The position numbers and the translations under genes were made by a program. A stretch of 64,000 bases of DNA from an uncultured Phycisphaerales bacterium (GTDB taxonomy: Bacteria; Planctomycetota; Phycisphaerae; Tepidisphaerales; Tepidisphaeraceae), in assembly GCA_963755915.1 (NCBI GenBank), contig CAVWLP010000002.1, positions 2,944,001 through 3,008,000 on the forward strand, in the 5' to 3' direction. The notes beneath the pieces were generated by a model. The model worked only from the letters and a program-made list of their open reading frames with translations, searched no databases and was not told the origin of the DNA. Positions within the stretch are counted from its first letter, which is position 1; the number at the start of each line of letters is the position of its first letter. This document shows positions 1 to 64,000 of the stretch, piece after piece.

Positions 1-1
1 C

Positions 2-1366
2 GACCTCCCGCGAAAACCGCGCCACATTTCCACCTCCGTCGAAGACCTCCCCGCCGGCGGCGTCTTCCTCGACAACGATGTCTTCGCCAACGGCGTAAAC
101 TACCTCCACATCAGCTTCGACCTCTGCGGCCTCCCTCGCGACCTCTTTGAATATCTTCCCCTCTATGGCGATTGCATCCAGAAAATGGGCGCCGCCGGCC
201 AGGACTACTCCGCCATCGCCCAGCGCATCGCCGGATTCACCGGCGGCGTCGGCTTCAGCGCCGGCGTCGGTGGCAGGGCCGATACCCCCGACGGAATCGT
301 CGCCCAGGCCGTCTTCTCCACCAAATTCCTCGACGACAACACCGACCAGGCCCTCAGCGTCCTGTGCGATCTGATGTTCCAGATGGAGCCCGGCGACGTC
401 CCCCGATTAAAAGACGTCCTGCTGCAAGCCCGCGCCCACCAGCGCATGCGCCCCGCCAGCGACGGCCTCACCATCACCATGCGCCACGCCGCCCGCGGCC
501 TCAGCATGGAAGGCCATCTCCAGGAAATTCTCGCCGGCCTCCCGCAGATTCACCTGTACGAAAAAATCACCGAAGCCCCGGTCGACCCGCTGCTCGAAAA
601 GCTGGCCGCCGTGCGCCAATTCGTCCTCAACCGCCGAAGGATGAACGTCAGCTTCACCGGCTCGAAAAACGTAAAGCAAACCGTCCGCAAGCGCCTCGAC
701 GAATGGTCGGCGGCAATGTCCGATTCCACTGCCGAAAATAAATCCCTCGACCACACCCCCTTCGCCCATCGCGAGGGCCTCGCCGCCCCGATGAACGTCG
801 CGTACTGCGGCATGTCCATGCCCGCAGTCCATATCTCCAGCGCCGACGGCCCCAAACTCGCCGTCGCGGCCCGTCTCCTGAGCCTCGGCTACGTCCTCGA
901 AGAAGTCCGCTTCAAAGGCACCGCCTACGGCGGCGGCTGCACCTACAACGGCGCCGCGGGATTGTGGGGCTTCCATTCCTATCGCGACCCGTGGGTCAAC
1001 CGCACCCTCGACGTATATTCCGCCGCCCTCAAGCACGTGAAATCTGCTGACTGGTCCCAGGGCGACGTCGATCGCTCGATCATCGGCACCGCCAAGGAAG
1101 GCGAACGCCCCATCCGCCCCACGCAAGCCACCGGCACCGCCCTCTCCCGCTACCTCACCGGCGACACCCCCGACCGCCGCGAAGCCCGCCACTCCGCAAT
1201 GCTCGGCGTAGCCGTCGCCGACGTAAAACGCGTCCTCGCCGAACAACTCGAAAAAAACCAAAAACACGCGGCCATTTGCGTCGTCTCCAGCCGCGAAAAA
1301 TTGGAAGAGGCCAATGGTCAAAGACCGGAAAATCTGCTCAAAATTGCCGATATTCTTGCCAAATAG
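2..1366 (+). CDS. Insulinase family (M16C, presequence protease PreP-like) metallopeptidase, C-terminal part; 5' end lies outside the window
   Basis: Open frame from base 2 (DLPRKP...NDVFANGVNYL...) into the listed ORF; PreP-type C-terminal motifs VRFKGTAYGG and SYRDP. Confidence 0.85.
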   Translation, partial: DLPRKPRHISTSVEDLPAGGVFLDNDVFANGVNYLHISFDLCGLPRDLFEYLPLYGDCIQKMGAAGQDYSAIAQRIAGFTGGVGFSAGVGGRADTPDGIVAQAVFSTKFLDDNTDQALSVLCDLMFQMEPGDVPRLKDVLLQARAHQRMRPASDGLTITMRHAARGLSMEGHLQEILAGLPQIHLYEKITEAPVDPLLEKLAAVRQFVLNRRRMNVSFTGSKNVKQTVRKRLDEWSAAMSDSTAENKSLDHTPFAHREGLAAPMNVAYCGMSMPAVHISSADGPKLAVAARLLSLGYVLEEVRFKGTAYGGGCTYNGAAGLWGFHSYRDPWVNRTLDVYSAALKHVKSADWSQGDVDRSIIGTAKEGERPIRPTQATGTALSRYLTGDTPDRREARHSAMLGVAVADVKRVLAEQLEKNQKHAAICVVSSREKLEEANGQRPENLLKIADILAK

Positions 1367-1375
1367 CGATTATTC

Positions 1376-1404
1376 TTGCCGGCGTGACGGTATCAGTCGA
1401 TAAT
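1376..1404 (+). promoter_or_regulatory. Putative sigma70 promoter of the antitoxin-doc operon
   Basis: TTGCCG-17 nt-GATAAT just before the antitoxin start; imperfect palindrome TGACGGTATCA in the spacer could be an autoregulatory operator. Confidence 0.4.
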
Positions 1405-1406
1405 AT

Positions 1407-1625
1407 ATGGCTATGTCCGCCAGCGTAACCGTCCAATTTCAAGCAACGCCGGAGCTTCGACAGAGGCTTGAAGCGGAAGCATCGCGGCTGAATATGTCGC
1501 TTTCTGCGTACATTCTTTATTTGCATGAAAGGGCAAAGGCAGGACCGGACGCGGAGCGCTTTGAGCGCCACGTTCGGGAAGTTTTCGGCAAGCACGGAGA
1601 GTTGATGCGAAGGCTGGCGAAGTGA
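1407..1625 (+). CDS. Small ribbon-helix-helix-type antitoxin
   Basis: 72 aa with RHH-like pattern (VQFQATPELRQRLEAEA...MSLSAYI); C-terminal HGELMRRLAK resembles Doc-partner tails; GTGA overlap with doc. Confidence 0.7.
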   Translation: MAMSASVTVQFQATPELRQRLEAEASRLNMSLSAYILYLHERAKAGPDAERFERHVREVFGKHGELMRRLAK

Positions 1626-2296
1626 ATGCGGAAATTAAATTCCTTTCCGTTGAGGATGTTCTTCGCCTTCATGCAACAGCCATTGGAGCCATGGGTGGCG
1701 ATCCTGGGATTCGTGATTTGGGTTTGCTCGAGTCCGCGACGGCCACTCCGGCGCAATCATTTGGCGGGCAACCGCTTCACGAGGATGTCCCGGCAATCGC
1801 AGCGGCATATACCTATCACATCTGCCTGAACCATCCCTTTGTTGATGGGAATAAACGAGCGGCTACCGCCGCGATGATAGCATTTTTGTCGGACAACGGG
1901 TGGAGCTTCGATGCGACGGCGGATCAAGCAGAGCCTATTGTTTTGCAGCTTGCGGCAGGTGCAATAGACAAAGCAGCATTCACGAGCCAAGTGAGGCCCC
2001 TCATGCGCGAAAAACCGAAGCTCGAACTTCGGGACTTTTTTAGACAAATAGACGCCGTCAAATTTACAAATCGAATCATAAGCATCTTGCCAGGCGAAAC
2101 TGGCGCGAATCCAAATGAGTTTGCCGAACGCTGTCGAGAGGCGGTAACTTCGATGCCGTTCCTCGATGATTTGGCAAGGCAGCAGCGAGAGGCTCAAGAA
2201 CGAAGGGACCAGTCAGGATGGGACCGCGTAACAATGTTAGCGGTAGGGGCCTTGGCTTTATATGCTTTAGCCGAAGACATGGGCTACGAGTGGTGA
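1622..2296 (+). CDS. doc: Doc/Fic family toxin with C-terminal extension
   Basis: Fic motif HPFVDGNKRAA; Doc N-terminal GIRDLGLLESA. Confidence 0.88.
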   Translation: MNAEIKFLSVEDVLRLHATAIGAMGGDPGIRDLGLLESATATPAQSFGGQPLHEDVPAIAAAYTYHICLNHPFVDGNKRAATAAMIAFLSDNGWSFDATADQAEPIVLQLAAGAIDKAAFTSQVRPLMREKPKLELRDFFRQIDAVKFTNRIISILPGETGANPNEFAERCREAVTSMPFLDDLARQQREAQERRDQSGWDRVTMLAVGALALYALAEDMGYEW

Positions 2297-2359
2297 AATA
2301 GCCACGCAAAGACCCCAAACCGGGCAAATCCGGCGCACCATTCCTCACGTAATATTTCC

Positions 2360-4125
2360 GTGATGAGAAGCGCCGTCCTGATTTTCCTGTTCTTTCTGAA
2401 AATCGTGGGGACCGCCCAAGCCCAACCCATCCCCTGGCAACCCTGGACCCCCCACGTCTTCACCCAAGCCAAGTCCCAGCACAAATTCGTCCTCCTCGAT
2501 CTCGGCACCCAATGGTGCCACTGGTGCCACGTGATGGATGTGCAAACGTACGCAGATGCCAAAGTCCAACACCTCATCGCCGAAAAATATATCGCCGTAA
2601 AAGTCGACGCCGATTCCCGCCCAGATCTTTCCGACCGCTACGAAGACTACGGCTGGCCCGCCACCGTCGTCTTCAACGCCGATGGCAGTGAGATCGTCAA
2701 ACGCCAGGGCTACCTCGAACCCGCCGAAATGGCCTCAATGCTCCAGGCGATCATCAACGACCCCACCCCCGGCCCGTCGATCGTCTCCGAGAAAAAATTG
2801 CAATTCGGCGCCCAAAGCGCCTCAGCGCCGACATCGAATCCGAACTGATCCACCGCCATATCTCCACCTACGACACCGACCAAGGCGCCTGGGGCCACGG
2901 CCAGAAATTCCTCGACGCCGCCAACACCGAATGGGCGATGCGCCAAGCCGCCCGCGGCGATGCCGCCGAAGCCCGGATGGCCACCCAAACCCTCGCCGCC
3001 CAACTGAATCTCCTCGACCCGGCCTGGGGCGGCGTCTACCAATATTCCACCGACGACGACTGGCACCACCCCCATTTCGAAAAAATCATGCAGATGCAGA
3101 CCGACGACCTGCGCATTTATGCCCTCGCCTACGGCCAGTGGAAAGACCCCACCTATCTAACCGCCGCCGAGTCGATCCACCGCTATCTCACCCGATTTCT
3201 CCTCGGCGACAACGGCGCCTTTTACACCAGCCAGGACGCCGACCTCATCGACGGCATCCACAGCTCCGATTATTTCGCCCTCACCGACGCCCAAAGAACC
3301 GCCCAGGGAATCCCGCGCATCGACCGCCACCAATACGCCCGCGAAAACGGCTGGGCCATCCGTAGTCTCACAATTCTCTACGAAATGACCGGCGACCAAA
3401 CGGCCCTCCATCAAGCCCAGCGCGCCGCCGATTGGATTTGCGATCATCGCACAATATCCGACAGCGGATTCTCCCACGACGCCGCCGACCCCGCCGGCCC
3501 CTACCTCGGCGACACCCTCGCCATGGGCCAGGCATTCCTCGAACTCTACGCCGCCAGCGGCGATCGAACCTCCCTCGCCCGCGCCCAATCCGCCTCCGAT
3601 TTCATCGCCCGCCATTTCGCCCGCGACTCCGAGCCCGGCGTCATGACCAGCGACGTTCACATCCCCCAGCAGTTCCCCCCCGAGCAAGAGCTCCAGGAGA
3701 ACATCGAATTCGCTCGCTGGGCCAATCTGCTCAGCCAATATTCCGGCCGAAAATCTGACGACGCCCTCGCCCGCAGCGCCATGCGATATCTCGCAACTCC
3801 CGCCGTCGCCCTGCGCCCGCGCGTAGCAGTAGGGGGGCTGCTTCTGGCAAATGACGAGCTAAGCCGCCCCGCCCTCCACATCACCGTCGTCGGCCCCAAG
3901 CTTGACGCCGGCGCCATCACCCTCTTCCGCATCGCCCTCACCTATCTCTCCCTCTTTAAGCGCACCGAATGGTACGACCCCGCCGAGGGTTCCCTGCCCA
4001 ATTCCGACGTGCTTTACCCCCATTTCCCCACCGCCGCCGGTTTCGTCTGCACCGGAACCACCTGCTCCCGCCCCGCGTTTTCCCCCGCCGATTTCCAGCG
4101 CCATCTAAGCAGGGTGAAAAATTAA
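2360..4125 (+). CDS. DUF255/YyaL (SPATA20-like) thioredoxin plus six-hairpin protein; frameshift near 2820
   Basis: WCHWCHVMD, VKVDADSRPDL and GWPAT in the first ORF; WHHPHFEKI and GAFYTSQDAD in the second. Confidence 0.85.
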
Positions 4126-4190
4126 CCCCCGCCGGTTAACCTCAAGCACCCGGCGGCCCAGAGAAACGTCTCCTAGCCCGCCGGCCACGC

Positions 4191-5501
4191 ATGGCCACCA
4201 TCGGAATCTGCATGCTCGGCTGCGGCGTCGTCGGCACCGGTGTTGCGCGCATTCTCCACGATCAGGCCCCCCTCATCGAAGCCCGCACCGGACTCAAACT
4301 TGAAATCCGCCACGTCGTCGTCCGCGACGCCGCCAAAACCCGCCTCCACGCCCAGCTTCCTTTCCACACCGACGCCGAAAAGGCCATCAACGACCCCAAC
4401 ATAAAAATCGTCATCGAGCTGATGGGCGGCACCGAAACCGCCGCCAAGCACGTCGAGCGCGCCCTCACCCTCGGCAAGCCCGTCGTCACCGCCAACAAAA
4501 GCCTCCTCTCCAGCCGCGGTCCCGAGCTTTTCGCCATCGCTCGAAAAAACAAAACCTGCATCGCCTTCGAAGCAAGCTGCGCCGGCGGTATCCCCATCAT
4601 CGACGCCCTCATGCACGGCCTCGTCGCCAACCGCTTCGACGCCATGGTCGGCATCGTCAACGGCACCTGCAATTTCATCCTCACCCAAATGACCCGCAAC
4701 GGCTGGAAATACGACCAGGCCCTCGCCGAAGCCCAAAGGCTAGGCTTCGCCGAAGCCGACCCCACCCTCGACGTCTCCGGCCGCGACGCCGCCCAAAAAC
4801 TCGCCATCCTCGCCTCCCTCGCCTTCAACGTCCGCGTCAAAGAATCCGACATCTATATCGAAGGCATCGACCGCCTCCAAGAAGCCGAAATCAAATTCGC
4901 CAACGAATTGGGATACGTCTTAAAGCTCCTCGCCATCGCCCGCCGCCACGGCTCAAAGATCTCCCTCCGTGTCCATCCCACCCTGGTCAAACAGGATGAC
5001 GTCCTCGCCGACGTCAGCGGCAGCTTCAACGCCATCAGCGTCTACGGCCATGCCCTCGGCCACGCCCTCTTCTACGGCCGCGGCGCCGGCCAGATGCCCA
5101 CCGCCAGCGCCGTCGTCGCCGACCTGGTCAACGTCGCCCTAGGCGTGACGCCCCTCGCCTTCTCCCAACTAAAAATTTTCCCCGACCAGATCCCCAGCGC
5201 CGACGTCCTTCCCGTCGAAGACACCACAGGCCGATATTATTTGCGCCTCGCCGCCCGCGACGAGCCCGGCGTCCTCGCTCAGGTCACCAGAATCCTCGGC
5301 GAAAAAAAAATCAGCCTCTCCGCCATCCTACAGCGCGAAGCCAACAACGGCGGCAACGTCCCCGTTGTCATCACCACCCACATCGCCCGCGAAGGCTCCG
5401 TCCAGGCCGCCCTCAAAGAAATCGACAAACTCGCCACCATCCAGCCCCCAACCGTCTGCCTTCGAATTCTCGATCAGCCGCAGGAGTTCGGCGATGCGTG
5501 A
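4191..5501 (+). CDS. hom: Homoserine dehydrogenase with C-terminal ACT domain
   Basis: GCGVVG Rossmann motif, VVTANK, FEASCAGGIP, GFAEADPTLDVSGRDAAQK. Confidence 0.96.
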   Translation: MATIGICMLGCGVVGTGVARILHDQAPLIEARTGLKLEIRHVVVRDAAKTRLHAQLPFHTDAEKAINDPNIKIVIELMGGTETAAKHVERALTLGKPVVTANKSLLSSRGPELFAIARKNKTCIAFEASCAGGIPIIDALMHGLVANRFDAMVGIVNGTCNFILTQMTRNGWKYDQALAEAQRLGFAEADPTLDVSGRDAAQKLAILASLAFNVRVKESDIYIEGIDRLQEAEIKFANELGYVLKLLAIARRHGSKISLRVHPTLVKQDDVLADVSGSFNAISVYGHALGHALFYGRGAGQMPTASAVVADLVNVALGVTPLAFSQLKIFPDQIPSADVLPVEDTTGRYYLRLAARDEPGVLAQVTRILGEKKISLSAILQREANNGGNVPVVITTHIAREGSVQAALKEIDKLATIQPPTVCLRILDQPQEFGDA

Positions 5502-5550
5502 ACGCACAAATTCCGAATCCCCTCCTTGTATCCTCTTATATCTCCTTGTA

Positions 5551-5592
5551 TCCCCTCCCCTGGTACTCCGGGGGAGGGTTAGGGTGGGGGCC
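5551..5592 (+). repeat. Repeat family B (TCCCCTCTCCCGGTACTCCGGGAGAGGG...GGGTGAGGG), copy 1 of 5
   Basis: Hairpin plus G-rich tail; co-oriented copies at 24423-24460 (partial), 29386-29427, 47581-47622 and 53234-53275. Confidence 0.9.
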
Positions 5593-5693
5593 CGTGCACC
5601 AACAACCAAGGATTTCATCAGACCTGCTCGAAAATCCGAATTCGAATCGATGAAAATCCAAGCCGAGTTCTAATTGCGATCTCAGGAGCCCTT

Positions 5694-6896
5694 TTGAAAT
5701 ACGCAATCATCATCCCCGACGGCGCCGCCGACGACCCATTGCAAGAACTCGCCGGCAAAACCCCCCTCGAAGCCGCCAACATCCCCAACATAGATTCCAT
5801 CGCCCGCTCCGGCAAACTCGGCCTCGTCCGCACCGTCCCCGAAGGCTTCGAAAGCGGCAGCGACGTCGCCACCATGTGCCTCCTCGGCTACGACCCCAAC
5901 GTCTACCACACCGGCCGCGCCCCCCTCGAAGCCGCCGCCCAGCGCATTCCCCTCTCGCCCACCGACTGGGTCTTCCGCTGCAATCTCGTCACCGTCACCG
6001 CCGGCGTCATGAAAGACCACTCCTCCGGCGGAATCTCCGACCCCGAAGCCAAACGCCTCATCACCGATCTCGCCACTTATCTCAACCTCCCCGGCTTCGA
6101 ATTCCACACCGGCGTCAGCTACCGCAATCTCCTCGTCTACCGCGGCAAAGAAGAATTCGACGTAACCACACGCCCCCCGCACGAGGTGCCGGAGGAGCCG
6201 ATCGCACAAAATCTTCCCACGGGGACAGGCAGTAAAATTCTCATAGACATCATGGACCGCTCCGCGAAGTTCTTCGCCGATCACGAAATCAATCGCGCCC
6301 GTCGCGCCGCCGGCAAAAATCCCGCCACCCAGGTCTGGCTCTGGGGCCAGGGACACGCCCCCAATATGCCCAGATTCCAGCAGAAATTCGGCGTAAAAAC
6401 CGGCTGCATGATCACCGGCGTCGATCTCCTCCGCGGCCTTGCCACCCTCCTCGGCTGGGACGTCCACGAAGTCCACGGCATGACCAGCTTTCACGACACC
6501 AACTACATCGGCCAGGGCCTCGAAACCGCCAAAATGCTCGACAAATATGACCTGGTCTTCAGCCACATCGAAGCCCCGGATGAAGCCAGCCACCAGGCCG
6601 ACTGGAAGACGAAAATCTCCGCCATCGAGCACATCGATAAATTCGTCGTCGGCCCGGTCCTCGAGAAATTGAAGTCCCAGCCCGATTGGCGAATCCTCGT
6701 CATGCCCGACCATCCCACCAACATCGCCACCCGCAAGCACGGCTACGCCCCAACCCTCTTCGCCGTCGCCGGCTCCAACATCAAATCCGGCTCCAACGCC
6801 AATTACTCTGAAACAAACGCCCGCGCCGGAGGTTTCTATATTGAGCGCGGTTATGAATTGATGGACTATTTCCTCCACGGCGCCAGTTCCGTTTAG
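5694..6896 (+). CDS. apgM: Cofactor-independent phosphoglycerate mutase family (ApgM; proposed homoserine kinase type)
   Basis: PDGAAD, GKTPLEAA, GSDVA, GRAPLEAA, HIEAPDEASH and PDHPT motifs. Confidence 0.9.
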   Translation: MKYAIIIPDGAADDPLQELAGKTPLEAANIPNIDSIARSGKLGLVRTVPEGFESGSDVATMCLLGYDPNVYHTGRAPLEAAAQRIPLSPTDWVFRCNLVTVTAGVMKDHSSGGISDPEAKRLITDLATYLNLPGFEFHTGVSYRNLLVYRGKEEFDVTTRPPHEVPEEPIAQNLPTGTGSKILIDIMDRSAKFFADHEINRARRAAGKNPATQVWLWGQGHAPNMPRFQQKFGVKTGCMITGVDLLRGLATLLGWDVHEVHGMTSFHDTNYIGQGLETAKMLDKYDLVFSHIEAPDEASHQADWKTKISAIEHIDKFVVGPVLEKLKSQPDWRILVMPDHPTNIATRKHGYAPTLFAVAGSNIKSGSNANYSETNARAGGFYIERGYELMDYFLHGASSV

Positions 6897-7110
6897 AAGC
6901 TGTTTCATAACCTCCCGCGAACCGATGCGCCGCGGCTGGCGAATGCTGGCAAGGCGCGACGACGAACAATATTGACCGGAAATATGGGGAGGAGGAGCAA
7001 CGCCGCCAGCCTTCCCCAGACGCAAGCAGCGGCCGCGCGAGGTTATGAAACAGCTTCTTAGCCGGCGAGCTTGCTCGCCGTGTCTTCGGCGAATTTGCCA
7101 AGAGGCTCCC

Positions 7111-8272
7111 ATGCCCCTCCTCGACGATCCAGCCCGCCTTCGTCGCATCATGCTCTGGGTCATGCTCGGCGCCCTCGCCGCCTCCGGGCTTCTCGCCGCC
7201 GTCATCGCCGCCGGCCTGATGCTCGCAACCTGCAAGCTCCTCGATTCCGAAAAAACTCGCCGCACAGGGCTCTTTATCCTTGCCGCAATCGCCGCCCAGT
7301 TCGTCCTGACTCTCCTTGCCTTTTGGGACCCGCTGCGAAATTGGAATGTGCGGGACAGCGAAGAAAAACAGGGTCTGACCGCGCTCCTCTTCACGGTCAC
7401 CGCAATCCCCTCGATCTTATTCTTTTACGTCAGTGCCCTTCGTGGCGGTCGCGTGGCGGGAACCTTCGGAATCATCGGAAACCTCGCCAGCTACGCTCTG
7501 TATCTAACCGCGATCTGGACATCGGCCTTCAACCTAACCGCCGAGGACGATCGGCTCTGGGAAACCGCCTGGGGCGTCTGGTTCTTCACGCTTGTCGTCT
7601 CCGCCTCCCTCGCCGGCGCGGGAATCGACCGCCGATACTGGCGCTGGTTTGGGCTACCCGTTGCAACCGCCGCCCTCGCCATCGCACTTCGAAACGTCTG
7701 GGCCGACACCGATCGCTTCGTCAATCTCCTCACCATACTCATCACCCTCGCGATCCTCATCGGCCACACCAACATCGTCTTTCTCTGTGCCCTCAAGGGC
7801 CGCCAGGAATGGCTCCGATGGGCCACCCTCATCTGCACTCTCTTCGCAGGCGCCGCATTCGACTACACCGTCATCGACCATCCCGATGACGACGGCATGT
7901 GGCGCATCGCCTCGGCAGGTGCGATCTGCGCCGCTTGCGCCACCGTCGCCCTCGGAATTCTCGCCGCCTTCAACCGCAAACCCGCCCCCCAAACCGGCGA
8001 CGCCATCGAAGCCCCCGAAATCTCCCTCGTTTGCCCCAACTGCCACAAAAAACAAACCGTCCCCATGACCCACGGAATCGGCGAAACCCCCTGCACCGGC
8101 TGCGGAATGATCTTCTCCATCCGCATCCGCGCCTCCCCGCTGCCCAACTTGCGGCTATTTGCTCCTTATGTTCAAGGGCGACGCCTGCCCCGAATGTGGG
8201 GCGAAGGTTTCACGCCCAACCGGCGAGCCCCAGGCGCTATCCAGTCACATGTCGGCCCCCATAGTTGAATAG
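7111..8272 (+). CDS. Multi-pass membrane protein with C-terminal zinc ribbons; frameshift near 8135
   Basis: Many hydrophobic segments, then CPNC and CTGC; the shifted frame continues RCPTCGYLLLMFKGDACPECG to TAG at 8270-8272. Confidence 0.65.
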
Positions 8273-8298
8273 GACTATTGATTAGGGACAATAACGAG

Positions 8299-8640
8299 AT
8301 GCTCGAGGTCCCCGAAAGCACCACCCTTGTGCAGCTTGCTCACAAACGCCTCCGCGTATGCGCGGAGCAGATTTCAGACTTCTGCCGGCGTTGGCAAATT
8401 GCAGAGCTGTCCCTTTTCGGTTCCATTCTCCGGGCCGATTTCACGGACCATAGCGATATCGATGTGATGGTGACCTTCCATCCGGGCGCCGCATGGAGTC
8501 TGATGGAATGGGTCCAAATGCGGGACGAGCTCCAGACCATGTTTAACCGGCGCGTCGACCTGGTCGAGAAGCGGGCGATACGCAATCCATTTCGCCGACA
8601 TTCCATTCTGAATTCCTCACACGTGATTTATGCCGCCTGA
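8299..8640 (+). CDS. mntA: Minimal nucleotidyltransferase (MNT) antitoxin
   Basis: LFGSILRADFTDHSDIDV (GS..DxD) and RRVDLV. Confidence 0.9.
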   Translation: MLEVPESTTLVQLAHKRLRVCAEQISDFCRRWQIAELSLFGSILRADFTDHSDIDVMVTFHPGAAWSLMEWVQMRDELQTMFNRRVDLVEKRAIRNPFRRHSILNSSHVIYAA

Positions 8641-8983
8641 AGATCGAGACCCCGCCTTGCTATGGGATATGCTCGAAGCCGCCCGCCAAATGTGCCAGTT
8701 TGCTGGCGACGTCACTCTCGAGCAATATCGAAACAACCTCATGCTTCGAAGGGCCGTGGAGAGGTCCATTGAGATCATCGGAGAGGCGGCACGAGGCGTA
8801 TCAAAGACCTTTAAGGCCTCTCATCCGCAGATACCCTGGCAGCCGATTATGTCTCAGCGCCATGTACTGGCGCACGAATATGGCGAAATCGACGACGAGC
8901 GGATTTGGCGCGTACTTACAATTCACGTTCCCGAGCTGATCCGCATGCTGGAGCCCTTGGTTCCGCCTGCGCCAGGACATTGA
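8630..8983 (+). CDS. hepT: HEPN/DUF86 RNase toxin
   Basis: AVERSIEIIGEAA, IPW and RHVLAHEY (Rx4HxY); overlaps the MNT gene. Confidence 0.9.
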   Translation: MPPEDRDPALLWDMLEAARQMCQFAGDVTLEQYRNNLMLRRAVERSIEIIGEAARGVSKTFKASHPQIPWQPIMSQRHVLAHEYGEIDDERIWRVLTIHVPELIRMLEPLVPPAPGH

Positions 8984-9024
8984 GTCTGGAATCACCTCTC
9001 CTATAATCCCCAACCCCAGCATTT

Positions 9025-10251
9025 ATGCCCCTGATCGTCCAAAAATTCGGCGGAACCAGTGTCGCGGACGCCCAGCGAATCCACCGCGCCGCCCAGCGCG
9101 CCATCGCCGCCAAGCAGCAGGGAAACCAGGTCTGCGTCGTCGTCTCCGCCATGGGCGACACCACCGACGATCTCATCCACCTCGCCACTCAGGTCTGCGA
9201 AAATCCCCCCAAACGCGAGATGGATCAGCTCCTCGCCACCGGCGAGCAGGTCACCATCGCCCTGATGGCCATGGCCATCTCACGCCCAGGGCCACGAGGC
9301 CATCAGCTTCACCGGCGGCCAGATCGGCCTCGTCACCGACAACGCCTTCAGCAAAGCCCGCATCCAATCCATCAACCAGAAACGCATTTTCGACCAGCTC
9401 GCCGCCGGAAAAATCGTCATCATCGCCGGCTTCCAGGGCGTCACCGCCGAGGGCGATTACACCACCCTCGGCCGCGGCGGGAGCAACGCCACCCTCGTCG
9501 CCATCGGCGCCGTCCTCAAGGCCGACGTCTGCGAAAACTACACCGACGTCGACGGAATCTTCACCGCCGACCCCCGCATCGTCCAAAACGCACGCAAGAT
9601 CGACCGCATCAGCTATGATGAAATGCTCGAGCTCTCCGGCCTCGGCGCCAGCGTCCTGCAGACCCGGGCGGTCGAGTTCGCCAAGAAATACAATGTTCCG
9701 CATTCACGTGCGAAACAGCCAGAACGACAAGCGAAGGAACGTGGATCGTCGCGGAGACCCAGAACATGGAACACATCGTCGTCTCCGGCGCCGCACTTAA
9801 AAAAGACCTCGTCCGCGTCACCATAAAAAACGTCCCCGACAAACCCGGCATCGCCGCCAAAATCTTCGGCGACATCGCCGCCGCCAACATCGTCGTCGAC
9901 GACATCATCCAGAACGTCATGGACGACAACACCGCCAACATCAGCTTCACCGTCGAGCACGGCGACCTGCACGAAATCAAGCCCGTCGTCGACCGCCTCG
10001 TCAAAGAGCTCGGCGGCAAAACCGCCCCGATCTACCACGACGGCCTCGCCAAAGTCAGCGCCGTCGGCGTCGGCATGAAAACCCACACCGGCGTCGCCCA
10101 GCGAATGTTCAAGGCCCTGGCCGACGGCAAGATCAACATCCAGAACATCACCACCAGCGAAATCAAGATCAGTTGCATCATCAGCAAAGAAGACGCCAAC
10201 CGCGCCCTGCAAATCGTCCACGACGCCTTCGACCTGGGAACCGCCCGCTAA
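9025..10251 (+). CDS. lysC: Aspartate kinase; three apparent +1 indels (~9280, ~9701, ~9732)
   Basis: [19 protein letters not shown]; middle frame has [15 protein letters not shown] and [12 protein letters not shown]-terminal ACT domains ending TTSEIKISC. Confidence 0.93.
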
Positions 10252-10296
10252 TCGACCCACGCGCAACCCACGATTTTCCCCGGCCCCCAACTTCTC

Positions 10297-10350
10297 CCCG
10301 TGTAGCCGCCGTGCTCGACTTCGGTGAGCTGTGTCGAACCGCACGGCGCT
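10297..10350 (+). repeat. GTGTAG-type REP-like hairpin (family C) with an enlarged loop insert
   Basis: CCCGTGTAGC followed by a GC stem; co-oriented copies at 7057-7080, 23857-23886, 33919-33948, 42549-42578, 56711-56739 and 58359-58389. Confidence 0.85.
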
Positions 10351-10355
10351 TTCCC

Positions 10356-10485
10356 GCCCAACACCCCAGGGCCGCCCCGAACGTCATCAGGCCAGCCAAA
10401 TGCTATAGCAGCGGAACCGCCTGCAACATACGAGTCACCGCCTCTTCTCGTCACCAACACCGTAACCGAAAAGACTCTTCTTCTT
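10356..10485 (+). repeat. ~125-bp dispersed repeat family A, copy 1
   Basis: GCCCAACACC...GAACGTCA..AGGCCAGCC...GCGGAACCGC...ACGAGTCACCG...CTCGTCA...AACCGAAAA.ACTCTT; six further copies. Confidence 0.9.
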
Positions 10486-10494
10486 CGTTTTCCT

Positions 10495-10908
10495 TTAAGG
10501 ATGGTGTCGCGTGATATCGCTGAACTTGTCCAGATCAAGATCGAACGACGCCACCGCGTTACCTGTTTCAAACGCTGATGCCGCGAGGTAAGCATCCCCA
10601 AAGTCAACATTGGCCGCCTGTACCCGAGCCAGTGCGTCCACAATCCGCGACGGCTCCGAGAGATGAAACGCCGGCGTGTTCAGCAGGCCAGCCAGCGTCC
10701 GTGCCGCCCGACGCCGGTCGACATGATACGACGTTCGCAACGCATAAAATGCCTCCGCGACGGTCACCGCCGACACTTCCAAAATCACCGCTCCCCGGCT
10801 CGCCTGTTGAATGAGTTTTGCCGCACGCGGCGAAAAAACGGCGTGATCGTTGCGAAGGAACCGAATCAAAACATTCGCATCGACTTGATAAGTGGGAACC
10901 CCCGCCAT
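10495..10908 (-). CDS. vapC: PIN-domain (VapC) toxin
   Basis: VDANVLIR, TVAEA, DFGDAYLAA, SFDLD. Confidence 0.9.
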   Translation of the reverse strand: MAGVPTYQVDANVLIRFLRNDHAVFSPRAAKLIQQASRGAVILEVSAVTVAEAFYALRTSYHVDRRRAARTLAGLLNTPAFHLSEPSRIVDALARVQAANVDFGDAYLAASAFETGNAVASFDLDLDKFSDITRHHP

Positions 10909-11168
10909 CTTATCGTTTCCCCGATGCGCGCTTTCCCATCAGCTTGCGCTCGTGATTTCTCGTCGGGATCATAAGCGCCCGGGCCCCCCAACGCGCCAAA
11001 GAGCGACATCACATCCTTCAGCGGCTGCATCGTAACCACACCCGTGCCCGTCATCGAGATACGGATTTTCCCCTTCGCTCCTAAGTTCATTGCCTTGCGG
11101 ATTTTGGGTGGAAGGGTTAGTTGTCCTTTCCCAGTGACTGCGACGTCCTTGTAAAAGCCTTGCGCCAT
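10866..11168 (-). CDS. AbrB/MazE/SpoVT family antitoxin
   Basis: VTGKGQLTLPPKIRKAMNL; lies upstream of and overlaps the PIN gene. Confidence 0.85.
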   Translation of the reverse strand: MAQGFYKDVAVTGKGQLTLPPKIRKAMNLGAKGKIRISMTGTGVVTMQPLKDVMSLFGALGGPGAYDPDEKSRAQADGKARIGETIRWRGFPLIKSMRMF

Positions 11169-11401
11169 CAGCTTATTGTACAGCGTCAAATACCGCGGCC
11201 AAGCCCCGATCGAGCCACGCACAAAGAGATTCACCCCCTCTCTTGTCCCATAAGGTTAAAGTTATTCACCCACCCCTCCCGATGATTTGAGGGGATGCGC
11301 TGCGGTGCGCGGGCGAGCGAATGGGCAACGCGCACTTTTTTTCCGGGCCGACGGAACGGCTCGACTGACGCAGCCATCCAGGCAACCAAGGAAGGTCGGC
11401 C

Positions 11402-13000
11402 ATGCGAGCGATTGCCATCATCAACCAAAAGGGCGGCTGCGGTAAAACCACCACGAGCATCAACTTAGCGGCCTGTCTGGCCAGGCTTGGTCAAAAAACC
11501 TTGCTCGTCGACATGGACCCCCAGGGACACTGCGCCATCGGTCTGGCCGTCCCCGAAGAGCAGATCGAACGCACCATCTACGACTGCCTCATCGAAGAGC
11601 GCGACGGCAAACCCGTCCGCCTCCAGGAGATCGTCTGGCAGATCGCCACCGATTTCGACCTCGCTCCCGCCAACATCAAGCTTGCCGCTTTCGAGCAAAC
11701 CTTCTCCGGCCGCCTCGGACGCGAAGACCGCCTCCGCAAAGCCATTGAATCCATCAAGCAGAATTACAAGTGGTGCATCATCGACTGCCCCCCAAGCGTC
11801 GGCCTGATCACCTTCAACGCCCTCCGCGCCTGCGACGAAGTCATCGTCCCCGTCGAAACCGGCTATTTCAGCCTTCACGGCCTCGCGAAAATGATGGAAA
11901 CCCTCGAGCTCCTCCGCGACAAGTGCGACAAGGAAATCCTCATCCGAGTGCTGCCAACTCTCTACGACACCCGCACCAAGCTCGCCCGCGAGGTTCTTTC
12001 CGAGCTCCGCAACAAGTTCCGCGAATACCTCATGGAAAGCACCGTCAACTTCAACACCAAGCTCAAGGAAGCCGCCAGCTTCGGCCAGCCCATCACCGAA
12101 TACGATCCCGGCAGCCGCGGCTACAAGGATTTCGTCAACCTTGCCCGCGAGCTCATGGGCCATATCCCGATGGATGTCGAGCCCACCCCCATGGACAAAC
12201 TCTCCCGCCCCGCGGAGCTCGTCCAGCGCGCCAAGCAATTGGCCCAGCTCACGACTCTCCAGTTCGGCCGCAACGCGATCCCCGCCGCCCCCCCAGCCCT
12301 CTCGCAGACCTCCGCGCCGGCACCCGCACCCGCGCCGCAGCCCGAACCGGCGCCCGTGGAAGCAATCTCCGTCGCTCCCGCCATATCCAGCAGCGGCTCT
12401 GTCGCTCTCTCCATTCCCCGCACTCAACTCCAATTAACCGGCCGTTTGGCCGAGCAACCCGTCGCTCAGGCGGTTTCCGTCCCCATGGCCCTCTCCTCTA
12501 TTGACGAGGAAATCGCCGACTCCAGCCAGGCGACCTATCCCCGCGCCGTTGCCCAAACCCCAACTTTAACCCCTCCCAAGCCCCCCTCAGGAAACGGCAA
12601 CGGAAACGCCCCCAGCAACGGCAACGGAAGCCCAAAATTCAGCCCCGGCCCCAGCGCCGCTGGCAACGGCAACAGCCCCCCCCAGCCCCTCAAATCCACC
12701 GCCCAAAAAATCGACGAATTCTACGGCGTGAAAAAAATCGGTGACGAAGTCATCTTCGCCGCCCGTTTCGACCGCGCCAAAAAAGTCCTCATCGCCGGCG
12801 ATTTCAACAACTGGTCCCCAATGTCCACGCCCATGATCAATCGTGGCCGGCCAGGTGAGTTTTATACCTCCCTGCCTCTCCCGCCCGGACGATATCGCTA
12901 TCGCTTTGTCGTCGATGGGAAATGGATGACCGATCCAAACAACAAGTACGTTGAGGTCAATCAGTTCGGAGAACTGAACAACGTGATCGAAGTCGAATGA
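11402..13000 (+). CDS. ParA/Soj family ATPase fused via a Pro/Ala/Asn-rich linker to a C-terminal CBM48/AMPK-type glycogen-binding domain
   Basis: Deviant Walker A KGGCGKTT, DMDPQG, IIDCPP; C-terminal VLIAGDFNNW...LPPGRYRYRFVVDGKWMTDPNN...NQFGELNNVIEV. Confidence 0.88.
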   Translation: MRAIAIINQKGGCGKTTTSINLAACLARLGQKTLLVDMDPQGHCAIGLAVPEEQIERTIYDCLIEERDGKPVRLQEIVWQIATDFDLAPANIKLAAFEQTFSGRLGREDRLRKAIESIKQNYKWCIIDCPPSVGLITFNALRACDEVIVPVETGYFSLHGLAKMMETLELLRDKCDKEILIRVLPTLYDTRTKLAREVLSELRNKFREYLMESTVNFNTKLKEAASFGQPITEYDPGSRGYKDFVNLARELMGHIPMDVEPTPMDKLSRPAELVQRAKQLAQLTTLQFGRNAIPAAPPALSQTSAPAPAPAPQPEPAPVEAISVAPAISSSGSVALSIPRTQLQLTGRLAEQPVAQAVSVPMALSSIDEEIADSSQATYPRAVAQTPTLTPPKPPSGNGNGNAPSNGNGSPKFSPGPSAAGNGNSPPQPLKSTAQKIDEFYGVKKIGDEVIFAARFDRAKKVLIAGDFNNWSPMSTPMINRGRPGEFYTSLPLPPGRYRYRFVVDGKWMTDPNNKYVEVNQFGELNNVIEVE

Positions 13001-13025
13001 ACCGTGAAGTGAATTGGGGCATCCC

Positions 13026-14438
13026 ATGGACCCAAAGCGACCTCTCAGCGAAATCAGCCATCTTTTCCTGAGCGAAATCCGCGCCCGTCCCGGCTCACCC
13101 GGACGCCCCGCCCGGATTCCACCTCCCAAATCCACCGACGTCAGCGTCGACATGACCCCCGAAGAATTCTGCGCCTCGATCGAAGCCGCTTCTGACGATT
13201 CCGTCGAAACCCCGGCCGAGCCCTCCGTCGCGATGAACTATCCCGTCCGGCCCCCGGCCATTTCCATCGTTCTCTCCTCCCACCTGATGGAACACCCGTC
13301 CCAAAGCGTCCGTCAATACGCACGCTCCCTTGCCGCCGAATCGAAAAATGTCGGCCTCATCGAACTCGAAGGCGGCGAGCTTTACCTCACCACCTTTGAA
13401 ATCAACGGCGTCCAGGCCCCCTCGCCCGCCGTCGTCGAATCGATGGACCCGCGCCGAATCTCCGAAATTCTCACCGAAATGGCCGTCGACGTCGAACGAT
13501 GGATCATCTCCCTCCCCAACGCCCGAACCACCGAAGCCCGCGAGCTTCTCCGCGAAGCCCCCCACTGGGTGATGCTCACCACCGCCGACCACGAAGGCGT
13601 CGTCGCCACCTATCGCGCCCTCAAGGGCCTCACCGAACTCGGCCGGCATCGAATCTCCCTCGTTGTCCTCGACGCCCGCGACGATTCCCACGCCCAGGCC
13701 GTCTATCGCAAGCTCGACGCCGTCAGCCGACAGTTCCTCCACTGCGCCCTCGAAGCGGTTTCCCCCCTTCGCCAGGCGCAAAACGTCGCCGAGCAGGCCA
13801 TCCTCCAATGCGGCCGCACCGGCGACACCGCCGCTTCATCCGATCACTGGAACGTCATCCGCCAGTTCGCCGCCGGCGCTGTCGCGCCTCATGAGAAAAC
13901 AATTCGCGAAGAAAAATCCGCACACTCAACTTACCAAGAGCAACCCAAACCCATGAAACTCAACACCCCCGAAGCCCCTCGGATCTCCGTCGTGGACGAT
14001 TCTCTCCCCGAAGTCATCGACCTTCCCGCCGACGCCTCCGACCGCGCCATTCTCGACGCCGTCGTCCGGCAGGGGGGCGCCGACGGCCGCTGGGTCCTCT
14101 GCCCCATCCACCCGCCAATGTGCCCCGAAGCTCTCCTCGCCGTCGGACGCGACCAGCGCCTCATGCTCCTCGCCGTCGCCGGCCGCGGACTCGGCCAGCT
14201 CCTCTCCATCGGCCAGGCCCTCCGCTGGATGTCCGAGAACACCGAACTAATCCGCATGGCCCTCCCCCAACTCGCCATCGACGCCTCCGCCGCCCCCTGC
14301 GTGCGCGTCCTCGTCGATCACAACGACCTCAGCGCCGACGTCCTCCAACCGCTTCTCCAAAGCGGCACCGTCACCATCCAGGCCTACCGCCGCATCAAAT
14401 GGGCCGGCAAAACCGGACTATTGCTCGAAGCCGCATAG
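13026..14438 (+). CDS. Hypothetical protein with a degenerate FlhG/FleN(MinD)-like segment and no Walker A
   Basis: LTTADHEGVVATYRALKGL...ISLVVLDARDDSHAQAVYRKLDAVSRQFL resembles the FlhG C-terminal half; starts 25 bp after the ParA fusion. Confidence 0.55.
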   Translation: MDPKRPLSEISHLFLSEIRARPGSPGRPARIPPPKSTDVSVDMTPEEFCASIEAASDDSVETPAEPSVAMNYPVRPPAISIVLSSHLMEHPSQSVRQYARSLAAESKNVGLIELEGGELYLTTFEINGVQAPSPAVVESMDPRRISEILTEMAVDVERWIISLPNARTTEARELLREAPHWVMLTTADHEGVVATYRALKGLTELGRHRISLVVLDARDDSHAQAVYRKLDAVSRQFLHCALEAVSPLRQAQNVAEQAILQCGRTGDTAASSDHWNVIRQFAAGAVAPHEKTIREEKSAHSTYQEQPKPMKLNTPEAPRISVVDDSLPEVIDLPADASDRAILDAVVRQGGADGRWVLCPIHPPMCPEALLAVGRDQRLMLLAVAGRGLGQLLSIGQALRWMSENTELIRMALPQLAIDASAAPCVRVLVDHNDLSADVLQPLLQSGTVTIQAYRRIKWAGKTGLLLEAA

Positions 14439-14439
14439 A

Positions 14440-14533
14440 ACGAAAAATTCGAAACGCAAAACTCGAACGATAGGCCGTTTCGAATTTTAAATTTCGAATT
14501 TGATTCGTCATTCGAATTTCGAATTTCGAGTTT
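14440..14533. repeat. TTCGAA(TT)-rich short tandem repeat tract (family F)
   Basis: TTCGAATTTGATTCGTCATTCGAATTTCGA core; related tracts at 5627-5650, 19039-19095, 33958-34033, 39084-39172 and 45969-46042. Confidence 0.85.
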
Positions 14534-16906
14534 TATTTCGTCGCAGCCGGTGCATCGCGCATTGCCGGCATCGATTCCGCGGTACTAATCGTAAACGTCA
14601 TGTCTTCGCTTACATCCGTCCACTGCATCAACAACCCCTCCGGCAAATACCCCATCATTTTCCCATTCCCGATCTGCGACGCCGACGGAATCGACCGCAG
14701 CAAAACCCGCACGTTCCGCGCCCGCCCATCCCCGCTGAGCATGATCTGCTGCCCCGAGCGCCGGCACTGAATCTTCGCCGTGCTTTCTCCATCCGATGCG
14801 ACAAGTCGCAACGAAATCTCCGCCCCATCCGCAATCTGAAAAAGCTGCAACGTCAGTTCATCCTCCAGCAGCCAGGAAGGATTCCGCTTCTCGCTGGCAA
14901 CCGGGACAATCGAATTCTCCCTCACGATCAGCGGAATATGGAGAAAATCCACCTTCTCCGAAACCCATCGCCCGCCAACGATCACCCGCCCGCTCAAAAA
15001 ATTCGTCCACTTTCCCTTCGGCAGGTAATACTCCACCGTGTTATCCATCCGGAAAACCGGCGCCACCAGCAGCGACGACCCCAGCATATATTGCCGATCC
15101 AGATACGGCACCGCCGGATCCTCCGGAAATTCCAGCACCATCGCCCGCATCACCGGCCAACCAAATTCCCCCGCATCCTTCGCCGCCGCGAACAAATACG
15201 GAAAAAGCTGGTTCTTCAATTCCGCAAAGTGCCGCACCACCTGTACCGATTCCTCGTCAAACAGCCATGGCACCCGGTACGACGTCGACCCGTGCAACCG
15301 GCTGTGCGTGCTCAATAATCCAAACGCCGCCCACCGCTTGTAAACCGCCGGATTCGCCGTCCCCGAAAATCCCCCAATGTCATGGCTCCAGAACGCCGGC
15401 CCCGACATACAAAAGCTCAATCCCCCGCGCAAGCTCTCCGCCATCGATTCAAACGTCGCCTCATTATCCCCGCCCCAGTGCACCGGAAATTTCTGGCTCC
15501 CGATCGCCCCGGCCCGTGCGAACACCACGGCATTATTTTTCCCATGATGCTTCTCAAGCAGCTCGAACACCGCCTTGTTGTACAGATAGCTAAAATGATT
15601 GTGCATCAAATGCGGATCGCCCCCGTTGTGATACACCACGTCTTCCGGAATGAATTCCCCAAAATCCGTCTTGAAAGAATCAACCCCCATTTCCAGCAGA
15701 TTCCGAAGCTTCGACTGATACCACTCCACCGCCTTCGGATTGGTGAAATCCACCAGCCCCATCCCCGGCTGCCAGGCATCGCGCTGGAACACGCTCCCAT
15801 CCGCCCGCTTCAGCAGATACCCCTCCCGCGCCGCCTCCGCGAAAAGCTCCGAAAGCTGCGAAATATACGGATTGATCCACACGCAAATATGCAGCCCGCG
15901 CTCCTTCAGTCGCTTCAGCATCCCCCGCGGATCCGGAAACGCCTCCTCATCCCACTGAAAATTGCACCAGTGCCGCTCCTTCATCCAGAAGCAGTCGAAA
16001 TGAAATACGCTCAGCGGAATCTGCCGCTGCGCCATCCCCTCCACGAATTCCGTGACGGTCGCTTCGTCATATTTCGTCGTAAACGACGTGCTCAGCCAAA
16101 GCCCCCACGACCACGCCGGCGGTAGGGGGGCGCCCCGTCAGCCGCGTATACTTCTCCAGAACTTCCTTCGGCCCCGGTCCCCGAAAGACATAATAATCCA
16201 GCTCTTCCCCGCCCACGCTGAACTGAACCTGCGACACCCGTTCCGTCGCGATATCAAAATCCACCCGCCCCGTAGAATTCACCAGGATGCCATATCCCCG
16301 GTTCGAAAGCACAAACGGAATATTCTTATACGCCAGCTCGCTCCCCGTCCCCCCGTCCTCATTCCAGATCGAAACGCTCTGTCCATTCTTCACCAGCGGC
16401 CCAAACCGCTCGCCGAGCCCATACAAACATTCCCCCACCCCCAGCCGCAGCCGCTGCATCATCCAATGCTCGCCGCGCTGGCTCGTCATCTGCCCCAGGC
16501 TCTCGCGCTCCCCGCCGCTGATTACCGTTCCCCCATCCTCAAACTGCATCGACCAGCGGTTCTTATTCACCCGCAGCGAAAGCCGCCCGCTCGTAAACAC
16601 CAGCTCATCATCCCGGTCTTCAATCTTCACCCCACTCGCCGCCAGCGAATAATCCAGGTCCGCCTTCACCGTCCGCCGCGCATCGGGCATGTGATGCACA
16701 ATCCTCACCCGGATCACATCCGCCATCGGCGAGCTGATCTGCAACTGAAGAACCAGCCCCTCAAACCGATCAACCGCATCGATATCATCCCGATCCACCG
16801 CCGCGATCCATAGCGAATCCCTCGAAACGCGGTACTCCGTCACCCGCCGCACGCAAAACGGCGTAATCCCTTCAGCCCACTTCCATACACCATGGCTGAA
16901 CTTCAT
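14533..16906 (-). CDS. yicI: Alpha-xylosidase (GH31, YicI); frameshift near 16100-16130
   Basis: MKFSHGVW, YGLGERFGPLVKNGQ, FHFDCFWM, FKTDFGE, HWGGD, WSHDIGGF. Confidence 0.93.
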
Positions 16907-16933
16907 TGCCTGGTCCTTACAGCGATAAAAAAT

Positions 16934-16962
16934 ACGGGCGAGTCATTGATCGACTCGCCCGC
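16934..16962. terminator. Stem-loop downstream of the PEP-CTERM gene (likely terminator on the - strand)
   Basis: CGGGCGAGTC-loop-GACTCGCCCG, followed on the - strand by ATTTTTT. Confidence 0.6.
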
Positions 16963-16993
16963 TATTAACAACCTGTTTGCACAACTCAAAACT

Positions 16994-17731
16994 CTAAATC
17001 GTCACGGACTTCCCGCGACGGCGCCGCAGGCCCAGCAAGGCCATGCCCGCTCCCACCAGCCCCATCGAGGCCGGTTCGGGAACCTGATTAACCTGGATGT
17101 CGTCCACGTAAAACGTACCCGGCGTAGCATAATTCGTGTTGCTCCAGAGCTGAAAATCAAAATACGAAATCGATCCAGCCGAAATCGTGTAAGGAATCGT
17201 CGCTACCCCCGTTAGCAGCCCGTCCACGGTTGTGAAACTGTTGCTGCTCGGCAAAAACGGGTTGTAACCATGCCCGTCATAATTCAGGCCAACCCCGATC
17301 TCGAAATAACTTCCACCCGTGTTGGTCGGAATCGTATATGCCAGTGACAGTGTTCCGCTGTAAGCGGTAAGGGTTCCGTCCACTTGGCTATAATTCGGCG
17401 GCGGATAGGACACAGCCGTCGACCCCGGATCGAGCACACTGAGAAACGCCTGATTGGTGCTTTCACCAATGTCGACGATGTTCCCATAACCCACTTCCGG
17501 TCCGCTTATCGCCAGTGATCCCGCCGTGCCGGTTCCCCCCGGATTGGTGCTGTTACCCGCGCCGTTGGTCGTGCTTCCATCAAAATCCCAGGCAGTAGTC
17601 GGAGTGTTGGAAACTCCCCCGACGTCGTTGCCCCACCCCGTAAAATCGCTTGTCGTGGTAAACAGAGTCTGTGCCCCGGCGAATGATGAAACACCCAGGC
17701 ACAACCCCGCACACACACCCAACACTCTCAT
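16994..17731 (-). CDS. PEP-CTERM sorting domain surface protein
   Basis: Signal peptide, Thr/Gly/Ser-rich body, C-terminal VPEPASMGLVGAGMALLGLRRRR. Confidence 0.92.
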   Translation of the reverse strand: MRVLGVCAGLCLGVSSFAGAQTLFTTTSDFTGWGNDVGGVSNTPTTAWDFDGSTTNGAGNSTNPGGTGTAGSLAISGPEVGYGNIVDIGESTNQAFLSVLDPGSTAVSYPPPNYSQVDGTLTAYSGTLSLAYTIPTNTGGSYFEIGVGLNYDGHGYNPFLPSSNSFTTVDGLLTGVATIPYTISAGSISYFDFQLWSNTNYATPGTFYVDDIQVNQVPEPASMGLVGAGMALLGLRRRRGKSVTI

Positions 17732-17903
17732 TGAGTGCCGTGTAATGCGTGGGAAAATCGATATCGAAGAGCGCAATTCTCCAAACATTTCTGACCTCCT
17801 CCGAATTCGCCTGACGGCGGGGTTCGGAACCCCAAGATTTGTTCTCCGGCGATCCGACCACACTCAAGATCGCCTGCAGCAACCGTTTGCTGCAATGACG
17901 CAA

Positions 17904-17930
17904 ATTTAATCTCCTTTGTCGGATTGTCAA
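17904..17930 (-). promoter_or_regulatory. Putative sigma70 promoter for the PEP-CTERM gene
   Basis: TTGACA-16 nt-TAAATT on the - strand in an AT-rich patch. Confidence 0.45.
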
Positions 17931-18041
17931 ACAAAAAATGAATCAGACAAAGATAGATCAATTTAACTTATTTGTCCACAGCATCTTAAGGATGAAGCCC
18001 TTGCAGAAATCGGTTGCTGTTTGTTGTCCCGACTCGCGCCC

Positions 18042-18941
18042 TTAACTCTTTGGCTTTGACCTGAACGCATTCAAACTATGCACAAAATCGTCCGGAATCC
18101 CAAAATCAAACCGCTCGCAATCGCTCACTTCCAACGCCACATATCCCTCCCGCTGCCGCTGAATTTCCTGCGCTCGCGTAAGCTGAAACTCCCCGTTATC
18201 CCGCACATCACCGCGGATCATCTCCTCCAGTACCATATAGATCGACGGCGCCAGCGCGTGCATCCCAAACCACCCCAAAAAAACATCATCTTCAAGATCA
18301 TCCACCCGAAGCTTCTCCCGAGCCGTAACCACATCCGGCTTCTCAATAATCATGCTCACATCAATCAGCCCACGATTCTCCCGCCGCCGCCTCCCCGCGA
18401 TCGTCCCAAACCCCTTCAATTCCCCCGGCCCAATCCGATTCACCGCCGAAACGCTCTTTCCCCCGCACAGCGGCGCCGCCTCCACCAGCCGCCGGTAAGG
18501 GGACCTCGGCTCCCCTAGAAACAAATGATCCCCCAGGCACAGCAGCACCATCTCATCCCCCGCAAACGATTTCGTCTGATACACCGCATGTCCATACCCC
18601 TCCTGCTTATGCTGAACCGCAAACGAAATCCGCTCGTTCATCCCCCGCATCTCCCGCGCCTCAGCCGCCAGCGCCGGATATTTCTCCAGCCTTTTCAAAT
18701 ACTCCCCATCCGGTCCCGCGAAATAATCCCGTATCGCCTTATCGTCCCCCGGCTGCACGATAATGCAAACCTCCTCCATCCCCGCCGCCACCAGTTCGAT
18801 CAGATGATAATGAATCAGCGCCCGCGCAATCCCATCCCGCCCCACGATCGGGAACAGCTCCTTCTTCACCGCATGCGACGCCGGAAAATGCCGTGTCCCC
18901 AGCCCAGCCGCGGGAATTACCGCTTTTCGTATCGATTTCAT
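18042..18941 (-). CDS. Sugar-1-phosphate nucleotidyltransferase (GalU-like)
   Basis: RKAVIPAAGLGTR, KKELFPI, QEGYGHAV, IEKP, GEFQLT. Confidence 0.85.
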   Translation of the reverse strand: MKSIRKAVIPAAGLGTRHFPASHAVKKELFPIVGRDGIARALIHYHLIELVAAGMEEVCIIVQPGDDKAIRDYFAGPDGEYLKRLEKYPALAAEAREMRGMNERISFAVQHKQEGYGHAVYQTKSFAGDEMVLLCLGDHLFLGEPRSPYRRLVEAAPLCGGKSVSAVNRIGPGELKGFGTIAGRRRRENRGLIDVSMIIEKPDVVTAREKLRVDDLEDDVFLGWFGMHALAPSIYMVLEEMIRGDVRDNGEFQLTRAQEIQRQREGYVALEVSDCERFDFGIPDDFVHSLNAFRSKPKS

Positions 18942-19175
18942 CGCCAGATTCTGTGTACCGGCGGGGCCCTGATCTTGCAACCTTTGCTGGATAGCTCCGC
19001 TCCGTCAGATGCACAACGGTCGCTACTACCGCCTGAAGTTTCGGACATTCGAATTTCGAATTTGATTCGTCATTCGAATTTCGAGTTTCGAATTTGGGCT
19101 GCGGGCACTACCCACGCAAGGCTCGCCTGGTTTTTATTGCTTTGAGCCGCCCCCACACCGTAAACTACCCCACAC

Positions 19176-20292
19176 ATGGACTTCCCAATGCTGATGCGCT
19201 TCGCCGCAGACCGCGACGCATCGGACATTCACCTCCAGGGCGGCCTTTCCCCCAAGCTCCGCATCCAGGGAGCCCTCCACACCGTCGATCAGCCCGCCAT
19301 GACCGACGACGAGATCCGCAACTTCATCGCCTCCATCGCACCCGCGCATGCGCGACAAAGTCGACGAACGCCTCACCATCGGCCTCGATTTCTCCTACGC
19401 CGCTCCCGGCCTCTGCCGCTTCCGCTGCTCCGGCTATCGCGTCCTCGGCAGCCCCGGCATGACCATGCGCCTCATCAAATCCAAAATCCCCCCCATTCCC
19501 GACCTCCATCTCCCCCCGGTCGTCAACGAAATCGCCCTCTCCAGCCGCGGACTCACCCTCGTCACCGGTACCACCGGCTCCGGTAAATCCACCACCCTCG
19601 CCTCCATGATCGAGCTCATCAACAGCACCCGCGCCAACAAAATCATCAGCATCGAAGACCCCGTCGAATATCTCCACGTCCCCAAGCTCTCTCTTATCGC
19701 CCAGCTCGAAGTCGGCATGGACACCCCAAGCTTCGAGCAAGCCCTTCGCCAATCCCTCCGCCAGGACCCCGACGTCGTCCTCGTCGGCGAGCTCCGCGAC
19801 ATGGACACTCTCCGCATCGCCCTCCGCGCCGCCGACACCGGTCACCAGGTCTTCTCCACCGTCCACTCCGCCAGCGCCCCGCAAACCATCGAACGCATCA
19901 TCGCCATGTTCCCCCCCTCCGAGCACAAGCTCCTCCTCACCCAACTCTCCGGCAACCTCGAAGCCATCATCTCCCAGCGCCTCGTCCTCGGCCGCGACGG
20001 CAAACGCCGGCCCGCCGCCGAAATCCTCCGTGGCGGCCCCGTCACCCAAAAATACATCCTCGAAGGCCGAGCCCTCGAACTCGGCGACTACATCAAAAGC
20101 GCCGGCAACGGCCAACAAACCTTCGACCAGAATCTTTTGTCCCTCTTCAAACAAGAACTCATCACCCACAGCGAAGCCATCCGCCACGCCACCAACCGCG
20201 AGGCCCTGGAAATGGCCGTCCGCGGCATCGGCGCCAAAGGCGTCGCCGAATCCCCCGGCCCCGTCATCCCCACCCGCCCCAAATCCTCCTAA
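19176..20292 (+). CDS. pilT: PilT/PilU type IV pilus ATPase; frameshift near 19348
   Basis: ASDIHL, GTTGSGKSTT, IEDPVEY, LRQDPDVVLVGELRD, TGHQVFSTVH. Confidence 0.9.
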
Positions 20293-20410
20293 CGCCCATA
20301 TTCACCCGGCCTGCCGGCTTCAGTCGGCAGGTGTTCCCATCCTTCAAAACCTCCCATCTCCCAATTCCCACCTCGCAACTCCCCAACCATGTGTTAAAAT
20401 TTATAACGAT

Positions 20411-21549
20411 ATGACACAACCACTACCGCCTGGTCAGGGTCCGGTTGATCCGCGCGGTGTCTTTTCCGTCCCCCCAGCCCCCGGAATGCCCCCCGGTTTC
20501 TCCCCCGGATTTCCCCCCCCCGGAATGCCCATGCCCCCGATGATGTTTCCTCCGCCACCCCCTCCCCGCGCCGCGGCAACGCCGCCAAGTGGATCCTCAT
20601 CATCCTCCTATTCCTCGCCCTGGGAATTTCCATCCTCGTAAACCTCTTCCAATTCGCGGCCACCCTCTCCGACGTAAAACAAACTGTCCTCTCCTCCGGC
20701 GGATCCGACAAAGTCGCCGTCGTCCCCATCGACGGCCTCATTGACGACGCCTCCGCCGACGCCTTCGACATCGTCCTCAGAGAAGTCGACAAAGACGCCT
20801 CCGTCAAAGCGCTCGTCGTCGCCGTCAACACCTCCGGCGGATCCGCCATCGCTTCCGACGAAATGTACCACCGCCTCGACCTCTTCAAATCCACCCACAA
20901 AATCCCCGTCATCATCGCCATGCGCGGCATGGCCACCAGCGGTGGTTATTACGTCTCCGCCGCCGGTGATTTCATCTTTGCCGAACCCGGCTGTCTCACC
21001 GGAAACATCGGCGTCCTCTTCCCGCGCTTCAACGTCAGCCAGACCCTGAGCAAATACGGCGCCTACGAAACCACTCTCACCGCCACAACCAAAGGCCACT
21101 CCTATAAAAACGCGGGCTCCATGTTCCAGCCCGAGAACCCTCTCGACGAAGCCTATCTCCAGGGCCTCGTCGACGGCACCTTCGCCCAGTTCAAGCAGGT
21201 CGTCCTCACCGGCCGCAAGGGTAAACTCAGCGACATCCAAAACGACATCTTCAGCGGCAAAGCCTTCATTGCCGCCGACGCTCTCTCCCGCGGCCTCATC
21301 GACCAGATCGGATATCCCGACGCCGCCTATGACTACGCCGCCAAAACCGCCGGACTCACCTCCTGGTCCGTCGTCAAATATCAGAAAAACGTCAGCCTCT
21401 TCGACACCTTATCCTCACGCTCAAATTTGCCGACCGGACAGGCAAGCAGCTCCGAAGCCGGACTATCCCTCAATGGCGTAGCCATCGACGCAAAAACCGC
21501 CGCCGCACTCTTTACTTCCCGGCCCCTGCTCCTTTGGCGAGGAAACTGA
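20411..21549 (+). CDS. sppA: Signal peptide peptidase SppA (S49) with Pro-rich N-terminus; frameshift near 20570
   Basis: VNTSGGSAIASDEM, MATSGGYYVS, TGNIGV, GLIDQIG. Confidence 0.88.
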
Positions 21550-21551
21550 AA

Positions 21552-23833
21552 ATGCGCCCCGCAATCCTCTGCATCCTCGCCCTCATCTGCGCGCCTGCGC
21601 ACGCGCCGCCACCCCCGGCGAAGTCCAAAACGCCATTGACAAGGCCGAGCAGTACATTCTCTCCCACCAGAAAGACGGCAACTGGGAAGTCTCCAAAAAA
21701 CAAAAACGCACCTCGCCCGCCCAAAACGTCCCCGGCGCCATCACCGCCACCGCCGCCTACGCCCTCCTCGTCGCCGGCGAACCCCCCGACAACCCGAAAT
21801 TGTCCGCTGCCATCACCTACCTCCAATCCAACAATTTCACCAGCGTCTTCACCCTCGGCATGCGCTGCCAGGTCTGGCGAATGCTCCTCCCCAACGACCA
21901 GATCAAATCCGCCCTCCGCCAAGACGGCCAAACCCTGGAAAAAAGCATCTCCACCGACGGCATGTACGACGCCGACCTCGCCGCACCCATGAATCCCCCC
22001 GATCACGCCGTCAGCCAATACGGTCCCCTCGGCGTCTGGACCTGCTCCGAAGAAGGAATGGAAATCCCCACCTCCTACTGGCAAACCGTCAGCGACGGCT
22101 GGCGCACCGCTCAGCAGCACGCTGGTAACTGGAACTACAGCCGCAATAACCAATCCTCCCAAACCATCCCCATGACCGCCGCCGGCGTTGCAACCCTCTT
22201 CCTCGCCCAGGACGCTCTCGCCGCAGGCATCAGCCCCTCCTGCAAAGGCAATAGCTCCGACCCCGATATCGACCGCGGCCTCACCTGGCTCGGCGAACAC
22301 TATTCCGAAGTCTTCAAATCCTCCTATCGCTATTACACCCTCTACTCCATCGAAGAACTCGGCGCCGCCTGCGGTCGAAAATTCTTCGGAACCACCGATT
22401 GGTACGCCCAGGGCGCAGACTATCTCGTCCGCATCCAAAAACCCGACGGCTCCTGGAATTCCAACGTCGCCGACACCTCCTTCGCCATCCTCTTCCTAAC
22501 CCGCGGCCGCGCCCCCGTCGGCATGAACAAGTTGGAATATTTCACCGCGTCCGACCCAGACTCCGGCGACGACCACCCCGTCCAGGCCGACTGGAACCAG
22601 CGCCCGCGCGACCTCGCCAACTTCAACCGCTGGATGGGAAAACAGGTCGAGCTCGACCGCCTCCTCAACTGGCAGGTCGTCAACCTCAGCGGCGACCCCG
22701 CCGACCTCCACGACGCCTCCATCCTCTATATCACCGGCGACAAAGCCCTCACCCTCGCCGACTCCGACAAACAAAAAATCAAAACCTTCATCCAGCAGGG
22801 CGGCATGGTCCTCTTCAACGCCGACTGCGGCAGCACCGCTTTCTCCGACTCCGTCAAACACCTCGCCGCCGAGCTCTTCCCCCAGATCGGCGAATTCCGC
22901 GAGCTCCCCATCGATCACTGCATCCTCAAAAACGAGCAATTCCTCGGCTCCGACTGGACCAACCCGCCCACCATTCTCGGCCTGAGTAACGGCGTGCGCG
23001 AGCTCATGATCCTCCTCCCCAAAGCCGATGCCTCCCGCGCCTGGCAAGCCCAACTCACCTCCTCAAAAGAAGAACTCTTCGAGCTCGGCGCCGACCTTCT
23101 CCTCTACGCCTCCGACAAACAAAACATCCGCGAAAAAGGCGACTCCTTCATCGTCCAGCCCAGCTCCCGCATCCAGGCAACCCGCACCATGAAAATCGCC
23201 CGCATCCAATACGACGGCATGTGGGACCCCGAACCCGGCGGCTGGCAACGCATGGCCGCCATCATGCACAACCGCGACCAGCTCGACATCGATGTCAAGC
23301 CCCTCAAGCTCGATCCCACCACCGACATGACCGACTATAAAATCGCCGTCCTCACCGGCTCAGGACACGTCAAGCTCAGCATCGACCAGTGGATTCAGCT
23401 CCACTCCTTCGTAGAAAACGGCGGCACTCTCATCGTCGACGCCGCCGGTGGCTCCCAAACCTTCAACGACGACATCCTCCCCCAGCTCCAAACCACTTTC
23501 TTCAACCAGGCGACTCAACTCGATCAGCCCCTCCGCCCCGGCCACATCCTTTACACCGAAATCGGCAGCAAGATCGACCAGGTCGCCTACCGCACCTTCG
23601 CCCGCCACGCGTTGAATGCCGATGATCTAACCGTCCCCAGAATCCGCGGCATAAAAATCGACCGCCGAATCGCTGTCTTCTTTAGCCCCGAAGACATCAT
23701 CGCCGGCCTGGTCGGTGAACCCGTCGACGGCATCATCGGCTACGACCCCGACTCCGCCACCACCCTAATGGAACACATGATCCTCTACGCCGAATCCGGC
23801 GGAAAACCCACCAACACCAATACCGGCGGCTAA
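21552..23833 (+). CDS. Secreted protein with prenyltransferase/squalene-cyclase-like repeats and two DUF4159-like domains; frameshift near 21610
   Basis: QKDGNW/QKPDGSW repeats, MTAAGVATL, WNQRPRD, FIQQGG and FVENGGTL. Confidence 0.7.
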
Positions 23834-23914
23834 GTAACCCGGTATATCCCCCGTATCCCGTGTAGCCGGCGAGCTTGCTCGCCGCTCCGCCCTTTTAAAA
23901 ATCACAAACCAATT

Positions 23915-24364
23915 TCAATTCCCACTCCCTCCCCCCGGCGAACCTCCCCCTCCCGCACTCGTCTCAAACACCAGCAGATACGGCACCGCCGAATTCCCGC
24001 TCGTATCCTTGAAGTTCCCGAAATTACCGCTGTTCAGCCAGATCGCATACGTCTTCCGCGGCTCCAATTTCACCGGCAACACGCACGTCCTCTCATCCGC
24101 CAGATAATGCGGCCTCCCCGTCATCTGCGGAAACGTATTCGTCCCCCACGTCGACCACGACCAGCTCTTATCCGTCATATCCTTGCTATACGTCACCGAA
24201 ATCTGCGCCAGCGACGGATCCACATCATCCCTCCCAGCCTCCGGCGTCGTACGCACCACCACCGGCGGGGCGGTCGCCAAACTCACCACCACCTGGTCCC
24301 CCTGTGCCGCCCCCATCAACCCCAACAACCCAAGCCCAACTAGAAACGCACGAATTTTGGTCAT
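23915..24364 (-). CDS. Secreted Ig-like (Big_5/SbsA) domain protein
   Basis: Signal peptide; PPVVVRTTPEAG...ISVTYSKDM...LEPRKTYAIWLN. Confidence 0.7.
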   Translation of the reverse strand: MTKIRAFLVGLGLLGLMGAAQGDQVVVSLATAPPVVVRTTPEAGRDDVDPSLAQISVTYSKDMTDKSWSWSTWGTNTFPQMTGRPHYLADERTCVLPVKLEPRKTYAIWLNSGNFGNFKDTSGNSAVPYLLVFETSAGGGGSPGGGSGN

Positions 24365-24523
24365 AATTTCTCCGCAATAAGCTCCACCATTGTACCCGCC
24401 GTCCCCAAAAATTCGCCTTCGATCCCCTCCCCTGGTACCCCGGGGCTAGGGTGGGGGCTCGTCCGCAGTGGGGGGTGTTACGCCCTTGACGCCCGCCCCT
24501 CCCCACCACAACAATATCTCATC

Positions 24524-24874
24524 GTGCTCCGTTACCCCGCTCTACTCCTCCTGACCTTCTTCTTTCTGATCGGCACCGGCCCCTTCGACCGCGCCCACGC
24601 CGCCGAGGTTCAGCGCGAACTAGACGCCATCCCCGCTCCGCGTCTCCCCGCCAACTCCCCCCTGAAAAAACTCCCCCAGCGTTTTCCCGTCCACGACCCC
24701 GCCACCTGCTCCGTCTGCATCGCCATCCACTCCGCGACCACTATCGATTCCTCAACCGCTCCCACAATCTCCCCCCTCACGATGACCGGCCGGATCACCA
24801 TAGATCCCCCGTCATCACTCACGCTAGCAACTCTCATCACCGAACAATCCCGCCCCCGCCCACCCGCTGACTGA
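24524..24874 (+). CDS. Small exported H..CxxC protein (DUF2946-like)
   Basis: Signal peptide, HDPATCSVCIAIH, C-terminal RPRPP. Confidence 0.5.
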   Translation: MLRYPALLLLTFFFLIGTGPFDRAHAAEVQRELDAIPAPRLPANSPLKKLPQRFPVHDPATCSVCIAIHSATTIDSSTAPTISPLTMTGRITIDPPSSLTLATLITEQSRPRPPAD

Positions 24875-24908
24875 TCCTCCCGCAACCAGTTTAGTTCCGC
24901 TTACTCCC

Positions 24909-24939
24909 GAAACGCCCACGGCGCCGCCGTGGGGAATTC
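24909..24939 (+). repeat. Palindromic repeat family D (GAAACGCCCACGGCGCCGCCGTGGGGCATT), copy 1 of 5
   Basis: Near-identical co-oriented copies at 33888-33917, 48681-48711, 52021-52051 and 55556-55586. Confidence 0.92.
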
Positions 24940-25000
24940 CAACTTCGGCGCACGGCGCAAAAAAATCCGCCGCGCACTTTCCATCACCACAGGAACCCAG

Positions 25001-25729
25001 ATGGGCCTCCTCATCCATAAACTCAAAAAAACCTACCACGCCCCCGACGGCTCCGCCGTCCCCGTCATCGACCTCCCGGAACTCTATCTCGCCGACGGCG
25101 AGCAGGTCGCCCTCATCGGAACCAGCGGCTCCGGCAAAACAACCCTCCTCCACATGATCGCCGGAATCCTCACCCCCGATTCCGGCAACGTCGTCTTCGA
25201 CTACGACCCCGCTCGCCCCGACTCCCCCGATTCCGTTGACCTCACCATGCTCTTCGAAGCAGAACGCGATGTCTTCCGTGGCCGAAACATCGGCTACATC
25301 TTCCAGACCCACCACCTCCTCTCCGGCTTCACCGCCCTGGAAAACGTCCTCCTCGGTATGACCTTCACCGGCCGCGCACACGACAAGAATTGGGCCCAGC
25401 ACCTCCTCCAGGAAGTCGGCCTCGCCCAGCGCCTCCATTACCGCCCGCAAAAATTATCCGTCGGCCAGCAGCAGCGCGTCGCCGTCGCCCGCGCTCTCGC
25501 CAATCGCCCCAAGCTCGTCCTTGCCGATGAGCCCACCGGCGCGCTCGACTCGGCTAACGCCCAGCAGGTCCTGGATCTCATCCGCAGGCTTTGCACGGAA
25601 GTCGGCTCTTCGCTGCTGCTCGTCAGTCACGACCTCAACATCGCCCGCCAGCTTCCGCGCGTTGTAACCCTCAGCGAAATCAATCTGGCAATGCCCCGGC
25701 CACTGGCCGAGGAAGCTTCAGCGAGGTAA
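25001..25729 (+). CDS. ABC transporter ATP-binding protein (LolD/MacB-like)
   Basis: GTSGSGKTT, IGYIFQ, LSVGQQQRVAVARAL, LADEPTGALD. Confidence 0.93.
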   Translation: MGLLIHKLKKTYHAPDGSAVPVIDLPELYLADGEQVALIGTSGSGKTTLLHMIAGILTPDSGNVVFDYDPARPDSPDSVDLTMLFEAERDVFRGRNIGYIFQTHHLLSGFTALENVLLGMTFTGRAHDKNWAQHLLQEVGLAQRLHYRPQKLSVGQQQRVAVARALANRPKLVLADEPTGALDSANAQQVLDLIRRLCTEVGSSLLLVSHDLNIARQLPRVVTLSEINLAMPRPLAEEASAR

Positions 25730-25736
25730 CCCAACC

Positions 25737-27185
25737 ATGAATTATTTCCAGCTCGTCTTCAAACAAATGCGCCAGCGGGCCCTCTCCACCTGGCTCACCA
25801 CCCTCTCCGTCATGCTGGGCGTCGCCCTCGCCGTCGCCATCATGGTCCTCGGCCGCGAAAGCGAAAATCTCTTCGGCCAAAGTGACTACGGCTACGACGC
25901 CATCATTGGCAAGAAAGGCTCGCCCCTCGAGCTCGTCCTCAACACCGTCTATCACCTCGACGTCAGCCCGGGCAACATCTCCTACGACCAGTACACCCGC
26001 CTGCTCAATCCCCATCTCCCCAAAGGCGTCCCCTATCCGCCGGACAATTATTTCAAATACGTCAAAATCGCCGTCCCCACCTGCGTCGGCGACACCCTCA
26101 ACGGCATCTACCGCATCATCGGCACGCCCCCCGTCTTTTTCGGGTACGACAACGACGGCAACCGCCTGCCCGATGATGACTGGCTCGACTACCGCCCCGG
26201 CAAAAAACTCCAGATCGCGCAGGGGAAGGTCTATGCCTTCAACAAGTTTGAAACCGTCGTCGGTAGCGAAATCCCCCGCCTCACCGGTTACAAGATCGGC
26301 GACACGATCCAGGCCTCCCACGGCATGACCGCCCCTGGAATTCCCCCCGAAAAACACGTACAGACCTGGACCATCGTCGGCATCCTCGCCCCCACCCACA
26401 CGGCCATCGATCGCTGCGTCTATATCCCCCTCGAAAGCTTTTACACCATTCCCGCCCACAGCGCCGGAATGGCCGTCCATGCGGCTCTTCGCGCCGGTCA
26501 AGCCATCCCCAATACCTTCGCCAATGACACCGATTCCGAAACCCACATCCCCGACAAAAACGGCATCGAGCACTACACCAACTACGACCTGAACACCAGG
26601 GACGGCACATTCCATCTCACCATCAGCCCCGACATCTGGGAAATCTCCGCGATCCTCGTCCAATCCCGCGGAGGCGCCACCGAGCAGCAGCTCGAATACG
26701 CCCTCAACAACGGCACCGACGTCATGGCCGTCAACCCCGCCTCCGTCATGCGCGGGTTCTTCGACACCTTCCTCGAGCCCTCCCGCGTCGTCCTCCTCAT
26801 CGTCTGCTCCCTGGTCACCATCGTAGCCGCGGTCGGAATCCTCGTGAGCATCTACAACTCCGTCTCCGCCCGCCTCAAGGAAATCGCCATCCTCCGCGCC
26901 CTCGGCGCCACCCGCAGTACCATCCTCACCCTCATCTGCCTTGAAGCCGGCCTCGTCGCCCTCATCGGATCGATCCTCGGTGTCGCCCTCGGCCACGCCG
27001 TCAACGCCGCCGGAGCCTGGTACATGATGCAAAACTACGGCGAAGTCCTCGGCTTTAACCCCATCGAATACCTCTACGAAGCCTATTACGTGGTAGCAGT
27101 CGTGATCCTGGCCACCATCGCCGGCCTCGTCCCCGCTCTCAAGGCCTACCGCACCTCCGTCGCAACGAATTTGGTAGCCACATGA
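25737..27185 (+). CDS. ABC transporter permease (MacB/FtsX family)
   Basis: N-terminal TM, GKKGSPLELVLN, RLKEIAILRALGA, PALKAYR. Confidence 0.9.
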   Translation: MNYFQLVFKQMRQRALSTWLTTLSVMLGVALAVAIMVLGRESENLFGQSDYGYDAIIGKKGSPLELVLNTVYHLDVSPGNISYDQYTRLLNPHLPKGVPYPPDNYFKYVKIAVPTCVGDTLNGIYRIIGTPPVFFGYDNDGNRLPDDDWLDYRPGKKLQIAQGKVYAFNKFETVVGSEIPRLTGYKIGDTIQASHGMTAPGIPPEKHVQTWTIVGILAPTHTAIDRCVYIPLESFYTIPAHSAGMAVHAALRAGQAIPNTFANDTDSETHIPDKNGIEHYTNYDLNTRDGTFHLTISPDIWEISAILVQSRGGATEQQLEYALNNGTDVMAVNPASVMRGFFDTFLEPSRVVLLIVCSLVTIVAAVGILVSIYNSVSARLKEIAILRALGATRSTILTLICLEAGLVALIGSILGVALGHAVNAAGAWYMMQNYGEVLGFNPIEYLYEAYYVVAVVILATIAGLVPALKAYRTSVATNLVAT

Positions 27186-27679
27186 TTCCCTCCTGGCGAA
27201 CCCTCGCCCTGATCGCCACCGCAGTCTTCCTCTTCGGCTACCCCATCTTCGAGTACGCCGACATCTGGTTGACCGGTGGCATCACCCACCAGGGAAATCT
27301 CCTCGTCGTCGACCTCAAGGCCCTCTCCAGCTTCGAGATGGACCAGGACAACGGCACCGACAACGACATTCCCCAGCGCTACCGACAGCTCGACGGCAAA
27401 AAAGTCCTCCTCATCGGCCAGATGTACAACCCCTACGCCGCCGACGACGGCCAGGTCCGCGTCTTCACCCTCGTCTATTCCATCTCCAACTGCTGCTTCA
27501 ACGGCCCCCCCAAAGTCCAGCATTTCATCCAGGCAACGGTCCCCCCCGGAAAAAACGTCAGCGACTCCACCGGCGATTTCGTAAACGTCATCGGCACGTT
27601 GCACGTAGGCGTCCAATCCTCCGAAGGCCACGTACAAAGCGTCTACCGCATCGACGTAGACACCGTCTCCAAAAACTAA
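27182..27679 (+). CDS. DUF3299-like periplasmic OB-fold protein
   Basis: LDGKKV.LIG.M, CCFNGPP, V.GTL; ATGA overlap with the permease. Confidence 0.7.
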   Translation: MIPSWRTLALIATAVFLFGYPIFEYADIWLTGGITHQGNLLVVDLKALSSFEMDQDNGTDNDIPQRYRQLDGKKVLLIGQMYNPYAADDGQVRVFTLVYSISNCCFNGPPKVQHFIQATVPPGKNVSDSTGDFVNVIGTLHVGVQSSEGHVQSVYRIDVDTVSKN

Positions 27680-27695
27680 CCCCCATCCCCTCCCC

Positions 27696-27720
27696 GTTTA
27701 GCGGCCGCGTTTACGCGGCG
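27696..27720 (+). repeat. GTTTAG-type REP-like hairpin family E1 (GTTTAGCGGCCGCGTTTACGCGGCG)
   Basis: Identical copies at 41315-41339 and 45937-45961. Confidence 0.9.
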
Positions 27721-27737
27721 TCCCCCCCGGAATCCCT

Positions 27738-29449
27738 TCACTTCCCCAACTTCTTCAACCCCGGATCCAACTCATACGCCATGGAAAGCTCCACTCTCCC
27801 CAAACTCTTGTCCCCAAACCTAAGTTCCCACATCCCTAGCTCAAAATGCCCATTCGCATCCTCCGGATTGCTCTTAACGACTGCCTCAAACCACTTCCTC
27901 CCCGCATCCCTAAACGCCGGATTTTTCTCCTTCACCCCCAGCATCTCCAGCGCGATCCCATAGTTCACCATGATCTGCGGATCATGAATCTCCGCCTCGA
28001 TATCCACCCGCAGATGTTTCTCCGCCTCCCAGTAATCCCCCCGGTGCAGCAAAATCACGCCCAAATTGTCATTCGCCGTCCAGTCCCCCGGATTACACGC
28101 CAGCGCCACCTCATATTCCGCGACCGCATTATCCGTCTGGCCCATCTTTTCATACGCCACCCCCAGCCCCGAGTGCGCCACCGATGATTTCGGATTCGTC
28201 CGTTCCCACTGCCCATCAAACGCAAGGTCATTGAAATAATACTGTGCCCGCCCAAACGAGATCGCCCCCATCCCCAAAACCCACAAGACTGCCGCCACCG
28301 CACAAGCCCCAATCGCCCGCGGCTTCTTAACCCGCGAAACCACCCCCGCAACCACCGCCGCGAACCCCACCCCCGCCAGCGCCACATACCTCTCCGAATA
28401 CCCCGCCTCCTGTTCCGCCACCAGGTGCCCGTCGGAAGCTGCATCAAAACAAACCACGCCCCCCAGAAAACTCCCGCCCGCCAAATCCCCACCCTCCACA
28501 CCGCCACAACCATCCCCACCCCAAAAATCCCCGCCACCACCACCCTCCACAAAGAAAACCAAACCTCCACCGGCGGCTCATACCGCAACTCCCCAAACGG
28601 TAACACCACCGTCTGCACCCCATACAAAATCGACAACCACACATCCCCCGGATGCTCCCAAAAATCCAGATGAATCGACCTCCCCGAAAAAATAAAATGC
28701 CGCAACCCAAAATATCCCGCGAGGACCAAAACAATCACACCCCACCGAACTCCCCCGTTTAGCCGCGACCCGAAGGGAAGCGCTTCTCTTTTTCGCAAAA
28801 CCAAATCCCCCAAAAAAAACATCCCCCCCAAAACCACCGCCTGCTCCTTGGACAATAACCCCAGCACAAAAACAAACATCGCCCCCGCAAACCATCCCCA
28901 CCCGCTTTTCAAATACATCCACATCCCCAGTGGAATAAAAAACATCGGCATCAACGATTCCCTCCCCGACGCCGCCGGATACACACACTCGCTCGTCGCC
29001 GGATGCAGCGCCACCCAAAGCGCCCCCAACCCCGCCGCAAAAAATCCAATCCCAAACTCCCCACTCCTAAGCAGCAGATAAACCGCGACAAACACTAGCC
29101 CCGCCAACCCCGCATTAAAAACATGAAACCCCCGCGGCTCCGCACCCCAAACCCCGCGCTGAATCGCCAGCGTCGCCCTCGTCACCGGCCGGTAATAAAG
29201 AAAATTCAAATAATGCGGCTGCCCAAACAACCCCGCCAATTCCCGCCCGCTCACCTTCGCCGGCAGATCCTCAATCACAATATGATCATCAAACACAAAC
29301 TGATTGTTCCACGACGCCCACGCATAAAACACCGCTACCCCCACCCCAATCACCCCCACAAACACCATCTCCCGCCACCGTCTTGCCCCCTCTCCCGGTA
29401 CTCCGGGAGAGGGCTGGGGTGAGGGCCGTGAAAGAATTCGAGGCCACAT
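27738..29449 (-). CDS. TMTC-like GT-C membrane glycosyltransferase with C-terminal TPRs; frameshift near 28430, start uncertain
   Basis: FVFDD, YYRPV, FHVFN, LHPATSECV...GR and LLSKEQAV; second frame has SERY then TPRs. Confidence 0.75.
28757..28784 (+). repeat. GTTTAG-type REP-like family E2 (GTTTAGCCGCGNCCCGNAGGGNAGC), here inside a CDS
   Basis: Other copies at 33822-33847, 51602-51629 and 60712-60736. Confidence 0.85.
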
Positions 29450-29468
29450 GCGATCGCCCAACACTCCC

Positions 29469-29502
29469 AAGTGCCGCCGGTGTCCTCACCGGCGGAATCC
29501 CC
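29469..29502 (+). repeat. 34-bp palindromic repeat family G (AAGTGCCGCCGGTGTCCTCACCGGCGGAATCCCC)
   Basis: Identical copy at 58948-58981. Confidence 0.9.
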
Positions 29503-29513
29503 AGTCCCAGCCC

Positions 29514-30954
29514 CTACCCTCCCGCCCCAGGGTTCGCATTCTCCTGTGGCGGCTGAATATTCACCGTCTGCTGCTTCCCATCCAACCGCGTCACCTCCAG
29601 CACCACCGGCTCATCCGCATGATCCTTCCGAAAATCCACATAATCCTTCTTAAACTCATCCAGCCCGCTCACCGGCTTCCCATTCATCTGCGTAATCAAA
29701 TCGTTCATCCCCAAATGTGCCGCCTGCGCCGCCGCCTCTGGCCGAAGCAGCGCCACCACCACCCCCTCCGTATCCGCCGGAATATGCCGGTAATACGTAT
29801 CCCCAAACGTCACCTCTCTCACCACAAACCCCAGCTCCCGCGCATAAAACCGCCGCACTTCCTGCGGCTCCTTCGGACGCGCCTCCAGCGTCACCACCAC
29901 CTGCCGCGGCGTATCTCCCTTCCCCCGCGTGACGGTGAACGTGACTTTGTCTCCCACGTTCATCCGCTGAATCTTCCGCGTCACAATCTCCGGCAGCTCC
30001 ACCGGCAAATCCCCGCGCTCGATCGGCTTCCCGTCGATCTGCGTGATGATGTCCAGCTTCGTCAACCCGGCCTTCGCCGCCGGTGAATCCGGGATCACAT
30101 CCGCGATCGAAACCGACGGCACATTCTTGAGCCCAAAATACTCCGCCTCCTCCTTCTCCAGCCCAATCATCTGGCACCCAATCCACGGAATCACCAGCGG
30201 ATGATCCGGAGTAGGGGGGTCCTCGATGCTCGGCAGGAAATCGCTCGCCGGGATATAGAGCCGTGGCGGATTGCTTACCATCGGCATGTCCTCCGGATTC
30301 TCCGGATTATCCAGCAGCGCATCCGACAGCGCCCGCGGATGCACCAGCCCAATCGCCTGCCCCGCTCCATCCAGCACCACCGCTCCCGTCCCCGCCAGCT
30401 CCCCGGAAACCAATATCTGCGGCACCGGCCCCCGCAAAACCGTCGCCATCCGCGCCGTCGTCACCCAAGACTTATACCCCGCCGATTTCGGCAGCATCCC
30501 CACCGAATAAAGCCGATCTCCCACCACCGGCGTCTCCCCCACAAACTTAATCGCCTGCCACTTCACCGGACTCTCCGGCTTTACAAACGCCAGGTCCGAC
30601 CTCTCATCCCTCCCCTGAAACGTCCCATCAATCTCCGTCTCATCCTGCGTCTCACTGGGCACAATGATCTTAAACCGCTTGATCTGATCATTAGGCACCA
30701 GCGCCGGCGGCATAATCTCAATCGAAAACGCCACCAACCCATCCTCCCGCACAACAACTCCCGCCGCCGACAATTCCTGCGACCCCAGCTCGTTCTCCCA
30801 GGTATATTTCACCGCGACGAGAGACGGCTTCGCAAACTCATACATCTTCTTAACCGCCGCTGCCTCATCATCCCCGCGCCAACCCCACCGGCAGGGCGAT
30901 CAGCACCACCAATACCGCAAGCCCAGCTCTCAAAACTCCCTGAAACCTTTTCAT
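29514..30954 (-). CDS. HtrA-like trypsin fold plus 2 PDZ protein lacking catalytic His/Ser; frameshift near 30875 in the signal region
   Basis: DERSDLAFVK retained; TNxHV and GNSGG replaced (FSIEIM; ELAGTGAV); VIPDSPAAKAGL. Confidence 0.75.
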
Positions 30955-30981
30955 GCGTCTCCTGTTCAGAATTCTCTTCCC

Positions 30982-31107
30982 GCCCAACACCTTGAGGCCG
31001 CCCCGAACGTCACCAGGGCGGCCCTGTGTCATCGCAGCGGAACCGCGTTTCCATATACGAGCAACCGCATCTTCTCGTCACCAAAACCGTAACCGAAAAT
31101 ACTCTTC
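30982..31107 (+). repeat. ~125-bp repeat family A, copy 2
   Basis: GCCCAACACC...GCGGAACCGCGTTTCCATATACGAGCAACCGC...AACCGAAAATACTCTT. Confidence 0.9.
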
Positions 31108-31159
31108 ATAATGCTCGCGAACACAACAGTTACGAAACGCGACAAAAATCATTGCCACC

Positions 31160-32569
31160 CTATTCATTCCCCTCATCCGCCGGCGCATACTCCTTCACCT
31201 TCAATATCGCCGTAAACACCGCCCGATCCCGCTGCACCTCCAGCGCAACCTCATCTTCCGACTTCGCCTCGTCATACAACTTCTCAAACCCATCCATATC
31301 CGTCACCGGCTTCCCATCCACCGACAAAATCACATCCCCCGCCTGCAAATGCGCCCTCTCCACCGGCTCCCCATCCGACATGCTCGTAATCCAAACCCCC
31401 GCCACTTCATCAAGCTGATTCGCCACCGCATACGGCCTTGTCAGTTCCCGCACCGAAACCCCCCATTTCGAAAAACCCTTCTCTGCCCCCAGATATCCCT
31501 CCAGCCGCGTCGTCTTCGCCGTCAGCGTCATCGTCTCCTTCCCGCGCCTGATCAACAGCTCCACATCCCCCCCGATCGGCAGCGCCGAAATCCGCTGCCT
31601 CACCGGCGCCAGCTCCTCCGGAAATCGCACATTCGTCGGCACCCCGTTCACCGCCAATAAAATATCCTGCGCCTTCCCTCCCGCATCCTTATACGGCCCG
31701 ATCCGGTCCACGCTGTTAATCAGCACCCCCTTGTTGATGTCGATATCGTAAAAAGTCTCCAGCTCATGCATCGGCATCAGCTCAAACCCCAAATCACTTC
31801 GCTCGACAGTCCCCACTTTTCCCGGCGCTGCCGACTGCAATATCGCCCAGATCACCGGCTTCGCCGTGTCGATCGGTATCGCAAAATTCAAATTCTGCCC
31901 GCCCCCGCGCGTGTTGATCCCCACCACGTCCCCGTTCATATCCACCAGCGGCCCGCCGCTGTTCCCTGGATTAATGGGCACATCCATCTGGATCCAGTTC
32001 GAAAAATCCCCCGTCTCATACCCGTCAATATCCATGTGCGGCGAAACGTCATAAAACGTCCGGTCCGTATTCGAAACGCTCCCCCGCGTCGCCGTCCGCG
32101 CCAGCCCGTAAGGCGTCCCAAACGCCATCACATCCTGCCCCACGACCAGCTTCCCGCTCGCCCCCAGCTTCGCCGGCTCAAACGCAAATTTACCCTTCCT
32201 CACCGCGTTCATGTCCATCTGGATAATCGCCAGATCCGTCCAGTGATCGTCCCCGATCAAATGCGCCGGCACCCGCTCCTTGTCCGCCAGCGTCACATAA
32301 ATCTCAATCGCCCGCCCCGCGACGTGATAATTCGTCAAGATCCGTCCCTGCTCGTCGATGATTACCCCCGACCCATTCCCCCGCACCAAACTCTGCTTCC
32401 CATCCTTATATTCCGCCTGCGCGATATCCACCCGCACCACCGCCGGCGAAATCATCCCCGTCACGTCCGTCACCCGCCGCGGCGTCGCACCCGGATAGGG
32501 TTCAACCTCGCAGCCCGCGATTATCAGACAAACCAGCCAGGCAATATTTCGAATCAATATTCGATTCAT
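31160..32569 (-). CDS. HtrA/DegP serine protease with 2 PDZ domains, probable lipoprotein
   Basis: Catalytic triad TNYHV, TDLAII, INPGNSGGPL; lipobox IIAGC. Confidence 0.92.
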   Translation of the reverse strand: MNRILIRNIAWLVCLIIAGCEVEPYPGATPRRVTDVTGMISPAVVRVDIAQAEYKDGKQSLVRGNGSGVIIDEQGRILTNYHVAGRAIEIYVTLADKERVPAHLIGDDHWTDLAIIQMDMNAVRKGKFAFEPAKLGASGKLVVGQDVMAFGTPYGLARTATRGSVSNTDRTFYDVSPHMDIDGYETGDFSNWIQMDVPINPGNSGGPLVDMNGDVVGINTRGGGQNLNFAIPIDTAKPVIWAILQSAAPGKVGTVERSDLGFELMPMHELETFYDIDINKGVLINSVDRIGPYKDAGGKAQDILLAVNGVPTNVRFPEELAPVRQRISALPIGGDVELLIRRGKETMTLTAKTTRLEGYLGAEKGFSKWGVSVRELTRPYAVANQLDEVAGVWITSMSDGEPVERAHLQAGDVILSVDGKPVTDMDGFEKLYDEAKSEDEVALEVQRDRAVFTAILKVKEYAPADEGNE

Positions 32570-32659
32570 TGAAAAAGTTGTGGATAACATGCGCGAAGCC
32601 TGTCGATGCCGCAACCCTCCTGCGAAAGATTTCCTCTCTTCCGCTACATTCCCACCCCT

Positions 32660-33871
32660 ATGTCATTTTCTTCAGGCACCGTCTCCATGCGTCGTTTCTC
32701 CGTCCTCGGCTCCCACCCAAAGTCCATCGACCAATCCCATCTCGACGCCCTCGAAAAGCACAAAATCAACCCCCAGGACTCCGGAAGTGTAGAAATCGAC
32801 TACGGCTGGACCGCCGGCCGCCATATCTTCGACACCCAGTTTTCCTTCGAGCACAACGTCTTCAACGACGCCCTCTCTTTCGCCCTCCGCGTCGACACCA
32901 ACCGCGTCCCCGCCGAAATCCGCGCCGCCTTTAAAATCATGGAGGAAGACGCCCTCGTCGCCCAAAATCCCTCGGGTTTCATCAGCAACAAACAAAAAAA
33001 GACCGTCCGCGAGACCCTCTCGCAAAAAATCGACGACGAGCTCCGCACCGGCAAATACCGCCGCAGCAGGCTCACCCCCATCCTCTGGGATTTCCCCACC
33101 AACACCCTCTATTCCCCGGCTACCAGTTCCGCCGCCGAAAAACTAATGGAACTCTTCGAACGCACCTTCGGCCTCGAGCTCCAGCCCCTCAGCGCCGGCT
33201 CCCTCGCCCTGAACCTCTTGAAATCCCAGGCCCATCGCCGCGACTACGAAGACCTCCGCCCCACCCGTTTCGTCCTCGCCGACGGCGGTGATTCCCACTA
33301 CCCCGACTACCCCTGGGCCGCCAAAGGCCCTCAGCCCAAAGACTTCCTCGGCAACGAATTCCTCCTCTGGCTCTGGCACGAAGCCGACCGCAACCAGGGC
33401 GTAATCAAAACCGACCCGGCCGAAATCACTCTCTTCATCGACAAGCTTCTCGACCTGGATTGCGCCTACGGCCAATCCGGCCGCGACACCCTCCGCGCCG
33501 CCGGCCCCGCCCAAATGCCCGAAGCCCTCGACGCCCTCCGCTCCGCAAAAGTCCCCAGAAAACTAGGCCTCATCCTAGACACCGGCCAGCAATTCTCCCT
33601 CACCCTCAGCGCCGAACCCCTCTCAATTTCCTCCGCCCGTCTCCCCGACGTAGAAGACGCCGAAACCCCGCGCGTCCTCTTCGAAGAGCGCATCATGCTC
33701 CTGCGCGACCTCTGGCGCGCCATCGACCACCTCTTCGCCACATTCCTAAAGAATCGCACCACATCCCACTGGGAATCCCAAACCAATGCAATCCGCAAAT
33801 GGATTCTCACACCCCCTCCCCGTTTAGCCGCGCCCCGAAGGGAAGCCCTCCCCGAACCCGCCCCCGTCTAA
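32660..33871 (+). CDS. RdgC-like recombination-associated protein
   Basis: MSFSSGTVSMRRF, YGW, FALRVD..RVP, FERTFG..L, DFLGNEFLLWLW, ERI. Confidence 0.65.
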   Translation: MSFSSGTVSMRRFSVLGSHPKSIDQSHLDALEKHKINPQDSGSVEIDYGWTAGRHIFDTQFSFEHNVFNDALSFALRVDTNRVPAEIRAAFKIMEEDALVAQNPSGFISNKQKKTVRETLSQKIDDELRTGKYRRSRLTPILWDFPTNTLYSPATSSAAEKLMELFERTFGLELQPLSAGSLALNLLKSQAHRRDYEDLRPTRFVLADGGDSHYPDYPWAAKGPQPKDFLGNEFLLWLWHEADRNQGVIKTDPAEITLFIDKLLDLDCAYGQSGRDTLRAAGPAQMPEALDALRSAKVPRKLGLILDTGQQFSLTLSAEPLSISSARLPDVEDAETPRVLFEERIMLLRDLWRAIDHLFATFLKNRTTSHWESQTNAIRKWILTPPPRLAAPRREALPEPAPV

Positions 33872-34035
33872 ACTTCGCCACCTCCCCGAACGCCCACGGC
33901 GCCGCCGTGGAGCATTCACCCGTGTAGCCGCCGCACTTGTGCGGCGCTCTTCCCCCGTTTCGAATTTCAAATTTCGAATTTGACCTGTCCCGTGCGCCGG
34001 GGTTCGTCATTCGAATTTCGAGTTTCGAATTTCCC

Positions 34036-37000
34036 CTAAGGCATCGTGCTAGGTTCACTAGCCGGGATCTGGGCTTCCCCCAACACCCCCTTCACCGCCG
34101 CCAAAATCCCCTCCCCCGTCAAATCCTTCCCCACCACTTTCCCATCCCGTCCAATCAGCCACGCATGCCCCGTCCCGAAATTCGTATTCATAATCTGCCA
34201 CGCATCAACACCCGTCACCATCCCCGCCTGCGTCCACGGATCATTCCCCATCTTCCCTGGCGTCTGTCCCTTCAGCACAAACTCCGGCGCTATCTCCAGC
34301 ATCACCAGACGATCGTCATGCCCGTACTCCCCATAAACCTTCTTCAGAGGCTGCTCCAGGAAGCTCAAATTATTCGCCGCCCCAAACCACAGCAGCACAT
34401 ACTTCCCCCTCAAGTCCGTTAGCCTCATGCTCTTCCCATCGGTCGTCATCAAATCCAAATCCGCAACCTCATCCCCCACGTCATAATGCCCAAACCTTAC
34501 CACCTCCACCGGCTGAATCAGCAGCGCCTGATCGCTCCTCCCCCCCGGCATATCCGCAACCGTAAACTGCATCTGCCCCATCCCAATCTGTTGCCCGAAC
34601 CTGTTCTCGCCGCTCGTCTGCTGAATATTGATCATCAACTGATACGTCCCCGCCGGCACGTCGTCGATCCGGAACGACCCATCGCTGGCAATCGTGAACG
34701 GAATATTCCGGTTATTCGCCATCGCCTTTATCCGCTTCTCCTGCCACGCCTTCCCCTCGTCGGTCTTCGTCCAGTTCTGCATCCACTCCCGCTGCCTCTC
34801 CTCCGAAAGCATTCGCACGATCAGCGGCATCGGTGGCATCATATTCATCCCGCTGTTCCACGTATTCACCTGGCAAAAGCCATACTGCCAATCCGAATGG
34901 CTCTGAAAATACCCCGGCAAAATCACCCTCCCGACCACCGGCCTTCCCGTCCCCCCCAGGCTCACCGTCACCGTCTCCCCCGCCTTCACCTCCGCCATCC
35001 CCAGCGTCGCCGTCGTTGACGAGTTCGCGCTCAGCGGAATCATTCTCCCCAAACTCCAATGCCCCGGCGGCACTCGATCCGCCGAAAAATTCCCCTCCGC
35101 ATCCGTCTGCGCGTTGATCCCCATATAGACCCGCGGCTCCTGCGGATCGTACGGACCCTGATTTTCATCCAGCGACGAAATATTCACTTGCTGGTTCCCC
35201 GCCGGCTTCGATCCAATCATCATCTTCCCCTCAATCTTCCCCCACGCCGACACCGTCACCACCCCCGTCTTCGCGATCGCATCCCCATCCGCCTCCCCAT
35301 ATCCCTCATCCGCGATCACCGCCACTTTAAATTTCCCCGCCTCCTCCGGCGGCAAATCCACTTTCCCATCCGCTCCGCTCTCTGCCTGCGCACCCATCCC
35401 ATTCCCAAACTGCCTCCCGTCCTGCACAAACAACTGCTCCCCCGGCATCGCGATCCCCACCTTCGCATTCGCCACCGCCTTCCCATCCGCCGTCTCCACC
35501 GTAAAAATCAAATCCTTCCCCGCCTCCATCTTAATTGCCAGAGTCGCATCCCCTTCGCTCGACATCACCACCCGCGACTCCGCCGGCTTATAACCCTTCG
35601 CCTCCACCTTCACCGCGATCCCCGGATACGGCCACGTGTTTTCAAACGAAAATCTCCCCCCAGGCTGAACCGAATTCTGCGCAAAATCCCATCCCGGCTG
35701 CCAAGTTACTTGCTGATTTCCCGGCCACATGATCCCCATCTCAAGGGAAAACTTCTCGATCGGCTGCCCCGTCCCCGCATCCACCACCGTCCCGCTGATC
35801 CGCGTTGTCTTCCCCAGCCGGATCACATTCTCCTGCCCCGCCGAAATCGTCTGGTTCTGCACCCCGCAGCCCGCGCGCCTCCACGCTCACCTGCACCGGC
35901 CCATCCGGCGCTCCCGCCCACTTAAAATTCCCATCCCCGTCCGTCTGGATTCTCGGCGTCAGCGCCCCATTTACTCCATTCCAGTTGTCGATATTGATAA
36001 ACGCCCCCCGCACCGGCGCTCCATTCGCATCCAAAACCCTCCCCGTAATCGTCTGCCCTTTGCTCAACTGGATCGTCACGCTCTGATCCGCCTGCCCCAC
36101 TCCAAACTGCTTCATCCCCGTGCACATCCCGGCGCCTCCGCCACCACCGACGCCGATTCTCCCGCATTAAAGTGATGCACGATCTGCCCCGAACCATCCG
36201 TCTTCTGCGCCGGAATGCTGTTCGAGCTGAATCGGTTCTGCCCCATCGAAACCGTCGCCCCCTCCACCGGCGATCCATCCGGCCCCAATACCTTCACGGT
36301 CACCGCCACCCCTCGGTGCAGCGTATAAACCGCCGTCCCATCATAAAGCGCCGACACCGGTGAATACGGCTGCGGATAATAAAACGTCCCCGTCACATAA
36401 TTCAGATTCCACGCCACCATCCCGATCTGCTCGCAATCCACCGGCGCCCCGTTGTAACTCCATTTCCCTTCCGCATCCGTCTTGATCGCGTGCGTCGGAT
36501 TGCTCCAGTTGTAATCCACCTCCGCGCGTGGGTTGGACAGATCCTCCGTAAAATCCAGCGCCACGTTCGCCTCCGCCACCGGATTCCCCGAATCGTCCAC
36601 CACCTTCCCCGATATTTTCGTCGCCTTCCCCATCGTCAGCGTCATACTCGCCGGAACCGGCCCTCGATACGAAGGATTGTACGGCGCCCAGATCAGCCGC
36701 TGCGCCACATACCCCTTCCCGCTCACCCGCAAATTAAAATTCGGATTCTCCACATCCGGCACCGGCACCGTCACATGCCCATCCGCCCCCGTCGTCCCAT
36801 TAAATCGCGGACGATTGATCGACACTCTCAGCCCCGCCACCGGCTCCTTCGTCTTCCGGTCCACCGCCAGCAAGTCCATCGTCTTGCTCCCCGCCGCGAT
36901 CGGTGTATTCACCACCGGCGTCGCCGCCCTCGCCCCAGCCACCCCCGCCGGCGCACCACCACCTCCACCTGCCGCCGCCGGCGCAGAATTCGCCACGATT

Positions 37001-37164
37001 CCCGTATCCGGCGTACTTAAATTCGCCCCCGAACTCCCATTCGTAAACGAAAGCGTCCCCACCCAATACAACCCCGCCGGCACCAGCACCGCCGCCAGCA
37101 CGATCAGCCCAATCAAAACCCACGTCTTCGCCCCGCCCCAGCGATTCAAGGAATTAGTCTTCAT
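34036..37164 (-). CDS. Large membrane-anchored protein with carboxypeptidase-regulatory-like beta repeats and a C-terminal thioredoxin-like domain without CxxC; two frameshifts (~36125, ~35870)
   Basis: Repeated ISGKVVD..G.PV..A.V and TDAEG.F motifs across three ORFs; DGKSMRLTDLRGKYVLLWF...LIGRDGKVV. Confidence 0.7.
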
Positions 37165-37298
37165 GTTTTGCCTCAATCGAATTGCGCCTTCGTTATCCGC
37201 CTGTGAGCAATAAATTCTAACTGCCTTCCCCCTCCATAAGCCAATTTTTGCTCCCCCGTTCAAACCCCTCTAATATTTTCCGACGCGGCCACCCATCC

Positions 37299-38345
37299 AT
37301 GCCAACTCCCCCCGAGAATTCCGCCACCATCCTCACCGCCAACCCCGGCTCCGCAGGCTCAGCCATCGCCGTCATCCGCATTCGCGGTCCCCTCGTTCCC
37401 CACTTCCTCGCCACCCATTTCTCCAAACCCCTCATCCCCGGCATATGCCTTCACGCCAACCTTCACGACCAATCCGAAATCATTGACGATCCCATCCTCC
37501 TCCTCTCCCAAGATTCCCAATGGGCCGATATCTCCCTCCACGGCGGCCCCTGGATTCTCGCCTCCATCCTCGCCCTCTGCCACCGCGAAGGCTTCTCCAT
37601 CCTCAACTCCCAAACCCCTCTTCCCCCTCAATCCTTCGACGAAGCCCCCGACGATTTCCAACGCGAGATGCTCAGCCATCTTCCGCAAGCCTTGACCCGC
37701 CAATCCCTACGAATGCTCCTAAGCCAGCCCTCCCTCTGGCACGAAGCCCTGAAAAATAAAACGCTGAACCCCACCCCCATCCTGCAAGACCAAACCCTCT
37801 GGCGTCTTCTACATCCACCGCAAATCGCCATCGTCGGCGAGCCCAACGTCGGCAAGTCCACCCTCGCCAATCTCCTTTTCTCCGCCCCGCGCTCCATCAC
37901 CGCCGACATCCCCGGCACCACCCGCGACTACGTCGCCGAACTCGCCGACATCGCCGGCCTCCCCGCCACCCTCATCGACACCCCCGGCCAACGCCAAACC
38001 CCCGACCCCCTCGAACGCGCCGCCATCTCCTTCAGCCAAAAAAAAATCGCCCAAAGCGACCTCCTCCTTATCCTCCTCGACGCCACCCACCCACCCCAGG
38101 CCCCGCTCTCCTACCCCCCATCACCCAGAAAAATCACCGTCATCAACAAAATCGATCAACCCCTCGCATGGAATTTCCCCACAGACTCCATCCCCATCTC
38201 CGCCCAAACCGCCCAGGGAATCGAAGCCCTCCACGCCGCCATTCACCGCCAACTAGGCATCACCGATCTAAACGAAAATCGCCCACGCTGGTGGACCGAC
38301 CGGCAAAGGGCCCTGTTGCAGAAAATCGCGACACCCGCCCGATAA
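37299..38345 (+). CDS. Short MnmE/TrmE-like GTPase
   Basis: SAIAVIRIRGP, SLHGG, GEPNVGKSTL, PGTTRD, DTPG, NKID. Confidence 0.8.
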   Translation: MPTPPENSATILTANPGSAGSAIAVIRIRGPLVPHFLATHFSKPLIPGICLHANLHDQSEIIDDPILLLSQDSQWADISLHGGPWILASILALCHREGFSILNSQTPLPPQSFDEAPDDFQREMLSHLPQALTRQSLRMLLSQPSLWHEALKNKTLNPTPILQDQTLWRLLHPPQIAIVGEPNVGKSTLANLLFSAPRSITADIPGTTRDYVAELADIAGLPATLIDTPGQRQTPDPLERAAISFSQKKIAQSDLLLILLDATHPPQAPLSYPPSPRKITVINKIDQPLAWNFPTDSIPISAQTAQGIEALHAAIHRQLGITDLNENRPRWWTDRQRALLQKIATPAR

Positions 38346-38350
38346 TCTAA

Positions 38351-39022
38351 ATGATGCTCGTCTCCAACGACCCCAAAATGGAGTTCGTCAACTACCACGC
38401 CAACACCAGTCTCTTCGCCCTCTCCATCCTCCAGCAAAACAAGCCCCTCAATCAGCAAAAGCTTTTCAGCATCGCCTGCCTCATGCCCCACCTCGCCGAC
38501 TATTTGGCCCTCTTCCACACCGTCCACCACAGCTCCCTCGTCGAAACCCACTGGCCCGCCCCCCCGGACCAATTCCCCGCCAGGCTCATCGAACACCGCA
38601 ATGACTTCTTCGAACTCCCTCCCCTCGACATCGACTGCGTCATCTCCCACGCCGCCATCCACTGCTTCAACGACACCCGCTACGGCAACACGAACAATTC
38701 CACCGGCTGGCAACGCCCATACCAAGTCCCCGCCAAGCTCCGCCAGATCATCGGCAAAAAACAAATCCCCATCATCGTCAGCATCTCCGTCAACCGAGAC
38801 GAGGCCTTCATCGACAACAACACCCATCTCTCCCACGAAAAGTTCATCCATTCCTTCCGCGCCTCAGGATTCGAGCTCCAGGACCACTTCTTCGACTACG
38901 TCTGCGGCGGCATCCCCCAAAAACCCGAATACCTCAAACTGGAATACCGCCGCTCCAAAACCCTCCCCCCCCAAGGCGGCCCCCAAAAAGATTGGATCGT
39001 CGGAAACTACCACTTCCACTAA
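38351..39022 (+). CDS. Hypothetical protein, possibly SAM-methyltransferase-like
   Basis: Host-like codon pattern; DCVISHAAIHCF..TRYG resembles methyltransferase motif IV. Confidence 0.45.
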   Translation: MMLVSNDPKMEFVNYHANTSLFALSILQQNKPLNQQKLFSIACLMPHLADYLALFHTVHHSSLVETHWPAPPDQFPARLIEHRNDFFELPPLDIDCVISHAAIHCFNDTRYGNTNNSTGWQRPYQVPAKLRQIIGKKQIPIIVSISVNRDEAFIDNNTHLSHEKFIHSFRASGFELQDHFFDYVCGGIPQKPEYLKLEYRRSKTLPPQGGPQKDWIVGNYHFH

Positions 39023-39041
39023 CCCCCAACCCCCAACACAA

Positions 39042-39070
39042 AAGCCACAGGATGGCAATCCTGTGGCCTT
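39042..39070. terminator. Stem-loop between convergent genes
   Basis: GCCACAGGAT-GGCA-ATCCTGTGGC flanked by A and T runs. Confidence 0.6.
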
Positions 39071-39175
39071 CTTTCAACTGATGTCCGAAATCCGAAATCC
39101 CAATTTCGATTCGAATTTCGAATTTCCCTCATTCGAATTTGATTCGAATTTCGAGTTTCGAATTTCGAGTTTCCC

Positions 39176-41305
39176 CTAATACCCCGCCCACCGCGCGATA
39201 TCCTGATAAGTCACCAGCAAAAACACCCCAAGAATCAACACCAACCCCACCATCTGCACAATCCTCTGCGTCTCCGCCGACAGCGGCTTCCCCTGAATCT
39301 TCTCCAGGATCAGCAGCGTAAAAAGTCCCCCATCCACAATCGGAATCGGCAGAAAGTTAACGACTGCCAGATTCGCGCTGATCAAACACAAAAACCACAG
39401 CAGCCACGTAGCCCCTCGGCTCGCCACCTGCGCCCCCTCATGCGCCATCCCCACGGGCCCCATCACATTGGAAAGCGCCACGCCACCGGTAACCATCCGC
39501 TGCAGCGTCACATAAAACTGCAAGATCAAATCCCGCGTCTCATCCACACCCCACCCCATCGCCAACAGCGGATTATGTGTATGCCGCTCGCTCATCATCG
39601 TGTGCAGCGGCAGATACTGCGTCAGCGTCACCGCCTTCGCGTCATCAATATCATTCTGCGCCAGCTCGATCGTCGCCACCGCCGGCTTCCCATCCACGTC
39701 CGGCGGCAAAAACGTAATCGCCAGCTTCTCTCCCGCCTTCCCATCCGCAACGATCTTCCGTAACTCAAACCAGTTGCTGATCGCTTGTCCGTTAATCTCC
39801 GTCAACGTCGCCCCCGCCGGAATCTTCCCCGCAACAGGCCCGTCTTTAACGACCTCCGCCACCACCAAATGCTGCTCATCCGTCCCCAGCGGCGCAATCC
39901 CCAACCCCATCCGCCCGCCGCTCTTCGGCAGCCGGTACGGCTGCAAATCCGCCACCACCCGCGGCGTCGTCTGACCAGGATCCAGCACCGTCAGCGAAAC
40001 CTTCACATCATTATCCCCAGCCCGCAAAATCGTCTGCCGAAGCTGCTGCACCGTCGGATGCGACAAATGATCCGACGCCGCATCCACCGCCAATATCACA
40101 TCCCCCGGAATCAGTCTCCCCAGCGCCGGCGATGTATCAATCAATCCCATCACCGTCGCCCGCGGCGCCATCCCCAAAATCGACAAATCCGCATCCGTAA
40201 ACGGCAACCCAAAATACGGCGTCACCGATGTATGCCGGATCTTCCCATCCGGCCCCTCAACCGTCAGCGCCACCGCCTTCCCATTCGAATCCTCCAGCGC
40301 CCCATACAACTGCGCAATCGCAGCGGCGGGGGGGTTCCGATTCACTATCTTCCCATTGATCTGTGTAACCCTATCCCCCGGATTCAGCGCGTTCTCATCC
40401 GGCAATTCCATCTTCGCCAGCGTCGCGTCATCGTCCGTATCGTCCTCTGCAAAAACCTCCGGCCCCGATAGCTCAAACGGCTGAATCACCCCAAGCTGCA
40501 GCAATCCCTTCCCATCCTCCCCCTCCCGCTGCGGCGTCGTATACAGCGTCTCGCTCTTCCCATTCGGATGCTTCACCTCCAGCGCCACCCGCGTCCCGTC
40601 ATACGTTAGCGCAACATTCAGCGGTATCCGCGAAAAATCCCCCATCATCGGCTTCCCGCGATACGAAACAATCTCATCCCCAGGCTGCAACCCCACCACG
40701 TTCCCATCCGCCGTCACCGCTCGCGCCGCCGGACTCCCCGCGATCACGCCCCCAACAATCGCCGGCGGAACCGGATATCCCACCATGAACAAAATCATGA
40801 ACCCGATCGCCGCGAAGATAATGTTCATCACCACGCCCGCGGAAACAATGATCATCCGCGCCCCCACGGACTTTTTGTTATACGCCCGCGGATCCTCCGC
40901 CGTCACCCCCGGCCGAAGGTCGTCCTGCCCGAGCATCTTCACATACCCGCCCAGCGGCACCCAGTTAAAACGGTATTCCGTCTCCCCCAGCCCGATCCGC
41001 GCCGCCACCGTCGCCGCATAATCCAGCGTCGGATTCGCCTTCTCATGCAGTTGCAGCTCTTCCTTTTCCACCTTCTCAATATGCTCGTGAATCGCCTTGT
41101 TATAGTCCGGCGTAGTCGTCCCCCAACGAAACCCGATCCCCTTCCGATACGCCACGATCGCCGGCCCAAACCCAATCGCAAACTGCTCCACTTTCACGTC
41201 GCAATATTTCGCCGCCAGAAAGTGCCCCAGCTCGTGAACAAATATCACGATCCCCAGCCCCAGCGCCAACTGCGCATAATCCAACGCGTTATGAAAGTAG
41301 ATCAT
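39176..41305 (-). CDS. rseP: RIP metalloprotease RseP with multiple PDZ domains
   Basis: HELGH, FAIGFGP, PLGGYVKM, NFLPIPIVDGG; downstream of dxr. Confidence 0.92.
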   Translation of the reverse strand: MIYFHNALDYAQLALGLGIVIFVHELGHFLAAKYCDVKVEQFAIGFGPAIVAYRKGIGFRWGTTTPDYNKAIHEHIEKVEKEELQLHEKANPTLDYAATVAARIGLGETEYRFNWVPLGGYVKMLGQDDLRPGVTAEDPRAYNKKSVGARMIIVSAGVVMNIIFAAIGFMILFMVGYPVPPAIVGGVIAGSPAARAVTADGNVVGLQPGDEIVSYRGKPMMGDFSRIPLNVALTYDGTRVALEVKHPNGKSETLYTTPQREGEDGKGLLQLGVIQPFELSGPEVFAEDDTDDDATLAKMELPDENALNPGDRVTQINGKIVNRNPPAAAIAQLYGALEDSNGKAVALTVEGPDGKIRHTSVTPYFGLPFTDADLSILGMAPRATVMGLIDTSPALGRLIPGDVILAVDAASDHLSHPTVQQLRQTILRAGDNDVKVSLTVLDPGQTTPRVVADLQPYRLPKSGGRMGLGIAPLGTDEQHLVVAEVVKDGPVAGKIPAGATLTEINGQAISNWFELRKIVADGKAGEKLAITFLPPDVDGKPAVATIELAQNDIDDAKAVTLTQYLPLHTMMSERHTHNPLLAMGWGVDETRDLILQFYVTLQRMVTGGVALSNVMGPVGMAHEGAQVASRGATWLLWFLCLISANLAVVNFLPIPIVDGGLFTLLILEKIQGKPLSAETQRIVQMVGLVLILGVFLLVTYQDIARWAGY

Positions 41306-41344
41306 CGATAACCTGTTTAGCGGCCGCGTTTACGCGGCGCGACT

Positions 41345-42519
41345 TTAACCCAACGGCGCACACGTACGCACCGCTATCGAACTTTCTGCCGTATCCCTTG
41401 CCCATCGGTCCGCTTCGAGCAAATCGTCCAGAGACGGTTGCTCCTGAATACGATGGAGCGAAATTGTATGTTCCACAATACCCGAAATCTCGCCAAAGGC
41501 GATTCGCCCCCCCATAAAGGCCGCAACCCCTGCCTCATTTGCCGCGTTTAACACCGCCCCAGCCGTCCCACCCGCCTCCGCAACCTTATACGCCAGCTTC
41601 AAAGCCGGAAACCTCTCAAAGTCCGGCGGCTCCAGATTTAGACTATGACATTTCGTCCAGTCCATCCGTCTCGAACACCCCACCGCACGATCCGGATAAG
41701 TCAGCGCATACTGAATCGGCGTCCGCATATCCGGCGGCGACATCTGCGCCATCACCGACCCATCCACAAACTCCACCATCGAATGAATCACCGACTCCGG
41801 ATGTATCATGATCTGCACCTGCTCCGGCTTCAGATCAAACAGCCAGCAAGCCTCAATAAGTTCCAGCGCCTTGTTAAACATCGTCGCCGAATCAATGGTA
41901 ATCTTATTCCCCATCCTCCACGTCGGATGATTCAGCGCGTCCTCCACCGTCGCGCTTCGAATCTTCTCCAAAGGCGCGTTTCTGAAGGGTCCTCCACTCG
42001 CCGTAAGAATCACCCGCTTGACTTCGCTCCCCCGTCCACAAGCCATCGCCTGAAATATCGCCGAATGCTCCGAATCCACAGGCAGCAATTTCACCCCGCG
42101 CTGCGCGCCTCCGGAATGAGCAGCGACCCCGCCACAACCAGCGCCTCCTTATTCGCCAGCGCCAATGTTTTCCCCGCCCTTACCGCCGCCAATGCCGCCG
42201 GCAACCCCGCCGCCCCCACAACCGCCGCCACCACAATATCCACCTCCTCATGCCGCGCCAGATCGACGAGCCCGCTCTCCCCCACAAAAATCCGCGGCCC
42301 CCCAACCCCCAGCAATTCCTTCAACTCCTCCACTCGCTCCCGATCCACAATCGCCACCGAATGCGGCTCAAACTCCTTCACCTGCCCCGCCAGCTTCCCC
42401 ACCTGCCGATGCGCCCCCAACCCCACCGCCCGGTAGGGGGGCCCCAGATGCCGAACCACGTCCAGCGTACTGCACCCAATCGATCCCGTAGACCCAAGAA
42501 TCGCGACGCGTTTGCTCAC
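41345..42519 (-). CDS. dxr: 1-deoxy-D-xylulose-5-phosphate reductoisomerase; frameshift near 42093
   Basis: LGSTGSIG, LALANKE, LPVDSEHSAIFQ, LTASGGPF, KITIDSATM. Confidence 0.95.
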
Positions 42520-42581
42520 GACTCCACACTATAACGACGAACCTCCACCCCGTGTAGCCGCCGGGCTTCCCCGGCGCTGAT

Positions 42582-44204
42582 TTACAGTCCCCGCAGCGCC
42601 GCTCCCACTTCCCCCACAACTCCCTCCCAATCCCCCTCAACCTTCTGCCTCACCACGCGCACGCTCGGATACCACGGACTATCCTGCTTCCCGCGCATCC
42701 ACCTCCAATCCCCCTCCGTCCGCAGCAGCAAAAACGTCTTCTTCCCCATCGCTCCCGCCAGGTGCGCCACTGCCGTATCGACTGAAACCACCGCATCCAG
42801 ATTCGCCATCAACCCCGCCGTCTCCGCAAAATCGCTCAGTTCCTTCGTCCGATCCAACATCCCCATCCCCGCCCCCTCCGCCCCGCGCCCTTTCTGTAAG
42901 CTCACCCACCGAACCCCCGCGAGCCCCATCAGCGGTCTCAGCATCTCTACCGGCATCGAACGTTTCCGACCAATCCGATGCTTCGGTGACCCCGCCCATA
43001 CCACGCCCACCCGCTTTCCCTTCTCCGCGCCCAATGCTCCCGCCCACTTCCTCTCAATCTCCCCATCCGCCCGCAAATACACCTCCGCCGGAATCGTCTC
43101 CACCGTCGTCCGAAACGCCCACGGCAAACTCAGCAGCGACGCATGAAAATCAAACGCCCCCATTTCCTCCCCATCAAAAACCATCTTCACCCCCATTCCC
43201 CCAAACAGCCGCCCCAATTCTCTCTGCACGCGCAATGTCACCAACGCCCCCATCCGCGCCACCATCGGCACATACCGCACAAACTGAATCGCATCCCCCA
43301 GTCCCCCCTCATCGTGCAGCAGAATTCTTTTTTCCGTTATCTCCTGCCCCTGCCACTGCGGGAAAGGATATTTCGCCCGCGCCGCCAGCGCATGTGCCCG
43401 CCATTCATACTCCTCAAACCCCCTCCCGTAATCCCCCGCCGCAAGCAGCACCAGCGCCAGATTGTAATGCGCCGGCCCCGACCTCGGGTTGATCGCCAGC
43501 GCCCGCTCAAGCGCCGCCACCGCCTCCTCATGCCGCCCCAGCGATTCCATCGCCGCCCCAATATTCGCGTGTGCATTGGCCAGTTTCTCGTCCTGCTCGA
43601 TCGCTTTTCGATACGCCGATATCGCCTCCTCATCGCGCCCCGTCTCATGCAGCGCCACGCCCAGATTGATCTGCGCCTCCGCCAGTTGCGGATTCAGCTC
43701 CAGCGCCCGCCGGCTCGCCGCCATTGACTCCTCAAATCGGTCCAGCCGATTCAGCGCCGCCCCCAGGTTGCTGTACGCATTGGAAAAATCTCCCCGCAGC
43801 TCAACCGCCCTCGCAAACGCCTCGGCCGCCTGACCTATCTGTTTGTTCCGCAGCAGCAAAACCCCCAGGCTGTTATACGCCTCCGCAAAATCCCCTCTCA
43901 ACTCAATCGCCTTCCGATGCCCCTCCATCGCCTCCTCGACCCTCCCCAGGTTGGCAAGAATCATCCCCCGATTATTCCAAAACTCCGCGCACTCCGGATC
44001 CCCCGCAATCGACCGATCAATCAACTCCAGCCCCGCCTGATTTTCCCCCTTCTCTCCCAGCAAAACCCCCAGCAGATGCAGCGCATCCACATCCTCCGGC
44101 CACTCCCCCAGCACCCGCCGGTAAATCCTCTCCGCCCCCTCCAGCTCCCCAACCGAATGCAGCCTCATCCCCTCTTCAAGTTGTAGATCCACTTTCTCGT
44201 CCAT
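42582..44204 (-). CDS. TPR-repeat protein with C-terminal GT9-like glycosyltransferase domain
   Basis: TPRs; EGGLGDAIQFVRY, VGVVWAG, VDTAVAHLAGAMG, DWRW...SPWYPS. Confidence 0.85.
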   Translation of the reverse strand: MDEKVDLQLEEGMRLHSVGELEGAERIYRRVLGEWPEDVDALHLLGVLLGEKGENQAGLELIDRSIAGDPECAEFWNNRGMILANLGRVEEAMEGHRKAIELRGDFAEAYNSLGVLLLRNKQIGQAAEAFARAVELRGDFSNAYSNLGAALNRLDRFEESMAASRRALELNPQLAEAQINLGVALHETGRDEEAISAYRKAIEQDEKLANAHANIGAAMESLGRHEEAVAALERALAINPRSGPAHYNLALVLLAAGDYGRGFEEYEWRAHALAARAKYPFPQWQGQEITEKRILLHDEGGLGDAIQFVRYVPMVARMGALVTLRVQRELGRLFGGMGVKMVFDGEEMGAFDFHASLLSLPWAFRTTVETIPAEVYLRADGEIERKWAGALGAEKGKRVGVVWAGSPKHRIGRKRSMPVEMLRPLMGLAGVRWVSLQKGRGAEGAGMGMLDRTKELSDFAETAGLMANLDAVVSVDTAVAHLAGAMGKKTFLLLRTEGDWRWMRGKQDSPWYPSVRVVRQKVEGDWEGVVGEVGAALRGL

Positions 44205-44658
44205 CGCGCTCCAAACCTTCCCTCATCGCCCAGGGCAACGCAACCCCCGCCCCCAGCAATACCAGCACTTCCCCCGAATAAATCATCATCGAAACCCCAT
44301 GCAATTTCTTAAACTCCGCCCCGGATGATTGCCCCTGCTCCCGAAGTTGTTCCATCCTCGCCGTAACAAAAATCGGCCCCAGCGCCGCCGGCACCGCCGC
44401 AACCGCCAGCAGCGAAAAGATAACGGTGACTCTCACTGACCCCGACAAAACCCTCCACGCCACCACCCCCAGCAACCCCGCCGCCGCAACGATCAGTTGA
44501 TACCTCTCCCAAACCAAAAACATCTCCGGCGCCGCATTGAGAGCGGTAGGGCGGTCCTTAGCAAACAAGTCCGACACAAACAAAAACAGCGCCCCCAACC
44601 CCCCAAACCAAAGCCCCCACGCAACACAAACCAGCGCCGCCGCGATCTTCCGCAACAT
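44176..44658 (-). CDS. DUF4149/TMEM205-like membrane protein
   Basis: Four TM segments; W.GG and FKKLHGVS motifs. Confidence 0.65.
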   Translation of the reverse strand: MLRKIAAALVCVAWGLWFGGLGALFLFVSDLFAKDRPTALNAAPEMFLVWERYQLIVAAAGLLGVVAWRVLSGSVRVTVIFSLLAVAAVPAALGPIFVTARMEQLREQGQSSGAEFKKLHGVSMMIYSGEVLVLLGAGVALPWAMREGLERDGRESGSTT

Positions 44659-44693
44659 GCCCACAAATATACTCGAATCCCACAATTACCTGA

Positions 44694-44823
44694 GCCCAAC
44701 ACCCCAAAGCCGCCCCGAACTTCACCCGGCCAGCCATGTGTTCCCGCGGCGGAACCGCCCGTGATATTCGAGTCACCGGCTACCCTCGTCGCACAAACCC
44801 CAACCGATAAAAATCCCTCTCTT
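44694..44823 (+). repeat. ~125-bp repeat family A, copy 3
   Basis: GCCCAACACC...GCGGAACCGCCCGTGATATTCGAGTCACCG...AACCGATAAAA. Confidence 0.9.
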
Positions 44824-44978
44824 CCAAACCCCAACAGGGCCGCCACTGCCACCAAACCTCCGCCCCTGAACATTTGCCCATATGCCCGTTTTGCACATAC
44901 AATATGCGTGCCTCATGAGGGATGGATGCCCCGGGCAATTGTTTCTAAGCAAGGACGCATAACACGGAGATCTGATTT

Positions 44979-45917
44979 ATGCCCAAAGCCGAAGTAACGG
45001 AATACACCTTCCCCCAGGGATGGAACGACCCCGCCCGCTCTGACGACCTCTCCCGCAAATACTGCGAAGCCCTGGAAGACGGCGACATCGTCGTCTTCAA
45101 CTCCACCCCCTTCGATTTCTCCAAAGACGACCGCGAGTTCCTCCTCTCCCAAAAACAATCCGGCCTGAAGGTCCACAAAAACGTCTCCTACCGCCCCAGC
45201 CAGGACCTCCTCCGCGGCGACGCCTGCGAAACCCCCGAAGAAAACCAGCGCCTCCACGACATCATGCGCCGCTACTCCAAGGAAGTAACGCGTTTCCTAA
45301 GCCAGTTCCTAGCCCCCTACGCCCCTCACTGGACGTTAGATTTCGCCAGCTACCGCCCCCTGGAAGAAAAAGGCCGCGACCTCCCCTTGCACAAACGCAA
45401 CGACCTCATGCACGTAGACGCCTTCCCCAGCCGCCCGACCTTCGGCGGCCGCATCCTCCGCGTCTTCACCAACATCAATCTCACCCGCCCCCGCGTCTGG
45501 GAAACCACCGACAAATTCCCCGCCCTGGTAAAAACTTTCGCCGACGACGCCGGCCTCCCCACCTTCGCCCGCGAGTCCGGCTCCGCCGGTGAAAAACTCC
45601 GCAAAGCCTTCGCACCCGTCTTCCGCGCCGTAGGCGTCAAAGGCCTCGACCGCAGCGCCTACGACCGCTTCATGCTAAGATTCCACGACTATTTGAAGGA
45701 AAGCACCGACTACCAAACCAACTGGCCCAAGATCCGCATGGAATTCCCTCCCGGCAGCACTTGGATGGTCTACACCGACCAGGTCCCCCACGCCGCCATG
45801 TCCGGACAGTTCATGACCGAGCAAACCTACATCATCCCCCTCAAAGCCATGGTCACCCCCGACCGCAGCCCCCTAAGAGTCTTAGAAAAACACTGCGGAA
45901 AAGCCCTCGTAGGATAA
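44979..45917 (+). CDS. Kdo hydroxylase family protein (KdoO-like)
   Basis: HVDAFPSRPT.G.RILRVFTNIN, RSAYDRFMLRFHD.LK, FPPGSTW, HAAMSGQF. Confidence 0.85.
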   Translation: MPKAEVTEYTFPQGWNDPARSDDLSRKYCEALEDGDIVVFNSTPFDFSKDDREFLLSQKQSGLKVHKNVSYRPSQDLLRGDACETPEENQRLHDIMRRYSKEVTRFLSQFLAPYAPHWTLDFASYRPLEEKGRDLPLHKRNDLMHVDAFPSRPTFGGRILRVFTNINLTRPRVWETTDKFPALVKTFADDAGLPTFARESGSAGEKLRKAFAPVFRAVGVKGLDRSAYDRFMLRFHDYLKESTDYQTNWPKIRMEFPPGSTWMVYTDQVPHAAMSGQFMTEQTYIIPLKAMVTPDRSPLRVLEKHCGKALVG

Positions 45918-46041
45918 AATGGAAACCCGATCCCCCGTTTAGCGGCCGCGTTTACGCGGCGCGTCTTCATTCGAATTTCAAATTTGTCCGGGCGCAGCCG
46001 GGATTCGAATTTCGAATTTGATTCGGATTTCTGGTTTCGAG

Positions 46042-47567
46042 TCACACCCCCGCCATCTCCCCAAACCTCTCCCTCAAATTCCCATACAACTTCCCATAAA
46101 CCCCATACCCCCTCCCATAAACCCCCTCAGTCTTCCCATTCGGCTTCCGCCTCCTCACGCACTTCACGCAACTCCTCGCCGCCTCTTCCACGCCGCTCCA
46201 AACCCCGGTCCCCACTCCCGCCAATATCGCCACCCCATACGCCGGCCCCTCCGCCGCGCTCGTGCTCACGATCGGCTGCCGATAAATATCCGCCTGCAAT
46301 TGCAGCCAAAAATCGCTCCGCGCCCCTCCTCCGCTCGCCCTCACCTGCGAAACCGGTATCCCCATCCCCTCCATGATCGTCAGCGCATCTTTCATCCCAT
46401 ACGTCACCCCCTCCAGCAGCGACCGAATCAGCATCCCCCGCGTCGTCCGCGCCGTCACCCCGATCCACCCCCCGCGCGCAGCGGATCCGGATACGGACAC
46501 CTCTCCCCGGTCAGATACGGCAAAAACTGCAACCCCTCACACCCCGCCGGCGCTTTCTTCGCCTCTTCAATCAACAGCACATACGGATCCACTTTCTTCT
46601 TCTTTGCGACTGCCACTTCCTCACCCGCCAGATTATTCCGAAACCACTGAAACGACCCGCCCGCCGAAAGCATGCATCCAAACACGCACCACTTCCCCGG
46701 CACGGCATGACACATCGTATGAACCCTCCCCTTCGGATCCCTCGTAGGCTCATCGCTATGCGCAAAAAACACTCCGCTAGTCCCCAGCGTCGCGCTCACA
46801 ATCCCCGTGGAAGTAATCCCATTCCCCACCGCCCCCGCAGCCTGGTCGCCGCCGCCCCCAACCACCGCCGTCCCCGGCGACAACCCCAATTCCTCCGCCG
46901 CCGAAACCGTCAGATACCCGGTAATCTTCGGCGACTCAAACACCTCCGGCATCAGCGCCCTATCAATCCCCAATAGCCCCATCAACCGATCCGACCACTT
47001 CCGATTCACCACATCCAGCAGCAGCGTCCCGCTCGCATCACTCACCTCCGTCGCATACTCCCCCGTCATTCGCAACCGAATAAAATCCTTCGGCAGCAAA
47101 ATATGTTTCGTCTTCTCATAAACCCGCGGCTCATGCTTCCTCACCCACAAAATCTTCGGCGCCGTAAACCCCGTCAACGCCGGATTCGCCACCATCTCAA
47201 TCAACCCCGCCCGCCCCCCAGCCTTCTCCTCAATCTCCGCGCACTCTTCCGCCGTCCTCTGATCATTCCAAAGCAGCGCCCGCCGCAGCGGCTTAACCCC
47301 ATCCCCCAGAAAAACGCTCCCATGCATCTGCCCCGAAAGCCCGATCCCCTTGATCTCCTTCTCTTTGACTTTCGCCTTCTTCCGAACCTCCCGCGTCGCC
47401 CTCACCACCGACTTCCACCAATCCCCCGGATCCTGCTCCGACCACCCCGGCTTAGGCGAATAAATCGGATGCTCCGCCATCCCCGTCGCCAGCACCTTCC
47501 CCCTCTCATCGCAAATGACGGTCTTCGTCCCCGAAGTCCCAACATCAATTCCCAGCAAATACGCCAT
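46042..47567 (-). CDS. xylB: Xylulokinase; frameshift near 46475
   Basis: [46 protein letters not shown]. Confidence 0.93.
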
Positions 47568-47674
47568 ATTCCATTTCTTTCCCCCTCGCCCGGTACTCCG
47601 GGAGAGGGTTGGGGTGAGGGCCATTTGAGCATTTGTTATTTGCCGCCACACCGGATAACAAATGCCTTCCAGCC

Positions 47675-48655
47675 ATGACAATATCCATTTCCCACCTGGC
47701 CGAAAAGATTAACGCCGCCGTCGTCGGCGACGGTGGGGCGGTCATCTCTTCCATCGCCACCCTCGAAGACGCCCAACCCGGCCAACTCAGCTTCCTCTCC
47801 AACCCCAAATACGAAAAGCTCCTCGCCACCACCAAAGCCACCGCCGTCATCGCCCCCAACCACACCCGCTCCAAATCCGTCACCCTCCTCCGCTGCGACG
47901 ACCCCTACTTCGCCTTCATGCAAGCCATGGTCCTGATCCACGGCCACCGCAAACATCCATTCACCGGCATCCACCCCAACGCCCACGTCGACCCCACCGC
48001 CAAAATCGCCGAAGGCTGCACGATCTACCCCGGCGTCTACGTCGGCCCCCGCGCCACCTTGGGCCGCGACTGCCTCCTCTACCCCAATTCCGTCGTCTAC
48101 GATGACTGCATCCTCCACGACCGCGTCACCCTCCACGCCGGCGCCGTCATCGGCGTAGACGGCTTCGGCTACGCCACCCACGCCGGCGCCCACCACAAAA
48201 TCCCCCAAATCGGCATCGTCGAACTCATGAACGACGTAGAAATCGGCGCCAACGCCACCATCCAGCGCGCCACATTAGGAAAAACCATCATCGGCGCAGG
48301 CACCAAAATCGACGACCTCGCAGTCATCGGCCACGGCACCACCATCGGCGACCACGCCCTCATCGTCTCCCTCTCCGGAATCGCCGGCTCCACCAAAATC
48401 GGCCACCACCTCACCCTCGGCGGCCAGGCCGGCATCGCCGGACACCTCCTCCTCGGCAACCACGTCTCCATCGCCGCCCGCGCCGGTGTCGCCACCAACG
48501 CCCCCGACAACGTCATCCTCTACGGAGCCCCCGCAACCCCCGCCCCCCACGGCCGAAAGGCCATCACCCTCCTCGCCCAACTCCCCGAAATCGTCGACCG
48601 AATCCGAAAATTAGAAAAATCCCGAAATAAATCCCCCCAAAAACGTCACAAATAA
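47675..48655 (+). CDS. lpxD: UDP-3-O-acylglucosamine N-acyltransferase
   Basis: LSFLSNPKY, hexapeptide repeats, DGFGY, KIPQIG, VEIGAN.TI.R, TKID. Confidence 0.94.
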
Positions 48656-48724
48656 CAGCCGACATGACATCTACTATATGGAAACGCCCACGGCGCCGCC
48701 GTGGGGCATTTATGCCCATTCCCT

Positions 48725-48795
48725 GCCCAACACCCCAATGCCACCCCGAACTTCACCAGGCCAGCCATGTGTCCCCGCGGCGGAACCGCGTTTTA
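48725..48795 (+). repeat. ~125-bp repeat family A, copy 4, left half (interrupted by IS110)
   Basis: GCCCAACACC...GCGGCGGAACCGCGTTTTA, then IS sequence. Confidence 0.9.
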
Positions 48796-48870
48796 TAATC
48801 GCATGAAAGGCCATCTCCCTGCCGGAAGTTAACATTCCGGTTTTGGTGTCATTCACACAAGGAGATAGCC

Positions 48871-50070
48871 ATGAAGTTATACGACAAGGTAGTTCAGGTA
48901 GGGCTGGACGTCCATCGGAAGTTCTCGTCCGCCAGTCTGCGCGACGCTTCCGGGAAGGTCATTGCTCGCGAACGCCTGGATCACCTGGATCGCCAAAAGC
49001 TTCGAGAGCGAATCGCTCAGTGGCCGCGAGGCACGCCGGTGATCCTGGAAGCGACATTTGGCTGGGGATGGCTCAGCGATGAGTTGCAGATTTTGAACAT
49101 GCAGCCCCACCTGGCCTCGAGCCGCAAAGTGGCGGCATGGCGGGAAGGACGCGGGATCGCCAAGAGCAACAAGGTCGATGCCGACCTGCTCAGTGAACTC
49201 TGGAACGAAAAACCGATATTTAAGCGAGGCATCATGAAGCGCTGGTGGGAAGTCTGGCTGGCCCCACGCGAGATTCGTGATCAGCGGGAGCTGCTGCGCC
49301 ATCGGATGACCCTCGTTCAGGCTCAAACGCAGTTGAAAAATCGCATTCACGCGACGCTGCACCGCCATGGAATCGTCAGCGAGCTCACCGACCTCTTCGG
49401 TGTGCAGGGCCGGCGTTTCCTGTCGCTGCTCACCGAGGACAAGACCCTGAGCCTCTCAGGACGCCAGACGCTCAAGGAAGATCTCATGCTGCTGGATTCT
49501 CTGCGTCGCCTGATCGCACGGGCCACCCGCCGGTTCCGCGCGACCATGAAACGATCGGAGATCGGCCAGCGCCTGATGACCGTGCCGGGCATCTCCACCG
49601 TGCTGGGATATACGCTGGTCGCCGAGATCGGCCGAATCGATCGTTTCTCCTCCAGTCGATGCCTGCTCCAATACAGCCTGCTGGCGCCGCAGGCCGACGA
49701 CAGCGGAGAAGATCGCGATGCCAAGCCCATCGGCCGCCGACTTGGTCACGCCGGTCGCACTACCCTTCAGTGGGCCTTTATTCAGGCCGCCCACTCGGCA
49801 GTGCAAAGGGACGCTTTTTTGCGAGAACTTTTCAATCGCCGTACCAACAACGGCAAACAGGACCGCGGTCGCGGCTACATCACCGTCGCCAACCGCATAT
49901 GTCGGATCGTCTATTCAATGTGGAACAACAACCAGGATTATCAGGAGGTGCCGCCCCCAAGACCGGGAAGCAAAAGACATAAGGAACTGATCTCGTCCGG
50001 AAGTGGGCCAGCCCTGGCTCGAATTGGCCATGAGCCCGAAGCAATTCAGGCTCGAGAGGCCACGTTATAA
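48871..50070 (+). CDS. IS110 family RuvC-like recombinase/transposase
   Basis: GLDVH, ILEAT, KSNKVDA, coiled coil, TVPGIS...AEIG.IDRF, DSG serine loop; GGAG RBS. Confidence 0.95.
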   Translation: MKLYDKVVQVGLDVHRKFSSASLRDASGKVIARERLDHLDRQKLRERIAQWPRGTPVILEATFGWGWLSDELQILNMQPHLASSRKVAAWREGRGIAKSNKVDADLLSELWNEKPIFKRGIMKRWWEVWLAPREIRDQRELLRHRMTLVQAQTQLKNRIHATLHRHGIVSELTDLFGVQGRRFLSLLTEDKTLSLSGRQTLKEDLMLLDSLRRLIARATRRFRATMKRSEIGQRLMTVPGISTVLGYTLVAEIGRIDRFSSSRCLLQYSLLAPQADDSGEDRDAKPIGRRLGHAGRTTLQWAFIQAAHSAVQRDAFLRELFNRRTNNGKQDRGRGYITVANRICRIVYSMWNNNQDYQEVPPPRPGSKRHKELISSGSGPALARIGHEPEAIQAREATL

Positions 50071-50199
50071 TTGGGCCGCCCGCGCCGGATGAGATCATGT
50101 GCCGCTCGGCCAAACGCTGTTGATCGGGCCCGGCCAGCACGAATGGATATATGGACCGCCGAGAGGCCAGTCACCAGCCGGCAGACGGACGAAGAGGTC
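49989..50199 (+). ncRNA. Predicted bridge/seek RNA of the IS1111-type element
   Basis: Closing stem 49989-49999/50186-50199; target arm 50003-50083; donor arm 50084-50182; loop segments match the target flank and the donor junction. Confidence 0.8.
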
Positions 50200-50246
50200 T
50201 CGGAATGAAAAAGAAGTAACCGCTTTTCGCGAGGAGAATTTTTTTG

Positions 50247-50270
50247 TTGATCGGGGAAGCCTTTCATGGA
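50247..50270 (+). promoter_or_regulatory. -35 half of the circle-junction promoter
   Basis: TTGATC (50247-50252)-16 nt-GA|TAAT, formed only when 50270 is joined to 48796. Confidence 0.65.
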
Positions 50271-50330
50271 TATTCGAGCCACCGCATTTCCTCGTCACTC
50301 AAACCACAACCGAAAATACTCTTCTTCTTC
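50271..50330 (+). repeat. ~125-bp repeat family A, copy 4, right half
   Basis: TATTCGAGCCACCGC...CTCGTCACTCAAACCACAACCGAAAATACTCTT. Confidence 0.9.
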
Positions 50331-50460
50331 TCTCTGTATGCCGACTCGAATTCCTCACTGGACAAGAAAGACACCATCCCATCGCAACAATTTTGCACTA
50401 CCTTGTTCTGAATCCCCCAACATGTTCTAATTTAATTTTAACAGCAAACCCCGCGGAAAT

Positions 50461-51585
50461 ATGGGCTTCATAGAACGCATGAAATGGTGGCACTGGACCC
50501 TCATCAGCATCGCTCTCGGTGCATTCCTCGCCTACATCAACTCCGGCGGCGCCGACACCTCCGTCAACCACGAATCCGTCTCCACCGTAACCTTCGAAAC
50601 CGGCCTCCTCCTCCGCCCCTGGGTCGACCCCAGCAACCCCAACCGCCGCGAGGCCTGGTTCAGCGGCCTCGTCATCCACCCCGTCCAGGACGTCCCCGTC
50701 GGCGACCACACCGTCAAGATGCAGCTCATCAGCTTCACCCGCCTCCTCGCCCCCGACAAAGACCACCCCTCCGGCTCAACCCAAACCCAATGGTGCTGGG
50801 TGCCTTTCCCCTACGAGCCCACCCCACGCCAGAGCGCCCGCGCCAACAGCCAGCCTTATCCTGGCACCAGCGTCTACGTCGGAAAAAAAGGCGACACCCT
50901 CGACTCCCTCGCCGCTCGCTTCTATCACAAGTCCACGCCCCTCGGCATCCACTCCATCATCTATGCCAACTCCTCCCTCCGCGAAGCCCACGGCCCATCC
51001 CAAATCAAAATCACCCCCGGCCGCGCCTACTGGATCCCCTGGAACCCCGCTGACGGACACAACGTCACCGACTTCATCCTCGCCGCCAACCAATATCTCC
51101 AAAAGCAGCAGGGCGATAACGCCCTCCTCGTCTCCTTCCATTACCGCTGGTGGGAAAACTCCAAATACACCTACGAAGCCTGGATGATCGCCTCCTTCCT
51201 CCTCGTCGGCGTCATCTGGCCCACCCTCCTCTCCGTCATGATCAAAGGCGGCTACGGCCGCATGACCCCCGACGAATACAACCTAGCCCGCTTCAAAGGC
51301 GGCCCCGAGCCCACAACCGCCAAACCCACCGCTCCCGTCGTCACCCAATCCGACATGGACCGCCTCCGCGAGCTCGAAGAATCCCTCGCCGCCTCCATCA
51401 AAGCCTCTCCAACGGAAACTCCCGTCCCCGCACCCGTCGCCGCCGCCCCCCCCGAAGTCAAAAAACTCACCGCCACCCCGGAAACTTCAAAGATCGTCCC
51501 CCAATCCCCCGAAGAACCCACAGAATACACCGGAGAATTTTACCCCGTTGTAAAACCCCACGAAAAACCCAAAGATACCCCCTAG
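50461..51585 (+). CDS. Two-TM membrane protein with LysM-like domain and Pro/Glu-rich tail
   Basis: YVGKKGDTLDSLAARFY...IIYAN...ITPGRAYWIP. Confidence 0.6.
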   Translation: MGFIERMKWWHWTLISIALGAFLAYINSGGADTSVNHESVSTVTFETGLLLRPWVDPSNPNRREAWFSGLVIHPVQDVPVGDHTVKMQLISFTRLLAPDKDHPSGSTQTQWCWVPFPYEPTPRQSARANSQPYPGTSVYVGKKGDTLDSLAARFYHKSTPLGIHSIIYANSSLREAHGPSQIKITPGRAYWIPWNPADGHNVTDFILAANQYLQKQQGDNALLVSFHYRWWENSKYTYEAWMIASFLLVGVIWPTLLSVMIKGGYGRMTPDEYNLARFKGGPEPTTAKPTAPVVTQSDMDRLRELEESLAASIKASPTETPVPAPVAAAPPEVKKLTATPETSKIVPQSPEEPTEYTGEFYPVVKPHEKPKDTP

Positions 51586-51646
51586 CTCCACCCATGTATT
51601 TGTTTAGCCGCGACCCGCAGGGGAGCGCTTTCTTCGACTGATCCTT

Positions 51647-51997
51647 ATGCCCAACGAAACTCCTCCCATCCTCGCCCTCGTCCGCGACCTCATGTTTTCG
51701 AGTCGCATCACCGCCGAAGCCCGCGCCGCCAGCGCAAACATAAAAATCATCCGCGACCCCACCCAGCTCGATTCCTCCGACCCCACCTCCACCCTCATGC
51801 TCGTAGACCTCAACCTCCCCGGCGCAATCCAAGCCGCCGCCGCCTGGCAATCCCAATCCCCCAACCGCACCGCCGTAGGCTTCGTCTCCCACGAAGACGC
51901 GAGCACTATTTCACAAGCCCGCACCGCAGGCCTCCAACAAATCCTTGCCAGAAGCCGCTTCGTCCAGCTCCTCCCCCAACTCCTCTCCCAAAAATAA
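51647..51997 (+). CDS. Degenerate receiver (CheY-like) domain protein
   Basis: DLMFSSRI, LVDLN, VGFVSH, ARTAG, RSRF. Confidence 0.65.
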   Translation: MPNETPPILALVRDLMFSSRITAEARAASANIKIIRDPTQLDSSDPTSTLMLVDLNLPGAIQAAAAWQSQSPNRTAVGFVSHEDASTISQARTAGLQQILARSRFVQLLPQLLSQK

Positions 51998-52154
51998 GTC
52001 TCCCCCCTTTGCCTGAAATGGGAACGCCCACGGCGCCGCCGTGGGGAATTTTGCAAATTATTCACCAATCTCAATCTGACCCACCCCCGCAATCCCCATT
52101 GCAACCTCCGCCCCCATCCATAAACTCAACACCCTAATTTCAAGGAGTTCCTAA

Positions 52155-53219
52155 ATGTCTACCGCAAACCGTCAACTTATCGATCTCCTCGGCCCCGATG
52201 CCGATTCCCTCTTGAACTACACCGCCAAAGGTTTCAAACGCGATCTCCTCCACCTCCCCGGCCCCGACTTCGTCGACCGAATCCTCGCCGCCACCGACCG
52301 CTCCTCCAACGTCCTCCGAAATTTCCACCTCATCATGAACACCGGCCGCCTCGCCAAGACCGGCTTTGTCTCTATCCTCCCCGTCGATCAGGGCATCGAG
52401 CACTCCGCCGGCGCCAGCTTCTCCCCCAACCCCATCTACTTCGACCCCGAAAACATCGTCAAGCTCGCCGTCGAAGGTGGCTGCAACGCCGTCGCCTCCA
52501 CACTCGGCGTCCTCGGCTCCTGCTCCCGCAAGTACGCCCACAAAATCCCTTTCCTCGTCAAGCTCAACCACAATGAGCTCTTGTCCTATCCCAACAAGTT
52601 CGACCAGATCATGTTCGCCCAGGTCAAACAGGCCTTCGACATGGGCGCCGTCGCCATCGGCGCTACCATCTACTTCGGCTCCGCCGAATCCGACCGCCAG
52701 ATCCAGGAAGTCTCCCGCGCCTTCGCCGCCGCCCACGAGCTCGGCCTCGTCACCGTCCTCTGGTGCTACCTCCGAAACCCCGCCTTCTCCACCCCCGACA
52801 AAAATTTCGACCTCGCCGCCGACCTCACCGGACAGGCCAACCACCTCGGCGTCACCATCCAAGCCGACATCATCAAACAAAAACTCCCAGAAAATAACGG
52901 CGGCTTCACCACCCTGAAATTCGGCAAAACCAGCAAAAAAGTCTACTCCGATCTAACCCCCGGCGACCACCCCATCGAACTCTGCCGCTATCAAGTCGCA
53001 AATTGTTACATGGGCCGCAGCCCGTTAATCAACTCCGGCGGCGACTCCGGCGAGCACGACTTCGCCGACGCCGTCCGCACCTCCGTCATCAACAAACGCG
53101 CCGGCGGCATGGGCCTGATCTCCGGCCGAAAAGCCTTCCAACGCCCCATGCAAGACGGTGTAAAATTATTAAACGTCATCCAAGACGTCTACCTGGACCA
53201 AGGAATCACTATCGCCTAG
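52155..53219 (+). CDS. fbaB: Class I fructose-bisphosphate aldolase
   Basis: [42 protein letters not shown]. Confidence 0.96.
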
Positions 53220-53275
53220 GAACCGCGCATTTATCCCCTCTCCCGGTACTCCGGGAGAGGGCTAGGGTGAGGGCC

Positions 53276-54064
53276 TTGAGCCAGACCCGACCTCCAACAA
53301 AAACCGCCCTAGTCACCGGCGCCTCCACAGGCATCGGCCGCGACCTCGCCCACCTCTTCGCCCAGGACCACCACAACCTCGTATTGATTGCCCGCACCCA
53401 ACCCGCCCTAGAACAACTCGCCGCCACTCTAAAACACCAACATAAAATCGAAGTCCAAATCATCCCCCAGGACCTCTCCGACCCCGCATCCCCCCAAAAA
53501 ATCTTCGACCAACTCCAATCCCAACCCATCGACTTCCTGATCAACAACGCCGGCTTCGGCTCCCACGGCCCCTTCGCCGACTCCGACATCCAGACAACTC
53601 TCTCCATGCTCCAACTAAACATCACCACTCTCACCCACCTAACCCGCCTCTTCCTCCCCCAGATGCTCCAGCGCCGCTCCGGAAAAATCCTCAACGTCGC
53701 CTCCCTCGCCGCCTTCCTCCCCGGCCCCCTCATGGCCGTCTACTACGCCACCAAGGCCTATGTCCTTAGCTTCTCCGAAGCCCTCTCCTCCGAGCTCGCC
53801 GGAACCGGCATCACCGTCACCGCCCTCTGCCCCGGCCCCACCCAAACCGAATTCCAAGCCCGCGCCGGAATCTCCCACTCCCTCCTCTTCAAATCCAAGG
53901 TCATGCCTTCCATGACCGCCGCCCGCATAGGCTACCGCGCCATGCTAAAAGGCCATCGCACCTCCATCCCCGGCCCCTTAAACAAACTCTCCGCCCTCTC
54001 CACCCGCCTCCTCCCGCGCCAAATCACCGCCGCCGTAGCCAAAAAACTAAACCAATCCCGCTAA
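53276..54064 (+). CDS. Short-chain dehydrogenase/reductase
   Basis: TGASTGIG, NNAGFG, YYATK; TTG start immediately after a family B repeat. Confidence 0.9.
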   Translation: MSQTRPPTKTALVTGASTGIGRDLAHLFAQDHHNLVLIARTQPALEQLAATLKHQHKIEVQIIPQDLSDPASPQKIFDQLQSQPIDFLINNAGFGSHGPFADSDIQTTLSMLQLNITTLTHLTRLFLPQMLQRRSGKILNVASLAAFLPGPLMAVYYATKAYVLSFSEALSSELAGTGITVTALCPGPTQTEFQARAGISHSLLFKSKVMPSMTAARIGYRAMLKGHRTSIPGPLNKLSALSTRLLPRQITAAVAKKLNQSR

Positions 54065-54067
54065 CCC

Positions 54068-54107
54068 ACTTTCACACCTTCTCACCTTCGCACTTTCACA
54101 CCTTTCA
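54068..54107. repeat. Octamer tandem repeat (CACTTTCA/CACCTTCT units) between convergent genes
   Basis: Five imperfect 8-nt units. Confidence 0.7.
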
Positions 54108-55496
54108 AACCACAACCCTCTTCCACCCCCCATTCCAAAACCTCCCAAAAATCACACACCCCCGAATAAACAATTCCCCCGCCAACACCACCCAAACCGC
54201 CTCCAGCCCCATCTTCCAAACCAACCCCACCACGATCACGCCCGTAAACCGGAGCCCAATCACACTCGCCAGATTCAAACACATCACCACAAACGTATCC
54301 CCCGCCCCGCGCAGCGCACCCCCAAAAATCAAACTGGAAGCGAACCCCGCCTGAATAAACCCGGTAATCCGCAAACACCGCGCCGTCATCTCCACGATAT
54401 GCCCATCGTTCGGCGACAACCACTCCGCCGGATACCTCCCCAGCGTAATCATCAATATCCCGCACAAAACCATCGCCCCTCCACCCCCCGCATACGCCAG
54501 CAGCGCGCTCCGCATCGCCCGCCCCGGATCTTTCCTCCCCAGCGAAATCCCCACCATCGTCGCCGCCGCCGTGGCAAACGCGATCCCCGACAAAAAGCTC
54601 ACGCTCTCCAGCCTGACGGTATTTATATGCGCCGCCGAAGAAGCATTCGTAGGATCCATCCGATTGATCACCGCGATCACCGCAAAATTCGCAAACCACG
54701 CCAGCAGATTTTCCACGCCCGCCGGCACCCCGATCCTGAACAGCCGTTTGATCGTAAGCCAGTCCGGCCGCATCCGATGGATATAAAGCCGCGCCCCACT
54801 AGTCCCCACCCAAACGACGAGAAACTCCAACACCCCCCCAGTCACATACGCAATAATCGTCCCCGCCGCGATCCCCGTAAATCCCATCACCGGCAATCCC
54901 CACCACCCCCGCGTCAGCGCAAAGCTGCAAACCATATTCACCACGTCCACGATCACCATCACAATCGCCGGCGTCAGCGTATCCCCACCCCCGCGCCTAT
55001 ACGCCCCCGCGATAAACATCACCATCGTAAACGGCAGCGCCGCGCTCAGCATCCTCAGATACTCCAGCGCAAACCCCTTCCCCATCCCCTGCAACTGCGT
55101 CGCCTCAATAATCGGCCGTCCCCCGATTGACAACAACACCCCGCAAACCACCCCCAAAATAATCGCCGCCGCCACCGACTGTCCCGTCACCCGGTTACTC
55201 AGCGACCGATGCCGCGCCCCCTTCGCCCGTGCGATCAGCGCCGTGCTCCCCGTTCCGATCGAAGAAACCAGCAGCCCAATCAGCCACAAAAAATATGTAA
55301 CCGTCCCCACCGCCGCCCCCGCATCCGCCGCATGCGAGGGAAGATGATTCGCGAGATAGGTATCATTCAACCCCACCAGCATGTGCAAAACTTGCTCAAC
55401 CCAAACCGGCCCCGCCAGCGCAAACAACTGCCCAAAAAGCCCCCAATTGCTTTCCCGCGCAACCCCCACCCTCGAATCTTCAACCACATCCGTCAT
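54105..55496 (-). CDS. MATE family efflux transporter
   Basis: LAGP...EQ, GGDTLTP, GAGDT, ~12 TM segments. Confidence 0.9.
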   Translation of the reverse strand: MTDVVEDSRVGVARESNWGLFGQLFALAGPVWVEQVLHMLVGLNDTYLANHLPSHAADAGAAVGTVTYFLWLIGLLVSSIGTGSTALIARAKGARHRSLSNRVTGQSVAAAIILGVVCGVLLSIGGRPIIEATQLQGMGKGFALEYLRMLSAALPFTMVMFIAGAYRRGGGDTLTPAIVMVIVDVVNMVCSFALTRGWWGLPVMGFTGIAAGTIIAYVTGGVLEFLVVWVGTSGARLYIHRMRPDWLTIKRLFRIGVPAGVENLLAWFANFAVIAVINRMDPTNASSAAHINTVRLESVSFLSGIAFATAAATMVGISLGRKDPGRAMRSALLAYAGGGGAMVLCGILMITLGRYPAEWLSPNDGHIVEMTARCLRITGFIQAGFASSLIFGGALRGAGDTFVVMCLNLASVIGLRFTGVIVVGLVWKMGLEAVWVVLAGELFIRGCVIFGRFWNGGWKRVVV

Positions 55497-55498
55497 AA

Positions 55499-56611
<1,113 letters not shown>

Positions 56612-56676
56612 CGGATTTATCGGACCCACCCAATCACAGTGACACCGCCCCCACACTGAGTTATACATATCACCCA

Positions 56677-58293
56677 GTGACCGTAGTTCGCGTTATTCCC
56701 GCCGACTCTCCCCGTGTAGCCGCCGGGCTTGCCCGGCGCGTTCTCCTCCTCTCCCTCCTCCTCACCACCGCCTGCACCACCGGACCCTATTACTACCCCG
56801 CCGCCACCCGCTCCCCCATCGACCGCCGACTCGTCGAATACCCCGAAAACTTCCAGCTACAGGAAGTCATGACCGGCCTCACCAGCCCAACCGCCATCTG
56901 CTTCGACGACGCCGGAAACATGTTCGTCGCCGAGGGCGGCCTCGACGGCCGCGACCCGCGCATCTTCTATATCCGAAAATCCGACGGCGCTCGCGTCGAC
57001 ATCTACCCCGTCGGCACCCGCATCCCCATCCCCATCTTCTCCGTCGGCTACCACATCTACGGCCCCATCGGTGGCATGGTCGCCTATCGCGGCAAACTCT
57101 ACGTCTCCCACCGCGATTACAACGACATGGGTGCCATCACCGCCTTCGACGACAACGGCAATCACCAAACCATCATCGCCAATCTCCCCGCTCAGGGAGA
57201 TTTCGGCGTCACCGACGTCGCCATCCCCGCCTCCTCCCCAGATCCGCGTCTCTACTTCGGCGTCGGCGCCGCCACCAACAGCGGCGTCGTCGGCCTCGAT
57301 AACTGGGAAGCCGGCTGGGTCCGAGACCATCCCCAGGCCTGCGACGTCCCCTACGTCCCCCTCTATCTCCTTGGCTTCCGTTTCGACGTCCCCAACCCCC
57401 AGGCCAGCATCTTCTCCCCCGGAACCCTCGTCACCGTCCCCTTCCAGCCCCTCGGCATCAGCGACATCGAACAAGTCCCCGCCGCCGACTTCCCCCTCCA
57501 GAAACCCACCGGCGCCGTCATGAGCGTCGCTCTCGACGGTGGCGACGAACGCGTCGAAGCCCACGGCCTTCGCGACCCCGTCGGTCTCTCCCTGGACGAC
57601 TACGGCAATATCTACGTCACCAACCGCGGCATGGAACTCCGCGGCACACGGCCCATCGACAACGACCCCGACGCTCTCTACCGCTGGACCTTCCCGGGCA
57701 CCTGGTTCGGCTTCCCAGACTACTCCAGCACCTTCGACCCCATATATCTCCCCAAATACCAGCCGCCCCCGTGGATGGTTCTCCCCACCGGCTATCCCGA
57801 CGTCCGCTTCGTCGTCGATCACGAAACCAGCAAGCTCCAACCCCCGCCCGCCCAGGACCTCCTCTCCCAATTCCCCTGGCAGTCCGGCGTCTCCAAAATG
57901 GCTTGGATCCCCGAATCCGGTCCCTTCCACATCCCCCGTTACGAAGGCCAGCTCCTCGTCGCCCTCTGGGGCGACTCCGCTCCCTTCTCCACCAGCGGCC
58001 GTCCCATCCCCAATCCCCTCCCCGGCTACCGCGTCGTCCTCGTAGACCCCAACCAGCACGGAAAAGTCTCCGATTTCATCTTCAACACCAAGGGCACCCC
58101 AGCCAGCAAAGTCCCCGGCTCAACCTCCCAGGCCCTCGAACGCCCCATCGACGTAAAATTCTCCCCCGACGGCAACCTCTATATCCTCGACTTCGGACAA
58201 GCCGAATTCAAACACTCCCAACTAACCACCCCCAACGCGACGGGAAAAATCTACGAACTAATCCCCACCCCCAGCACCCAATCCCCCCAATAA
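56677..58293 (+). CDS. Glucose/sorbosone dehydrogenase-like beta-propeller lipoprotein; start uncertain
   Basis: GLTSPTAI.FD, GAATNSGVVG.DN, AHGLRDP.G, RG.RPI, RPIDVKFSPDG.LYILDFG; lipobox LTTAC. Confidence 0.75.
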   Translation: MTVVRVIPADSPRVAAGLARRVLLLSLLLTTACTTGPYYYPAATRSPIDRRLVEYPENFQLQEVMTGLTSPTAICFDDAGNMFVAEGGLDGRDPRIFYIRKSDGARVDIYPVGTRIPIPIFSVGYHIYGPIGGMVAYRGKLYVSHRDYNDMGAITAFDDNGNHQTIIANLPAQGDFGVTDVAIPASSPDPRLYFGVGAATNSGVVGLDNWEAGWVRDHPQACDVPYVPLYLLGFRFDVPNPQASIFSPGTLVTVPFQPLGISDIEQVPAADFPLQKPTGAVMSVALDGGDERVEAHGLRDPVGLSLDDYGNIYVTNRGMELRGTRPIDNDPDALYRWTFPGTWFGFPDYSSTFDPIYLPKYQPPPWMVLPTGYPDVRFVVDHETSKLQPPPAQDLLSQFPWQSGVSKMAWIPESGPFHIPRYEGQLLVALWGDSAPFSTSGRPIPNPLPGYRVVLVDPNQHGKVSDFIFNTKGTPASKVPGSTSQALERPIDVKFSPDGNLYILDFGQAEFKHSQLTTPNATGKIYELIPTPSTQSPQ

Positions 58294-58442
58294 CTACCCG
58301 CCCCAAAAATGAGCCGGGCTGTCCCCAGCCCGTCCCCCCGCGACCCAAAACTCGCTTTCCCATGTAGCCGCCCCCGCTTGCGGGGTGCGTTTTTCGAACC
58401 CCTCAAATCGCGGGTTCCCCTTCTTGTCTCCGGTCCAAACAC

Positions 58443-58572
58443 GCCGAACACCCCAAGGCCGCCCCAAACGTCACCAGGCCAGCCATGTGTCCCCGCGGCG
58501 GAACCGCACGCGATATTCGAGTAACCGCCTTCCCTCGTCAAACAAACCTCAACCGAAAATAGTCTTTATTCT
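58443..58572 (+). repeat. ~125-bp repeat family A, copy 5
   Basis: GCCGAACACC...GCGGAACCGCACGCGATATTCGAGTAACCGC...AACCGAAAATAGTCTT. Confidence 0.9.
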
Positions 58573-58647
58573 CTATCTCCATCCGACAACACACGACACC
58601 CTTTTCCAATTGACCCTCCCCTCACCCAGACATAAAGTCCCCCCAAA

Positions 58648-58947
58648 ATGTCCGCGCCATTTCCCTCAATCCTCGCCGACGCCGACCCCCTTGACATCTT
58701 CCTCGCCTGCTTCTTCCTCTTACTCTTCGTCCTCGCCGGCTTCTACGCCGTCTACTGGCTCCGCAAACGCATCTGGGGCGTAGATGACTCCGCTACCCCG
58801 TCCCTCGGTTTCACCATCGGCGACCTCCGCGACCTCCACCGTTCCGGAAAACTCACCGACGAAGAATTCCAAAAAGCCAAACAAAAAATCGTCGCCTCTC
58901 ACCTGGCGACCCCACCCTCACCCCCAAAACCGCCCCATAACCAATGA
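58648..58947 (+). CDS. Single-TM SHOCT domain protein
   Basis: LRDLHRSGKLTDEEFQKAKQKI. Confidence 0.8.
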   Translation: MSAPFPSILADADPLDIFLACFFLLLFVLAGFYAVYWLRKRIWGVDDSATPSLGFTIGDLRDLHRSGKLTDEEFQKAKQKIVASHLATPPSPPKPPHNQ

Positions 58948-58989
58948 AAGTGCCGCCGGTGTCCTCACCGGCGGAATCCCCCCGTCCCC

Positions 58990-59022
58990 CATTCGGCATT
59001 TGGCATTCGGCATGCGGCATTC
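58990..59022. repeat. Heptamer tandem repeat (CATTCGG-like)
   Basis: CATTCGG CATTTGG CATTCGG CATGCGG CATTC. Confidence 0.75.
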
Positions 59023-59273
59023 CATCTGCCAATAATCTCCCCCTCCATCCCCCAAAACCGCACCCCAAAAAATCTTTTCCCCGGCCCACATTTTGCCTTT
59101 TCCCTTTCCCATATTCCCGCTGTAAGATTGCCTTAACCTCATGGATTGGAGGTCAAGTCTCCACCCATGAATGTTCGATACTTAACTTGACGTTAAGTTT
59201 TGATCTTACTGACGTTTGGCGCTCAATAACATATTGACTGGGCCGCTCATCGGCCCCGAAGGATCGAAAGTCG

Positions 59274-60661
59274 ATGGCCACCACGAATCGCACCGGCAAC
59301 GGCGGACCCCCGGGAAATCTTCCCCCTCCAGGCAACAATCCCAGCAATCAATCCGGATTCCGCGGCCGTAGAATCACCACCTGCTCCTTCTGCGGCAAAT
59401 CCTCCCGCGATGTCGGCCCCATGGTCGAAGGCCCCAGCGAGGTCTACATCTGCGCCAATTGCGTCGACCTCGCCCACAACATCATCCGCCAGGAAAAACG
59501 AAAGCTCTCCGCCTCCCAGCCCCTTTTCAGCACCATCCCCTCCCCGCGCAAGTCAAAGAATTCTTAGACCAATATGTCGTCGGCCAGGGCCACGCCAAAA
59601 AAGCCCTCGCCGTCGCCGTCCACAACCACTACAAACGCCTCACCACGTCCGACTCAACCGCCAGCGCCAACGCCGTCTCCCCCGATGCCGCCGCCCCCGT
59701 TACCCCAACCGTCGCCGACGTCGAGATCGACAAGAGCAACGTCCTTCTCATCGGCCCCACCGGCAGCGGCAAAACGCTTCTCGCCAAAACCCTGGCCCGA
59801 ATCCTCAACGTCCCCTTCGCCATCGGCGACGCCACCACCCTCACCGAGGCCGGCTACGTCGGTGAAGACGTAGAAAACATTCTTCTGAAGCTTTTACAAA
59901 ACGCCGACTACGACCTCGAATCCGCCCAGCGCGGAATCGTCTACATCGACGAAATCGACAAGATCGGCAAAACCCAGAACAACGTCTCCATCACCCGCGA
60001 CGTCTCCGGCGAAGGCGTCCAGCAAGCCCTGTTGAAAATGCTCGAAGGCACCATCGCCAACATCCCCCCGCAAGGCGGCCGCAAACACCCCGAGCAGCAA
60101 TACATCCAGATGGACACGTCCCAAATCCTCTTCATCTGCGGCGGCACCTTCGTAGGCCTCGAAGACATCATTCGCAAACGCCTGGGCAAGCGCCAGATCG
60201 GCTTCAACTCCGAAACCTCTCCCGCCGAAACCTCCCGCGACCGCGCCCGCATCCTCGCCCAGGTCCAGCCCGAGGACTTAGTCGAGTTCGGCATGATCCC
60301 AGAATTCGTAGGCCGCCTCCCCGTCGCCGCCACCTTGGATCCGCTAGACATCAAAACCCTGATCAACATCCTGACCGAGCCCAAAAACGCGCTGGTAAAG
60401 CAATTCCAAAAATTCTTCCGTATAGAAGGCAGCGAACTGGATTTCACCCCCGGCGCCCTGGAATTAATCGCCGAGCGCGCCCTGAAACGCGACACCGGCG
60501 CCCGCGCCCTCCGCGCCGTAGTAGAAGAAATCATGATGGACCTGATGTACCGCCTCCCCGACCAGGAGCAGGGCGGAAAATATTTAATCACCGAAGACAT
60601 CGTAGAAGGCCGCCAAAGCCTCTTCGACCTGAAACCCGAGCGCCGCAAAGAATCCGCCTAA
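59274..60661 (+). CDS. clpX: ATP-dependent Clp protease ATP-binding subunit; frameshift near 59548
   Basis: CSFCGK zinc finger; [34 protein letters not shown] loop. Confidence 0.96.
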
Positions 60662-60678
60662 ACCCCGCACGCCAAAGA

Positions 60679-60707
60679 AAGCCCCACGATGGTATCGTGG
60701 GGTTTTT
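60679..60707 (+). terminator. Rho-independent terminator after clpX
   Basis: CCCCACGAT-GGT-ATCGTGGGG followed by TTTTT. Confidence 0.75.
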
Positions 60708-60757
60708 CATTGTTTAGCCGCGCCCCGAAGGGAAGCAGCTTTCCCCCTCGCGCGCAA

Positions 60758-62695
60758 TTACCCCGCCTTCCCAAACCCAAACACCATCGTCCGCGACCCA
60801 TTCCCATCAACATTAACCTCCACCTCCCCACCCCCGAGCGAATCCCCCTCAACCCCATCCGCCCCCGTAACCCTCACCCGAGAACCCCCACGCACCAGAT
60901 CAAACCCATCCCCCACCCTGAAAATCTTCACCCCCCGCGCCAACTTCAACCGAAACCCCACCCGATCCTTCGGATCCTTCGACAGATCCTCAATCCTCAC
61001 CGTCATCGAAGTCGCTGAAAACGAATAAGTCTCCCTCACCCCCAAATCGCTGAAGCAAATCGAACTCCCCGTCTTCTCCACCACATTCTGCAACTGCCGC
61101 GCCCCAAAAAAAGTCGGAAAATTCCCCACCCCAAACCCATCCAGATCATTCGAAACAAACTGCTCCTTATCCACCCCCAGACTCAACAAATCCCCATTCC
61201 CGGAAATAATGACATCATACAATTCCGTTGCCACCCGCCGCGACCCAATCACCGGCTTAATCTCAATCCCAACCGTCGGCGCAAATTCATCCGTCCGAAA
61301 CGGCCCCGCCGGCAACCCCGCCGAATTATAAAGATCGCACACCGGCACCGCCCCCCACGCATACCGCACAAACCGCGGCTCCTTCACATCCTCGCACCTC
61401 ACCACCACCGCATCCTCCCCATCGATCCTCCCCTCCGCAAAATGAAAAACCCCATCCCCACCCGCCACCGCGAACCCCGTCACAAATTCCCCACCCCCGC
61501 GCGCCGCCAGCGCGCCATCATGCGTATCAAATCTCACCCGCATCCCATCTCCCTCCCGCGTCGCGCTCTCAAACGTCGGCCCATCCGCCACCACATCCTC
61601 GTGATACGCCAACCGCTCCGCCTGCAGCGCCGCCCGCCTCCCAATCTCCCCCTTCTCCCGCGGATGCAGATTAAACCCATTGGTCGTATCGATCGAAACC
61701 ACCAGCCCCGTATCCCGATTCTCTTCCACCACCCGCCTCTGCGCCTCCCTCACCCAGGTAAACGGAAACCCCGCATACAAATCCGTAAACGCCGGCAATT
61801 GCACAATAATAAACGGCAAATCCCCGCGCCCAAATTGCTCCCGCCACCCCTCAATCAGCTCATGCATGATCGCAGGATAAAACTGCGACTTCCCCGAATT
61901 GTTCTCCCCCTGATACCACACCACTCCGCTCAGCCCCACCGGCCCCAGCGGCGCGATCATCCCGTTATACAAAGCCCCCGGCCCCAGATTAAACATCGAA
62001 GGCGAAAACTCGTCCTTCGAAAAATCCTTCAATCTCCCCACCGGCGTCCACCCCTCCGCCGAAGTCCCCCCAAACGAGCTGTCAATCAGCCCAATCGGCA
62101 CCCCCTTAAGTTTCGGATCCCGCGAAAGCCACAACCCAAAATGCACCGCCACCGCGCTGAACTTCTCCACCTCCCCCGAATCCCCCGTCACCCAACGCCC
62201 ATCCACCCGATAGTTCGGCTTATCCGCCCCAAATTTCGGCACCTCAAGCAGCCGCAGCCCCGCCAACCCCCTCGCCTCCTTCTCCATCTCCTCCGCCTCC
62301 ACATCTTCCCCCACCCCCAGTTGCATATTCGACTGCCCCGCGCACAGCCAAACATCCCCGCAAAGAATATTCTTTAGCCCAATCGACTCCCGGCCACTGG
62401 AAATCTCCGCCGTATACGGCCCACCCACCCCCAGCGCCTTAACCGCTGTCTTCCAATGCCCTGAAGCATCCGCCACCGTCGAAGATCTTTCATCCCCGAA
62501 CCTAATCTGAACAACGGCGCCCGCAGTCGCCTCCCCCCAAACGACGACATCCCGACCCCGCTGCACCACCATATTGTCCGAAAACGTAGACCCCAGCATC
62601 AGCGCCGCCCGAGCCGTTTGAGCGCTCGCCAGGACACCGACGATCACCGAAAGGACAACCCCAATTAAGCCATTTAACCGATTGCTCCGAGCCAT
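60758..62695 (-). CDS. Sialate O-acetylesterase family protein
   Basis: GDVWLCAGQSNM, GGTSAEGW, WYQGE, LHPREK, VRYAW. Confidence 0.9.
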   Translation of the reverse strand: MARSNRLNGLIGVVLSVIVGVLASAQTARAALMLGSTFSDNMVVQRGRDVVVWGEATAGAVVQIRFGDERSSTVADASGHWKTAVKALGVGGPYTAEISSGRESIGLKNILCGDVWLCAGQSNMQLGVGEDVEAEEMEKEARGLAGLRLLEVPKFGADKPNYRVDGRWVTGDSGEVEKFSAVAVHFGLWLSRDPKLKGVPIGLIDSSFGGTSAEGWTPVGRLKDFSKDEFSPSMFNLGPGALYNGMIAPLGPVGLSGVVWYQGENNSGKSQFYPAIMHELIEGWREQFGRGDLPFIIVQLPAFTDLYAGFPFTWVREAQRRVVEENRDTGLVVSIDTTNGFNLHPREKGEIGRRAALQAERLAYHEDVVADGPTFESATREGDGMRVRFDTHDGALAARGGGEFVTGFAVAGGDGVFHFAEGRIDGEDAVVVRCEDVKEPRFVRYAWGAVPVCDLYNSAGLPAGPFRTDEFAPTVGIEIKPVIGSRRVATELYDVIISGNGDLLSLGVDKEQFVSNDLDGFGVGNFPTFFGARQLQNVVEKTGSSICFSDLGVRETYSFSATSMTVRIEDLSKDPKDRVGFRLKLARGVKIFRVGDGFDLVRGGSRVRVTGADGVEGDSLGGGEVEVNVDGNGSRTMVFGFGKAG

Positions 62696-62760
62696 AATTT
62701 TCAGTCTACGCCATTTCCAAGCGCCCATCACCATCGCTCCCGAAGCCCTGCCACCTCACA

Positions 62761-63020
62761 GCTCCCTCGAACGTAACCAGGGCAGCCATGTGCTCCCCCC
62801 GCGGAACCGCCTGTTATATACGAGTCACCGGATCCCCTCGTCACTCAAACCGAAACCGAAAAAACTCTTTCTCTGATTGACCTCCCAAAAAATGCAAAAA
62901 ACGGATCCCCACAGTTTTGCAAAACACGCCCGGCCATGTGCTCCCCCCGCGGAACCGCCTGTTATATACGAGTCACCGGATCCCCTCGTCACTCAAACCG
63001 TAACCGAAAAAATCTTCCTC
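62761..63020 (+). repeat. ~125-bp repeat family A, copies 6 (62761-62874) and 7 (62930-63020), in tandem
   Basis: Two near-identical GCCATGTGCTCCCCCCGCGGAACCGCCTGTTATATACGAGTCACCGGATCCCCTCGTCACTCAAACCG units. Confidence 0.92.
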
Positions 63021-63114
63021 CATTTGATTTACCCTCAACAAATACAAAAAAATTCACCCCACGTTCCAAAATAGGTCCAAAACGTACACCCTTTGGACCT
63101 GTATATAGAGGCAC

Positions 63115-64000
63115 ATGCTCTGTCTCAATCCTCATAGGTTGAGGATAAGCATGACGTTGTGGGTAACGGCTCTGAGCAAAAGATCCCTCTTCCGCCCCCA
63201 GGCGGTCCGGGAACGGCACGCTGAACCCAGATTACGTTTCACCATGCTGTTTACCGTCTCACTCTGCCAGCGTTGACAATAACGCTTATGGTCCGGCAGT
63301 CCCCGCTTCAGCCGTCGTGACATCAGACGGCGGTAGCGAGTCGTCGGTTCGCGATTCCACAGCCAGCCCCGTCGGGCGGGGATGATCGAGCGAACCTTCA
63401 GGACCTCTCTTGCCAAGCGGTGATTGGCCTCTGAATCGAAACCCGCATCCGCCAGCACCACGCGCGGACGCATTCGAGAACAGGCACGCGACAACAGCGG
63501 TGCAAAGTGGGCATGATCGGTTCCCAGGCCAGTGGTCGCTTGTGCCGCAACGATCAAATGGGATGCGGCCTGAACCGCCAGCGAAAGCTTGGGCAATTGT
63601 TTGGCGGTTGCAGATCGGCGTCGATTCACTCGCTGGGGCGTCGGGTTGGGCTGGAATTTCAGAGCATTTTTGTTGCGTCTCTTCTCAAAATACCGACTGA
63701 CGTGATGGTGTTCAAACCAACTGGAATCCAGCGTAATCAGATGGAAAAGATCATTGCCAACCGACTTGCCTACTTTTTTTTCTTGCGACGTTGCGCCTGC
63801 TTGGCCACAGCGATGGACAGGTCCAGCATCGTTTCGACCAGCCGGGGTTTGACCAGCCGATGAAACGCCCGACACAGCGTGTTGTGATCCGGCACTTTTT
63901 TCAGGCCGATGTCCTGACACCACTGCGGACAATCCTCCAGAAGCGCCACCAGCCCGCGATAACTCTTTTTCTGATGCTCACGTAAAACCAGACAGGCAAA
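63115..64000 (-). mobile_element. IS5/IS4-superfamily DDE insertion sequence, truncated by the window end; inner boundary approximate
   Basis: Transposase below; strand skew is lost from about 63115. Confidence 0.8.
63132..64000 (-). CDS. IS5-family DDE transposase, in two frames joined at an A8 run (63774-63781)
   Basis: FACLVL...SYRG...VPDHNTL; then LDSS, LADAGFDSE, RYCQRWQSETVNSMVKR. Confidence 0.85.

Follow-up and report, generated by a model that had tools for sequence, protein, structure and literature searches.

PATEs, which are non-autonomous elements derived from IS200/IS605 and transpose in single-stranded form at the replication fork, are one of several described kinds of dispersed element with which the repeat analyzed here can be compared. 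REP-type repeats have been reported to serve as targets of IS110-family elements (PMC1525189, PMC12288879), with REPs described as target sites of the IS1111/IS110 elements ISPpu9, ISPpu10, and IS621 (PMC11187229, PMC11208160), and GTAG-tagged REPs have been reported in Planctomycetes as well (PMC3733652). The IS1111 group is characterized by subterminal inverted repeats, usually given as 11-13 bp, and a long non-coding region downstream of tnp (PMC11187229). The ERIC/RU-1 sequences are described as enterobacterial 127-bp intergenic repeat units (PMC2759123, PMC10969869). Our search of the literature found no description of the present repeat, nor of repeat polarity in Planctomycetes.

The window, by which we mean the whole 64,000-nt stretch of DNA analyzed here, comes from the 6.6-Mb metagenome-assembled genome of an uncultured Phycisphaerales bacterium (G000; 81% completeness, 8% contamination). 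It carries seven units of a repeat of approximately 135 nt, all on the + strand, as follows:

10353..10491, + strand: repeat unit 1, with a long-looped, GTAG-tagged, REP-like hairpin immediately 5' (10300-10352)
30979..31118, + strand: repeat unit 2, between two − strand HtrA-like protease genes
44691..44829, + strand: repeat unit 3, with an orthologous copy in the congener G001, where an IS5-like element is inserted at the 5' edge
48722..48797, + strand: repeat unit 4, 5' half, split by an insertion sequence (IS); the orthologous G001 site is without a copy
48798..50270, + strand: IS1111-type (IS110-family) insertion sequence of 1.47 kb, splitting repeat unit 4
48871-50070: transposase gene of the IS (PF01548, 7e-9; PF02371, 1.6e-13)
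50071-50270: non-coding region of the IS, 200 nt, 3' of the transposase gene; the 5' side has 73 nt
50271..50335, + strand: repeat unit 4, 3' half
58440..58578, + strand: repeat unit 5; the orthologous G001 site is without a copy and the intergenic DNA differs there
62743..62881, + strand: repeat unit 6, degenerate in its 5' third
62930..63029, + strand: repeat unit 7, incomplete, comprising only the 3' two thirds (model positions 53-151) and lying in tandem with unit 6

Each of the seven places at which a preliminary description had reported an unrecognized repeat holds a unit on the + strand, as judged by nhmmer and by alignment, and chance can be excluded because the nhmmer E-values of the window units run from 5e-14 to 6e-42. 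The pair of positions given as 48725/50271 does hold repeat sequence, but as two halves of one split unit; the intervening 1.47 kb (48797 to 50271) had not been recognized as an insertion sequence. The copies are intergenic, as was claimed, falling in the gaps between genes, whether these are predicted by a rough codon-bias caller of our own or, within the window, supported by Pfam. Within the unit, the best-conserved blocks are internal rather than terminal: GGCCAGCC, GCG-N4-CGC, ATATTCGAG, CGTCAC, and AACCGA persist from genus to genus, with variable spacers between them, and CGTCACC and AACCG occur inside the unit as direct repeats. The statement that GCGGAACCGC, the CGAG..CTCG pair, and AACCGA are invariant is accurate among the full copies of the window, but genome-wide it softens to conservation of at least 90% (39 copies).

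The unit is the specific insertion site, or landing pad, of the IS1111-type, putatively RNA-guided element that splits unit 4. The insert at 48798-50270 encodes an IS110-family DEDD/RuvC-like transposase, the product matching NF033542 at 161.5 bits (cut-off 140), and the two features of the IS1111 group are both present, namely subterminal inverted repeats (CATGAAAGGC / GCCTTTCATG, 10-11 bp) and a long downstream non-coding region. All four copies of the IS in the genome are identical and share one position and one orientation within the repeat, in the block GCGTTTTATA^TATTCGAG. The ends of the IS are ambiguous by 3 nt, ATA, which is common to the target and is flanked at the insertion site by GTTTTATA / TATTCGAG; the junctions share this ATA only, with no TSD. 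Intact units, representing unoccupied targets, are also present in the same genome, one of them being the copy at G000:C2:1266973. The IS may recognize the unit via base pairing of RNA from its non-coding region with the target; a search for seekRNA/bridge RNA segments complementary to both target strands gave matches of only 5-6 nt, and the duplex energies of -16.9 and -20.7 kcal/mol do not improve on the shuffled-target means of -20.4 and -20.7.

Genome-wide, nhmmer returned 50 matches, and 47 units were counted; the 6.6-Mb genome holds approximately 45-47 in all, and by hand calculation from 47 units, approximately 0.4 would be expected in the 53 kb in which seven are found. The co-orientation of copies regardless of gene direction, as first described, is true of the window but does not extend to the whole genome, where the nhmmer matches are divided into 28 on the + and 22 on the − strand. 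Unit orientation is independent of neighboring genes, as the flanking genes of the 39 full copies are oriented same/same in 14 cases, same/opposite in 10, opposite/opposite in eight, and opposite/same in seven. A GTAG-REP signature lies at most 140 nt upstream of 15 of 45 units, as against 11 of 2000 random windows, and these GTAG hairpins belong to a separate repeat family.

A check of orientation against skew showed that the units are locked to the local strand-composition polarity. The window units are co-oriented because the window sits in a single domain of extreme strand asymmetry, in which C occupies 80% of the fourfold sites of + genes and G 78% of those of − genes. Across the genome, 44 of 47 units place their C-rich form on the locally C-rich strand, as do the units in 25 of 27 100-kb bins, and the matches of intermediate score (15-60 bits) are concordant in 11 of 11 cases, which leaves no pool of decayed discordant copies. 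The units are also enriched in skewed DNA, with a mean |skew| of 0.191 compared to 0.107 for random positions, a value reached by none of 10,000 resamples. In relatives, the flanks are concordant for 22/22 strong matches (E at most 1e-12, two loci being counted twice) and for one of three weaker ones. This co-orientation is not special to the unit, as other repeat families of the genome follow skew too (REP-like, 85/101; D13, 68/85; D13 G-rich tail, 32/40; D19, 21/23). Bearing on which strand is leading, the skew changes from − to + near one dnaA copy, but the C-rich strand has more of the genes in DNA with |skew| of at least 0.1 (54-64% by count, 53-58% by length) and more of the tRNAs (53/83). 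IS-mediated inversion as the cause of the skew domains is unsupported at the scale of long repeats, because skew jumps at 148 of them equal those at random positions (mean 0.108 for both; sign flips, 13% and 12.7%).

Only a few genera within a single Phycisphaerales family carry the repeat, which was not found in 95 of the 101 genomes of that family searched. Sister species at ~90% identity share only some unit sites: of the 12 distinct copies in G001, ten could be resolved against the present genome, four being shared and six absent, and for the six absent copies both flanks map 1-77 nt apart. One G001 copy is missing from G000 and from five of five further congeners, and there is conversely no full copy at the syntenic G001 sites of the window units at 48722, 58440, and 62743/62930. 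Two clean filled/empty alignments of solo units (L003 and L033) show no duplication of more than 2 nt, i.e., no TSD, and what distinguishes a filled from an empty block is the core together with 20-70 nt of non-repeated sequence to either side of it, a difference for which deletion in the other lineage would account as well as insertion does. Orthologous unit pairs are 78-90% identical, and nearest neighbors among the units are 83% identical in the median and 89% at most (one local duplication aside), which argues against a recent burst of units.

The organization of the repeat is different in some relatives. The best-match loci of G002, G004 (two loci), G010, and G056 are head-to-head inverted pairs in five of five cases, with defined termini ...GTCACGCACCC. 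Among 16 pairs, 11 of which were chosen as listed adjacent opposite-strand matches, direct repeats flush with both termini are exact in two (8 and 9 bp) and near-matching in two more; repeats of at least 8 bp occur in 0.4% of 240 mismatched flank pairings used as a control. The solo units of the present genome are without the ...GTCACGCAC terminus, matches to which number one (off-target) in G000, none in G001, none in G007, and 19 in G004. An inverted partner within 700 nt was found for none of the 39 strong copies of this genome.

Taking these observations together, we lean toward viewing the unit as the conserved core of a selfish repeat of the MITE/BIME kind that is old, lineage-restricted, modular, non-coding, and intergenic, and that operates at the DNA level. 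The preliminary description had offered three candidate natures for the repeat, and a mobile element is the best fit among them, although only partly shown: the turnover of sites and the MITE-like pairs with flanking repeats speak for a non-autonomous element, but a mobilizing transposase was not found. Two Y1 (HUH) transposase genes were considered as mobilizers and rejected, as neither has similarity to the unit within 2.5 kb (nhmmer, E at most 10). The gene between the arms of one G004 pair (G004:C19) encodes another IS110-family transposase, and IS110-family transposases do not use TIRs. A non-systematic search saw no autonomous IS with the same ends as the unit. We propose that the family was originally a non-autonomous transposon of the TIR type, or travelled on one, and that in this lineage it may persist as single arms, often fused 3' to hairpins. 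The polarity could arise if either insertion or retention depends on the replication strand, and the conserved internal blocks may be protein recognition sites. Conservation inside the unit is no less compatible with a host or protein-binding role than with a transposon end.

Less probably, the unit is instead a polar DNA site with a host function, a platform binding a replication, segregation, or nucleoid protein, with its orientation to the replication strand under selection, as in other strand-skewed architecture sequences. The internal blocks kept across genera while spacers vary, the CGTCACC and AACCG direct repeats, the strict polarity (44/47), and the enrichment in strongly skewed DNA would all suit such a site. 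Its polarity, however, is common to all other repeat families of the genome, and this also weakens the earlier suggestion of a chromosome-architecture site, the strictness of the polarity notwithstanding. Against a host site are further the irregular position relative to genes, the sharing of only four of ten resolved sites with the sister species, the failure to find the family in most genomes of its own family, and the symmetric inverted pairs of relatives, which cannot be polar.

We likewise consider doubtful that the repeats are fossils of some strand-specific event at the replication fork, in a lineage of record strand asymmetry where every dispersed repeat family, including this one, would have inserted or survived only on the ssDNA-exposed strand. 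Survival would follow loss of one arm of a long palindrome, and the same single-strand exposure would drive fourfold sites to 80% C/G. The direction of the fork would then have changed many times along one chromosome, through rampant inversion or more than one origin, leaving the 10-80-kb skew mosaic and the repeats that flip with it as the marks of these changes, and the solo polar units here and the symmetric pairs of congeners would be one element under differing strand exposure.

There is only a small chance that the unit is a portable promoter or 5'-leader cassette whose 3' end faces the gene it drives, the inverted pairs being divergent promoter regions. Three of the six complete units of the window have a called + gene start ~65-150 nt past their 3' end, and, judging by ORF lists only, ORFs start ~60 nt past both 3' ends of the paired locus L041 and within ~140 nt of one 3' end at L019, L020, and L042. 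Genome-wide, however, the gene ahead of the unit is convergent in 18 of 39 cases, in some of which its 3' end is 7-93 nt away. No sigma-70-like sites lie inside the units of 44000-63200, two nearby ones being located downstream, and their total count equals that of shuffles (5 vs 5.0); inspection of the unit alignments revealed no ECF-type spacing. Fifteen public runs contain part of 56600-60700, one of which is RNA.

The suggestion of a structured RNA family is not supported, and a structured or cis-regulatory RNA transcribed from the G-rich strand (− in the window) is close to refuted, with slightly less chance than a promoter. The imperfect hairpin GGCCG..CAGCC does pair better on the − strand when G.U pairs are included (82% vs 62%), but this G.U excess would be expected from strand-specific C-to-T pressure by itself, and unit orientation is unrelated to genes. 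One of five − strand folds has an MFE z-score of -3.7, while the other nine of the ten single-copy folds fall between -1.5 and +0.9. The Rfam scan gave no match at the gathering score in the whole window and none on units at E of at most 5 in 44500-63200, where two weak matches (E 1.3 and 4.6) fall outside the units. RNAalifold on 59 copies produced no consensus fold for the + strand and a trivial one for the − strand, and covariation (0.041, compared to 0.039 in shuffles) was reached by 158 of 500 shuffles. In the CGAG/CTCG stem, two inner pairs are broken without compensation in five and seven of 25 rows, and CTCG is absent at the stem position in the seven distant rows. Pair counts for three candidate helices give no support for RNA structure.

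Descent from decayed protein genes or a small ORF family is likewise close to refuted and has a negligible chance of being correct: one − strand frame is open across the trimmed core in 29 of 39 copies and most copies, on inspection, have an ATG with a purine-rich stretch ahead of it, but 43-codon open frames would be common at such G+C, the ATG is absent from about a third of copies as read from the alignment, column variability lacks 3-base periodicity (0.58, 0.60, 0.60), and length varies between the conserved blocks. Of the three things that the preliminary description held would count against it, none was found, as the unit has no Rfam match, is an IS target rather than an IS end, and carries no coding signal. 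An integron attC identity was also rejected, as housekeeping genes on both strands lie between the units and there is no cassette array here.

With these results, a repeat family from an uncultured group of soil planctomycetes is named and its anatomy described, and a false ncRNA lead is removed. The natural IS1111-type element with its defined 135-nt landing pad would be well suited for testing how RNA-guided elements choose their targets. More broadly, the dispersed repeats of this genome all track a strand asymmetry that is both extreme and patchy; if that asymmetry marks fork direction, the repeats would be an independent marker of replication history for unculturable genomes. The solo polar units here and the inverted pairs of congeners also bear on the tolerance of palindromic mobile DNA.

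A comparison of the unit with described repeat systems shows both shared features and disparities. Like REP/BIME and the REPIN-RAYT systems of E. coli and Pseudomonas, the units are intergenic and multi-copy with modules in fixed order, one third of them abut a GTAG-tagged hairpin, and the genome possesses a RAYT-like Y1 gene flanked by GTAG hairpins. Unlike REPs and REPINs, which are 20-40-nt GTAG/CGTC-tagged palindromes, often arranged as inverted doublets, with a RAYT gene that the same repeat flanks, the unit is 135 nt long and non-palindromic, and it is unlinked to Y1 genes. It also has a strict strand polarity, which to our knowledge has not been described for REPs.

The PATEs resemble the unit in having no TIR, no TSD, an orientation locked to one strand, an imperfect internal hairpin, and a frequent position just 3' of other hairpins. 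They differ in that no TnpA/TnpB gene with matching ends was found here, nor, by inspection, a conserved target tetranucleotide at the 5' edge of the unit, and the symmetric pairs with TSD-like repeats in relatives suggest a DDE-type mechanism rather than one of the IS200/IS605 type. Bacterial MITEs and ERIC/RU-1, as described, are similar in size, non-coding and intergenic nature, and patchy occurrence among close relatives (PMC2759123, PMC10969869), and the loci of G002, G004, G010, and G056 are MITE-like in their long inverted arms, defined termini, and, in some cases, 8-9-bp flanking repeats. In contrast, every unit of the present genome is a solo arm with no terminus, partner, or TSD, and terminal inverted repeats are lacking; for this genome, the earlier judgment was correct that the repeat is no standard MITE and exceeds a REP in length. 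The REP targets of ISPpu9, ISPpu10, and IS621 are alike in that a dispersed repeat offers many identical landing sites, used at one position and in one orientation with no TSD beyond a 2-3-nt core; unlike these, the target used here is a non-palindromic block inside a 135-nt unit.

The dispersed intergenic repeat reported in the preliminary description exists as stated there, and its copies are recovered by repeat search, alignment and profile alike. In the repeat search, three overlapping families jointly span one unit of ~135 nt in the window, with copies as follows:

10353, + strand, repeat unit
30979, + strand, repeat unit
44691, + strand, repeat unit
48722/50269, + strand, repeat unit in two segments
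58440, + strand, repeat unit
62743, + strand, repeat unit
62894/62963, + strand, repeat unit

The conserved blocks named from the sequence are visible in an alignment of these copies. The genome-wide profile search proposed in the same description, run with a profile made from five of the window's copies, gave 50 matches at E<=1e-3 (28 +, 22 -) in the source genome, G000 (6.63 Mb, three contigs), and a broader profile with split halves merged gave 47 units. By hand calculation, unit density in the window (seven units per 53 kb) is ~20 times the genomic value.

When 185,579 species genomes were scanned for an exact pattern, the unit turned up in one other record alone, by title an uncultured Phycisphaerales MAG. 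Counting G000, a BLAST-type search of relatives found it in 8 of 41, and a sequence profile run across the family detected it in six genomes out of 101, belonging to 4 of 76 genera; one of these six, G014, is unpublished, and the count for genus g3 depends on it. Window positions 44217-63111 are syntenic with the congener G001 at 88-93% identity, and the two share the same skew (-0.385 in G001, -0.364 in G000). The unit at 44691 is common to both; those at 48722, 58440 and 62743/62930 lack a complete counterpart at the corresponding positions of G001, which hold different intergenic sequence, with a ~25-nt remnant of the unit 3' end at the last of them. A ~300-nt G001 block at window ~60758, composed of hairpin modules, the core and an extension, is missing in G000 and five further congeners. 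Comparison of 12 distinct G001 copies with G000 showed four to be shared and six absent with contiguous flanks in G000, the remaining two being unclassified. In the blocks that differ, the core is bordered on either side by unique DNA and there is no target-site duplication, and thus insertion and deletion are indistinguishable at most sites. Divergence among paralogues (median nearest-neighbour identity 83%) is about that of orthologous pairs (78-90%); the family is old, with no sign of a recent burst. In G001 an ~855-bp IS5-like element has inserted precisely where the 44691 orthologue begins on its 5' side (L025, G001:C4:551003-551859), with a CTNAG-type junction.

A GTAG-tagged REP-like hairpin adjoins 15 of 45 units, compared with 11 of 2000 random windows, and by inspection many units without it come after some other hairpin. 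G000 has a RAYT-like Y1 transposase gene (C3:576500) bordered by GTAG/TTAG hairpins in a REPtron-like arrangement (C3:576179-576802); no tie between this gene and the unit was found. Head-to-head inverted pairs of the unit occur in four relatives, G002, G004, G010 and G056, whose best-match loci were pairs in 5/5 cases, and those of G005, G007 and G011 were solo in 5/5. With 11 further pairs deliberately selected as such, 16 pairs were available, their cores spaced 50-348 nt apart. The arms extend inward through shared hairpin modules and outward to a terminus, ...GTCACGCACCC. This terminus was found after the core in 19 cases in G004 and two in G010, and at no unit of G000, G001 or G007. Two of the 16 pairs have exact direct repeats, of 8 and 9 bp, directly abutting both termini, and two more have near matches; among mismatched controls, 0.4% show direct repeats of at least 8 bp. 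In G004, another IS110-family gene is located between the two arms of one pair. A layout unlike both the solo and paired forms is seen in the unpublished genome G014, where three co-oriented units (four by profile search) lie ~1 kb apart in an array-like locus (L044, G014:C13:17293-20399).

Orientation of the units is independent of neighbouring genes, the four gene configurations numbering 14, 10, 8 and 7 among 39 full copies by our own gene calls. Unit direction instead tracks local GC skew: with the unit itself excluded from the measurement, its C-rich form lies on the locally C-rich strand for 44/47 units and in 25/27 100-kb bins of G000. The window is a single domain of extreme asymmetry, where C makes up 80% of fourfold-degenerate sites in + genes and G makes up 78% in - genes; Pfam supports the genes of both strands as genuine. 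Strand asymmetry in the window, C2 and C3 is independent of gene orientation, window skew being about -0.2 to -0.5. Polarity is a general rule for dispersed repeats of G000, beyond the unit: REP-like GTAG hairpins are polar in 85/101 cases, and the families D13, D19 and D9 in 68/85, 21/23 and 48/75, respectively; the D13 count includes its G-rich tail, polar in 32/40. Differential decay of wrongly oriented copies was rejected as the cause, because G000 has no discordant matches of intermediate score and a G-rich repeat part favours the C-rich strand. Strong matches in relatives are concordant with flanking skew in 22/22 cases. The skew of G000 forms a mosaic in which domains of 10-80 kb, some positive and some negative, lie beside unskewed stretches, and IS copies are no commoner at domain borders than by chance. 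C2 carries two full DnaA-type genes (2252977-2253459 and 1091682-1092155), and skew switches from negative to positive near the former.

On the best reading, an old and selfish intergenic repeat of modular build, related to a TIR-type non-autonomous element, has the unit as its conserved core. On this view the repeat persists in the G000 lineage as solo, strand-locked arms, into which an RNA-guided IS lands. Solo arms lacking termini occupy lineage-specific sites, and the best-conserved parts of the unit are internal blocks. A live rival reading makes the unit a functional host DNA site.

The earlier suggestion of a structured ncRNA fared poorly, with no Rfam match to the units, no consensus structure and covariation equal to that of shuffles. 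RNAalifold on 59 copies left the + strand unstructured and gave -1.9 kcal/mol for the - strand; single-copy fold z-scores ran from -1.5 to +0.9, except for one - strand fold at -3.7. In an alignment of 25 copies from 7 genomes, three candidate helices had 73.7% paired cells vs 73.8% in shuffles and a covariation score of 0.041 vs 0.039. The proposed CGAG/CTCG stem has two inner pairs disrupted, uncompensated, in 5/25 and 7/25 rows, and CTCG is missing at the stem position in seven distant rows. One hairpin pairs at 82% on the - strand vs 62% on the + strand owing to G.U pairs, an excess that strand-specific C-to-T pressure alone would be expected to produce. Column variability showed no 3-base period, and these Rfam, fold, covariation and periodicity results argue against an RNA gene or coding sequence.

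The window also contains GTAG/TTAG-tagged REP-like hairpins (CCCCGTGTAGCCGCCG...CGGCGC) at 23856, 27692, 33918, 41311, 42548, 45933 and 56710, and three further dispersed families, all skew-oriented (CCCCTCTCCCGGTACTCCGGGAGAGGG+CTGGGGTGAGGGC; AATTTCGAATTT-type arrays; an GAAACGCCCACGGCGCCGCCGTGGGG hairpin), whose positions are listed jointly:

5541-5603, 24413-24456, 29376-29438, 47571-47633, 53224-53286
14490-14533, 19052-19095, 39129-39172; 24906, 33884, 48678, 52018, 55553

A DDE_Tnp_1 (IS4/IS5-type) transposase gene (63132-63932, -) lies within a multi-copy block adjoining the tandem units, and just ahead of it, at 63046-63110, stands a repeat of ~65 nt with a hairpin (GGTCCAAA..TTTGGACC), found again at several places in G001. 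A GH31 hydrolase is apparently split into two ORFs (14533-15882 / 16067-16843), and the ORF called for DXP reductoisomerase (41345-42094 and upstream) holds C-terminal domains only; these are probably long-read MAG frameshifts or pseudogenes.

The segments at 48722 (model positions 13-93 in the profile search) and 50269 (85-148) are one unit interrupted by an insertion sequence. The 1.47-kb insert, with a GC skew of -0.01, encodes a protein of 399 aa that has PF01548 and PF02371 domains and matches NF033542, "IS110 family RNA-guided transposase" (161.5 bits, cut-off 140). Exactly four copies are present in G000, with 100% identical protein, and all four break a repeat unit at a constant position and relative orientation. 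The left junction joins GCGTTTTATA to ATCGCATG... and the right joins ...CATGGA to TATTCGAG, ATA being the sole sequence common to both; uninterrupted units with the identical GCGTTTTATATTCGAG segment are present, including C2:1266973, C2:1286296 and C3:805617. No guide segments were demonstrable in the IS non-coding region. A second IS110-family element of ~1.5 kb has nine copies in G000 (e.g., C2:2891747-2892649, C3:806206-807108), its protein merely 24% identical to the first, and is bordered by a short CTTGGCG/CGCCAAG-type repeat on both sides in 6/9 copies and on the right only in 3/9. G000 thus harbours two types of RNA-guided IS, and each is associated with its own dispersed repeat. The insert in the split unit has subterminal inverted repeats (CATGAAAGGC/GCCTTTCATG) and non-coding DNA of 73 nt upstream and 200 nt downstream of its gene, and in these respects it resembles the IS1111 group, for which the features described by Siddiquee et al. 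(PMC11187229) include subterminal inverted repeats and non-coding DNA flanking the gene.

Follow-up and report, generated by a model that had tools for sequence, protein, structure and literature searches.

An IS1111-type insertion sequence in an uncultured planctomycete, with a predicted guide RNA for a dispersed intergenic repeat

The locus lies in a window of 64,000 nucleotides, the whole stretch of DNA analysed here, from an uncultured Phycisphaerales bacterium. By its sequence, the segment that interrupts an intergenic repeat in this window is an insertion sequence of the IS110 family, IS1111 type. It carries a gene for a DEDD transposase, sub-terminal inverted repeats of 10 bp and an extended non-coding stretch at its right end (Table 1). 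The non-coding lengths around the transposase ORF are 200 nt downstream versus 75 nt upstream. The short leader carries a terminator-like hairpin that may act as a block on read-through from outside.

Table 1. Coordinates of the insertion sequence, its parts and the flanking repeat halves in the window
Feature	Position	Strand	Basis or remark
Left half of family A repeat copy	48723..48795	+	nhmmer, model positions 3-81; alignment
Insertion sequence	48796..50270	+	1475 bp counted with one TA core copy
Core dinucleotide TA, left junction	48796..48797	+	second copy 50271-50272
Left sub-terminal inverted repeat CATGAAAGGC	48802..48811	+	sequence; kept in relatives
Hairpin in 75-nt leader, upstream of ribosome-binding site	48821..48841	+	terminator-like match; same place in relatives
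DEDD transposase/recombinase ORF, 399 aa	48871..50070	+	Pfam PF01548 and PF02371; NCBIfam NF033542
Predicted guide-RNA module 1, target-binding stem-loop, 79 nt	50004..50082	+	covariation across relatives
Predicted 5' guide TGGCTCGAAT	50015..50024	+	pairs with top strand; reverse complement of ATTCGAGCCA
Predicted 3' guide within CGTTATA	50063..50069	+	TTATA = left flank TTA and core TA
Predicted guide-RNA module 2, three-way junction	50082..50184	+	closed by 50082-50088 with 50178-50184
Junction strand ATGGATA+T	50143..50150	+	element's last 7 nt (with core) and first flank base
-35-like hexamer TTGATC	50247..50252	+	faces GATA (50269-50272) across 16-nt spacer
Right sub-terminal inverted repeat GCCTTTCATG	50259..50268	+	sequence; kept in relatives
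Right half of repeat copy, from core TA	50271..50329	+	nhmmer, model positions 73-134; alignment

The encoded protein matches both Pfam domains of the family, the N-terminal DEDD/RuvC-like PF01548 (E 7e-9) and the C-terminal IS116/IS110/IS902 domain PF02371 (E 2e-13), and with the NCBIfam model 'IS110 family RNA-guided transposase' it reaches 161.5 bits, where the cut-off is 140. The catalytic acids D13, E60 and D103 and the SG motif (S278, G279) are unchanged in seven aligned relatives, and the fourth acidic position, D105, is aligned with E in IS5075. In a plasmid collection, the closest named transposases are those of IS4321 and IS5075, with 27–28% identity over about 90% of the length; IS5075 gives a full-length alignment (28% identity, E 1e-20). 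The match to IS621 and ISCro4 is confined to the C-terminal part, which for IS621 comprises the C-terminal 117 aa (PDB 8WT6; E 7e-4). IS1111 transposases are quoted as 330–350 aa long (PMC11187229), compared with 399 aa here. Conservation across relatives stops near aa 366–381, and the last ~22 codons overlap guide-RNA module 1, described below.

The element's left junction has the sequence ...GCGTTTTA-TA|ATCGCATGAAAGGC, its right junction GCCTTTCATGGA-TA|TTCGAGCC. The boundary of the window element is ambiguous by the ATA common to both sides, and in related elements TA alone is common to the end of the left flank and the left end (TAATC...) and to the right end (...GGATA) and the right flank. 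Since the relatives share only TA, the core is TA, without target duplication. Excision of the element yields a sequence colinear with uninterrupted repeat copies in a 45-copy alignment, and the empty site of the window copy rebuilds exactly with a single TA; the insertion is thus precise and its empty site reconstructable, as had been claimed in an earlier, sequence-only reading of this DNA. The same reading placed the inverted repeats 7 and 3 nt from the ends, which is right for the inner 8 bp, whereas the full 10-bp arms begin 6 and 2 nt from them. Arms of this length fall inside the 7–17 bp criterion of the IS1111 group.

The target is a dispersed intergenic repeat of ~135 nt, here called family A, with 45 copies in the genome (4 occupied, 41 empty). 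Its left half ends in a small GC hairpin (48776–48790) followed by TTTTA, flagged together as terminator-like, and the insertion TA sits between two small hairpins of the repeat. With ~135 nt and short invariant hairpins only, the repeat falls outside the REP/BIME criterion of an imperfect palindrome of ~20–40 nt. Two possible roles for it were rejected. As a structured RNA it gives a weak consensus fold (-3.8 and -5.4 kcal/mol on the two strands), and as an orientation-specific regulatory element it shows no bias relative to neighbouring genes, the four possible orientations being equally common (12, 11, 11 and 10, with 1 unassigned, by crude GC3-based ORF calls). The orthologous locus of a same-genus genome (~92% identity in neighbouring genes) is without a repeat copy, which means that repeat copies have been gained or lost, and nothing more.

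Four copies of the element, 100% identical, are present in the genome (C2:1052361, C2:2992796, which is the window copy, C2:348430 and C3:899529). All four lie at the same TA of a family A repeat and in the same orientation: insertion is site- and orientation-specific, as anticipated, and the belief that only the window copy of the repeat is occupied has to be given up. Duplication or recombination of a single element together with its flanks could give the same picture without repeated site-specific insertion, and the left flanks of C2:348430 and C3:899529 are 97.5% identical over 122 nt. However, their right flanks differ, flank similarity stops within 60–122 nt, inside the repeat and its sub-family extension, and 3 kb on each side are unrelated except for short repeats. 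The outer flanks of the four copies are unique beyond ~122 nt. We regard such a duplication as very improbable.

The relation between element and repeat could also be turned around, with a longer element whose true ends are the two repeat halves and of which the 'empty' copies are internally deleted, MITE-like derivatives. Insertion sequences commonly have short non-autonomous derivatives, the relative L064 has lost internal sequence and measures 865 bp, and the repeat must be mobile or deletable because the same-genus orthologous locus lacks it. Against this, relatives with the same termini occur in very different flanks, mostly GC-rich palindromes, which sets the element boundaries at TA. 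Moreover, the four elements are 100% identical, whereas the flanking repeat halves are 83–97% identical in pairwise matches; the guides inside the element are complementary to its flanks; and the right end has no more k-mers in common with the repeat than chance would give. That the right end and the repeat descend from one sequence was likewise rejected, their 7-mer sharing being equalled by 839 of 2000 random genomic windows. Taken together, this leaves the derivative scheme with practically no credence.

Occupied and empty repeat copies are separated by positions -6 to +3 around TA. The sequence-only reading had sought the cause of occupancy further to the right, in GAGCCA as opposed to GAGT or GAGCA. 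This idea does not hold: occupied right flanks read GAGCCA (one), GAGCCC (two) and GAGTAA (one), and at least seven empty copies also have GAGCCA. Instead, the 16-mer GCGTTTTATATTCGAG is found in 4/4 occupied versus 3/41 empty copies, and GTTTT at -6 to -2 is common to all occupied sites. The guide-matched 11-mer TTATATTCGAG is borne by 8 of the 45 repeat copies, four of them occupied; the remaining 37 are all empty. Once the first insertion is in place, three further ones would all fall in the 11-mer class with a probability of ~0.003 (calculated by hand as 7/44 x 6/43 x 5/42). Sites that bear the 11-mer but are empty number four within the repeat and two outside.

From the last transposase codons into the right end, the element and its relatives have a conserved RNA structure of two modules. 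Module 1 is built of an outer helix (50004–50014 with 50073–50082) and an inner helix (50026–50029 with 50058–50061), with both guides enclosed. Its 13 pairs are retained in 96.6% of alignment cells, compared with 35–53% when the structure is slid along the alignment; four pairs show compensatory changes, and 0 of 500 shuffles equal this. Module 2, which contains a variable hairpin and a GAGA-tetraloop hairpin (50153–50173), has 11 pairs (92.3% paired versus 24–42% when slid), again with compensatory changes in four. The single-sequence fold of the right end is not better than shuffles (z = +1.27). Rfam gave no match over the whole window at gathering thresholds and chance-level matches only over 48600–50500 at E up to 10.

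Module 2 is probably the donor-binding part, judging from unvarying sequence identity and from covariation at one position only. One of its strands copies the right terminus of the element, so the module probably holds the donor ends. The eighth base of this strand equals the first right-flank base (T, G or A) in 19 of 20 elements.

Module 1 carries the matches to the target. The 10-base perfect complement of its 5' guide is core A followed by right-flank positions +1 to +9 of the window copy. The 3' guide has top-strand sense and would therefore pair with the bottom strand; the ORF stop codon TAA (50068–50070) falls inside it, and in five of eight relatives the ORF stops before this TAA. The 3' guide is short, with three flank bases plus the core, and has G at -4 where all four occupied sites have T, so that the GTTTT they share is left unexplained by it. 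Guide–target complementarity covaries across elements. At least eight contiguous anchored bases of the 5' guide match the element's own right flank in 13 of 18 elements, compared with 0 of 288 non-cognate pairs (permutation test, 0/10000). For the 3' guide, the mean number of flank bases matched beside the core is 2.87 in cognate and 1.20 in non-cognate pairs (permutation, 0/10000). The right-flank match amounts to only 3–6 bases in five of the 18 relatives (L025, L031, L033, L044 and L070), and of the two core bases the 5' guide pairs with the second alone in the window element, L023, L062 and L027.

Three other guide candidates were discarded, being either common to elements with different targets or inconsistent in their match registers: a 15-nt loop in the variable hairpin (AAACGC...), the GAGA-tetraloop hairpin and the conserved GGGCCGCCCGC, which is the 3' strand of the outer helix.

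A relative 83% identical to the window element (L023) has ...CGTAT in its guide where the window element has ...CGAAT, and its site within the same repeat family is TA-TACGAG versus TA-TTCGAG. As far as the paired sequences tell, this is one-base natural retargeting. The L023 copy is decayed, with an in-frame TGA and an altered left end, and is placed between two inverted repeat modules; prediction of its left flank from its own 3' guide failed.

Could the transposase protein itself read the site, by its sequence or by the repeat hairpins, with complementarity in the 3' region being incidental? The position of TA between two small hairpins would suit this, as would the bases at -6 to -4, which occupied copies share and which lie outside any guide. 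It would not account for guide–flank covariation over 18 elements with different targets and 0/288 non-cognate pairs at eight bases, nor for the single-base retargeting of L023, and RNA guidance has been shown experimentally in other family members (PMC11187229, PMC11208160). Recognition by protein is, in our judgement, improbable, though less so than the two alternatives above. We assign a probability of about 0.87 to an IS1111-type element that chooses its site by base pairing of its own non-coding RNA with DNA. The earlier proposal of an element programmed to a multicopy intergenic site, as IS621 is to REP and IS1111 elements are to attC, gains support from the shared TA and orientation in 4/4 copies, from the predicted site-complementary guide RNA that covaries with the target across relatives, and from the intergenic location of the repeat.

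The element is probably active or recently active, and the mechanism proposed for it is as follows. A guide RNA of two modules would be encoded from the last transposase codons into the right end. In module 1, the 5' guide would pair with the top strand of A-TTCGAGCC(A) and the 3' guide with the bottom strand of TTA-TA, and together they would read ~13–14 bases centred on TA; in module 2, a single strand would present a copy of the element's right terminus. The DEDD recombinase would then swap strands at TA, producing orientation-specific insertion without target duplication. Because the target site lies in a subset of the ~135-nt intergenic repeat, the element lands between genes. What the sequences show is the specificity of site and orientation, the conserved RNA fold and the covarying complementarity of guides and target; production and binding of the RNA, circle formation, promoter activity and catalysis are here inferred from the published behaviour of the family.

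Expression would probably need excision as a circle, in which TTGATC-16-GATA joined to AT would form a promoter. The claim that circularisation creates TTGATC-16-GATAAT agrees with the sequence, the second hexamer being completed from GATA and AT only on joining of the ends. Of the 14 relatives whose two ends are both known, 13 have a TTGA[CT]N hexamer 16–17 nt from the junction hexamer; when five more with an assumed left end are counted, the figure is 17 of 19. A promoter scan of 48650–50480 found no consensus promoter. The sequencing runs listed were six of soil-metagenome DNA, from two studies, and none of RNA. In contigs from four of the six, the element is linked to the flanks of its other copies and to further copies of the repeat, and neither the empty-site joint nor the circle junction is present; as contigs drop rare forms, these absences say nothing on the activity of the element.

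A further reading, which combines three proposals and which we hold to be possible but rather doubtful, goes beyond this scheme. This Phycisphaerae clade may be a separate IS1111-like branch in which the target-binding module lies within the final part of the transposase ORF and the core-pairing TA, together with the A of the 3' guide, forms the stop codon; if so, retargeting would rewrite the transposase tail. The junction strand, a copy of the right end with the first flank base added, points to an RNA that checks the joint between integrated end and flank and not the circle junction. Finally, GTTTT, covered by no guide, could be an extra recognition layer, with the protein or the repeat's small hairpin and T-run as candidates.

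On the reading favoured above, the element is a clear but ordinary case of a known RNA-guided type, and knowledge of the mechanism is unchanged. Its value is that a natural case of RNA-guided insertion, from an uncultured soil lineage of planctomycetes, is here fully decoded: the guides, the target, the putative promoter conserved at the junction and a one-base retargeting inside a single repeat family can all be read from sequence alone. It adds diversity for the mining of bridge and seek recombinases and accounts for part of this genome's repeat landscape. Our literature search on IS110 insertion sequences and repeats in Planctomycetota found no paper, and the literature on Tepidisphaera and transposase was unrelated by title.

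Among known systems, the IS1111 seekRNAs are ~80 nt long, with a long form of ~150–170 nt, and have the top-strand match 5' of the bottom-strand match (PMC11187229). The window RNA has the same guide order (50015–50024 ahead of 50063–50069), and its predicted modules agree in size with these short and long forms, module 1 having 79 nt and both modules together ~181 nt (PMC11187229). ISPa11, ISEc11 and the ISKpn4/ISPst6/ISPa25 elements likewise combine sub-terminal inverted repeats with a DEDD transposase and an extended non-coding stretch downstream of tnp, and in the ISPa11/ISEc11/ISKpn4 group the two guide matches overlap at the insertion point, as here (PMC11187229). The targets of ISPa11 (REP) and ISKpn4 (attC) resemble ours in being repeated and often structured, and the group forms a promoter at the circle junction, for which the window has a predicted counterpart (PMC11187229). 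The differences are that the window element and its relatives reside in Phycisphaerae (Planctomycetota) MAGs and are known here from sequence alone, that module 1 overlaps the ORF end with the stop codon inside the 3' guide, and that the target is a 135-nt non-palindromic dispersed repeat, not REP or attC. The donor part appears as a multi-loop in the window element, as in many IS1111 members (Durrant et al.).

IS621, of the IS110 group and found in E. coli REP sequences, shares with the window element target and donor RNA modules, one guide per DNA strand in each module, a 2-nt core and a dispersed repeat as target (PMC11208160). In contrast, its bridge RNA is encoded ahead of the gene, in the left end, whereas the window RNA lies in the right end; its guide order is reversed, its inverted repeats are 2–3 bp and its core is CT (PMC11208160). 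ISPpu9, an IS110-family element in REP sequences of Pseudomonas putida, also has several copies in repeated extragenic sequences and an RNA gene, for the small RNA Ssr9, downstream of tnp, a likeness drawn from its description only (PMC12288879). IS4321 and IS5075, of the IS1111 family, also enter a repeated sequence at a specific site and in one orientation, but they target the inverted repeats of Tn21-type transposons in a different host phylum, and their transposase, at 334 aa, is much shorter than the 399 aa encoded in the window.

The sequence-only reading held that the element lies precisely within a dispersed intergenic repeat (family A, ~135 nt) and that the empty site can be reconstructed. 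Indeed, excision of the element leaves a sequence colinear with uninterrupted repeat copies. The element is present four times in the 6.63 Mb genome (3 contigs), with 100% identity among the copies. All four are flanked by family A, at the same TA and in the same orientation, with the left flank ending in ...GGCGGAACCGCGTTTTA and the right flank starting with TATTCGAG. Beyond the repeat itself and a handful of short matches, their outer flanks (3 kb) are unrelated, so the copies occupy four distinct loci and do not stem from one duplicated segment. Two details of that reading had to be given up: not one but four repeat copies are occupied, and GAGCCA does not mark occupancy, as the occupied flanks read GAGCCA, GAGCCC (twice) and GAGTAA. 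The empty-site and circle-junction joints were absent from contigs of public DNA runs, which are uninformative on either.

The ORF product contains both IS110-family transposase domains (PF01548 and PF02371) and scores 161.5 bits against the NCBI model NF033542, "IS110 family RNA-guided transposase", exceeding the cut-off of 140. In an alignment with seven relatives, D13, E60, D103 and the pair S278-G279 are invariant. The best named matches in a plasmid collection were the transposases of IS4321 and IS5075 (27–28% identity over ~90% of the length), both classed in the literature as IS1111-family members. Transposase relatives with 45–83% identity were collected from 61 loci in Phycisphaerae and other MAGs.

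Placement of the junction is ambiguous by ATA. However, relatives all start with TAATC... and finish with ...GGATA, and TA is their sole overlap with the flanks, indicating that the crossover core is TA and that target duplication is absent. The offsets of 7 and 3 nt previously assigned to the inverted repeats hold for the inner 8 bp, but not for the full 10-bp arms. In joined ends, as had been proposed, TTGATC would precede GATAAT by 16 nt. Of the 14 relatives for which both ends were located, 13 have a TTGA[CT]N hexamer at 16–17 nt from the junction hexamer. While the element is integrated, its right end followed by this target (window 50247-50274) reads TTGATC, 16 nt, GATATT. This might serve as a weak promoter directed outward, at the gene downstream (50461-51585), but it was not called in a consensus promoter scan.

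We searched for guides by comparing the whole 3′ region of each element with its own and other elements' targets, and found a second, upstream module, a putative target-binding stem-loop (module 1). Across 18 sequences, 96.6% of cells are paired, compared with 35–53% when slid, and 4 of 13 pairs show compensatory changes, a result matched by none of 500 shuffles.

Features of the element, its putative guide RNA and related repeat modules (window coordinates unless a contig is given)
Feature	Position	Size	Remark
Insertion sequence	48796-50270	1475 bp	
Leader		75 nt	conserved hairpin at 48821-48841
Single ORF	48871-50070	399 aa	
Non-coding right end		200 nt	
Inverted repeats	48802-48811 and 50259-50268	10 bp	
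Target-binding module (module 1)	50004-50082	79 nt	
Outer helix of module 1	50004-50014 with 50073-50082		
Inner helix of module 1	50026-50029 with 50058-50061		two single strands between helices
5′ guide, TGGCTCGAAT	50015-50024		exact reverse complement of ATTCGAGCCA
3′ strand, ending ...GTTATA	50064-69		TTATA = last three left-flank bases + core
Inverted pair, genome G118	C43:26903-26964 with 27383-27436		right-half repeat module
Inverted pair, genome G118	C32:20417-20467 with 20691-20737		right-half repeat module

The sequence ATTCGAGCCA comprises the second core base and nine right-flank bases of the window copy. In relatives, the reverse complement of the homologous 5′ strand reads TA followed by the first six flank bases. 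The fit is incomplete in the window element and three relatives, where the second core base is the only part of the core that the 5′ guide pairs. Anchored 5′-guide matches of at least 8 contiguous bases were found in 13 of the 18 elements whose right flank is known and in none of 288 non-cognate pairs; weaker matches (3–6 bases) occur at loci L025, L031, L033, L044 and L070. For the 3′ strand, the run of flank matches next to the core averages 2.87 in cognate and 1.20 in non-cognate combinations (15 elements; permutation test, 0/10000). The earlier proposal that the element is programmed to a multicopy intergenic site is supported, and the putative guides decoded here extend it.

Module 1 starts inside the ORF, whose stop codon TAA comprises the core-pairing TA and the base that follows it in the 3′ guide. 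The same arrangement is seen in 3 of the 8 relatives examined, while the ORFs of the remaining relatives terminate sooner. Because relatives are no longer similar at the protein level beyond about residue 366–381, whereas nucleotide conservation of the RNA helices goes on, it is the RNA that appears to be the conserved entity, and the nominal 399 aa probably overstates the transposase.

In the 83%-identical relative from a same-genus MAG (one locus, listed as both L006 and L023), the guide reads ...CGTAT versus ...CGAAT in the window element, and the right flank reads TA-TACGAG versus TA-TTCGAG, within the same repeat family, a one-base case of natural retargeting. This copy is decayed (in-frame TGA, altered left end) and sits between two inverted repeat modules, so that only its right flank is informative. 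In G118, the genome of this relative, the right-half repeat module (L103-L122) often occurs as inverted pairs about 230–530 nt apart; in this genome the repeat may be organized differently, in a MITE-like manner.

Within the repeat family, positions −6 to +3 around TA (left flank negative) are variable. The 16-mer GCGTTTTATATTCGAG is present in all four occupied copies and in 3 of the 41 empty ones. The guide-covered 11-mer TTATATTCGAG is found in 8 of the 45 copies; half of these are occupied, compared with none of the other 37. Given the first insertion, the probability that three more copies picked at random from 44 all fall into the 11-mer class is about 0.003 (hand calculation). The same 11-mer also occurs at two sites outside the repeat, both empty, which fits the model poorly. 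Position −4 is T in all occupied copies and G in the 3′ guide, a mismatch with the model, and GTTTT at −6 to −2, common to the occupied copies, is outside guide reach.

Iterated nhmmer searches yielded 49 repeat matches, namely 8 halves of the four occupied copies and 41 uninterrupted matches, 38 of them near full length. According to crude GC3-based ORF calls, 42 of the 45 copies overlap no ORF, and the four classes of orientation relative to neighboring genes are equally frequent (12, 11, 11 and 10). The consensus fold is weak. The weak fold together with the even orientations rules out both a classical palindromic REP and an orientation-bound regulatory element. In a search of 140 genomes of the host's family, the repeat proved present in 6 of the 12 other genomes from the same genus; outside it, 2 more genera contributed 3 genomes. 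At the orthologous locus in the same-genus genome G124 (L096, C4:546935-547757, versus window 47900-51600), the gene pair is about 92% identical and separated by 55 nt, compared with 217 nt in the window. Family A is absent from this locus, so repeat copies themselves are gained or lost. A transposase search in G124 (66% complete) at E 1e-30 gave no match. The window holds seven family A copies in 64 kb, including a near-tandem pair (62751-62876 and 62930-63023), one full and one without the first 40 positions. In occupied variants, a GC hairpin with a terminator-like score, CGCGG-CGGAA-CCGCG, is followed by TTTTATA (48776-48797), and the insertion point is in its T-rich tail. A separate repeat of about 28–30 nt (around ACGGCGCCGCCGTGGGGC; 48683-48711) closely precedes the family A copy. 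It has dozens of matches at 96–100% in three same-genus genomes and is kept at the orthologous locus without family A.

The conserved right-end core of the relatives forms a three-way junction (module 2) composed of a closing helix, a variable hairpin and a GAGA-tetraloop hairpin. The closing helix GCACCGG/CCGGTGC covaries to GTACCGG/CCGGTAC. In 20 sequences, 92.3% of cells are paired versus 24–42% with the partner slid, with compensatory changes in 4 of 11 pairs. A single strand of the junction, ATGGATA, exactly repeats the final 7 nt of the element, and the base after it corresponds to the first right-flank base in 19 of 20 elements: T in the window element and the 83% relative, A once, and G elsewhere. 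Module 2 probably holds the donor. A multi-loop donor site has been reported for many IS1111 members (Durrant et al.). A related element at L064 (CBDUXT010000102.1, 1435-2300) is an internally deleted copy of 865 bp that has kept both ends and the three-way junction; the target-binding module and the bulk of the transposase gene are gone. The right end contains two instances of the 11-mer TGTTGATCGGG, at 50117-50127 (variable-hairpin loop) and 50246-50256 (−35 region); conservation of the loop copy (GTTGAT[CT]G) is confined to the closest relatives.

Judged by its sequence, the element is an IS1111-type RNA-guided insertion sequence. Both the mechanism and the use of dispersed repeats as targets have been described before, while the lineage and the target are new relative to the literature searched. 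IS621 and ISCro4, whose recombinases have been solved, match the window transposase in the C-terminal domain only (E about 1e-3). The RNA predicted here fits the short and long seekRNAs reported for ISEc11, ISPa11 and ISKpn4 (PMC11187229) in order (top-strand match first), in overlap at the insertion point and in size (module 1, 79 nt; the two modules together, about 181 nt).

Follow-up and report, generated by a model that had tools for sequence, protein, structure and literature searches.

The window analysed here, a 64,000-nucleotide stretch of DNA from an uncultured Phycisphaerales bacterium, contains an insertion sequence that interrupts a REP-like repeat and carries a transposase gene, the 3' end of which overlaps a predicted bridge/seek RNA gene (Table 1). 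As an A is present on both sides, the boundary of the element is ambiguous within ATA.

Table 1. Positions of the element, its target repeat, its gene and the segments of the predicted RNA (numbered from the first letter of the window)
Feature	Position	Strand	Basis or remark
Left half of the interrupted REP-like target repeat	48722-48797	+	
Terminator-like hairpin in the left target-repeat half, then TTTTATA	48776-48790	+	
IS110-family, IS1111-type insertion sequence	48798-50270	+	1473 bp; TA at 48796-48797 and 50271-50272
4-nt extension ATCG before the left subterminal inverted repeat	48798-48801	+	
Left subterminal inverted repeat CATGAAAGGC	48802-48811	+	sequence; kept in 87 homologous loci
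Transposase ORF, 399 aa	48871-50070	+	Pfam, NCBIfam
Predicted bridge/seek RNA gene (closing stem, target arm, donor arm)	49989-50199	+	folds, homologue alignment
Closing stem P1, 5' strand GATCTCGTCCG	49989-49999	+	partner 50186-50199, or 50085-50096 in the MFE fold
Predicted right-target guide UGGCUCGAAU (5' strand, target loop)	50015-50024	+	reverse complement of A+TTCGAGCCA, 50272-50281
Predicted left-target guide CGUUAUAAUU (3' strand, target loop)	50063-50072	+	sequence, covariation
Donor-arm outer stem P3.1, 5' strand GCCGG	50084-50088	+	pairs with CCGGC at 50178-50182; homologues, RNAalifold
Candidate left-end (right-donor) guide AUGAGAUCAU	50089-50098	+	AUGAGAU complementary to ATCGCAT (48798-48804), 6/7
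Predicted right-end (left-donor) guide AUGGAUA + U	50143-50150	+	equals right end ATGGA, core TA, first right-flank base
Extra hairpin in the donor-arm 3' strand, GAGA loop here	50152-50176	+	sequence, homologue alignment
Closing stem, 3' strand CGGACG/AGGTC	50186-50191/50195-50199	+	
-35-like hexamer TTGATC	50247-50252	+	promoter complete in the circular form alone
Right subterminal inverted repeat GCCTTTCATG	50259-50268	+	sequence; 87 homologous loci
GA after the right subterminal inverted repeat	50269-50270	+	
Right half of the interrupted target repeat	50271-50328	+	

The element and its transposase

The genome holds four copies of the 1473-bp element that are 100% identical, each of them at a TA inside one variant of the REP-like repeat; all four lie at CGCGTTTT-(A)TA-TTCGAG, a sequence that is also found in three empty sites. 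The variant interrupted in the window reads ...CGCGTTTT-TA-TTCGAGCC, and the three identical empty sites that remain in the genome read ...CGCGTTTTATATTCGAG..., whilst the empty site CTGTTATATTCGAGCCCCC is nominally a better match to the left guide described below and yet has no insertion. The element, an IS110-family member of the IS1111 type, is very probably still active or was so until recently.

The initial annotation had placed the element in the IS110 family, and this is borne out by its transposase. IS110/IS1111 proteins are recognised by an N-terminal RuvC-like DEDD domain (PF01548) together with a C-terminal domain (PF02371), and both are found here, with E-values of 7.4e-9 (36 bits, cut-off 29) and 1.6e-13 respectively, as is the NCBIfam model NF033542, "IS110 family RNA-guided transposase" (161.5 bits, cut-off 140). 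The narrower assignment to IS1111 also holds. Elements of the group have subterminal inverted repeats that are 7-17 bp long and are followed outwards by short terminal extensions; CATGAAAGGC and GCCTTTCATG are 10 bp long with extensions of 4 nt and 2 nt, the left end is short, with 73 nt ahead of the ATG, and the right non-coding end is long, running 200 nt past the stop and ~300 nt past the last conserved protein motif. Across 87 homologous loci the junctions follow the pattern LT-TA/ATCN CATGAAAGGC...GCCTTTCATGGA/TA-RT, and the TA core that had been proposed was recovered at 71 of 72 left and 70 of 72 right junctions.

Among 46 homologues D13, E60, D103 and G279 are invariant, D105 and S278 are nearly so, and the PQADDSG of the transposase fits P-x4-SG. 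No clear counterpart of the canonical catalytic D-x-x-D-A can be seen in the family, which carries an invariant KSNK-VDAD; in weak alignments to ISCro4 and IS4321 the place of the third catalytic Asp is taken by an invariant Asn100 or by a 3-residue gap, and a PDB search with the N-terminal 170 aa alone gave no relevant match. When a sample of 400 genomes of the phylum was searched with the protein, with a threshold of E <= 1e-30, only the element's own genome matched, both sample and threshold being too narrow; scans of collections gave 158 loci. The family comprises more than 1100 protein relatives and more than 80 loci with mapped junctions, and its members are found in genome bins labelled Tepidisphaeraceae, Phycisphaerae and other Planctomycetota. 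A literature search on IS110 elements in planctomycetes returned, judged by titles, no paper on the subject.

No sigma-70-like site was found in the linear sequence from 48600 to 50450. If the two ends were joined they would read TTGATC-16 nt-GATAAT, the -10 hexamer being assembled from the GA at 50269-50270, the core TA and the AT at 48798-48799. The same arrangement can be seen at the junctions of 83 homologous loci, with TTGAC[N] in 61, a spacer of 17 in 61 and GATAAT in 65. Metatranscriptome contigs from two of three runs cover the RNA region only of relatives that are ~90% alike, in libraries of a kind that can hold DNA. The third run gave no contig, and in the other two some parts of the element were left uncovered, results that carry no weight in either direction.

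Fold of the predicted RNA

Every sequence string from which the initial annotation had built its RNA is present at the position given for it. The minimum free energy (MFE) of the single sequence is -98.4 kcal/mol (z = -3.05, with 0/200 shuffles as good), and this fold contains the stems that had been drawn for the first, or target, arm. The closing stem and the outer stem of the second, or donor, arm are missing from it: 49989-50000 pairs with 50085-50096 instead of with its distal partner, and a fold with the distal closing helix is 8 kcal/mol worse (-88.9 vs -96.9). Both stems are, however, supported by compensatory changes in 84 homologues. The outer stem of the donor arm is 99.4% paired with 3/6 pairs changed on both sides, and the distal closing stem is 83.9% paired with 5/9 pairs so changed, as compared with 95.8% and 1/10 for the alternative closing helix of the MFE fold. 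These changes favour the donor-arm and closing helices as they were predicted, and the single-sequence MFE was rejected as a guide to the closing stem, the comparative evidence being preferred. Across the homologues 87.4% of cells in the whole fold are paired and 23/40 pairs are changed on both sides (0/500 shuffles as good), and RNAalifold by itself predicts the target-arm helices and the outer stem of the donor arm; it predicts neither closing helix. As the helix preferred on energy is 95.8% paired in the homologues, the three-way form may not be the sole or main fold.

It is possible, if somewhat unlikely, that the RNA has two states, in which 49989-50000 toggles between the proximal 50085-50096, giving a closed target-only hairpin, and the distal 50186-50199, giving an open three-way bridging form, such that a switch or processing would time the coupling of donor and target. 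The two partners are conserved near-copies of each other (CCGGAYGAGA and ACGGAYGAGA), the proximal helix is the more completely paired and is favoured by the 8 kcal/mol above, the distal helix has the more compensatory changes, and IS1111 seekRNAs are reported as both short and long species in the accounts of PMC11187229 and PMC13604230. Against this, the proximal sequence is perhaps conserved solely as a candidate left-end guide, and RNAalifold returns neither helix. The reading preferred here is a two-armed RNA for which the distal closing stem is predicted.

The extra hairpin that had been noted in the donor arm is present both in the sequence and in the homologues, and it makes the donor loop a three-way junction. 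It is 62.9% paired in fixed MAFFT columns, a low value because MAFFT misaligns a hairpin of variable length; a strict GNRA-capped hairpin is found in 26 of the 84 homologues with 12 different stem pairs. By eye the hairpin is general across the alignment and the tetraloop is not. It had also been suggested that this RNA family may be undescribed, which can be taken no further than the result of a scan of 48500-50500 against Rfam 15 (E <= 1), in which no relevant family was found. The sole match, Ysr276, was rejected, with 13.4 bits vs a gathering score of 100 and a position on the opposite strand inside the ORF.

Predicted guide strands and the sequences they match

The strand TGGCTCGAAT of the target loop, at 50015-50024, has its exact reverse complement ATTCGAGCCA in the right flank at 50272-50281, and nowhere else in the 64-kb window is there an exact copy of either; when one mismatch is allowed the window holds 7 matches vs 5.4 expected, which is not above chance. 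The opposite strand of the loop includes CGTTATA at 50063-50069, and the match to the left flank had been correctly given as TTATA: at the cognate site the guide's UUA and UA are left flank and core, and the AU that follows equals the first two bases of the element. In all, the match of the left guide takes in the TA core and 2-3 nt of left flank, and that of the right guide 6-9 nt. The order of the guides, right before left, is likewise confirmed: 50015-50024, the complement of the right flank as read on the top strand, lies 5' of 50063-50069, which has the same sequence as left flank and core on that strand.

Covariation between loop and flank had been set in advance as a test, and it was found for both strands in 72 homologous elements with 41 different right-flank 6-mers. 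For the right guide the longest match is 6.03 nt with cognate and 3.40 nt with non-cognate flanks (0/10000 permutations as good), the cognate flank being best or tied in 59/72 loci, whilst for the left guide the match rates at positions -1 to -3 are 0.94/0.71/0.50 with cognate and 0.64/0.30/0.26 with non-cognate flanks (again 0/10000). Furthermore, the guide-loop columns are the most variable of the alignment (1.33 and 1.49 bits) and the scaffold is the least (0.15-0.5 bits). Between the RNA in the window and its four closest relatives, substitutions are enriched only weakly in the guide loops (Fisher p 0.022 to 0.26). A role of the target loop as a guide is well supported by its covariation with the flanks across homologues.

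The last ~29 codons of the transposase gene cross the 5' half of the target arm and the stop is a UAA in the target loop. The homologues read the same conserved nucleotides in two frames (SSGxGPAL vs RPGTGQP), and therefore the conservation there is at the RNA level. An overlap of this kind, in a region that is GC-rich and folds stably, would also be in keeping with a cis-regulatory or terminator structure of the transposase mRNA that contains no guides and matches its flanks by chance. Such a structure cannot explain covariation over 41 targets that none of 10000 permutations equals, no terminator-like site was called within 49989-50270, and we consider it highly improbable; the target loop is taken in what follows as a predicted guide.

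In the donor arm ATGGATA, at 50143-50149, had been identified with the right end plus core, and this identity extends to 76/76 loci, of which 64 have GGA in both RNA and right end and 12 have GAA in both, with none discordant. In 70/76 loci the base that follows the core is the same as the first base of the flank (0/10000 permutations as good), and the 13 informative cases divide into 7 that agree and 6 that disagree. The number of independent events behind the donor-arm evidence is small; the 12 loci with GAA have further derived characters in common and probably form a single clade. For AUGAGAU a role as left-end guide is plausible, its 6/7 match at 50089-50095 being accompanied by a few co-changes, although the case is weaker than had been claimed. 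Both this strand and the left end are nearly invariant across the family and for this reason their covariation is weak: complementarity is 5-6/7 across loci with few co-changes (L029, L126), an ACGCG in the 5' donor strand goes with an ATCG left end in 5/5 loci, and opposite the fourth base of the left end, which may be C, G, T or A, most RNAs keep an invariant A.

Given this pattern it could be asked whether the target arm alone guides, the donor arm being a protein-binding scaffold or a processing/termination element and the transposase recognising the ends through the subterminal inverted repeats, not by base pairing. The donor strands are nearly invariant (0.21 and 0.55 bits), as are the IS ends, which places the donor match mostly beyond the covariation test; the left-end guide is mismatched and in most loci ignores the variable fourth base; the MFE fold sets apart a 108-nt target hairpin; and seekRNAs of 82-96 nt with target matches alone are described as co-purifying with IS1111 transposases (PMC11187229). 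This reading nevertheless seems unlikely to us, as the unpaired AUGGAUA equals right end plus core in all 76 loci and tracks the change from GGA to GAA in 12/12, the base after the core tracks the flank in three separate lineages (T, A and C), ACGCG accompanies ATCG wherever it occurs, and the long-range stem that builds the donor arm shows compensatory changes.

Proposed mechanism and comparison with known systems

The best explanation of the locus, to which we would give a probability of about 85%, is a guide RNA of an IS110/IS1111-type element with a target arm and a donor arm. Whilst the element borders, target sites, conserved fold and guide/flank covariation were computed here, the mechanism that follows is what we infer from them. 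The element would leave as a circle, and the joining of its ends would create a sigma-70 promoter reading into the transposase gene and then into the RNA gene downstream. The RNA would fold as a closing stem bearing two arms, with both target guides in the internal loop of the target arm: the 5' strand of this loop would pair with the core A and 6-9 nt of right flank, on the top strand, and the 3' strand, as it carries the sequence of the left flank (2-3 nt) and the TA core, would pair with the bottom strand. The donor arm would form a three-way junction in which the AUGGAUA strand stands for right end plus core and the AUGAGAU strand is largely complementary to the left end. The transposase, on both arms, would join circle junction and target and exchange strands at TA. 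The complete programmable recombinase of the initial annotation is, on this view, a predicted one.

Three additions to this scheme can be considered. The 3' strands of both loops may run 1-2 bases past the core into the other partner's sequence, with the UA+A(U) of the target loop matching the first bases of the element and the UA+N of the donor loop the first right-flank base; if true, each loop would match a recombinant junction, on the bottom strand, as a mirror image of the handshake guides of IS621. The 5' strand may toggle between its two near-identical conserved partners, that is between a closed target-seeking hairpin and an open bridging junction, and ribosomes finishing the transposase tail in the 5' arm might influence that switch. 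Taken jointly these would be features undescribed for IS621, a combination that we hold to be doubtful.

The locus adds a well-documented and apparently live, if predicted, RNA-guided recombinase of the IS1111 type and would account for the ongoing colonisation of one REP-like repeat variant in the genome. It also brings together about 40 natural guide/target pairs on one conserved scaffold, with a long right guide, a very short left guide, a TA core and a three-way donor junction, which is a ready data set for the pairing rules of IS1111-type RNAs, these being less studied than that of IS621.

As is predicted for the RNA here, the IS621 bridge RNA is described as having two arms, one with a loop that binds the target and one with a loop that binds the donor, and in each loop both strands on either side of a 2-nt core are read (Durrant et al. 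2024, PMC11208160; Hiraizumi et al. 2024, PMC11208158). From these two accounts further likenesses are that the right-target guide is followed by a U with which the last base of the right end can pair, much as with a handshake guide, and that the donor is a circle junction with a junction promoter, as is inferred here. The differences from the same descriptions are that the RNA lies at the right end of the element here and at the left in IS621, the order of guides in the loop is reversed, the core is TA where IS621 has CT, an extra hairpin makes a three-way junction of the donor loop, and one common closing stem encloses both arms. The proteins are distant, with E 7e-4 for a single sequence and 1.3e-8 with a profile, in the C-terminal half alone.

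The closest named transposase found is that of IS4321/IS5075, of the IS1111 group, from an E. coli plasmid record; the IS4321 protein and the transposase here align over their full length with 28% identity (E 2e-20). The two share the KSNK...VDA motif region and the C-terminal P-x4-SG/TG region, and differ in the motif of the catalytic helix, which is KSNKNDFVDA in IS4321 and, with a gap of three residues, KSNK---VDAD here. The target of IS4321/IS5075 is given as the ends of Tn21-type transposons in the title of a reference cited by PMC11208160, whereas here it is a REP-like repeat. A further likeness is to ISPpu9 of Pseudomonas putida, described as an IS110-family member that sits in repetitive extragenic palindromic sequences and has the gene of a small RNA, Ssr9, downstream of its transposase gene (PMC12288879). 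According to the same source P. putida has extra solo copies of the RNA, whereas a genome-wide search here found neither solo RNA copies nor paralogous transposases besides the four IS copies.

A close likeness is to the IS1111-family elements for which seekRNAs are known, namely ISEc11, ISPa11, ISKpn4 and ISPst6 (Siddiquee et al. 2024, PMC11187229). As that paper describes them, their RNA lies in a long non-coding region downstream of the transposase gene, and the elements have subterminal inverted repeats. A single folded arm of the RNA contains two short stretches, one for each strand of the target, that overlap where insertion takes place; the stretch that is the complement of the top strand comes first, on the 5' side, and ISPa11 also has a repeated target, REP-type sequences. 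Relative to that description, the transposase family here is of 370-399 aa as against 330-350 aa, no plasmid-borne relative exceeds 30% identity to the transposase, ORF and RNA overlap, and the guides are of 2-3 nt plus core on the left and 6-9 nt on the right. Multi-loop donor arms (PMC11208160) and the right-guide-first order with a downstream RNA (PMC11187229) have already been published for IS1111 elements, as has the mechanism of the class (PMC11187229, PMC11208160, PMC11208158), and the predicted RNA is a well-supported but expected member of this recently described class, the known picture of which it leaves unchanged.

The element, its transposase and its target repeat

Four copies of the element, 100% identical over 1472 bases (48798-50269), are present in the genome, and a search of the genome found no further copy of the transposase or the RNA region. 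Its borders are set by a family-wide junction pattern common to the mapped loci, in which left flank-TA is followed by ATCN CATGAAAGGC and, at the other end, GCCTTTCATGGA is followed by TA-right flank, so that there is a dinucleotide TA on each side. The 10 bp subterminal inverted repeats (CATGAAAGGC/GCCTTTCATG), the short left end (73 nt) and the long right end accord with the marks of the IS1111 group, which also include a specific target, as described in passages of two papers (PMC11187229; PMC11208160).

The transposase ORF contains both Pfam domains of IS110-family transposases and scores 161.5 bits against a cut-off of 140 with the NCBIfam model "IS110 family RNA-guided transposase". The closest named transposase found is that of IS4321, with 28% identity over the full length, whereas the match to the solved IS621 and ISCro4 proteins is limited to the C-terminal half. 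The catalytic-helix motif is KSNKVDAD (residues 98-105), with N100 and D103 invariant and D105 nearly so in 46 homologues; KSNK-VDAD is invariant in the family, where IS4321 has KSNKNDFVDA and ISCro4 KTDAVDA. In weak alignments the third Asp of the DEDD tetrad of IS4321 and ISCro4 falls opposite N100 or a 3-residue gap. The four identical copies argue for an active protein, so the catalytic tetrad may be unusual.

All four copies interrupt one and the same REP-like repeat, at ...CGGAACCGCGTTTTATA / ATATTCGAG..., which is present in seven copies in the window and, by a simple pattern search, at least 21 in the genome. In the repeat, a spacer that varies, ATA and (T/A)CGAG come after a conserved hairpin (GCGG CGGAA CCGC), and this hairpin with its T-run has a terminator-like score. 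The element is present in no spacer variant but GTTTT, where four sites are occupied and three empty. In X1, one of three metatranscriptome runs, a contig from a related organism joins 48787 to 50269, the halves of the target repeat having five other letters between them; this is a relative's repeat with an empty site. As for the other repeat families, one CCCCTC.CCCGGTACTCCGGG.GAGGG copy lies just upstream of the gene preceding the element, and a ...GAAACGCCCACGGCGCCGCCGTGGGG...-kind hairpin copy (48683-48710) is immediately left of the target repeat.

Features of the element and repeat families in the window
Feature	Position	Remarks
IS1111-type element	48798-50270 (+)
Transposase ORF	48871-50070	399 aa
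Candidate guide RNA	49989-50199
Right-flank target guide	50015-50024 (+)	TGGCTCGAAT
Left-flank target guide	50063-50072
Left-end donor strand	50089-50098
Right-end donor strand	50143-50150
REP-like repeat, intact	10353-10484, 30979-31111, 44691-44822, 58440-58571, 62743-62874, 62894-63022	intergenic, ~130 nt
REP-like repeat, interrupted	48722-48797 / 50271-50328	two halves
Second repeat family	5541-5603, 24413-24456, 29376-29438, 47571-47633, 53224-53286	palindromic core CCCCTC.CCCGGTACTCCGGG.GAGGG
Third repeat family	14490-14533, 19052-19095, 33989-34032, 39089-39172, 46008-46051	TTCGAATTTCGA-type units (AATTTCGAATTTGATTCG...)
Short repeat family	27687-27726, 33913-33952, 41306-41345, 42543-42582, 45928-45967	GTTTAGCGGCCGCGTTTACGCGGCG hairpins
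Short repeat family	24879-24939, 33857-33917, 55526-55586	...GAAACGCCCACGGCGCCGCCGTGGGG... hairpins

Homologous loci and the fold of the RNA

Protein matches at E <= 1e-20 numbered more than 1100 among 8000 candidates scored, mostly metagenomic with a few labelled, for example, Tepidisphaeraceae or Humisphaera. In two collection scans 158 loci were recovered; the RNA region was found in 105 of them by blastn with the window's 3' end, and in 87 of those both ends could be placed via the inverted repeats. In the homologue L009/L088 the element lies in a perfectly palindromic target (...GCCGGCTCGTA / TACGAGCCGGC...) and starts TATC instead of ATCN, with the RNA loop still UAAU.

The stretch singled out in the initial annotation is located towards the 3' end of the element. 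Its sequence strings all lie where the annotation placed them, and folding the sequence by itself gives a stable structure (-98.4 kcal/mol, z = -3.05). The proposed architecture was a closing stem enclosing a target arm and a donor arm; the minimum free energy (MFE) fold contains the target arm, whose internal loop is symmetric (10 x 10), but not the closing and donor-arm stems, which cost 8 kcal/mol to force. Instead it closes the target arm via 49989-50000 : 50085-50096, engulfing the proposed ATGAGAT guide.

Both folds were compared on 84 non-identical RNA regions from 91 rows, leaving out L121 and L129 for their aberrant landmarks and L020, L043, L130, L139 and L142 for an unsuccessful landmark search. 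The whole proposed structure is paired in 87.4% of cells with 23/40 pairs changed on both sides (0/500 shuffles as good), the donor-arm outer stem in 99.4% with 3/6, the closing stem in 83.9% with 5/9 and the MFE-type proximal helix in 95.8% with 1/10, counts that overstate independence, the compensatory events representing about four lineages by eye. Of the 14 sequences with C replaced by U in the 5' strand, 9 have A as the distal partner and all 14 keep G as the proximal one. With no structure supplied, RNAalifold predicted the helices of the target arm and the long-range stem of the donor arm, and neither the distal nor the proximal closing helix. Given the pairing and both-side changes in homologues, together with the RNAalifold donor-arm stem, we accept the proposed architecture; conservation of the proximal pairing is high enough to make a second conformation containing it a live possibility.

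Target guides and proposed donor guides

Within the window the 10-mer TGGCTCGAAT has exact matches only in the loop and, as reverse complement, at 50272-50281, directly adjoining the right end. Loop sequences covary with the flanking targets across the 72 loci that have both, which carry 41 different right-flank 6-mers. With the core removed, the longest run shared exactly by the right flank and the reverse-complemented 5' loop strand averages 6.03 nt for cognate and 3.40 nt for non-cognate pairs, the cognate flank being best or tied best in 59/72. Counted outward from the core in a fixed register, the 3' loop strand agrees with the cognate left flank at -1/-2/-3 in 94%/71%/50% of loci against 64%/30%/26% for non-cognate flanks, with no signal at -5 and -6 in these loci. 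For either strand the observed value was reached in 0/10000 permutations. Going by match lengths and positional signal, the right guide is long and the left one very short.

In the window's copy the right guide is complementary to A+TTCGAGCCA at 10/10 positions and the left guide matches TTA+TA; at the other three copies the flank deviates at one to three of those 10 bases. A homologue with both loops identical to the window's (L090) sits at ...TCA-TA-TTCGAGCCA. Among the columns of the RNA, variability is highest in the guides (1.33 and 1.49 bits) and lowest in the scaffold.

The proposed right-end donor strand is borne out, with GAAUGGAUA equal to the right end ...ATGGA + TA in 76/78 loci compared, the remaining two lacking the motif in the columns used. 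Where the end is CATGAA (12 loci, which look like one clade) the RNA reads AUGAAUA in all 12. The base after UA is the first right-flank base in 70/76 (0/10000 permutations as good); in the 13 informative cases, those with a base other than G on either side, seven agree and six disagree, the agreeing bases being T (the window's clade), A (L016) and C (L143). The opposite strand, A(U/C)GAGAUCAU, remains a candidate left-end guide: it could pair with the left end ATCNCAT at 5-6/7 positions, but both partners are almost invariant and the sole co-changes are ACGCG with ATCG (all of five loci), L029 (GAAU with ATTC) and L126. The extra hairpin does lie 3' of the AUGGAUA strand, turning the donor loop into a three-way junction; its stem sequence is variable and a strict GNRA cap occurs in 26/84.

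In the metagenome contig L091 (2100-2160) the right end CATGGA-TA runs straight into GATGGACCGCCGAGAAGGCCAG, which in the donor-arm DNA of the element itself is the sequence that follows ATGGATA. It looks as if the element had recombined with, or inserted into, the guide-encoding part of a second copy, a part that mimics right end + core.

Expression and relation to known systems

No sigma-70-like promoter was found in the integrated element. Joined ends would give TTGATC-16 nt-GATAAT, the predicted -10 hexamer consisting of the core between the element's final two and initial two bases; of 83 loci, 61 have TTGAC[N] as the -35, 61 a spacer of 17 and 65 GATAAT as the -10. Such junction-promoter logic is described for the family in a section of PMC13604230. 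Contigs spanning 49878-50321 and 49938-50213 at <95% likeness came from two rhizosphere metatranscriptome runs, each of a different study, and a third run yielded none; the contigs derive from relatives with L009-type loop letters, and are at most a weak hint of transcription.

The last ~29 ORF codons cross the 5' half of the target arm and the stop is the UAA in the left-guide loop. In homologues the same conserved nucleotides are read in two frames (...SSGxGPAL... / ...RPGTGQP...), and because of this the conservation in the ORF tail belongs to the RNA and not the protein.

The interpretation in the initial annotation was correct in nearly all particulars and now has comparative evidence behind it, including the right-guide-first order: the top-strand complement comes first in the loop, as it does in IS1111 seekRNAs according to a portion of PMC11187229. 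The RNA of this element is a member of a class described in 2024 and no new kind.
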